DNA from: an archaeon
GTDB lineage: Archaea > Asgardarchaeota > Thorarchaeia > Thorarchaeales > Thorarchaeaceae
Reading direction: 5' to 3'
Length of the DNA stretch: 32,000 nt
Assembly: GCA_024275415.1 (NCBI GenBank)
Contig: JAJRZD010000017.1
Coordinates: 60,001 to 92,000, forward strand
Shown: one piece after another, positions 1 to 32,000 of the stretch
Position numbering within the stretch: position 1 is the first letter of the stretch
How the letters are laid out: each line of letters begins with the position of its first letter
Made by a program: the position numbers and the translations under genes
Notes under the pieces: model-generated
The model's input: only the letters and a program-made list of their open reading frames with translations
Databases searched by the model: none
Told to the model about the DNA's origin: nothing

Positions 1-2400
1 GTTGACGAACCCCGGCCTGGCTCCGGACTCCACCTCAATCTGGATAGCGACTTCGTCTCTTGGGTCATATTTCATTGCGTTATGGATCATGTTGTAGAAC
101 AGGTCGATAAGGAACTCGTCCGCTTTGACTAACACCTGCCCGGATCCAAATTTCACATCGACACGTGCTTGTTTAAGAGGGAACGCGTGTTGCGTCATCA
201 TTATCGCGTTTTCCAAGACACCATGAAGGTCAATCGTAACAAGATTGGGCTCCTTGTCCATATCAATGATGGATAGCTTTCTCACATTTTCGATAAGCTG
301 AAGCCCTCTGGTCACCTGCTCCCGTATCGCTTGTGCGTGGAGTCTGCTTGAATCCGAAAGCCCAATATCCATCAATAGGAGTTCAGCTCCAATCAAAATG
401 CCCTGATGTACGTTATTCAGGTCGTGTGCAAGAAGATCCGCATAGAACTCCGCCCGAGCCTGCTCCTCTTCCAGTTTTCTCCGAGTCCGGTTTAATTCGG
501 TGACATCGCGGACTGTGGTCAACCTGACAACGTCATCCTCATAGTCCACATAATCAATGTTCAGCAGGACATCGAGAAGCGCTCCATCTTTCCTCTTAAA
601 GTGAACAAGCAGATCCCGTACAAACCCGTTGCTATGAAGCTCTTCTGTGACACGGTTTCTTTCCGTGCTTGTTGTATAGATATCATATGCTGACATCCAT
701 TCAAGCTCGTCTGCAGAAAAACCAAGCAACTCCTGAAAAGACAAGTTCGTGTCTAGGATGTCCCCTGTTTCGGTCGTGACTCCAATGGCAACAGGGGCTG
801 TTTCAAAGAGAACCTGATACCGTCTTTTTTCTAGTCTGAGGGCATCAAGGATCCTTTCATTCTCAGTGATGTCTTCTCCTGAACTAAGTGCTCCAATTAT
901 CTTTCCATCCTCGTTTCGAAGCAGGGTATTGCTCCATGATATGGTGCGAATCTCACCAGTTCTAGTTCTGATGTTATTTATCCGTTCAGCAGGGAGCTCT
1001 CTGGAACCGAGCATAAGTTGCCGGTATTCGTCCCATGCAGCCTGATAGCCGCCATTTGGGACTGCCAATTCGAACCAGTTCTTACCAATCAGGTCTTTTT
1101 CTGGATAGCCAAGAATCTGACATACTTTCTGGTTAAGCAACATGATGTCGCCATTCACATCCAATGCCACTACCATAACACCGACCAGATCCAAATACAT
1201 CTGCGACCGCTCGTGCTCCTTCTTTAAGGCACGTTCATTCTCTTTTCTCGCGGTCACATTCCTGATTATTGCCTGAAAATACAGTGGTGTGCCATTCTGT
1301 TCTCTCAGGAGGGAAAGTTTGACCTCTCCGTAGAATCTCTCTTGATTCATTTTCAGGAACTCGTGCTCACATGGGGGCAAATCTTTGCCACTCTGAATCT
1401 GCTTCAAATGCATTTCCACTTTCCTAGATTCATCACTCCAAAGCAGTTGTGCAAAGGGACTTCCTTCTAATCCCCCTTGCGAAAACCCGAACATTTCTTT
1501 TGCACGTTGGTTTGACTCCAAGATGTCCCTGTCTAGCGATAATATCAATACAGCGTCATTGTTTTGTTCAAAAAGAGCCCTGTATTTATACTCCCGTTCC
1601 AAGGCATCTCGTTCTTTCTGTTTCATTTCTGTCACATCTCTGACGAGGGACTGATACCCAACGGGCCTGTTGTCCTCGTCGTATAGGATCGTATTGGTGG
1701 TGTGGAACACAAACTCGGAACCATCTTTCCTCAGCCCGATAGCCTCCATCCCGTTCGGGTTATCTTCAAGAGAACTCAGTCGTTGTCTGAATAGATTCGC
1801 TACCCGATCTCGTTCGCTGTGAGCCAGCAACTCGGTGAAGTGCATTCCTAGTAGCTCGTCTGTTTCATACCCGAACAATGATGTTCCCTTGGCGCCCGTC
1901 AACGTGATGAAGCCATGCATGTCGGTTTGAAAAATGGCGTCTGACAGGTTCTCATACAGATAACGAAATGATGTACTGGTCGCTTCTGGTTCAATGGCAG
2001 ACTTGGTGTTTTCATGTAATACGATGATAATCCCATCTATCGTTTCGCCACTCTTCCATGGAACAAGTTCTAGTTCGAAAGTCATCCCTTTAACCGAGTA
2101 TTCCTGCGATGCCACCTTATCTCCATTGATCACCAACTGACAGTTATCGAAGGTTTCCTCTAAAATGAAAGAAATCTCTGAAAGGTGTCGTCCTACCAGT
2201 GTTATCTGTGGTTCATCTTCCGAGGCCAGGTCTGAAAAGACACGGTTATGATACACGATACGGAAGTCTTTGTCAACAACGCAAACTGCTTCATGGATAG
2301 CATCCAAGATATATGTGTGCAGATTTACATCGCCTGCCTCAATCCATGAGGCGAGGTCTTCTTCAGAATTCACGATATTGCATCTCCGGATACGGAGCAT
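1..2400 (-). CDS. Multi-PAS sensor histidine kinase, C-terminus runs off the window start
   Basis: I read this frame manually and found no stop from 2400 to 1. It is absent from the ORF track because its stop lies outside the window. Several PAS repeats (e.g. ILDAIHEAVCVVDKDFRIVYHN, YRALFEQNNDAV), H-box DLLAHDLNNVHQG and N-box FYNMIHNAMKY. Start is ATG 2400 or GTG 2373 (GGAG upstream). Confidence 0.9.
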   Translation of the reverse strand, partial: MLRIRRCNIVNSEEDLASWIEAGDVNLHTYILDAIHEAVCVVDKDFRIVYHNRVFSDLASEDEPQITLVGRHLSEISFILEETFDNCQLVINGDKVASQEYSVKGMTFELELVPWKSGETIDGIIIVLHENTKSAIEPEATSTSFRYLYENLSDAIFQTDMHGFITLTGAKGTSLFGYETDELLGMHFTELLAHSERDRVANLFRQRLSSLEDNPNGMEAIGLRKDGSEFVFHTTNTILYDEDNRPVGYQSLVRDVTEMKQKERDALEREYKYRALFEQNNDAVLILSLDRDILESNQRAKEMFGFSQGGLEGSPFAQLLWSDESRKVEMHLKQIQSGKDLPPCEHEFLKMNQERFYGEVKLSLLREQNGTPLYFQAIIRNVTARKENERALKKEHERSQMYLDLVGVMVVALDVNGDIMLLNQKVCQILGYPEKDLIGKNWFELAVPNGGYQAAWDEYRQLMLGSRELPAERINNIRTRTGEIRTISWSNTLLRNEDGKIIGALSSGEDITENERILDALRLEKRRYQVLFETAPVAIGVTTETGDILDTNLSFQELLGFSADELEWMSAYDIYTTSTERNRVTEELHSNGFVRDLLVHFKRKDGALLDVLLNIDYVDYEDDVVRLTTVRDVTELNRTRRKLEEEQARAEFYADLLAHDLNNVHQGILIGAELLLMDIGLSDSSRLHAQAIREQVTRGLQLIENVRKLSIIDMDKEPNLVTIDLHGVLENAIMMTQHAFPLKQARVDVKFGSGQVLVKADEFLIDLFYNMIHNAMKYDPRDEVAIQIEVESGARPGFVN

Positions 2401-2527
2401 CCCATGTTGGATTTATTGAAGTAGAGGTGACGAACGACTACTACATTTCCGATCTTACTTCAAATGAGAATCATTATTAATTAGGCTTTATGCATATGGC
2501 CTGTTTTAGAGGACTAGGTGGGAGGCT

Positions 2528-4732
2528 CTACTCTTCCATGTTTCCCCTTTGAAACAGCAGGATAAACCTAGCACCTTTACTGTGATCTGAAGGGACCTTA
2601 TCTTCGACCCATACATTCCCTCCATAGTGTGCCATGATTGTCTTCACCAGCGTAAGCCCTATGCCTGATTTCCGTCTGACTCCCTCATCAAAACGCTCGA
2701 AAACAGACTGCTTCAGAGAGTCGGGTATTCCTGGACCATCATCCTCAAAAAGAACTTCTACGAAGTCTGGATTCTCCGGTTTCCGGATCAAGAATTTGAC
2801 GTTAGCTTGTTTAGACTTCGAGTGCTTCACACAATTATGAAGGATATTATAGATTACATCTTCTACAAGGTCATCGGCCTTGACATAGAGGTCGTCTGAT
2901 GAGCACTCGAACTGCAACTCAAGTGATCTGTCTGAGAAACTCCGATTGACCGTTTCGACAACTCTATGGATGATTTTGACAATATCCTTGGAAACAATCT
3001 CTGCTGTTCCAGATTCGATATCTGCAAGTGTTTTCACATTTTTGATTAATCTGATGCCTCGTTTTACCTGTTCGAATGATGTAACAAGAAGTCGTCTTGT
3101 GTTTGGGGACAGGTTCTCATCGTATAACAACAGTTCCAAGCTTGACATGACACCTTGATTGATATTGATCAGGTCGTGGGACATCAGGTCATTCAGAAAT
3201 TCGGCCCTCTGCTTTGCCTGACGAAGTTCCATCTCTGCTTTTTTACGTTCAGTGATGTCCCGGACAATCGCTTGTAGTGCAGGTTCATCACCGAGTCTTA
3301 TCAAATTCAGACTGACTTCGACATCAAATTCTGTCCCATCACACATGATATGTTTCCATTCGAAAAATTGCGGGAACCCTGAATAAGCAGCATTGATCTT
3401 CTCAATCGCTTTTTCCTGCGATAGCCGTCCATCAGGCTGATACCTCGGTGATAACCGATAGGGGGTATTACCAATAATCTGTTCTCGCGTGCATCCGAAC
3501 ATCTCAAGAGTCTTGTCGTTACACTCGATAAAGACATCATCATCCATAAGGAAAATTGCGTCGTTGGCAGCCTCAAAAAGAGCCCTGTATTTCGCCTCAC
3601 TGTTACGCAGTGTATCTTCGAATCTCTTTTGCTCAGTTATCTCCTGTGTGACCTCCACGATTCCCAGCAACTCATTCTTATCATCCAATACCGGATAGCC
3701 CCTGATCCACCAGATACGCCCATCAGGTGTGTGTACCTCATGTTTAGAAGGTTGTTTCGTTATTGCGGCTTCCTGCACGGGGCATATCTCGCAGGGCTCT
3801 TCCCTACCATACCACAGCTTGTAGCATTTCTCTCCGATTAACTCCTCTGGAGCCATTCCTAATGACTCTGCGGCAGTCCTATTTGTCCACTGAATGATAT
3901 TATCTAACCCTGAATAGAAGTTCACTAGCTCGGAGAGAGCATTGAGTATTACGGTCTTTTCGCGTTCGCTCTTTTCAAGAGCCCGTTGATATTTCTCTTC
4001 TTCTGTCAGACTCCTAGCGATAAGGAGCATATGGTCGTTTGCCGCTTTCGAGAATGTACATAAGACCGGAACAGTATCCATCGAGGTACGCACATCAAGT
4101 TCAATTCGGGTTCTCTGACTTATCCCAGTTTCAAACACCACCTCCATCCTTGAAAGGATCTCATCATTACCACGGAATACCTCACCCACTTCTTTGCCGA
4201 GATAATCCAAGATTTGATTTTCGGTCAGCATAATTATATGATGATTGACCATCCGCAGCCGAAATCGGCCGTCTTCATCACGCCTAAAGATGAATGCCGG
4301 ATCCGGAATAGCATCAAACAGCTGCCTGAACAGATAGTCAGTTTCTCCCTTTTGAGTAACATCCCTTTTGATGGCCACAATATACTCTAATTCGCTTTCG
4401 TCATTCAGGATTGGAAATGCCATGATATCAATCAGTATCTCTCTTCCATCTTTCCGAATACTCTTCAGTTCTCCCTTGAAGAGCCCCTTCTTTCTGACAC
4501 TTCTTTGGATCACAGAAAGCATACGCTCATCAATGTGAATGGATTGAGATGTGCTCTTCAGCTCATCGAGTGTGTATCCATAGAGGTTCTGATGTGCCCG
4601 ATTTTGCACAATGTATTTACCATCAGCGGTGATGATAGCGATTCCATCATAGGAGCGTTCGAATATCTCCTTATACAGACGCAGAGGGAGTTTCGAAGGG
4701 GGTTTGGTTCTAGTCATCGTTGAATGCCACAC
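2528..4732 (-). CDS. Multi-PAS (about 4 PAS/PAC) sensor histidine kinase
   Basis: PAS repeats, H-box [14 protein letters not shown]-box [12 protein letters not shown]1 EDDGPGIP, G2 SGIGLTLVK. No obvious transmembrane segment, so probably cytoplasmic. Confidence 0.93.
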
Positions 4733-5277
4733 GATATAATGTCAATCTATCACGAACTGCCGTAGTTTCTTTAGCATTTTACCCAATAAAAGTCATTTCA
4801 GTTCGAAAAAAATCGGGTTGCCAACAGATACACAAGACCTAGACAGTCTTGGACATTTAGTTGTAGGTGTTCATATAGTTTCGACAAGGCCTCACCCGGT
4901 GAGGTTATCCATGACATACGTAGAACCTCACGGAGTCGTTCCCAGTGCCGTTGTCTGGGCGTACAACACTCTGGTGTCCAGGTTTGTACAACTTCCACTG
5001 AATGGTTTCCTTAACAACACGGCTTGTCTGTTGGATCTACGTGGGCATGCAGCAGTCAAAGAATACCCCTTCGTATATTCACTATCACCAAACATTCAGG
5101 TAGGCGATGTGAAGAACCATCTAGTATACAGCGCCGCTAAAATGTCGACAACGATGGTCACACTTATCTCCTCAGTATGGTAGCACTACTCTATCTCAGA
5201 GTCTATAAAGGGATGTGACGAATACCTCTGCAATGGATTCATATTTCTGCAGTATGAATGCTTCAACATGATCAGGA

Positions 5278-6198
5278 GTGAGTGTGGTAGTTATGGCTGA
5301 GCAGCCCGTGGAGGATGTGATGCCTGTCATTAATCTATCAGTTCGGATATCCAAGCCTATCGATGAGGTCTGGGAGAGCTTCCTCAACCCGGTCATCATG
5401 ACACAATGGCTTGGTAACGAGATTAGTGCTGATATGGATCCTGATGGCTATATCCGATTCTCAGGTAAGAATGCCCCTGCCATACCTGAAATGGAAAACA
5501 TATGGCGAATAAAGCGGTTCAAGGAACCTCGTGCCATTTTGTTCAGCTGGAACATCCTTGGGTCTGACACACTATTTGTCATCCGCTTCGTTGAGATTCC
5601 AACAGGCACTCAGATAGACGTGAAGCACGGTGCGATTCCCGACAGTGCAAAGGCGCTGCATCTCACCGACCACTGGAACATTCTCCTTGCGAACTTCAAG
5701 GCTGTCATCGAACTGGGCGAGCCCGCTCTCAAGTTCGACTATAGCAACTATCATCCTCTCAGGGTGACGCCCTATGACCCTCTAGAAGTGCGGCAGAGTG
5801 TCATTATCAAAGCCCCTCCAATCCTACCCTATGATGTATTCGTCAATCCCGAGAAGCTACGCCATTTCATCCGTGCTGACGACCCTGTGGTCGATAGACA
5901 GTTCGCTGGAATCTATACATGGTGGGCAGAGGGAAAAGGTCCTCATATCTTCCGAAAGCTCGTCCCTGAGAAAGAGATCGAGTTCACCTGGGCTTTCGAT
6001 GACCTTACTAATACTATCGTCAACATCCGGTTTGAGGAGGTTGCTGATGCCACACTTGTCAGTCTGCATCATCATAGCTTCCAGAAACAAGAGGATGTTG
6101 TTGGCTATGATGTGGTGTGGACAAGTGTACTTTGTGAGCTGAAGTTGGTATGCGAGCTTGGCGAATCTGGCATCGACAGAGTGATGGATTGGAGTTGA
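5278..6198 (+). CDS. Tandem SRPBCC (AHSA1/START-like) ligand-binding domain protein
   Basis: Two similar halves: ISKPIDEVWESFLNPVIMTQWLG...FSW...W and IKAPPILPYDVFVNPEKLRHF...FTW...W, the typical AHSA1-type SRPBCC pattern. Confidence 0.8.
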   Translation: MSVVVMAEQPVEDVMPVINLSVRISKPIDEVWESFLNPVIMTQWLGNEISADMDPDGYIRFSGKNAPAIPEMENIWRIKRFKEPRAILFSWNILGSDTLFVIRFVEIPTGTQIDVKHGAIPDSAKALHLTDHWNILLANFKAVIELGEPALKFDYSNYHPLRVTPYDPLEVRQSVIIKAPPILPYDVFVNPEKLRHFIRADDPVVDRQFAGIYTWWAEGKGPHIFRKLVPEKEIEFTWAFDDLTNTIVNIRFEEVADATLVSLHHHSFQKQEDVVGYDVVWTSVLCELKLVCELGESGIDRVMDWS

Positions 6199-6340
6199 AA
6201 CTTATATCATTGTGCGATCATGGAACAGGTATCACACACGCTAATATTCGCTACCAACGAAAACTCCCATGTCCAATCTAGGATACTATACCTTAGAGAG
6301 ATGGGATAGTAGCTGATACCAAAATCTGAAGTGATGCTAG

Positions 6341-8287
6341 ATGCCAGGTTCTCAGCGAGTTAAAGCTCGTACAGACGCAGGTGAAACCATAGATTGCACT
6401 CTAGAATGGAGTAAGGACGGACCCTTTCTCACTTGTGAGAAGCAAATCACCAGCTATTACCAGACGATAGCCCTACTACCAAATGATAATGGAGAGCCCA
6501 TTACAAAGCAACTCAGAAAGCGTTATCTTGTACGACTAAAACCAATTGCGCGTTACGAGTATGGATATCAAAGCTGTGGGAAGGTCACCAATGAAATTGT
6601 GAATATGTACCCGCCTGCAACAGGTTCATGGATGAACAGATTAAGCATAGGACATGATAGAGCTATCTTCTTTGTACAAGAAATCATCGGTGAGCAAAAG
6701 AAGTGGTTGACCGTAATTAGTCATACTGACGCGACTATCCTGTTTTCTTCTGCTGTCGCTCCTTACGAGGCCCAGTTCTTATCATATCGCAATGACCCTT
6801 GGAAAGAAGTATGGATTGAAGGCTTTAATGACCACAAATATCCCTATGATGAAGAAGATGCGTGGCAATTCTTGAATCGGTTCATTGATGGTTCTTCTCC
6901 CGACTGGAACTCCATTTCTGCACTGGTTAAGGATGCGAACATCCCTGACTTCGAGATGAAAGATACATTACGTGAAACGCTTGGACAGCTGGTGCCCACG
7001 TATTGGGAAGAACACATCAGATTACAGGCTATTGCATTTCTAGGATTCCTTGTTTCAGACCAAGATGTTTTCGACATCGACCCTCTCAAGCTTAACAATA
7101 TGCTATGGCCTACAGGAATCTTCAGAGAGTATTTTCTTTTGGAATTAAAGACAAGGTATCTACTGCAAACACGGATTCCTTGGATCTCAGTGTTCGCATC
7201 CAAAGACAGTAAAGGCCATCTATTTTCATGGCGTTTTCAAGATTGGTCGTCCGTCTTATACCAGAACACATATTCGGATTTATTTGATGAAGAACTAAAA
7301 GTAGCGTTCAAGCATCTTAAGAGCATGATAAAGAAACGACCCCGTATCGAAATCGCAATTAGCGCTGAGGAGGCCGCTACATCAGGCCGATTGTGGGTTG
7401 AACGTTTGATTCTCGCGACCAGTATTGGCATCAGAGGTGATATCTACTATAAGAGAGCTGGCTTGAGTGGGATCCTGTATATTGGCAAAGCATTCTCATG
7501 GCCTTTCTCTAATACCGATTGGATAATTCACCTATCTGAAAAAACTCCCAAGATAACCGAAACTAGGGCCCACTTCATGTTTGTTCCGCGCGGGACAGAA
7601 CAAGAAGTCATTGAAGTCTTTTCCGATGCATATCATGTCCATAACCATCGACGGCACATGAATCATAATTTGTTCGATGTCAGGCATGGTGTCTGGAAAG
7701 ATCTTCCGGAAGAGCTTTTCGAGGAAATTGGCAAGAAAGTGTCCCCCTCGAAACTGAATGGGTTCTTCAGTGATGGCCCCTCTATAACATTCTCAAAGAA
7801 GGAGCTCCAGGTTTTGCAATACCTGAAGACTACAATCTATCCCTCGATGGTAATCGAACAAGAACCACCATTTGATCATATCTCTAAGGAGTTCGTTTCC
7901 GAGGTTCTTGGCAGGTTCTCGAAACGTGGGGAACTAGAGATGGAATACCGACTGACCTCCACACCATCACTCATTCCTATGTACCTCATTATCGAAGGAG
8001 AGCCCAGTCGTGTCGCTGGCATAATTGATGCCCTTGACAAACGGGTTCCAACAATAAGCTGGTATACCTTGGATGATGCTAGGGCAGCACTCATCATTTT
8101 CAGGATAGCCTCACGCCATGAAACAATTTTAGAAACAAGATTACCTCCCCTCTGTGAGGAGGCTGGTGTCAGTCTAAAAATGGGGCGTCCTGTCAAGCCG
8201 AACAGTATGAGTGACACGCTCACGAGAATCTGGGACGATGGATGGACTCTTGACTTAACGGGCCTGTTAGAACAGAGAATTCTCTGA
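6341..8287 (+). CDS. Large hypothetical protein with probable Lrp/AsnC-like wHTH+RAM modules in the C-terminal half
   Basis: 648-aa ORF. FSKKELQVLQYL...ISKEFVSEVLGRFSKRGELE resembles an Lrp-type winged HTH, and an earlier YYKRAGLSGILYI resembles the HTH-to-RAM linker. Similar to the C-terminus of ORF 27844-29550. Confidence 0.5.
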   Translation: MPGSQRVKARTDAGETIDCTLEWSKDGPFLTCEKQITSYYQTIALLPNDNGEPITKQLRKRYLVRLKPIARYEYGYQSCGKVTNEIVNMYPPATGSWMNRLSIGHDRAIFFVQEIIGEQKKWLTVISHTDATILFSSAVAPYEAQFLSYRNDPWKEVWIEGFNDHKYPYDEEDAWQFLNRFIDGSSPDWNSISALVKDANIPDFEMKDTLRETLGQLVPTYWEEHIRLQAIAFLGFLVSDQDVFDIDPLKLNNMLWPTGIFREYFLLELKTRYLLQTRIPWISVFASKDSKGHLFSWRFQDWSSVLYQNTYSDLFDEELKVAFKHLKSMIKKRPRIEIAISAEEAATSGRLWVERLILATSIGIRGDIYYKRAGLSGILYIGKAFSWPFSNTDWIIHLSEKTPKITETRAHFMFVPRGTEQEVIEVFSDAYHVHNHRRHMNHNLFDVRHGVWKDLPEELFEEIGKKVSPSKLNGFFSDGPSITFSKKELQVLQYLKTTIYPSMVIEQEPPFDHISKEFVSEVLGRFSKRGELEMEYRLTSTPSLIPMYLIIEGEPSRVAGIIDALDKRVPTISWYTLDDARAALIIFRIASRHETILETRLPPLCEEAGVSLKMGRPVKPNSMSDTLTRIWDDGWTLDLTGLLEQRIL

Positions 8288-8349
8288 GGTGTCATCCTGC
8301 CAATCACAGAATCATTGACAACCCGAGTGGTAGTGGCGCACCCGTGCAA

Positions 8350-9900
8350 TCAAGACAGGACTTTACAATCTGCCAGAACGCTCTCGTCATTTGTCAGGGG
8401 AATGGGCTTTGACTGGATATGGCGGCCTTTCACATGTTTTTCGAATGCAGAAGTATGCATCCGCATCAGCGTCGTAGGTCCAAGTGCACCCATATCCCTG
8501 ACGACCCGAAATTCCTCACTATCAACCCGAACAGAGTCCTCAAAAGCGTAGACGAACTCCACGGGGTCGAAATTCAGCTCCCTGAACATCCCTGCAATGG
8601 TGTAATGTGGGATGCCCTTGGTGATCTGAGCAACAACTGTGAAATCAAGAACCTCAGCCCCTGTCTTGTGGCTGGCGTAAGCAATGGCTTTCTGGACATG
8701 GGCGTCTGTGAGCTTCTCCCCTGAGAGGTTCACGTACTTCCCTTTCCTCCCAATCGAATGTACCTCGTAGGGGCTCGTGTCAACAAAGGTCATGAGATCG
8801 CCCATTCGATAGCGATAGTAGCCTCCCATGTTGGTCAATACCATCTCATAACGTTTACCTTTCTTCACCTCAGCCAGCGGAATGGTCGTAGGATTCTCTT
8901 CTTCTGACTCGTCCTCAGGAATGAACTCCAAATAGTTCAAGTGGGGAAGAAGCAATACGCCCTTGTCAGGGTAGATTTGGTTCCCGTACCATCCCTCAGA
9001 TCCAGCATATGCCTCCCAGATGGTAACGTGTGGGAGGGTCTTCGTTATCCACTCACGATAAGGATCCGTATTGATCCCCGTGGCGATGAATTGCTTGAGA
9101 TGAGGCCACAGCATTGTCAAATCCATCGTGCCATCATCGTTCAATGCCAAGCGGATTTTGCTCTCATATTCTGTACTCTTATACTCGTCAAGAAGCCATG
9201 GGCCATATTGATTCTGCATCCGTCGAAAGAACGCAAGGGTAAGTGTGGTGATACCTGCAAAGCCAGTCACCCTATTCTCAACCGACAGCTTGGCATACGC
9301 TCGCATTTTCTCATCCATGTCTGTTATATTGTACAGATCCAACCCAGGAATCACCGTACGTTTGACAAGGAAGTTTGTTCCAAGGCTGGCGATGACACCT
9401 GTCATGTACCCGACAGGAAGGTTTCCTTTTCGTTCAAGCTCAGCAGATGCACCGAACATGACTATCTTGCCATCGAACAATTTCACGTTCTCAGGGTCTG
9501 CCTGAAGGAACGCGAATTGGTTAGCTGTAGTGCCTTTTGATACATCTGCCATCCCTGACTTTGTCAGTGGCAGTATCTTCGGTGAACCACTGGTTCCGCT
9601 GGATGATACATACCACATCACAGGATCGCGTGTGAGCACGCCTCCGTGAGGATTCGCGTATACCTGTTTGTAATAAGGTTCCATGGAATAGTAGTCTGAC
9701 AGCGGCACGCGCTCCGCAAATTCCTCTGGGCTCTTTATGGTGTCAAACCCGAACTTCCGCCCGTAGAGCGTGTCTTGTTGGGCTTGGAGAATGCTCAGCA
9801 ACTTGTTATCCATAGTTTCGACAGGATTGTTCAAGTAGGCTTCGACACGCTTGAACTTCTTCCTTGCAATGACCGAGATGAGCTTTGTCAACACGCTCAT
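8350..9900 (-). CDS. GH3 auxin-responsive-promoter family acyl-adenylase (ANL superfamily)
   Basis: Motifs SSSGTSGSPKILP, YAGSEG, YLEFIP, YEMVLTNMGGYYRYRMGD and GRKGKYVNLSGEKL are characteristic of GH3 proteins. Confidence 0.9.
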   Translation of the reverse strand: MSVLTKLISVIARKKFKRVEAYLNNPVETMDNKLLSILQAQQDTLYGRKFGFDTIKSPEEFAERVPLSDYYSMEPYYKQVYANPHGGVLTRDPVMWYVSSSGTSGSPKILPLTKSGMADVSKGTTANQFAFLQADPENVKLFDGKIVMFGASAELERKGNLPVGYMTGVIASLGTNFLVKRTVIPGLDLYNITDMDEKMRAYAKLSVENRVTGFAGITTLTLAFFRRMQNQYGPWLLDEYKSTEYESKIRLALNDDGTMDLTMLWPHLKQFIATGINTDPYREWITKTLPHVTIWEAYAGSEGWYGNQIYPDKGVLLLPHLNYLEFIPEDESEEENPTTIPLAEVKKGKRYEMVLTNMGGYYRYRMGDLMTFVDTSPYEVHSIGRKGKYVNLSGEKLTDAHVQKAIAYASHKTGAEVLDFTVVAQITKGIPHYTIAGMFRELNFDPVEFVYAFEDSVRVDSEEFRVVRDMGALGPTTLMRMHTSAFEKHVKGRHIQSKPIPLTNDESVLADCKVLS

Positions 9901-10223
9901 TGCAGGAACCTCCCTGTATTGTCGGTCTGCCTAGATAGTGATGCACCAAAGACCTTGCTCTGGATCGAGTCCTGAACAAAGAGCGATGATGTCAGCACTT
10001 CCTCAGCAGCACAATTTGAATGCTTCTTGTTGATTGACATCTGTCTGCACCCCGTGGTCAGGGACACTCTCTTGTCGAACATCCCTGATTCACTAGATAA
10101 TATATTAGGAAAACTTTGGCATATACATATGCATGAACAGTTATCGAATATAATATACCTATTCCGTCATGTTTGGGACATATCCATGTGTATTTGCAAA
10201 AACTACCGTGTTATACATTTAAG

Positions 10224-10238
10224 AATGAAATTTAAATT
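10224..10238 (+). promoter_or_regulatory. Candidate BRE-TATA box
   Basis: Purine-rich AATGAAA (10224-10230) directly followed by TTTAAATT (10231-10238). A start site 25-30 nt downstream would fall at about 10260-10265, the left arm of the inverted repeat. Confidence 0.35.
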
Positions 10239-10263
10239 GCTTATATCCCCTTGTTTAAGTCTA

Positions 10264-10818
10264 TTCACCTCAAAGTTTAACCAAGATGCCTGTTTTTTTG
10301 ATACAAAAAACATGTTTCTATGGGTAGCGGGACGGTTGAGGGACATGATGGATCCAGCAAGGTTTCTTGAGGAAAGTCCGACTTTTACGAAAGGCACCGG
10401 ACAAGGGCATGCATATGAAACCGTTCGGCCTTCCGCACAGGGATAACTTTGATACATTCAATCCTAGTTCCTCTGAGCCCTCTTGTTATGTTGGTAGAAC
10501 AGGGAAAGTCTGGTGGCACTTTCAACACTGCAACAAGACAATCCTTATTGAGTTGGCGATGTTTATCTGGGATGATATCTCTCGCAAGAGCATATGACCA
10601 AACTCTTTGCTGGTCGTCCTCCCCACTTGTCGGCAACCTTATTGATAATAGGAAATTACTTCAAGTGTCCGTCTAAGGGTTGTCCATGTTTAGACAAGTC
10701 TAGCGCAGCTGTTTGCAATCTTCATTACTATAGCCCCATTACGAAATGTACTTCATCGCTTAGCCCTTAAATTGTCAGCTGTCAAAACTACCCTATCTTG
10801 GTTAAACTTTGAGGTGAA
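10264..10818. repeat. Perfect 24-bp inverted repeat enclosing 507 bp
   Basis: 10264-10287 TTCACCTCAAAGTTTAACCAAGAT is the exact reverse complement of 10795-10818 ATCTTGGTTAAACTTTGAGGTGAA. Confidence 0.95.
10322..10794 (+). ncRNA. Candidate structured RNA with RNase P-like motifs (unclassified)
   Basis: Nested end-to-end stems with G-U wobbles on the + strand, plus GAGGAAAGTCC at 10369-10379 and a CTC-GCAA-GAG tetraloop hairpin. No convincing ORF and no canonical CR-V. Confidence 0.35.
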
Positions 10819-10840
10819 ATTTCTCCAATTGGGCTATTAT
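10801..10840 (+). promoter_or_regulatory. Pseudo-palindromic site (GGTGAAA-TTTCTCC) followed by a TATA-like TATTATA, upstream of the repair operon
   Basis: 34 of 41 aligned columns are identical to 29602-29640, and the site overlaps the right arm of the 24-bp inverted repeat. Confidence 0.5.
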
Positions 10841-10995
10841 AGGGCATATAACGTCTGTTTTAATGATATGTCAAGATAAAATTTGATAATGGGGTCTATC
10901 ATAACTTATCTAACCTGACAGAGCGATGTTTTCTCTTATCGTCTCTTTTGCAAAAGTAGATACCAATTGTATGTACTATTAGTATCGAGTGAAAA

Positions 10996-11679
10996 GTGAT
11001 GTCATGTTCGAGGATTGAGGCGGCTCTTAAACGAGCCAAAGATGACCCTTCAACGAACCTTGTTGCTCTCCTACAGGACGCCCTCAAAGGAATGGACTTG
11101 GAAGTTGAAAGTGCTGAATATGTGGATGGACACTATCTCAGCGTGCTATTCAGTCTTCCAAGTAGAAACCACAGGGTTCGGGCTGAAAATGATTGGACGC
11201 CCTATGTCATAAGTGATGCACTGGACTTGATTCCGTTGGTCGCACTAATCATCGAGCAAGACCAAAATTGGGTCAAGCTCGGGGGGTTTCAATGCAGCAG
11301 CCATGGGTCTGTATATCTAGGATTCCACGAATTCACAATTCAGAAGCTAGCGATATCGTTCCATAAGACTGTCACTCGTTGGACACAATGGAAGGCTGTT
11401 CTTCGCAAGATACTTGAGGGACATTTCTCTTACGCCTTGGATTGGGACGCATTTCTCAGGGCAGAAACCGAGAAGGCCTCAATGCAGATTCCTGATTCGA
11501 TTAGGACACAAGCATACTACCACCTATTTCTCGCCTCACGTTCATTGTTTCACTCAGTTCTTACTCGACAGCAACTGGAGCATAGGGAGATCCAACGACT
11601 GCTTGAGTGGTTGAAGGTACTTCACGCCCAGTCATTGCAGGTCGAGTACAATGAAGAATATGCGGAGAGTGCAGTTTAG
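10996..11679 (+). CDS. Hypothetical protein, first gene of the operon
   Basis: 227-aa ORF (GTG 10996 or ATG 10999) ending 2 nt before the next ATG. No family recognised. Confidence 0.75.
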   Translation: MMSCSRIEAALKRAKDDPSTNLVALLQDALKGMDLEVESAEYVDGHYLSVLFSLPSRNHRVRAENDWTPYVISDALDLIPLVALIIEQDQNWVKLGGFQCSSHGSVYLGFHEFTIQKLAISFHKTVTRWTQWKAVLRKILEGHFSYALDWDAFLRAETEKASMQIPDSIRTQAYYHLFLASRSLFHSVLTRQQLEHREIQRLLEWLKVLHAQSLQVEYNEEYAESAV

Positions 11680-11681
11680 TC

Positions 11682-12131
11682 ATGCTAACGAATGAGATGT
11701 TACATAGTTACTCGACTCAGATTGGAGACCTACCGGACTTGGGATGGCTTTCAGGTTTTCTTGGTGGGTTACGAATTGTGAGAGAACGGACACCAGCTTG
11801 GCGATGGAAGCCCTTCTTCGATGATATGAACCACCTAGTCAAGGTTCTGGGAGTGAAGAAGGCAACCATGCCCGGAGAATCGCCTCCGTCGGGTACACGT
11901 CTGGCAGCCTTGGGAGGCTACATCAGCGTGACTGGCAGGATAGCGAACAATTCACTGGAGATACCACTGCCTGATTCCAAAAATGGCAGGATACGACGCC
12001 TGCTGAATTGTGAGAGGTTCCAGTACCACGTCGATAGGGTAGAGGTTCCTCTGGAACTCGTCGATGCCCTTGTTTCCCAAGTGAAACTAGATGGGCCCTT
12101 GCTAGAGCTAATTGAGGAGGCTGAACCTTAA
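11682..12131 (+). CDS. Hypothetical protein, possible degenerate LAGLIDADG-fold DNA-binding protein
   Basis: Coupled ORF. Two segments (LGWLSGFLGGLRIV and RLAALGGYISVTGRI) resemble LAGLIDADG helices lacking the acidic residues. The fold call is weak. Confidence 0.6.
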   Translation: MLTNEMLHSYSTQIGDLPDLGWLSGFLGGLRIVRERTPAWRWKPFFDDMNHLVKVLGVKKATMPGESPPSGTRLAALGGYISVTGRIANNSLEIPLPDSKNGRIRRLLNCERFQYHVDRVEVPLELVDALVSQVKLDGPLLELIEEAEP

Positions 12132-12132
12132 A

Positions 12133-13197
12133 TTGACCGACGTTGAATCCGTTAAGGGTGTAGGACCTCAGCTGGCAAAACAGTTGCGTGCAGCATTCAT
12201 CTGTACTGCTGAAGTCCTTGCAGTCCAGAACCCCGTGGATCTACAGGCTCGGTCGGGGATAACTGAAGGCAAAGTGAAGACCATCATCGAGAACGCCCGA
12301 GAACTGACAAAGCAGGGATTCTTCAAATCCGGGGCAGACGTAGAAAACGAGGAGTTAATGGCACCTCGGCTTCTTACTGGTATTAAGAAAGTAGATGACG
12401 CTCTTCTTGGAGGTATCCCTGAAGGCGCTGTCATCGAGTTCTACGGCCCCGCCAAAGGAGGCAAGACGCAGTGGTGCCATTTTCTTGCATTGCGAACCCA
12501 GCTTCCATTAGCAGAAGGTGGGCTTGATGGAAGAGTCTTGTGGATGGATACCGAAGCATCATTCAAGACTTGGATTGTCCGTGCGAATGCACTACGTTGG
12601 AATATCGACCCTAAAATGGCCCTGGGCAACATCAGAGTGGCTCGATTTGTGCACTCCTCACAGATTGAAGAAGCTTTTGACCAGCTGCCTCAGCTTATCG
12701 AAAATAATGGGATCAAGATGGTGGTTGTTGATTCGCTGTCAAGCTTGTATCGTGTAGAATACACCAAGCTGAATGACCTGAAACTACGACAGCAAAGGAT
12801 GAACTGGATACTCAATACGATGAGGCGTATCGGTCTTGCAACGGGTGTAGTCTTTGTCTATACAAATCAAGTGATGGACAAGATAGGACAGGGTGGGAGT
12901 CCGAGCATCATCAACCAACCAATAGGCGGGCACATCCTTGCTCATGGCTCCGACTTCAGGTTCTACACCACTAAGGCAGCAGGTACTGACCGTACGTTAA
13001 AGCTCCTAGATAACGCAGGTGTTCCAGCATTCCAGATGGCACTCAAATTCGGATGGGGCGGGTTCTATGACGACATTAACGAGAAGAAAGCCCACGAGGA
13101 ACGAATCGTCGAGGAGCTGAAACGAGTTGACCGATTTGGTTTTGCCCGTGCACAACGGGAGATAATCGAGGAGGCGATTGCTATTGAACCAGAGTGA
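12133..13197 (+). CDS. radA: RadA/Rad51-family recombinase (divergent paralog)
   Basis: N-terminal HhH (VKGVGPQLAKQL), Walker A GPAKGGKT, DTEASF, Walker B VVVDSL, RQQ, TNQV, PIGGHILAH. Likely start is TTG 12133 after GAGGAGG; the track start is 12112. Confidence 0.9.
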   Translation: MTDVESVKGVGPQLAKQLRAAFICTAEVLAVQNPVDLQARSGITEGKVKTIIENARELTKQGFFKSGADVENEELMAPRLLTGIKKVDDALLGGIPEGAVIEFYGPAKGGKTQWCHFLALRTQLPLAEGGLDGRVLWMDTEASFKTWIVRANALRWNIDPKMALGNIRVARFVHSSQIEEAFDQLPQLIENNGIKMVVVDSLSSLYRVEYTKLNDLKLRQQRMNWILNTMRRIGLATGVVFVYTNQVMDKIGQGGSPSIINQPIGGHILAHGSDFRFYTTKAAGTDRTLKLLDNAGVPAFQMALKFGWGGFYDDINEKKAHEERIVEELKRVDRFGFARAQREIIEEAIAIEPE

Positions 13198-13204
13198 GAG
13201 AGGA

Positions 13205-13639
13205 ATGTTCAGAATCTATAGGTGTACATCTTGCAAGTATATCGGATACGCCCAAGTCGAGAGCGAGGCTGACACTTCGTTTTGTTCATTGTGTATGGCA
13301 ATGATCGAGGACAGTCCCGAGATGCAATACGTCGCGACTGCCAATGAGGCCACTGAAGCTGTCTTGGAACTTGCCATTGAGGCTGATCTGCGGAACCCTA
13401 AATCGAAGCGGTTGATGGGACTCGGTTTCAAGAAACGGATATTCAATATCGTTGAGGGTCTCATTGACATGAATCGTGGGAGACCTGTAACACTCAAGGA
13501 GGTTTTGAAAGAGTGTGCACTGGCTGATATCTCTGTTGCGAATACTGAGCACTTCTTGGAAGTCCTACAGGTGGAAGGCAGGATCCGCATCTCATCTGGC
13601 GAGATAACCCTTGGAGGTACGATCTATGACTATGAGTGA
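13205..13639 (+). CDS. Zn-ribbon plus C-terminal winged-helix protein
   Basis: CTSC...CSLC followed by RIFNIVEGL...VTLKEVLKEC...TEHFLEVLQVEGRI, a wH pattern. Likely start ATG 13205; the track start is 13178. Confidence 0.7.
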   Translation: MFRIYRCTSCKYIGYAQVESEADTSFCSLCMAMIEDSPEMQYVATANEATEAVLELAIEADLRNPKSKRLMGLGFKKRIFNIVEGLIDMNRGRPVTLKEVLKECALADISVANTEHFLEVLQVEGRIRISSGEITLGGTIYDYE

Positions 13640-14216
13640 GCATATTCCACGCGGTGTCCACGGCAGAGAACTACTGAGCCTTACCAATCTTCTGATGCGG
13701 AACGAACCGCACAGGATTACCACTGTGACCATCGGTGAGGATAGTAGAGATCCCCCTCTCTATGTCACAACGAGCATCCAGTGGCGTCAGGATGAACGGG
13801 GAACCTATTCCCAGTTGCCTCGACTGCTCTCGTACCTTGAGGTCATGCGGGGAACCAAGGGCGTACCCATGAAGATTCCTCTGAACAAGGGGGAATCCAT
13901 GACCCTATACATCCCTACAGGGAAGTACACTTCGGACATCCCGATGGATCGGAAAGAGGCACTGCATTATTTGCGGGATCTAATACGTAAGGCTACGTCG
14001 TTTACACACGAAACCGCAAAGGAAGTCGAGAACATATTCTGGGACATTGCTCGAAAGCGAGGATTCAGCCCTGATATCGTGGACAGGATCGAGAAAGGCT
14101 CCGAAGGTTTCTCTAGTTCTGCTAACCTGTCGCGTTTCATGGGACTTGTGGAACGATACTTCTCAATCAAGTTCAGGATCCACTCAGCAGAGTCCGTTCT
14201 TCACGTGGAGGAATAG
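13626..14216 (+). CDS. Hypothetical protein
   Basis: Overlaps the upstream stop, with GGAGGT at 13613-13618 before ATG 13626/13632. No family recognised. Confidence 0.7.
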   Translation: MTMSEHIPRGVHGRELLSLTNLLMRNEPHRITTVTIGEDSRDPPLYVTTSIQWRQDERGTYSQLPRLLSYLEVMRGTKGVPMKIPLNKGESMTLYIPTGKYTSDIPMDRKEALHYLRDLIRKATSFTHETAKEVENIFWDIARKRGFSPDIVDRIEKGSEGFSSSANLSRFMGLVERYFSIKFRIHSAESVLHVEE

Positions 14217-14221
14217 CCATA

Positions 14222-16204
14222 GTGGATGCGCTAGCGTACTTCCCATATGTCCCACGGCAGTCCCAAAAGGATGCCCTCCGTCTTGCCATGGAAACCTTTG
14301 CTAAATCGACAGTGGGTATGCTCAGCGCGGATTGTGGTGTCGGGAAGACGATATCTGCCCTATCAGGGTTCCTAGCTGCACGCAATGAATCCTATGACTT
14401 TAACCTGTTGCTGCTCACACGTACACATTCGCAATCCCGTGTCTTTGAAGAGGAGATAACCGTCCTGCGTGAGAAATTCCGGATATCACACCTCACCAGT
14501 ACGACAATGGTTTCTCGGGGTCATGTGTGTCCAATCCGCAACCAGATTGAAGGAGAGTCGAACCGAGGATTTCTCAGGGCATGCGGTATGATGATTCGCA
14601 GCCACAGGTGCAGTCACTACTGGGATTTCTATTCTCGTAGCCGTGAGGAAGGGAAAGCAGTCCCCTCTGAGTTCGCTATGATTGTCATAGAGTCTCTCTT
14701 AGATATGGGAGTAGTCAATGTTGACCGGATTGCCGAGCACACAGATGCAGTAGGCATGTGTCCATACGAGGTACTCAGGTGGTGCGCTCGAAAGAGCAGG
14801 GTCGTCATCGGTCCGTACTCCTATCTGTTCAAGGAACGTGTCAGGAAACCTTTCCTAGCCTCGTTACACTGGGATCTCCCCGCAGTCGATGTGGTCGTGG
14901 ATGAGGCACATAATCTTCCGGATCATGTCCTTGAGGCTGAAACAGCGAAACTGACAGGAGCCGAGGCATCTTGGCTGATTTCCAACAAGGTGATGCTTGT
15001 CAAGGAAACTGGCATTGAATGGCTAGGAGAGGCCATCGATTTCGTATGGAACACCTTCCTTTCACATGCTGATGAGCTCTTCATGAAGCAAAAGGAGGTC
15101 GTGCTCAGGTCATGGGATGTGGTTCCCCGCTTCATGGATCGCAAAGAACTCGAGGCCCTTCTCAGCAGGACTGAGGTGACTGAGATTGAGGATAGCATCC
15201 CTACTGAGACCCCACTGGACAGGTTTGTCGAGCTTCTATTTTCTGGTGTCAGGGCAGGAGAGAGTGACGATTGGCACATCACTCTTGAGGAAATGCATCG
15301 ATGGAAGGGATACAATGACATCGCGGACACCAAGATAGTTATTCGCCCACTTAATGCAGCTGGCATCATCGCACCTGTCCTACGAACAGCTCGTGCTTCT
15401 CTGCTGATGAGCGGAACCTTGAGACCCACATCACTATATAGTCGTCTCATGGGCGTGCAGGGCGCACTTGAGGAGGACATCACAAGCCCCTTTCCTCGTG
15501 GAAGTCGCATGGTGCTTCTTGAGCAGGAGTTGAGTACGAAGTATACCGAGCGTGGGACGGATTTGTGGAGGAAAATAGCTGGACGAATTGAAACTGCATT
15601 GCAGGCCATGCCTGCAGAGAAGTCCGCCCTTATCGCGTTCCCGAGCTATAACACCATGCAACAAGTGCTCAGCTTCAACATCGACACGGGATACAGGCAA
15701 CGTGTTGTCGAAGAGCGTGGTGCGAAAATCGAAGAATTGATGGAACTCATCATACAAAAGCCCTGTGCTATTTTCCTAGTGTTTGGCGGGAAGTTCAGCG
15801 AAGGTGTTGATCTCGTCCAAGATGGTAGGTCTCTCGTGGATTTGATAATAGGTGTTGGTATCCCGTTCAGTCCTCCCACGCGATACCAACAGGCGTTGCA
15901 AGAGTGGTACGACAAAAGGTTTGGCGAGGGCACTGGTTATTATTACTCGTCAGTAGTCCCCTCTATCCGGAAGGTCGTTCAGCTTATCGGACGGCTCCGA
16001 AGGTCTCCAGAGGACTCTGGGGTTGTCATGCTAGTGGATCGTCGTTTTGGGAGGCATATCAAGATGTTTGGTAAGGGTATCGAGTCTGACTTGTGGCCTT
16101 ACAAGACCGATGAGGAGATTCGATATGCTATCAAGATGTTCAATCAACTTAGGCAGGAGAGTGTAAGAGAGAATGGAACTCCAACAGAATGTTTGGGATG
16201 TTAG
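14222..16204 (+). CDS. xpd: XPD/Rad3/DinG-family Fe-S 5'-3' DNA helicase
   Basis: Q-motif PRQSQ, Walker A ADCGVGKT, four Fe-S cysteines (HVCP, RACG, HRCS, GMCPY), DEAHNL, SGT, GKFSEGVD, GVGIPF, QLIGRLRR. Confidence 0.92.
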   Translation: MDALAYFPYVPRQSQKDALRLAMETFAKSTVGMLSADCGVGKTISALSGFLAARNESYDFNLLLLTRTHSQSRVFEEEITVLREKFRISHLTSTTMVSRGHVCPIRNQIEGESNRGFLRACGMMIRSHRCSHYWDFYSRSREEGKAVPSEFAMIVIESLLDMGVVNVDRIAEHTDAVGMCPYEVLRWCARKSRVVIGPYSYLFKERVRKPFLASLHWDLPAVDVVVDEAHNLPDHVLEAETAKLTGAEASWLISNKVMLVKETGIEWLGEAIDFVWNTFLSHADELFMKQKEVVLRSWDVVPRFMDRKELEALLSRTEVTEIEDSIPTETPLDRFVELLFSGVRAGESDDWHITLEEMHRWKGYNDIADTKIVIRPLNAAGIIAPVLRTARASLLMSGTLRPTSLYSRLMGVQGALEEDITSPFPRGSRMVLLEQELSTKYTERGTDLWRKIAGRIETALQAMPAEKSALIAFPSYNTMQQVLSFNIDTGYRQRVVEERGAKIEELMELIIQKPCAIFLVFGGKFSEGVDLVQDGRSLVDLIIGVGIPFSPPTRYQQALQEWYDKRFGEGTGYYYSSVVPSIRKVVQLIGRLRRSPEDSGVVMLVDRRFGRHIKMFGKGIESDLWPYKTDEEIRYAIKMFNQLRQESVRENGTPTECLGC

Positions 16205-16391
16205 GAATCAGATCGTCAAAGTTTCGGCTGGAGGAGCGGTCGCTATCGTGCTGACAATGATACTAGGCATTGTTGCAGTGATGGTTCTTGGAATCATCAT
16301 GCTATGGGCATTTGGGGCACGCTTGACGCTTCGTGGGATGGGCGGCACTATCGATTACGAGTCGATACAACAACGTGGTGACATCTTGTGA
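16173..16391 (+). CDS. Small membrane protein
   Basis: 72 aa with a ~30-aa hydrophobic stretch. AGGAGAG upstream, and its TGA overlaps the next GTG (GTGA). Confidence 0.6.
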   Translation: MELQQNVWDVRNQIVKVSAGGAVAIVLTMILGIVAVMVLGIIMLWAFGARLTLRGMGGTIDYESIQQRGDIL

Positions 16392-16981
16392 AGATAATGG
16401 ATTCGTCGGCTCTCAGGTGGTCGATCCCCATCTCATTGGCTAGCGCGTGGGGAATCAAGGTGGCATTAGACGGCTCCCCAGATGTTCTCCTACAGAGTGT
16501 CATCGGGACTGCTGCACTTCTCTTGGTGGTCATGCTTGTCATCAGGAACAGAGGAACCACCCGGATTTTCTGGGACGCGGAGAGGAGCCTACTGGCAATT
16601 GTCAGGACATGGACAATCGAGGTCAGCGCGGGACGCATGATAGAGAGCATACCCACCGAGATTGATCTCTCCCACAACAGCAGACGGGTCTTGGTCGCCA
16701 TGGGTGCACGGTATGAAGACGAAGAAGGCGGCGAGCTGACGTTCTCTGTCCTGCGCCCCCTTGAGAGCGCACCTACGCTCATGGGGTTTGTTGTTTCACG
16801 AAAGAAGATGAGGATCGTCCGCGACTATGTGGATATGCAGTGCTTGGCCGATATGGTCACCAGTGACTCGCAGGTTCTTGAAAGTGCTATGCGAGCATCA
16901 TTCTATCACACACCAATTTCAGTGGCTACCGCCGAGACCTTGGTGAGGATGAAGTCTGGAGGGGTCGCTCTTGCTCGGTAG
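16388..16981 (+). CDS. Membrane protein with two N-terminal hydrophobic segments
   Basis: WSIPISLASAWGIKVAL and VIGTAALLLVVMLVI followed by a soluble domain; coupled to neighbours on both sides. Confidence 0.7.
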   Translation: MKIMDSSALRWSIPISLASAWGIKVALDGSPDVLLQSVIGTAALLLVVMLVIRNRGTTRIFWDAERSLLAIVRTWTIEVSAGRMIESIPTEIDLSHNSRRVLVAMGARYEDEEGGELTFSVLRPLESAPTLMGFVVSRKKMRIVRDYVDMQCLADMVTSDSQVLESAMRASFYHTPISVATAETLVRMKSGGVALAR

Positions 16982-17237
16982 TGATGTGATCTACCTAGAG
17001 ATTCCATCATCCCTTCCCCTCCCCTCACTGATGGAGTCCCTTGCGATCGGACACGGCTACCAATGGACAGTCCTCGTAAAGACGCCCAAATTTGTTGCGT
17101 GGGGCAAGACTTCGATGGGGCCCGAAACTGAAGTACTGATCATTGGCAGACAGATGGTTCTGCAAAGTCAGCCCGCTATGGGTGAGCGGATGAAGCATCT
17201 AATCAAGGTGCTGGCGAGAAGGAGGAAACAGCGATGA
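16971..17237 (+). CDS. Small hypothetical protein
   Basis: TTG start after GGAGGGG; stop overlaps the next ATG (ATGA). Confidence 0.6.
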   Translation: MLGSDVIYLEIPSSLPLPSLMESLAIGHGYQWTVLVKTPKFVAWGKTSMGPETEVLIIGRQMVLQSQPAMGERMKHLIKVLARRRKQR

Positions 17238-19573
17238 CACGGAGACATGTGATGGGTAGTGAGCCCCCAGTCGATCCGGTTGATCAGGTACGTCAGGCAA
17301 TGCTTTCAGTCACGACGGATAACTCGATAAAGTTCAAGAACCGCAAGATACCAGAGTCGTGGACTGCCCCTACCGTTATCATTTTTCTATCGTTCATCGG
17401 GGTGTTCTTCTTCCCAATTCTTGTCATCATCCTTACGCTCGTCTTCATTCCTTCTCTATTTGTGCTTCTCCAACTCCATCGGAGAGAACCCTTCGAGCAA
17501 GAAGGGCAGTGGCGTCTTACCCGTTTTACCCTTCCAAAGATAAGGGTTGTAGCAGGATCGAAAGCCGTAGAGCTGAGAGGGGAACAGACCTCGTATCTGT
17601 CAGGCTCAAAAGTGACAAGGGTGGACAAGCACTTGCGCGGCGACCTTGCTAGTCTGGTCCGAGGCATCTACGCTGAAGATGGTTTCTGTCTCAACGTATC
17701 GATGAAACCAAGTGACACAAGTAGAGTAATGGACCACGATGTGCTGCACAGCAATATCCGATCATTCTTACGGACTGGCTTTAGTGGAAGTGTCGAATCC
17801 TATATGGAATCACATGGCTACCTCTGGGATGTAGGAGTTTCTATCATTGGCAATATCCAGGATGAGCACATGGTCAGGAACTTCCAGAATTCCATAAAGG
17901 GAGCCCTACCTGTCAAACGATGGAAGACTGTCAAGCCTGATGCGCTGGCACAGACAGTCGAATCGTTCAACGCACAGAATGTCGAGCACACCTTCTATGC
18001 TGTGGGAGAGGAGCTTTCTGGATGGCTTGTCCAGATGCGGTCAGAGCTGACAGGCGAGGTGGGGATGAACGTCCCAGGGCAGTTCTATGCATCAATCCGT
18101 CCGCGTGTGGACGAGATTGCCATCGGCAACGTCATACATCCCGATACCCTGAGAGAAGGCCCTCCGATTGGACTGCTACCAGAGGAAGTCGCTGATGGCG
18201 TGCTAGTGTGTGGGGGTTCTATCGCGAATCGAAGGCTCGTGCTTGGACATCTTATCAAAGGGCTTCTTGAGCGTGGGAAACGTATCCTCATTTTGAGCGC
18301 ACATAGCGAGACACAACTATTCACAGCACTCCACGATTCGGGAGTGGGGTTCGTGCTTGGAAAGAACTTCGTGCTCAACCCCGTAGACAACGAAAGGGTG
18401 CCAAGAGCAGAATATGTCACGCAGTTGCTGATGTCGTTGGAAGTCCTTACAGAGAAGACACTGACCTTTGCCGCTGACCTTGAGCAGGCACTCGTACGGG
18501 CGGTGGCATTACCCTATTCCACTGTGGCAGATGTGAAGATGGAGGAAGACGAGACCATCTCCACTGAATCAGGAACCACTTCTCAGCCATCGACATTGGG
18601 CGACAACAGGCACTCATTCATGGGGATGGAAGCTGTGCGTCGCCTGTGTCAAGGTGCGGGTGCTCGGGCGTTTTATGGCACACAGACTGTCTTGATCGAA
18701 CGGTTGACAGGGCTTCCGCTCAGTGTGCTTTCTGTCCCCCTTGGCAATGATGCTCTGGAAAACTTCGCTTGGGACCTGCTCCTGTTGAAGCTCGGAGCTG
18801 TCAGGCATGACAAGGATTTAGTAGTAGTCCTAGACGACCCATTATCTTTACGATACACATTTAGAAGGTTCGGACGCCGAGAGACCTTCATCGAGCGCCT
18901 GATGCGAGCTCTTTCTGAACGGTTCAGTCTCATAGTCAGCATCGATCGCCCCAGCGACATTGGAACCGGAGTCCGGAGTCTTCTCCAATCATGCATCTCC
19001 TTGCGGTTGAAGCATGACGATGATGTTGCCAGTGTCACCTCGACCCTTTCACTTAATGTCGTGAGTTCAGGACTACACAGCAAGGCAAGGTGGTCTCCGC
19101 GGGAATCGGCATTCCTGCGAACGCTTGATGATGGCATGGCACTCATTGTGCGGGATGCCACTGAAACTGCACAACCAGTGAAACTTCTCCCGCCTCTGGA
19201 ACTTGGTTCTATCTCTGATGATGATATGAATTCTAGGATCACTACTGTTGTTCCAAGCGTTGAGACCCCGTCTGATATGCGGGATGGGACGCTCATCGAA
19301 CGAGTTGGCAAGGGTGACTCCGAGTTGACTACCCATGTGTTGCGCCTTCTTGAGAGATATGAGCCTCTCACCGAGAACGCGGTCAGGAAGTTCATCCAGT
19401 CCAAGGGTGCCTTGTCTGAAGATATCGATGTGGAAGGCATCCTCATCCGTCTGAAGCAGGCAGGAATGATTCTCGAAGGGCATGAAACTCACAGTGGGGT
19501 TTCCTACAAGAACTATCGATTGACCATGAAGGGAACGCTTGCACTTAGACAGGCTGAGGAGGTGACAGGATGA
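17234..19573 (+). CDS. Membrane-anchored degenerate VirB4/HerA/FtsK-like P-loop protein with C-terminal winged helix
   Basis: N-terminal TM region (aa ~47-80). Family-typical segments VLVCGGSIANRR (Walker A position, no GKT), GKNFVLNPVD, VVVLDDP (Walker B position, no Glu) and SIDRPSDI...LRLKHDDD. C-terminal wH GILIRLKQAGMI...YRLTMKG. Confidence 0.65.
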   Translation: MTRRHVMGSEPPVDPVDQVRQAMLSVTTDNSIKFKNRKIPESWTAPTVIIFLSFIGVFFFPILVIILTLVFIPSLFVLLQLHRREPFEQEGQWRLTRFTLPKIRVVAGSKAVELRGEQTSYLSGSKVTRVDKHLRGDLASLVRGIYAEDGFCLNVSMKPSDTSRVMDHDVLHSNIRSFLRTGFSGSVESYMESHGYLWDVGVSIIGNIQDEHMVRNFQNSIKGALPVKRWKTVKPDALAQTVESFNAQNVEHTFYAVGEELSGWLVQMRSELTGEVGMNVPGQFYASIRPRVDEIAIGNVIHPDTLREGPPIGLLPEEVADGVLVCGGSIANRRLVLGHLIKGLLERGKRILILSAHSETQLFTALHDSGVGFVLGKNFVLNPVDNERVPRAEYVTQLLMSLEVLTEKTLTFAADLEQALVRAVALPYSTVADVKMEEDETISTESGTTSQPSTLGDNRHSFMGMEAVRRLCQGAGARAFYGTQTVLIERLTGLPLSVLSVPLGNDALENFAWDLLLLKLGAVRHDKDLVVVLDDPLSLRYTFRRFGRRETFIERLMRALSERFSLIVSIDRPSDIGTGVRSLLQSCISLRLKHDDDVASVTSTLSLNVVSSGLHSKARWSPRESAFLRTLDDGMALIVRDATETAQPVKLLPPLELGSISDDDMNSRITTVVPSVETPSDMRDGTLIERVGKGDSELTTHVLRLLERYEPLTENAVRKFIQSKGALSEDIDVEGILIRLKQAGMILEGHETHSGVSYKNYRLTMKGTLALRQAEEVTG

Positions 19574-21750
19574 TCTCCACTGATCAGGTACACCCGATCA
19601 TCAAGATGGTCGAAGAAGTTGGTTTCTCGCCACGAGGCATCCAGAGAAAGGCAATCGAGTACGGACTGCTCGATGGGAAAAGTGTCCTTGTCTGTGCTCC
19701 CACGGGTGCAGGGAAGACCCTCATTGGGGAAATGGCACTCCTGCGAGCTATTGAGGCTGGACGAAGAGGATTGTACCTCGTGCCCCTGAGAGCACTAGCA
19801 AACCAAGTCTATAGCATTCTGAAAGAAAGGTATGAGCGTCAGCGGATTACCGTCGGAATTTCGACTAGCGACTATTACAGTACCGGTGAGCTCCTGAGTT
19901 AATATGACATCCTAGTGACGACTTATGAGAGGGCTGATTCATTACTCAGGCACAGGACTCCATGGCTGTCAGAAGTAGGCACATTAGTCATCGATGAGAT
20001 CCAGAGCCTGGGTCTTCCGGGTCGTGGCGCACGCCTTGAGAGTACTATCATCCGCTTTAAGAAAATCGTAGAGAACCTTCAGATAGTCGGCCTGTCCGCC
20101 ACAGTCGGGATGCCTGAGCTGTTGGCTGAATGGTTGGAATGCGAACTCGTCGAATCGAATGAACGAAAAGTCCCTCTTCTAGTTGCTGTTGCAACACGAC
20201 CAAACCGTGATGAAGCTGTCCGCACATATACAATGAAGACTATCCAGACCAATGGACAGGTGATCATTTTCCACCGGACACGGAAAGAAGCCGAGGCGGA
20301 AACAAAACGATTGATGCCTCATGTTTCAAGGCATCTGACAGAAGAAGAGCGGGCACTCTTGCAATCCACGCTCGGGTCGATAGAGTACTTTGATGCATAT
20401 CTTCCAGAAGGACTGAGTTCGGCTATGCTGAATGGTGTTGCCTATCACAATGCCAGCTTGAATGGAGGTGCCAGAAGGATGGTGGAGCGCTTGTTCAGGA
20501 AAGGACTTATCCGTGTCATTTGCGCCACAAGCACATTATCTACAGGAATGGATCTTCCTGCAAGAACCGTCATCATTGCTTCGTGCAGGTCTCCTGCAAA
20601 CTACAATGAGCTGTTGCCTGCAAATCGAGTACATCAAATGTTGGGACGAGCGGGCAGACCTGGGATGGACAGGAAAGGTTACGGTTTTGTGATTGCCCAG
20701 AGCAAGGGACAGGCAGAGGAAATCAAGCGCAGGTACTTCATAGAAAGTACTGACGACCTAGGAGCCACTGTGCTCCTCCCAAAATATGATCCAGTGAACA
20801 GTGTTCTTGGAGATTCCAAGGTGTTAACAGAGCAGCTGCTTGTCGCGTTGGATATGTTGCGGGAGGGCTCAATTGAGGACGTTGAGGACTTCCTGCTGGC
20901 ACCGTCACTGCTGACATTCCGTTCAGTTAGACAGTCGCAGCCGACCATGCGACTCTTCATACTAGGTGAGATTACGGCAGAGGCCGTCATTGAACGGCAT
21001 GGTTTCATGGATACGGTTCGTGCAGGACGAGGTGATGTTCTGGGAACTGTAGATTTGAGAGAGAAGACTGAGCACATCATAGGCGGACTGGTGACTGAAA
21101 CTGGTGGGGCTAGCTATACCTGCCGGTTCAGTACTAGAGTCACTCAGTCAGGAACAATGGAGGGTCCTCAATGCTCTTGTGGGAAACCTCTCGATGCCAG
21201 TGGTGTTCTCTGTCAGCATCTTGTCACATTAGGGTTACAAGCTATACAGCAGGAGCCCGAGAGGGCTGACTTTATCATCCCACTTGCATTGGACGAGATC
21301 AGCCCCCTCAGGGTGTTGGTACGACTCGGTCTTGTTGAAGGGGGAGAATCCAGCGGAACCTATCGACCGACGCCGTTGGGATTGCTTGTATCACGATTAT
21401 ACTTGAGGATCGATACGGCCCGCGAGATGCTAGCAATGATGCCGTTGATTGAGGAACCGCAATCCTTTGTCCGGTTCTTGCTGCATCTGATCGAGATTGA
21501 TACAGGCACAAACCTGGAACAACCACACGAACGTCTTCTTACACTTGCGGCTTCGACCACGATGCCCTTTGATCAACTATCCGAATACAGTGGTATCCCA
21601 ACCGGCGATATCTACACATTCCTTCAACATGCGCGATGGCTGAGCTATGCAGTCATGGCAATTGCAAAGAAAGGTAATCTGCTTGAACTGAGCGACATGG
21701 CACAAAGACTCTACGAGGAGGTTGACGCTCGTTTTACAGGAGGAACTTGA
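19570..21750 (+). pseudogene. hel308: Hel308/Ski2-like SF2 helicase with SWIM insertion, interrupted by one in-frame TAA (19900-19902)
   Basis: The two track ORFs (19570-19902, 19915-21750) share a frame: ...GELLS*YDILVTTYERADSLLR. Motifs APTGAGKT, VPLRALA, DEIQ, SAT, ATSTLSTGMDLPA, QMLGRAGRPG, PTPLGLLVSRLY. Confidence 0.85.
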
Positions 21751-21751
21751 A

Positions 21752-23452
21752 TTGACAACATCAGACGAAACAGAGGTTATTGCAAAGGAGGCTACGGCCG
21801 AGGACGAAAAGGAAGCGCCAACAAACATGATTGTAGGGCTTCTCGAACGAACAGGACACAAGACCCACATCTATTCGAACGGTATCATTGCAGCCCTTCG
21901 ACTGGAGGGCATTGAGGGAACGAGAGGGGTTCATGTGGACATCGTGTTCATCGTGGACTGGGATTTAGGAGCGTTCACTGGAACCAAGATGGGTACTCAG
22001 GCTGTGCTCCTTGAGATTGTCAATAGAAGCACAGACTCGATTCTCAGGGACTTCGGCTACGGGGATAGGTATTGTACAATATCAAAACGCACGCTAAAAG
22101 GCAATGTTTGTATTGACACCCTGTGTCCAGATCTCGGAAAACAGGGAAGTGTTATCCATGCCACTCGCACAGTTTACGTGGTCTACGAGGAGCGAAGACC
22201 AGGGATGGATTTGTCGTGGTTGACTGAGGAAGCCCGTATCCTTCCAAAGGAGGATTTCATCGTAGCACGTGAGAGCGATATACGAAGCCACAGACCTGAA
22301 GTCCAACGTCGGGTCGCTGAGGAGAAATGGACCTTCCTCAGCCGCGGGCTGGTGTTCCTCTATGGGATGGCTTTTGCATCGGTTTTTACGATATCGAGTT
22401 TGGTCGGTCTTCTTGTGGCGTTCATCAACGCGAATGGTATAATGATCCCATTGGCTGGATTAGTGGTTGGTGCCGTCCTCTCACTCGGCACCGCTTATCT
22501 ATCGATAACCCATATCTCCCAGTTCAATAGAGATCTGGAATCGGAGAGGCAATCGCTTTCCAAAATCGGGGATACTGCAAGAGTCGAGGCCAGTGCCAGC
22601 ACCAGCAAGGACACGTTAGACCTGCTAAGAGACCTGTCCTTTGTGGTTTCGCCACTCATGGCTGAAGTCGGAGGGGCAATCCGTATTGGCGATACCGAGG
22701 GGGCCGCTGAAACAGCGAACCTCATCATTGATGAAGTAGTCCGGCTCTCACCTCATTCAGTGAAGATGGGGGATGAAGGCATCTCCAAGTTCATCGGTAT
22801 GTTCACGTCGCAGGATCCCGAGTGCGATGTGGGTGAGCTCTCTCTCTGTTATTCTTCACTCACTGGGCACATCACTAATCCGCTAAGCGAGGAAGATGTC
22901 CTGCGCAATTGTACCGTGCTGCTCAATTCATTGCATAGGATCGGAGGAGTCCGCACCGAGGTGAAAGAAACTGTTGACAATATGATGAATGAACGCTCGA
23001 TGAAAGCAGCATTAGCAGAGATTCGCAAAGAGATGGATGTGCCGGTACAAGAGGAGCCCTCTCAGGAAGACCTCCCTGTTGGTGCCGATGATGCAGACAT
23101 CAACTTGTTGAAAGAGATGGACAAGGAGGCTGAGGAGATTACCCCTGACGAGCCCTCAGAAGTGGTCGAGACCGCCAAAGATGCTTTAGACACAGCACAT
23201 CCCGAAACAAAGGATCATCCCCATTCAGAGGAGGACGATACAGCAGCCAGTGACCAACCGGACTCTGGGGAGGTGATTGACTTCGTAGAAGTGGAGGCAG
23301 TGACAGTGGAAACGATTGAGGTCACTCCTTCCGTGGAAATCACAGCAGCCGATGTCATAGACCAATCCAAGAAAGAAGCAGTAATGTATGCAAACTCAGG
23401 ACGTGACAACTCTCGTCCTGAACGGAGGAGGAAGGCAAAGAGTGCAGCATGA
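21752..23452 (+). CDS. Membrane protein: soluble N-domain, two TM helices, helical domain, acidic tail
   Basis: Hydrophobic LVFLYGMAFASVFTISSLVGLLVAFI and IPLAGLVVGAVLSLGTAYLSI; D/E-rich C-terminal region ending in RPERRRKAK. Likely start TTG 21752 after GGAGG; the track start is 21722. Confidence 0.75.
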   Translation: MTTSDETEVIAKEATAEDEKEAPTNMIVGLLERTGHKTHIYSNGIIAALRLEGIEGTRGVHVDIVFIVDWDLGAFTGTKMGTQAVLLEIVNRSTDSILRDFGYGDRYCTISKRTLKGNVCIDTLCPDLGKQGSVIHATRTVYVVYEERRPGMDLSWLTEEARILPKEDFIVARESDIRSHRPEVQRRVAEEKWTFLSRGLVFLYGMAFASVFTISSLVGLLVAFINANGIMIPLAGLVVGAVLSLGTAYLSITHISQFNRDLESERQSLSKIGDTARVEASASTSKDTLDLLRDLSFVVSPLMAEVGGAIRIGDTEGAAETANLIIDEVVRLSPHSVKMGDEGISKFIGMFTSQDPECDVGELSLCYSSLTGHITNPLSEEDVLRNCTVLLNSLHRIGGVRTEVKETVDNMMNERSMKAALAEIRKEMDVPVQEEPSQEDLPVGADDADINLLKEMDKEAEEITPDEPSEVVETAKDALDTAHPETKDHPHSEEDDTAASDQPDSGEVIDFVEVEAVTVETIEVTPSVEITAADVIDQSKKEAVMYANSGRDNSRPERRRKAKSAA

Positions 23453-24128
23453 TCACATCGAGCATCTGATCAACGACGGTGGGATTATCCATCTCTCTGG
23501 AGAGCCCTTCTCGGGAAAGACTCGACTAGGGATACACTTTGCAGCAAAGGCATCTCAGTCCGGACATGTGATATGGCTGTGCGCAGACGGAAAGACCTCA
23601 TTCGTCGAGGACTTGCGAAAGAACATCACAGCGAGTCAGGGAGTGGTATCTAATTTGGAATTGATCTTTCCGAATGGACATGAAGAAATCTACGAGTCTC
23701 TTATGACGATCCATAGTTTCCTTAAGGATGATACAATTCTGGTCGTCATTGACCCCATCACCCGAGCTATTGACCTTGGCAGAAGATATGACGATGAGAT
23801 GTGGGGACGAGAATTGTTCGAAGACGTTCTTCCAAGCCTTGTCGGGCTGGCCATGGGGAATGAACTATGCATCGTGTTCACAAGTGAAGTACGTATGGGT
23901 GAAGGGGGTGCTACCCGTCCTGTGTTTCACAAGAAGCTCACACAGTGGGCTGATGTAGAGATACACGCAGAACGTGCCATGACGATGACCTATTCTCACC
24001 TTACTCTCAGAAGGTGTAATAGTGAACCAGCAGATTTTGGCATCATGCGCATCAAGAATGGACTTGTCACTATTGATGTAAGTGGTCAGGAGGTGCAGGA
24101 TTGTTCGGAAAGCTCGTGTTCCGTCTAG
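23442..24128 (+). CDS. radB: RadB-like RecA-fold paralog
   Basis: No N-terminal HhH domain. Walker A GEPFSGKT, Walker B LVVIDPI, VFTSEV. Likely start GTG 23442 after GGAGGAGG; the track start is 23388. Confidence 0.7.
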   Translation: MQHDHIEHLINDGGIIHLSGEPFSGKTRLGIHFAAKASQSGHVIWLCADGKTSFVEDLRKNITASQGVVSNLELIFPNGHEEIYESLMTIHSFLKDDTILVVIDPITRAIDLGRRYDDEMWGRELFEDVLPSLVGLAMGNELCIVFTSEVRMGEGGATRPVFHKKLTQWADVEIHAERAMTMTYSHLTLRRCNSEPADFGIMRIKNGLVTIDVSGQEVQDCSESSCSV

Positions 24129-25036
24129 CCAAGTGGGGTGTGATAGGCGCGTTCGCGTTGATAGCGGGCGTCTATTTCATTTCGTCCGTGTCAGGCATAG
24201 TCGTCCAGACTAGGACTGGCAACTTGCTACCGTTCGTGAGCCTTGCGGTGGCTGCATCACTACTTGTATGGGTGTCGGAGAACAAAGAGATAGAATGGAA
24301 GATTGGCGCGCTCATCCTGAAGGTACTCTCAGGATTCTCGGCAGTGTTCTTCCTCCTCACACTCTTCCTCTTCTTCGCCCCGAACATCATCTTAGGAATC
24401 GTTGCTGCACTAGGCGGGCTCTTTTATCTTGCAATGCTTTCGAACCCAAAGTCCTTTTCTAGAATGATGGACTCGTCCTATGCCTTCTCTGGTGGGCTTG
24501 GCCCCATTACCCCTATCAACTATGAGCGTGCAGTCCATGCATTCAAGCAGCATGTACAGGCGTATATGATAACACCTGCACAGACAGACACTATCATCAC
24601 CCATCTCAAGGACCGCCCCCAGCTCCCAATCGCTATCACGCGCTTCGAAGAAACAGATATCCTGTATATCCAAGAGAAGTCCGAGGTGACCACCCGGATC
24701 CTCTCTCTGCTAGAACTCGCTGCTGTCTCACCAGCGCCACCGTTCCTCACACATATAGTCGTGGCACTTCCACTGATCGAGAATGAGAACGGGTTTGCTC
24801 TCTCGGAATACCGGATTGTGGACGACCAAACAGTCGTCGAGAGGTTGCTGACAAATCTTCCACTTCGAACCACTGTCATCCCGCACCAGAACGGGCCCCG
24901 ACTCATTATCCCTGAAGAGCATATCATCGGGATGGACGCCAAGACGATTCCACGTAGTCACCTCTTCAGGGCAGTAGTGATGAAAAATATCAGGGGATTG
25001 GAACCCTCCATGGAGGTCGTGCATGTTGCCGATTGA
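24101..25036 (+). CDS. Membrane protein with about four N-terminal TM helices and a soluble C-domain
   Basis: Four hydrophobic stretches in aa 1-115; TTG start after GGAGGTG. Confidence 0.75.
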   Translation: MFGKLVFRLAKWGVIGAFALIAGVYFISSVSGIVVQTRTGNLLPFVSLAVAASLLVWVSENKEIEWKIGALILKVLSGFSAVFFLLTLFLFFAPNIILGIVAALGGLFYLAMLSNPKSFSRMMDSSYAFSGGLGPITPINYERAVHAFKQHVQAYMITPAQTDTIITHLKDRPQLPIAITRFEETDILYIQEKSEVTTRILSLLELAAVSPAPPFLTHIVVALPLIENENGFALSEYRIVDDQTVVERLLTNLPLRTTVIPHQNGPRLIIPEEHIIGMDAKTIPRSHLFRAVVMKNIRGLEPSMEVVHVAD

Positions 25037-25760
25037 GGGTGTGTCACTGGATGAGATCGAGGTCTGCTTGCAACCTGTCGTACGCCTGCTTCCAAGGAGG
25101 CTCGACAGGACGCTTGGGGCATTGCTGTTGCCCAGACAGATATCGGTACTTCATGGTGCCGAACGGGCTCCTCTGAGTATTATTGCTCACGGAGTCACTG
25201 TGTCCAGTCTTCGTCAGAAAAAGGACGCTCGTGTTGTGTTCCTTGACAGTGGTAGCAACTACAAACCTAGAACCATCAGGAACCTGTGTAAGATGATGGG
25301 CATTTCAGGGGACGATATCAAGCGGATCGTTGTGGGAAAAGTACTTGACCTTTACAACCTTGAGCGGATGGTCGCGCAAGTCAAAGGTATGCATGACGTT
25401 ACAGTGGTCATTCTTGACAATCTGACCTCCACCCTTAACAAATCATTTCCTCCCGGAAGCAAAGGACGACAGAGGCAGTTATTCCAGACCCTAGAAGATT
25501 TCAGGGATCTAGTGAACGAGATCGGATGTCACTTGCTCATCACTGACCATTCTTCTGTTGACTGGAACTCTGGTGCTAGAACTCCCGTCGGAGGAAATGT
25601 ATTAGCCCATGCTGTCGACACTCTGGTGTCTGTGACCGTCATCGATTCACATGAACATCTGGTTTCGCTCCTTGTGGAACAGACCCCGGTCACACCGATG
25701 CCAGCAGGATGTGTGCTGGTCGTAACAGTGGATGGGATACGCACAATAAAGGGGGCCTGA
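25023..25760 (+). CDS. Rad51/RadA-paralog-like RecA-fold protein with degenerate Walker A
   Basis: VVFLDSGSNY, VVILDNL, RQRQL, LLITDH and PVGGNVLAHAVD match the RecA core. The Walker A position reads GAERAPLS (no GKT). Confidence 0.7.
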   Translation: MLPIEGVSLDEIEVCLQPVVRLLPRRLDRTLGALLLPRQISVLHGAERAPLSIIAHGVTVSSLRQKKDARVVFLDSGSNYKPRTIRNLCKMMGISGDDIKRIVVGKVLDLYNLERMVAQVKGMHDVTVVILDNLTSTLNKSFPPGSKGRQRQLFQTLEDFRDLVNEIGCHLLITDHSSVDWNSGARTPVGGNVLAHAVDTLVSVTVIDSHEHLVSLLVEQTPVTPMPAGCVLVVTVDGIRTIKGA

Positions 25761-25768
25761 GAACAGAC

Positions 25769-26764
25769 ATGGGCGTGCGCAAATGGGACTTCATCCAGTG
25801 GGAACTTGCAGACCTTGACGAGATACGACCACGGGTAATGGCAATTGATACCCCGAACTACATCACTCGACTGACACAATCGTATGTATATCATCAGAAA
25901 CGGAGGGATGCAGAACGGATTCCCACGCAACATGTCTGGGCTGTCCTCGGGATAATAAGACAGGCACTACGACATGGCTTCACTCCGGTATTCGTCTTTG
26001 ATGGGCCACCAGAAGCCTTGAAACGCCCTCCCAATCCTGAGCTGGTTTCGTCAGCGACGGAGCTGTACAGGAAGTTTCGTGAACATAATGACATCTACAA
26101 CTCGCGATTGGCAGAAGCACTCAACGATAGCAAGGCTATGCAATGGTATTTTGCAGTCAACCACTTGAAGGATCTGTTCAAGGCCATTGGCATCCCTTCA
26201 TTCACCGCACCAAGTGAGGCAGAGATGGCAGCTGCGGTTATGGTAAGTGATGCAACTGCCGGCACTGTTGTCACGAATGACATCGATGCACTCCTTTTCG
26301 GGGCACCCCATGTGACCAGGGCAGTCAAGTTCGCTAAAAAACAGATCGAGAGGGTATACCTGAATGATGTGGCGGCAGGGCTCAAGACAGACCTAACTCG
26401 TCTCAGAGACCTTGCAATCCTATGTGGGTGTGACTTCTATCCGAGTGGCATCAAGGGCATCGGCCCCCGCAAGGGACTGGCTCTCCTCAATCAACACGGA
26501 AACCTAGAGAGAGTCCTAAAGGCAAGGGGACTCCCCCCAAATGAACGGGCAACAATCCTCGATGCTAGGGCAGTCTTCGACGAACCTATGTTCCTCCAGT
26601 TAGATGGAATCCCCTCCTCGATAAACCCCCCCTTAGTGTCCCGAGTCAGCGAACTGTTACGCCCCGTCATGGGGAAGGAACGTGCAAAGAAAACTACAGA
26701 AGAACTGGTCAAACTCTGGAAAGAGTTCGGTCGAGAGCAAGTCACATTGGAGAGGTGGACATAG
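25769..26764 (+). CDS. fen1: FEN1/XPG-family structure-specific nuclease
   Basis: MGVRK N-terminus (ATG 25769), AID, VFVFDG, APSEAE, NDIDALLFGAP, H2TH LCGCDFYPSGIKGIGPRKG, and C-terminal PIP-box-like QVTLERW. Confidence 0.9.
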   Translation: MGVRKWDFIQWELADLDEIRPRVMAIDTPNYITRLTQSYVYHQKRRDAERIPTQHVWAVLGIIRQALRHGFTPVFVFDGPPEALKRPPNPELVSSATELYRKFREHNDIYNSRLAEALNDSKAMQWYFAVNHLKDLFKAIGIPSFTAPSEAEMAAAVMVSDATAGTVVTNDIDALLFGAPHVTRAVKFAKKQIERVYLNDVAAGLKTDLTRLRDLAILCGCDFYPSGIKGIGPRKGLALLNQHGNLERVLKARGLPPNERATILDARAVFDEPMFLQLDGIPSSINPPLVSRVSELLRPVMGKERAKKTTEELVKLWKEFGREQVTLERWT

Positions 26765-26961
26765 TGGACAGGCGTATGGTTCTCCCCGAAGATGCATTGA
26801 ACTCTCCTATTATCGAGTCTGTGTCAAGTCCTTGTGTCGCCTGCATACACTATACCTACTTTGGTTGTACTCTTGGACACCCTTGCGCTAGAAAGGTCGT
26901 ATGGAACGCAATCCAGAGGAGGATCGATTCAAATGAAAAAGAACAAGACCGAACTATTTGA
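26755..26961 (+). CDS. Small Cys-rich protein
   Basis: 68 aa with CVAC-x7-C-x5-C; overlaps the FEN1 stop. Confidence 0.5.
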   Translation: MDIVDRRMVLPEDALNSPIIESVSSPCVACIHYTYFGCTLGHPCARKVVWNAIQRRIDSNEKEQDRTI

Positions 26962-27079
26962 TATCAGGCAAGAATATGGGACAGTGCTGAGAAAGCATAT
27001 GCATAGTTCAGGCACTATCACCCAAAACACCCGGACGGTGAGAGTGGCATCTAGCATGAGGGTGGAGGTGGACGAATGA
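26933..27079 (+). CDS. 48-aa microprotein
   Basis: ATG 26933 preceded by GAGGAGG (26916-26922); TGA overlaps the XPF ATG (ATGA). This is the 3' part of track ORF 26834-27079. Confidence 0.45.
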   Translation: MKKNKTELFDIRQEYGTVLRKHMHSSGTITQNTRTVRVASSMRVEVDE

Positions 27080-27819
27080 GTATCGCAGACGACATCATCA
27101 TCAATGACTTGGAGCTTGAGATGATCATCAGGGACTGTCCTCAGAACAGGATCATTTACGATTCACGAGAGAGCTCAGACTACATCACAAAGCTTCAGGC
27201 AATCCTTGTCAACGAGGGGCTTGAGTGGGAGCGGATAATGCTGCCTATTGGGGACTATATAGTCAATGGGACAGTGATTGAGCGGAAGACCCCAGAGGAT
27301 TTTTTGAACTCGATTTATCCTGTTCCGCGTCTGAATAACCAGTTGGTTCATATGTCAAGGAATTGTGCAGAGTCCGTCATTGCTATCATCGGTAATCCCT
27401 GGGCCGCCACTGGACAAGATCCAGTACGAGAAGCCATCGTTTCATCCGCGCTCGCGAGTATCTGGAAACGGAGGGCCGCTGATGGTGTTAGAGGGATTGT
27501 CATCCCCCAAGTGTTCTTGCCTCCTGATGCCGACAGGAGGTTCGCACTTTGGCTGAAAGCGCTCAGTAGGAAGGAGCCGGTCAGAGAGCTCAAGTTGAGC
27601 AGAGGTGCGACAAGTGGTGGAAACCAGTTAGTGCGGACTGTGTCAACTGTGCCCGGATGGGGTGTTGAGCTGTCCCGAAGAGCATTGGAAGCGTTCGGTA
27701 CACTCAAGATGCTGATTGACGCGTCTCCCTCGGATTTGAGCGAGCGTATTGATAATGTTGGATCAGCCAAGGCTAAGATATTCCATGAATTCTTCAGAAG
27801 GCCTTACAATAATAGTTAA
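27076..27819 (+). CDS. xpf: Short XPF/Mus81 (ERCC4) nuclease with tandem HhH
   Basis: GDYIV, IERKTPEDFLNSI...RLNNQL, then two HhH motifs (VPGWGVELSRR; IDNVGSAKAK). No helicase domain, so not Hef. Confidence 0.9.
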   Translation: MSIADDIIINDLELEMIIRDCPQNRIIYDSRESSDYITKLQAILVNEGLEWERIMLPIGDYIVNGTVIERKTPEDFLNSIYPVPRLNNQLVHMSRNCAESVIAIIGNPWAATGQDPVREAIVSSALASIWKRRAADGVRGIVIPQVFLPPDADRRFALWLKALSRKEPVRELKLSRGATSGGNQLVRTVSTVPGWGVELSRRALEAFGTLKMLIDASPSDLSERIDNVGSAKAKIFHEFFRRPYNNS

Positions 27820-27843
27820 CGTGTGACCAACACCTTGCATACA

Positions 27844-29550
27844 TTACTCGCCAGGTGAGGACCAAGGATCCATACCATCACTCAGGAACGGATAAAGACG
27901 AGTTGGCAATGAAATATAGCTGCTCTGCTCTTCATGGACCAGAGTGGCTGCAAAATCCAAACCTTTTGCTTCAAGTTCCTCCCGAATCTTGCTGCGTACC
28001 AAGACACTCCTTAATCTGGGTGTTCGCAAGAACGTGACTAGATTCCTGCCATCACGTGATAACAGGATCCGAGCAAAAGGGATAGCATCTCGGAACCAAC
28101 TGATTGCCCAGTCTATTTCCTTCTTCCTAGCATTCCTAATGGCAAGGAGAAAGACCTCCGGAAGACCCGCTAACTCCAGCCTAGGATGGTGGACTACGTC
28201 TATGATGCCCGAGTCCATGAAATTCTGCATGAACTTTTGCGGATTCCATCGGTCCTCGCCCAACCACCTTAGCAGAAGGTGTTGGCTTTCTCTAGAAGAT
28301 ATGTTCCAACACATCCTAGACAGCACAAAGAATTCTTTCCGTGGTGGGATTCCTGCCATGCGGTCTGTGAGCGTGCTTCCACACAGACGCGAAAGGGTCT
28401 CATCGGGGATACCTTGATGGTTCCAAGGGGCCACGACCCACTCTCCAGACTCTCGCTTGAACAAGTCGTATCTTATCGAGATCACTTCATTGTCCACCAC
28501 TACATCGATTGCCCCGTCCGGCAGCGCCCTTGGTCCTCCAGATGACACCGGCTCCAGATGTACTTGGACCGAACGGAAGGGTGAAGATGAAAGATAAAAC
28601 GTCGTCGCATAAGTGGCAATATTGACCGGACCGGGCACACCCGGGAAGAATATGAACCGATAACGCAATCCCAATGCGTTCGGGCTCAATATGAACCGTC
28701 GAGAGAACATGTGAGTTGGGATATCGGTAGCTGCGGGGACACTGATGTCAAGGAGAGTGGCGAGGGACTTTGCCGATAATGCATGGAGCACATTACTATG
28801 GAGAAGACTTGATGCTACCGTGAACATCTGGGAGTTCCTGAGGAGGTTCATGCCCGACCACAATCGCATGATGAATCGTCTATGTGAGTCATTCCAGAGT
28901 AGCGTGTCGGGAGTCAAAGTCAATGATGGGACGTATGTCCGGGGTAGTTTCTCATCGCCTCTCGAATTGACACATGCTATCCATTCGACCTTTTGTTTCA
29001 ACATTGACACTACGCTATAGATGAAAAGGAGTGCATTGGTAAAGGGGTCAAGATCAGGCGAAGCAAGTTGGGGTTTGTATTTCCTACGCAGTCCCATGAG
29101 CATGATCCTGCCAATGACATAGGCCAGACTATGGCGAGTTTCCAGCTCTGATAGCAAGTCAGGGTCTGATTTCAGTTTCCGCCTTATCCGTTCGAGATAA
29201 TCGGGGTCATTCCGGTGCTGTTTCACATACTCCATGAATCCTTCAGGACTGCTATCCATCGTTAGGGGGTGGTCAGGAAGCAACGTGTACACCTGAAACC
29301 AGAAGGTCTGACCAAAGGGTGTCCTTCCAACCGTGCGGATATCAGGATGGTACTTGAGGAACTTGTCATATGTCCATCCTTCTTGTCTGAACGGATGTAT
29401 GTTTCGGGACTTCTCGAACTCGGTAATTGAGAATGCCGGATACCCGTTAGGATATAGATGCTTGTCAGCAAGAGATCTCAGTACCAATCTGTCCTGATAG
29501 ACTCGACTCTTGCTTGAACGCATAACCTCCAGTGGTATCCTCATCGCCAC
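27844..29550 (-). CDS. Large hypothetical protein with probable tandem Lrp/AsnC-like modules
   Basis: RRFILSPNALGLRYRFIF and KFMQNFMDSGIIDVVHHPRLELAGLPEVFLL resemble the Lrp wing-linker-RAM junction. Similar to ORF 6341-8287. Confidence 0.5.
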   Translation of the reverse strand: MAMRIPLEVMRSSKSRVYQDRLVLRSLADKHLYPNGYPAFSITEFEKSRNIHPFRQEGWTYDKFLKYHPDIRTVGRTPFGQTFWFQVYTLLPDHPLTMDSSPEGFMEYVKQHRNDPDYLERIRRKLKSDPDLLSELETRHSLAYVIGRIMLMGLRRKYKPQLASPDLDPFTNALLFIYSVVSMLKQKVEWIACVNSRGDEKLPRTYVPSLTLTPDTLLWNDSHRRFIMRLWSGMNLLRNSQMFTVASSLLHSNVLHALSAKSLATLLDISVPAATDIPTHMFSRRFILSPNALGLRYRFIFFPGVPGPVNIATYATTFYLSSSPFRSVQVHLEPVSSGGPRALPDGAIDVVVDNEVISIRYDLFKRESGEWVVAPWNHQGIPDETLSRLCGSTLTDRMAGIPPRKEFFVLSRMCWNISSRESQHLLLRWLGEDRWNPQKFMQNFMDSGIIDVVHHPRLELAGLPEVFLLAIRNARKKEIDWAISWFRDAIPFARILLSRDGRNLVTFLRTPRLRSVLVRSKIREELEAKGLDFAATLVHEEQSSYISLPTRLYPFLSDGMDPWSSPGE

Positions 29551-29601
29551 ATCATATCCACATACCTGTTGCAGTCAATGGTTAAAAAAACACCCATCCT
29601 T

Positions 29602-29693
29602 GTTAATATTTGAGGTGAAACTTTCGCCAATCGGTATTATTATCGCTTTGTTTATTTGTATGGGTGCTAAAACCTGATAATTTTTGCAAATAC
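29602..29693 (+). promoter_or_regulatory. Third copy of the composite intergenic motif
   Basis: TTTGAGGTGAA (29609-29619), pseudo-palindrome GGTGAAA-C-TTTCGCC, TATTAT and TTTTTGCAAATAC (29681-29693). Confidence 0.6.
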
Positions 29694-29800
29694 CAATCAA
29701 TACAACGCATCATGTTATACAGAAGTCTATCATTCCTTTATCATGGTAAACGAAAGCTACATGCCTATTGGTTTCCCCTTATACGTGGAGAGATTGTAAA

Positions 29801-30400
29801 TTGCAATTGATGGACATCCAAACACTGGTTCTGGTCAACCTGTTCTTATCCATCCAGCTCACGCCGCTTGTACTTGTGAGCGTGACCATAATCAGGGGAG
29901 TCCTTCTGCTACGAGGTCGGAAACGGGAGTTTGAGGACTGGACGAGAAACCCGTTGATGGCGGTACTGTCTATCATCTTCCTTCCGGGAACATTGATCTA
30001 CATAGGGATACGCTACGCCATCACGAGGCTGGCTCGAATCAGGGTTGACCGCATCAGCGGGTCAAGCACCTACGGAGAGGTCAACCTCTTTCTCGTCGTC
30101 GAAGATCCCCCAAGCCTTGGAATCGTCCTTGTCGCCCTTTATTCGACCTTAGTCCTGACAGTCTTCGTAGCACTTACTCTTCTCGTGTTGCCCTTGGCAC
30201 TAGTGCCCAATCTACCACTCTCGGTTCTCCTCTGGTATGTGGGAGTGGGCACTTTCTACAATGCATCCGTCCGCAGCGGTGACGCAAGTCTTGTCCTTTC
30301 CTCGCTTCGGGACAACCCACGACGAGGAGCGCTAGAGCTTGTCGCATTCATCGCATTGCTATACATACTCCAAACACAACTCGTGGTGATGATCCTATGA
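29801..30400 (+). CDS. Multi-pass membrane protein, possibly an inactive M50-like metallopeptidase homolog
   Basis: About five hydrophobic segments. FLPGTLIYIGIRY sits where PGxxxHExxH is expected. Start TTG 29801 or ATG 29810; the track start is 29768. Confidence 0.7.
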   Translation: MQLMDIQTLVLVNLFLSIQLTPLVLVSVTIIRGVLLLRGRKREFEDWTRNPLMAVLSIIFLPGTLIYIGIRYAITRLARIRVDRISGSSTYGEVNLFLVVEDPPSLGIVLVALYSTLVLTVFVALTLLVLPLALVPNLPLSVLLWYVGVGTFYNASVRSGDASLVLSSLRDNPRRGALELVAFIALLYILQTQLVVMIL

Positions 30401-32000
30401 AACGCACGCATATCATCCGGATATTCAACGTCAGAGGTACCCGACAAGTAATGGTCACTATTGTTGCTATGTTCCTCTTTGTCAACTTTGCTGGCTCTTT
30501 GTTCGCACAAGTACCACTGACCGGACATGCTTCAGCCGAGGGGGTGAATGACCACTACCCACTGGAATCAACATCCTTCATCCCTTCGGCATCACTCGGA
30601 ACACCTGCAAGAGTTGGGGAGTATATCATTCTGCGCTACACTGGCCAAAGCACGCCAAGCAGGGCTACATCTCTTGAGAGTCTGATGGTATCATGGGGGA
30701 TGATTACCACCACCTATGACGTTACTGATGTCATGGGAAACCCAGAGGTCTTGAGAGATGCCCCTGCAATCATTATCGATGGTAGTGTTGGTTCGGACCA
30801 AGGGATTGCCATTCCACGAAGCGTCATCATCGCGCTCATTCAGGCTGACAGACCTGTCATTCTCCTAGGCAATGCGAGCTGGCTCGTTCCAGCTCTGTCT
30901 GGGCACAAAGGTCCCCCCATCAAGACTGCTCCGGTGACGACACAGTTCTTTCCAGATCACGGAGCAGTCTACTCGGTCTATCCGAACAACATCACGGACG
31001 GAGCAACTCTCACCTCTGAGTCATTGACATTACCGATTAATCCTGTCCAGACTGAATATTCTAGACTGGTCAACCTGACATCGAGCAGCAATCCGTCTGT
31101 TCTTCCGGTACTCCAGTATCTCTCTTACCGGCTTGACACATTCATCGTGGGATTGGGAGATCCCCTTCTCTGGACTACAGACGGAGAGATGTTGCTTGAG
31201 AATATCATTGCCTACGCCACTACCCTATCAGAATCACCGACAAGCGTGGCGATAGGGGACACACAATATTATGACACAGTTTCAGGAGGACTTGCCTACG
31301 GTCATGTCCCCGAGGTGAAAAACACATACTATGCGGTTCATATGGCATATGACCTACTGAGTCCGTCTGAGTTCTCAACATGGGCCCTTCAGAGAGAATC
31401 CGTTGTATTCTCCATCCTTTCTGACCTATATGTGGATGAGGGATCCGTTTCTGGTTTCAAGAAGAACAGATATGCTACAGGGACAGACCTTGTATCGACT
31501 GCACAGGGACTCTGGGTCATGGAAACTATGGGACTTGCTTCTTATTTTGTAGAGGCAGAAGTCATCTCGTATCTCTCCAACGCCCAAGACGCGGATGGTG
31601 GGTTTGCAAACGATGTGACGACAACATACCTTGTGACAGAAGCATTGGCGGTCTCTGGATCGCTTTCGACCGTGAACACCGCCAATCTCATCTTCTGGCT
31701 GCACGAGTGCCAGGTCAAATCTGCTGACAGCGGGGACATAGCCACTTGGGGTGGCTTTGGCAAGAATCCGACAGACGGGAACCCCTCATCGCTCTACACC
31801 TTCCAAGGGCTTCTAGCCCTGCAGTTCCTGAATGAGGGACACGACGACCTCAAGACAGTAGAATGGTTATGGAACCGGATGAATGGTGATGGCTCGTTTG
31901 ATAATACGATTTCTGACGGTTCAGACCTCATTGTAGGTACTGCAAGTGCCATTGGTGCGCTGGAACTGTTCTCTGTGCTTGATACAGGGAACAAGTCACA
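30397..32000 (+). CDS. Secreted/surface protein with prenyltransferase/squalene-cyclase-like (alpha/alpha barrel) repeats, truncated by the window end
   Basis: Open frame from ATG 30397 (ATGA overlap) to 32000. N-terminal hydrophobic signal-like segment VMVTIVAMFLFVNFAGSLFA; repeats YLSNAQDADGGF, WLHECQ...WGGFG and WLWNRMNGDGSF. Confidence 0.8.
   Translation, partial: MKRTHIIRIFNVRGTRQVMVTIVAMFLFVNFAGSLFAQVPLTGHASAEGVNDHYPLESTSFIPSASLGTPARVGEYIILRYTGQSTPSRATSLESLMVSWGMITTTYDVTDVMGNPEVLRDAPAIIIDGSVGSDQGIAIPRSVIIALIQADRPVILLGNASWLVPALSGHKGPPIKTAPVTTQFFPDHGAVYSVYPNNITDGATLTSESLTLPINPVQTEYSRLVNLTSSSNPSVLPVLQYLSYRLDTFIVGLGDPLLWTTDGEMLLENIIAYATTLSESPTSVAIGDTQYYDTVSGGLAYGHVPEVKNTYYAVHMAYDLLSPSEFSTWALQRESVVFSILSDLYVDEGSVSGFKKNRYATGTDLVSTAQGLWVMETMGLASYFVEAEVISYLSNAQDADGGFANDVTTTYLVTEALAVSGSLSTVNTANLIFWLHECQVKSADSGDIATWGGFGKNPTDGNPSSLYTFQGLLALQFLNEGHDDLKTVEWLWNRMNGDGSFDNTISDGSDLIVGTASAIGALELFSVLDTGNKS

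Follow-up and report, generated by a model that had tools for sequence, protein, structure and literature searches.

Bacterial natural transformation brings together ComEC, ComFA, DprA, RecA, RadA/Sms, and ComM. In archaea, the Ted loci of the Thermoproteales contain homologs of VirB4, VirB6, and VirB2 that co-localize with Rad50 and HerA, which the authors of that work read as DNA import coordinated with recombination (PMC9905601).

Here we describe a Thorarchaeota operon that shares features with these systems. Like Ced and Ted (CedA/A1/A2/B and TedA/B/C; PMC9905601), it is chromosomal and domesticated, and encodes a membrane-anchored VirB4/HerA-class protein beside small and polytopic membrane proteins. 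Ted loci, like this operon, adjoin homologous-recombination genes (Rad50 and HerA). Unlike Ced and Ted, the operon encodes a VirB4-fold protein without a working P-loop, and carries its own RadA, XPD, Hel308, and FEN paralogs along with two further RecA-fold proteins; moreover, profile and fold searches detected no VirB6/CedA channel or VirB2/CedA1 pilin homolog among its membrane proteins. The host is an Asgard archaeon, whereas the Ced/Ted paper makes no mention of Asgard archaea.

The likeness to bacterial transformation is one of logic. By analogy, the proposed machine would also combine a membrane entry point, a DNA-pulling helicase, and a recombinase with a dedicated loader, as well as branch-migration and trimming activities. 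However, the components are non-homologous except for the RecA-fold recombinase, and no ComEC-like channel was recognized in the operon. The archaeal HerA-NurA/Mre11-Rad50 end-resection operon likewise encodes a HerA-class ring with recombination enzymes, but a Pfam domain scan found no NurA, Mre11, or Rad50 here; moreover, HerA is a soluble, active translocase, whereas this ring protein is membrane-anchored and its ATPase dead. Finally, a Hel308-family helicase encoded with RecA-fold paralogs, one of them lacking Walker A, may be likened to HELQ/BCDX2 (PMC13623763), and the SWIM-type zinc motif in the same operon module to the Shu complex of SWIM protein and Rad51 paralogs. These likenesses are of make-up, and there are differences: the helicase itself carries the SWIM-type motif as an insertion, and the archaeal module is tied to membrane proteins.

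Gene content and second-copy enzymes

The window analyzed is a stretch of 32,000 nucleotides; the source genome is a Thorarchaeota MAG. An ORF survey places the operon at 10996-27819, with about 19 overlapping genes, all on the + strand (Table 1). Between neighboring ORFs there is either an overlap or a gap of no more than about 10 nt (ATGA or GTGA overlaps occur at 16388, 17234, 19570, and 27076, for example), which bears out the one-strand, tightly packed operon of the original prediction. Hydrophobic segments are present in m7, m8, the VirB4-like amino terminus, m13, and m15.

Table 1. Features of the operon and its downstream flank (positions in the window)
Position	Strand	Feature	Basis
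10996-11679	+	u1, first gene, 227 aa, new family	syntenic orthologs
11682-12131	+	u2, 149 aa, new family	syntenic
12112-13197	+	RadA2, second-copy RadA recombinase, N-terminal HhH	Pfam Rad51, HHH_5
13178-13639	+	Zn-ribbon + winged-helix (Zn-wH) protein	Cys residues, MCM-like wH
13611-14216	+	u5, 201 aa, new family	always between Zn-wH gene and XPD2
14222-16204	+	XPD2, second-copy XPD/Rad3-type Fe-S helicase	DEAD_2, Helicase_C_2, HBB
16173-16391	+	m7, 72-aa single-pass membrane ORF	one TM segment
16388-16981	+	m8, two TM helices + cytoplasmic alpha/beta domain	AF2 model
16971-17237	+	s9, small 88-aa protein	syntenic
17234-19573	+	VirB4/HerA-fold pseudo-ATPase, 779 aa	AF2 model, Foldseek
19570-21750	+	Hel308-type Ski2-like helicase, SWIM-type CxC...CxH insertion	DEAD, Helicase_C, Helicase_dom4_arc
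21722-23452	+	m13, 576 aa, new family	alignment A2
23388-24128	+	RadB/KaiC-like RecA-fold ATPase with Walker A	weak AAA_25, KaiC matches
24101-25036	+	m15, new family	alignment A6
25023-25760	+	Rad51/RadA paralog without Walker A	Pfam Rad51 41 bits
25709-26764	+	FEN2, second-copy FEN1/XPG-type flap nuclease	XPG_I 61.6 bits
26755-27079	+	two overlapping micro-ORFs, mp18 (26755-26961) and mp19 (26834-27079)	
27076-27819	+	short XPF (ERCC4 + HhH)	ERCC4 32.5 bits
27844-29550	-	convergent 568-aa gene, no known family	conserved neighbor
29768-31998	+	210-aa membrane protein + Prenyltrans-type alpha-alpha-toroid repeat protein	Pfam Prenyltrans

The RadA, XPD, Hel308, FEN1, and XPF proteins of the operon are divergent second copies, as had been supposed. 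Their canonical counterparts are encoded on other contigs: RadA on C116, XPD on C10, FEN1 on C123, and Hef/XPF and Hel308 elsewhere in the genome. RadA2 matches Pfam Rad51 (165 bits) and HHH_5; canonical RadA scores 316 bits against 166 for RadA2. Catalytic motifs are intact: Walker A and B in all 32 RadA2 orthologs; Walker A, DEAH, and the Cys cluster in all 40 of XPD2; and, in FEN2, acidic active-site residues invariant with canonical FEN1. In the Zn-wH protein, residues C16, C19, C36, and C39 are invariant, and the carboxyl-terminal half weakly matches MCM winged-helix domains.

A tree of the RecA-fold proteins places every RadA2 sequence of the operon outside the canonical Asgard RadA clade (clade support 99/99), and the RadB/KaiC-like protein, which has Walker A in 34 of 34 orthologs, in a clade of its own. 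The Rad51 paralog, originally called ATPase-dead, lacks Walker A in the source genome; the motif is present in only seven of 38 orthologs. A literature search found no published description of the operon. A second RadA clade was already published for some Asgard lineages, without gene context (Matsuo et al. 2025, PMC12722695). In that study, genomes encode RadA paralogs set apart from their own canonical RadA, as RadA2 is here. Neither Thorarchaeota nor operons or gene neighborhoods figure in the paper, and RadA2 is here likened to its clade rather than equated with it.

Domains and the CxC...CxH motif bear out the identification of the Hel308-SWIM helicase, but in the source genome a TAA in the reading frame, at 19900-19902, breaks its gene. 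None of the 41 orthologs checked is interrupted, and their length is about 730 aa; all 41 have motifs I and II and CxC...CxH, and 40 have motif III. The SWIM-type insertion is absent from canonical Hel308, and is also found in helicases adjoining VirB4-like genes of five other families.

The VirB4/HerA-fold protein and its predicted partner

The 779-aa protein consists of an amino-terminal TM helix, an N-domain, a VirB4/HerA fold, and a carboxyl-terminal winged helix (AF2 pLDDT 78.6). Foldseek matches include TrwK/VirB4 of R388 (2e-13) and HerA (9e-12), with a TM-score of 0.71 for the VirB4 carboxyl-terminal domain. The fold thus confirms the original VirB4/HerA-like call, and the ATPase motifs prove degenerate. 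The P-loop reads GGxxx(E)R, with an invariant R333 at the Walker A Lys position; the glycine-rich loop is lost, and GK[ST] is absent from this site in every relative examined. Lacking both the Walker A Lys, replaced by Arg, and the glycine-rich loop, this protein cannot be the motor. It is a catalytically dead protein of the VirB4/HerA type that would form a ring.

The m8 model (AF2 pLDDT 84) resembles secretion chaperones and YbjN only at Z about 8. In other Asgard families, the gene immediately upstream of the VirB4-like one encodes a homolog of m8 (hhalign probability 58-79%). Complex prediction pairs m8 with residues 1-275 of the VirB4-like protein at an ipSAE of 0.73, against 0.00 for the best control; this mark is met by 58 of 80 solved complexes and by two of 110 mismatched pairs. 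Partner pLDDT does not fall below 79, nor contact agreement between runs below 84%. Thus, m8 is the predicted partner of the VirB4-like protein.

The other membrane proteins, m13 (an N-domain, two TM helices, a helical C-domain, and an acidic tail) and m15 (four TM helices and a 170-aa carboxyl-terminal domain), match nothing in PDB profiles or Atlas. Most of the predicted protein mass is cytoplasmic, with no obvious trans-envelope structure.

Conservation in Thorarchaeota and other Asgard archaea

The 15-gene core, u1 to FEN2, has the same order in about 48 Thorarchaeota species and 15 of 16 genera; the VirB4-like gene itself is found in 15 of the family's 16 genera. Order is kept in dozens of genomes at 25-60% protein identity, more than chance would allow. 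Throughout Thorarchaeota, the membrane genes are co-conserved with the enzymes. Several core members belong to new families. No match was found for u1 or u2 in Pfam, NCBIfam, or PDB-profile searches, for s9 in Pfam or NCBIfam, or for u5 in PDB profiles. Most Thorarchaeota loci have a u1 ortholog (22-31% identity) in the corresponding place; u2 retains synteny along with invariant Trp and Gly positions; and s9 retains synteny at 27-44% identity. Only 11 relatives of u5 were found among 5.8 billion proteins; it is kept even in Asgard family f2.

The flanks are also conserved. Upstream, 28 loci have a GH3-family gene. Downstream, 35 loci have the convergent 568-aa gene at the same place; it has no Pfam match and is a possible, though uncertain, member of the system. 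The membrane protein and Prenyltrans-repeat protein beyond it are kept downstream in Thorarchaeota loci. The repeat protein has an amino-terminal hydrophobic segment, and similar proteins adjoin the cluster in two other lineages. This pair is a possible surface component of uncertain membership. The operon is present in single copy per genome, within the chromosome in closed genomes. Conserved core order and flanks indicate vertical inheritance of a chromosomal locus rather than a mobile island. (One closed Thorarchaeota chromosome lacks u1, u2, and RadA2. Together with the Hel308 stop codon described above, this means that the full set is not indispensable.)

Some of the genes originally counted as members lie, by these comparisons, outside the conserved system. 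The loci of other genomes end at FEN2. The short XPF has no ortholog in 85 related genomes of the family, and it is most similar to the nuclease domains found in canonical Hef proteins (about 780 aa; 30-37% identity); it is an add-on specific to the source genome. A small hydrophobic ORF like m7 is present in four close loci only, and elsewhere XPD2 abuts m8 directly; m7 is a lineage-specific insertion. The microproteins overlap in different frames: mp18 has relatives in a few close genomes, whereas mp19 has none in the Thorarchaeota loci compared. Both are lineage-specific.

The Thorarchaeota operon is real, but the system is not confined to it. In nine Asgard families (f1, f2, f8, f9, f12, f15, f24, f25, and f27), no more than about 10 kb separates a VirB4-like gene from Hel308-SWIM. 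The same neighborhoods often include RadA2 or RadB-like genes, nucleases of FEN-like or PLD type, an HhH membrane protein, multi-TM proteins, and the m8 family. Judged from these neighborhoods, a smaller core recurs in the nine families: the VirB4-like protein, its m8-family partner, and Hel308-SWIM. Outside Thorarchaeota, variants of the locus bring in additional multi-TM proteins, together with an HhH membrane protein and a PLD nuclease.

A candidate machine for DNA at the membrane

The reading that we favor, at a probability of roughly 0.4, is that the operon encodes a recombination machine, anchored in the membrane, for handling DNA that arrives there, by analogy with Ced/Ted import or bacterial transformation. 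Such a machine would sit at the cytoplasmic face. Its scaffold would be the ring-forming VirB4/HerA-fold protein, bereft of its ATPase P-loop, fixed in the membrane by its TM helix, equipped with a winged helix for DNA, and joined by m8; s9, m13, and m15 would be further membrane parts. Around this scaffold would gather two helicases of opposite polarity (XPD2 and Hel308-SWIM), active RadA2, two RecA-fold accessory paralogs (one with and one without Walker A), Zn-wH, and FEN2. DNA reaching or crossing the membrane, from another cell or from outside, would be received by the scaffold, then pulled and unwound by the helicases in place of the dead VirB4-type motor. RadA2, loaded with help from the paralogs, would pair the incoming DNA with the chromosome, after which flaps would be trimmed. 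In Thermoproteota, the parallel is Ced/Ted import with subsequent recombination; in bacterial transformation, it is ComFA-DprA-RecA-RadA. We infer DNA transport and its direction, as well as any physical assembly that goes further than the predicted m8 pairing.

The main rival, itself rather unlikely, is a membrane-tethered repair or fork-restart complex without DNA transport: a specialized homologous-recombination or crosslink-repair pathway (XPD, the HELQ relative Hel308, RadA with paralogs, and FEN) on a platform that happens to be membrane-bound, for example to act on membrane-attached chromosomal DNA. All identifiable enzymes are indeed of repair or recombination type with intact motifs, the VirB4/HerA-fold protein is catalytically dead, and nearly all predicted domains are cytoplasmic. 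Moreover, human HELQ binds the RAD51 paralog complex BCDX2 (PMC13623763), so a Hel308 beside RecA paralogs fits a pure recombination-control module. However, housekeeping copies already cover repair, and this explanation accounts neither for the strict co-conservation of four to five membrane proteins and a VirB4-type scaffold with the enzymes in nine families nor for the multi-TM, HhH membrane, and PLD nuclease additions outside Thorarchaeota.

An improbable alternative is a donor-side or domesticated conjugation-like apparatus, which would export chromosomal DNA, or go back to an ancient integrated conjugative element, rather than import DNA. The best structural matches include the VirB4 protein of R388, from its conjugative type IV secretion system; the VirB4 fold is preceded by a fused TM helix, a VirB3-like arrangement; and the 22-kb contig carrying one variant from outside Thorarchaeota belongs to a genome of eight contigs. 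Yet Pfam and NCBIfam scans of the operon proteins name no relaxase, coupling protein, or integrase, and both the family-wide constancy of flanks and position and the single chromosomal copy weigh against this origin. The chance is slighter still that the operon serves anti-plasmid or anti-virus defense, with helicases and nucleases, coupled to a membrane sensor, breaking down DNA as it enters. HerA-fold rings do partner with effectors in SIR2-HerA and DUF4297-HerA systems, both among the structural matches, and Hel308-like helicases (HamB) act in Hachiman, whose HamB models match the helicase core. But the PADLOC matches are to generic helicase core (the DinG model scores canonical XPD at 317.6 bits vs 252.4 for XPD2), none of the seven scanned proteins without known family matches a defense model, the locus shows synteny and vertical descent instead of a patchy pattern, and an active recombinase with mediator-like paralogs is no defense signature. 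A chromosome-segregation or dimer-resolution device at the division site is very improbable: the 779-aa protein, with its succession of TM, linker domain, P-loop fold, and winged helix, resembles the membrane anchor, HerA/FtsK-class ring, and carboxyl-terminal winged helix of FtsK, but its dead P-loop makes DNA pumping impossible, it is matched best in structure by VirB4 and HerA, not by FtsK, and a Pfam domain scan finds no Xer-type recombinase in the operon.

For the favored recombination machine, a damage-induced role in DNA exchange or uptake is plausible by analogy. The operon thus points to an undescribed machine that would handle DNA at the cell membrane.

The operon and its second-copy enzymes

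The genome under study is a 3.5-Mb Thorarchaeota MAG, 93% complete, in which the window spans C119:60001-92000. As the original prediction had it, the operon is compact and single-stranded: all of its sizeable ORFs lie on one strand, with neighbours that overlap or stand a few bases apart (table). Pfam recognises the repair enzymes that had been read from the sequence alone: a RadA-type recombinase (RadA2), an XPD helicase (XPD2), a Hel308/Ski2-like helicase, a Rad51 paralog, a FEN1/XPG nuclease (FEN2), and a short ERCC4 nuclease; the RadB/KaiC-like ATPase is recognised weakly. The other operon proteins belong to no Pfam or NCBIfam family, and five of these contain hydrophobic segments. Two ORFs that had been listed as separate microproteins overlap each other.

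Features of the window and of the operon within it
Feature	Position	Strand	Evidence or remark
Two tandem multi-PAS histidine kinases	1-4732	-	
Region upstream of the operon	10083-10995		AT-rich; 39.5% G+C vs ~50% within the operon
Perfect inverted repeat	10264-10287 / 10795-10818		24 nt, enclosing 507 nt
Operon	10996-27819	+	
RadA-type recombinase (RadA2)	12112-13197	+	Pfam Rad51 165 bits (cut-off 22), HHH_5
XPD helicase (XPD2)	14222-16204	+	DEAD_2, Helicase_C_2, DEAH box, Fe-S cysteine cluster
Membrane protein m8	16388-16981	+	
VirB4-like 779-aa protein	17234-19573	+	
Hel308/Ski2-like helicase (Hel308-SWIM)	19570-21750	+	DEAD, Helicase_C above cut-offs; Helicase_dom4_arc 20 bits, under cut-off 27
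Membrane protein m13	21722-23452	+	
RadB/KaiC-like ATPase	23388-24128	+	Weak Pfam match
Membrane protein m15	24101-25036	+	
Rad51 paralog	25023-25760	+	Pfam
FEN1/XPG nuclease (FEN2)	25709-26764	+	XPG_I 61.6 bits (cut-off 24.9)
Short ERCC4 nuclease	27076-27819	+	Pfam
Convergent 568-aa protein	27844-29550	-	No known family
Prenyltrans-type repeat protein	30397-31998		N-terminal hydrophobic segment

Neither Rfam (gathering thresholds) nor ARAGORN found RNA genes in the window, and a promoter and terminator scan did no better than on shuffled sequence, the scan being of bacterial type and not meaningful for an archaeon. Within the inverted repeat just upstream of the operon, a piece of ~65 nt (roughly 10653-10720) has at least 14 further occurrences in the genome, at 74-89% identity, and matches neither tRNA nor Rfam; the element (10264-10818) is perhaps a small dispersed repeat, or else a miniature mobile element. 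The two large histidine kinases, of 734 aa and of 800 aa (the latter ORF extending past the edge of the window), have no relation to the operon.

Whole-genome family searches found a canonical copy of each repair enzyme elsewhere, so that those in the operon are second copies, as had been supposed. Canonical RadA (contig C116) scores 316 bits vs 166 for the operon copy, and canonical XPD (C10) 110 vs 68. Canonical FEN1 and a 774-aa Hef/XPF lie on C123, a further ERCC4 protein on C127, and a canonical Hel308 of 792 aa on C43. Five other Asgard genomes all contain canonical RadA (318-350 bits), and four of them the operon type too (183-250 bits). In a maximum-likelihood tree of 29 RecA-fold proteins, with no eukaryotic sequences and midpoint rooting only, the canonical RadAs form a short-branched clade (99/99 support) that leaves all operon RadA2 proteins outside; the RadB-like proteins and the Walker-A-less paralogs each group apart. 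A further RadB-like gene, with one in-frame TGA, is found ~2 kb from canonical XPD (C10:8000-27999, region L075).

A second RadA clade has been described in Heimdall-, Njord-, Gerd-, and possibly Lokiarchaeia, in a study that mentions neither Thorarchaeota nor gene context (PMC12722695). Assuming the same clade, the operon probably provides that context.

Catalytic motifs are widely retained: Walker A and B in RadA2 (32/32 orthologs); Walker A in the RadB-like protein (34/34); and Walker A, DEAH, and the cysteine cluster in XPD2 (40/40). FEN2 has all the invariant Asp/Glu active-site residues in common with canonical FEN1. In the Zn-wH protein four cysteines are invariant, and the C-terminal half shows a weak match to MCM winged helices. 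Only 7 of 38 orthologs of the Rad51 paralog have Walker A, and the copy in this genome lacks it. Motif conservation across orthologs indicates that the system is under purifying selection.

The Hel308-type helicase retains motifs I and II and the CxC...CxH insertion in 41/41 orthologs, and motif III in 40 of them. The SWIM-type CxC-x(n)-CxH signature is common to the 41 orthologs and to helicases of five other families; no Pfam SWIM match was seen at E <= 0.01. By its motifs the protein is a Hel308/Ski2-like helicase. The gene is not intact in this genome: an in-frame TAA (19900-19902) falls between motifs Ib and II, whereas all 41 other copies checked are continuous, at ~730 aa. The stop reflects either a genuine nonsense mutation of recent date or an assembly consensus error.

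The VirB4/HerA-fold protein and its membrane neighbours

The product of the VirB4-like gene had been called VirB4/HerA-like. Among solved structures, a profile built from 12 orthologs picks out HerA-class ATPases weakly (E 0.007), and language-model features lead to DUF87/HerA/TrwB clusters, one of them CedB. Foldseek confirmed the fold on an AlphaFold2 model (mean pLDDT 78.6, from a 42-sequence alignment): TrwK/VirB4 from the type IV secretion system of R388 (2e-13) and HerA (9e-12) rank highest, and the C-terminal domain of Thermoanaerobacter VirB4 aligns with a TM-score of 0.71 (rmsd 3.8-5 A). HerA scores nearly as well as VirB4, and the modelled fold fixes only the class. The protein is laid out as a short N-terminal tail, one long TM helix, an alpha/beta N-domain, a P-loop domain, and a C-terminal winged helix.

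The nucleotide-binding site is degenerate. At the Walker A position stands GGSIANRR here, and relatives from Thorarchaeota and six other lineages have GGxxx(E)R, with an invariant arginine (Arg333) at the lysine position and the glycine-rich loop lost; GK[ST] occurs at the P-loop position of no relative examined. Walker B acidic residues are unconserved in the Thorarchaeota proteins. Because the Walker A lysine is replaced, the glycine-rich loop gone, and Walker B unconserved, all within a VirB4/HerA fold, we conclude from motifs and model that the protein would be a pseudo-ATPase: a scaffold, not a motor.

Which proteins accompany this putative scaffold? The model of m8 (pLDDT 84) shows two TM helices followed by an alpha/beta domain, for which Foldseek gave no significant match. 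A wide VIA fold search returned secretion-chaperone and YbjN folds at a middling Z of about 8; the comparison with the VirB4 N-terminal region gave Z 6.4, inside the tool's stated noise range. A VirB8-like NTF2 fold was not borne out by these fold searches. Complex prediction paired m8 with residues 1-275 of the VirB4-like protein at ipSAE 0.73, vs 0.00 for the best control. That mark is reached by 58/80 solved complexes and 2/110 mismatched pairs, counts that are only rough here because our own alignments were used in the prediction. Partner pLDDT is no lower than 79, and the agreement of contacts from run to run is 84% or more; in the predicted interface the TM helices pack together and the edge strands of both domains pair. 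The prediction supports, without showing it, binding of m8 to the VirB4-like N-terminal region.

Two further membrane proteins form new families: m13, with an N-domain, two TM helices, a helical domain, and an acidic tail; and m15, with four TM helices and a C-domain. Sequence and feature searches (Pfam, NCBIfam, PDB profile, Atlas) gave no usable match for either, VirB6/CedA-like channel proteins included. By predicted topology, nearly all of the protein mass of the membrane module is cytoplasmic. As regards a VirB2/CedA1-like pilin, the sole small hydrophobic ORF of the operon, m7, encodes one TM segment and is lineage-specific. Profile searches against solved structures yielded nothing usable for u1, u2, u5, m13, and m15, and hhalign found no relation of u5 or m13 to the unknown proteins of clusters outside Thorarchaeota.

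Conservation in Thorarchaeota and across Asgard archaea

A first search, of 36 family genomes, found single-copy orthologs of the 779-aa protein in 26, at 33-46% identity. In a wider sample the protein is present in 53 of 85 family genomes (15/16 genera), and genomes without it are mostly incomplete MAGs. The neighbourhood is likewise conserved, membrane genes included. Wherever the contig allows (twelve 20-kb regions and 48 further loci) the order is constant: u1, u2, RadA2, Zn-wH, u5, XPD2, m8, s9, VirB4-like, Hel308, m13, RadB-like, m15, Rad51 paralog, FEN2. The last of these ends the operon in nearly all loci. The short ERCC4 (XPF) nuclease, originally counted as a member, drops out: it has no ortholog in 85 family genomes, its closest relative being the nuclease domain of canonical Hef (30-37% identity). 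A small hydrophobic ORF like m7 occurs in only four close loci.

The flanks recur as well. Upstream is a divergent GH3-family gene (28 loci); downstream come a convergent gene of ~570 aa (35 loci), a 200-aa membrane protein, and a Prenyltrans-type repeat protein. The convergent protein, which belongs to no known family, keeps ~26% identity at this site across the Thorarchaeota loci. Because gene order and flanks are conserved, the operon is read as a vertically inherited chromosomal locus, not a mobile island.

One closed Thorarchaeota chromosome (L019 / L045) is without u1, u2, and RadA2; unrelated genes on the opposite strand replace them, and the Zn-wH gene is cut short at the zinc ribbon, making this a naturally occurring partial deletion of the operon. 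A genome of the sister family (f2) retains RadA2, Zn-wH, u5, XPD2, VirB4-like, and Hel308. A pattern scan of all GTDB species, which used Thorarchaeota-specific peptides and is blind to spread beyond Thorarchaeota, matched a 2130-bp contig labelled as a Desulfuromonadales bacterium (L063). This carries a fragment of a Thorarchaeota VirB4-like gene (45% identity), and the contig is most likely mis-binned.

Profile search revealed VirB4-like relatives in 128 of 400 Asgard genomes, from many families. Short forms of ~530 aa are without the N-terminal part (f24, f12, f15, f27, f7, f8); long forms reach 1250-1300 aa (f9). Directly upstream of the short forms is a gene for a membrane protein of 250-357 aa. 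These proteins constitute one family (pairwise E 1e-22 to 1e-44). Its relationship to m8 has an hhalign probability of 58-79%; a weaker one links it to the N-domain of the VirB4-like protein of Thorarchaeota. Recurrent neighbours of the Asgard VirB4-like genes encode a Hel308-like helicase, RadA2 or a RadB-like protein, and FEN-like or PLD-type nucleases, together with an HhH-domain membrane protein, membrane proteins with M28-peptidase domains, and other multi-TM proteins. The CxC...CxH insertion is present in all six neighbouring helicases examined (five other families plus f2), and absent from the canonical Hel308 of our genome.

For linkage, the same 400 genomes were searched with the C-terminal half of the helicase, and coordinates were compared with the VirB4-like matches. 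The tally is by family instead of by genome, since genomes that are related are not independent samples. In nine families (f1, f2, f8, f9, f12, f15, f24, f25, f27) no more than ~10 kb separates the two genes. That they stay linked over such deep divergence is our strongest evidence for cooperation between scaffold and recombination enzymes.

A profile search of the full protein library, which is without taxonomy, yielded 105 cluster representatives at E <= 1e-30, in length classes of about 775, 530, 820-850, and 1250-1300 aa; the four contexts inspected resemble the Asgard variants. Among clusters outside Thorarchaeota (L077:8876-9811; L079:5046-7184; L097:15654-16520; L095:12547-14931) are a PLD-type nuclease, an HhH_5 membrane protein, a CoiA-nuclease-like protein, and a second HerA_C-like protein. 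A large Prenyltrans-type alpha-alpha-toroid repeat protein is found near the VirB4-like/Hel308-SWIM cluster in three separate Asgard lineages (in the window, L073:18282-19952, and L098:553-4566); the proteins of the window and L073 resemble each other only at the repeat level. The repeat protein may contribute to the system at the cell surface, or may simply be a conserved neighbour.

Roles and precedents

Together, these comparisons establish a conserved operon in which second-copy enzymes, catalytically intact by their motifs, are inherited together with a putative membrane-anchored VirB4/HerA-fold scaffold and membrane proteins. By analogy, we infer that the machine would act on DNA at the membrane, and that this DNA most likely comes from outside or from another cell. 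In place of the dead ring, XPD2 (5'-3') and Hel308 (3'-5') would act as motors; RadA2 and the paralogs would serve loading and strand exchange; and FEN2 would trim flaps. Two observations count against this reading: no channel or pilin homolog was recognised among the operon proteins, and some genomes have an operon that lacks parts or contains broken ones.

In its full form, this reading envisages a dead VirB4/HerA-type membrane ring that recruits a SWIM-bearing Hel308, a dedicated RadA, and Rad51-like paralogs, coupling cell-to-cell DNA exchange to homologous recombination. Such a machine, lineage-wide in Asgard archaea and hitherto unrecognised, would be the prokaryotic equivalent of the HELQ-RAD51-paralog and Shu modules and a possible precursor of eukaryotic machinery for sexual recombination. 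We give the whole of it about one chance in five.

The main rival is a membrane-tethered complex for repair or recombination control, without transport. It accommodates the enzyme set and accords with the known HELQ-BCDX2 interaction (PMC13623763), but leaves the conserved membrane proteins unexplained. Anti-phage defence is less probable, and was rejected: PADLOC matches only the generic helicase core; the canonical XPD control outscores XPD2 on the same model; none of the seven unknown-family proteins scanned matches a PADLOC model; and the synteny of the locus also speaks against it. Origin from a mobile element (integrated plasmid, virus, or ICE) likewise scored lower: it is disfavoured by the chromosomal position, the same flanks in 28-35 loci, and a single copy across 15/16 genera, and a recent mobile island was rejected on account of the flanks; no integrase domain was found in the window.

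For a DNA-exchange machine, the closest precedent is the Ted system of Thermoproteales, in which homologs of VirB4, VirB6, and VirB2 are encoded beside Rad50 and HerA genes, and whose authors proposed coordination of import with recombination (PMC9905601). Like the Ced and Ted DNA-import systems, the operon encodes a VirB4/CedB-class ATPase fold; unlike theirs, its protein has no functional Walker A/B. Bacterial transformation follows the same logic as that proposed here, with unrelated parts. A HerA-NurA / Mre11-Rad50 resection module was considered and set aside: no operon protein has NurA, Mre11, or Rad50 domains, and the P-loop is degenerate. In the literature outside subscription-only papers, no description of the operon was found, in keeping with the original view of the arrangement as undescribed; nor did that literature yield any account of a SWIM-type insertion in a Hel308, or of Asgard VirB4-like systems. 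We class the operon with VirB4/HerA-based membrane systems linked to recombination, with a real chance that it is categorically new.

No known prokaryotes are more closely related to eukaryotes than Asgard archaea, whose modes of DNA exchange and recombination bear on how sex and the eukaryotic recombination toolkit arose. Second RadA copies, until now seen only in trees, here acquire a conserved gene context. Human HELQ and BCDX2 had already shown Hel308 paired with RecA paralogs; the pairing, an old link, is conserved in Asgard genomes, and here the module is tied to a VirB4/HerA-class membrane scaffold. Seven families without recognisable relatives (u1, u2, u5, m8, s9, m13, and m15) are now defined as targets for structure and biochemistry. 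If the DNA-exchange reading is true, the operon would be a directly testable candidate for a gene-transfer apparatus of Asgard archaea.
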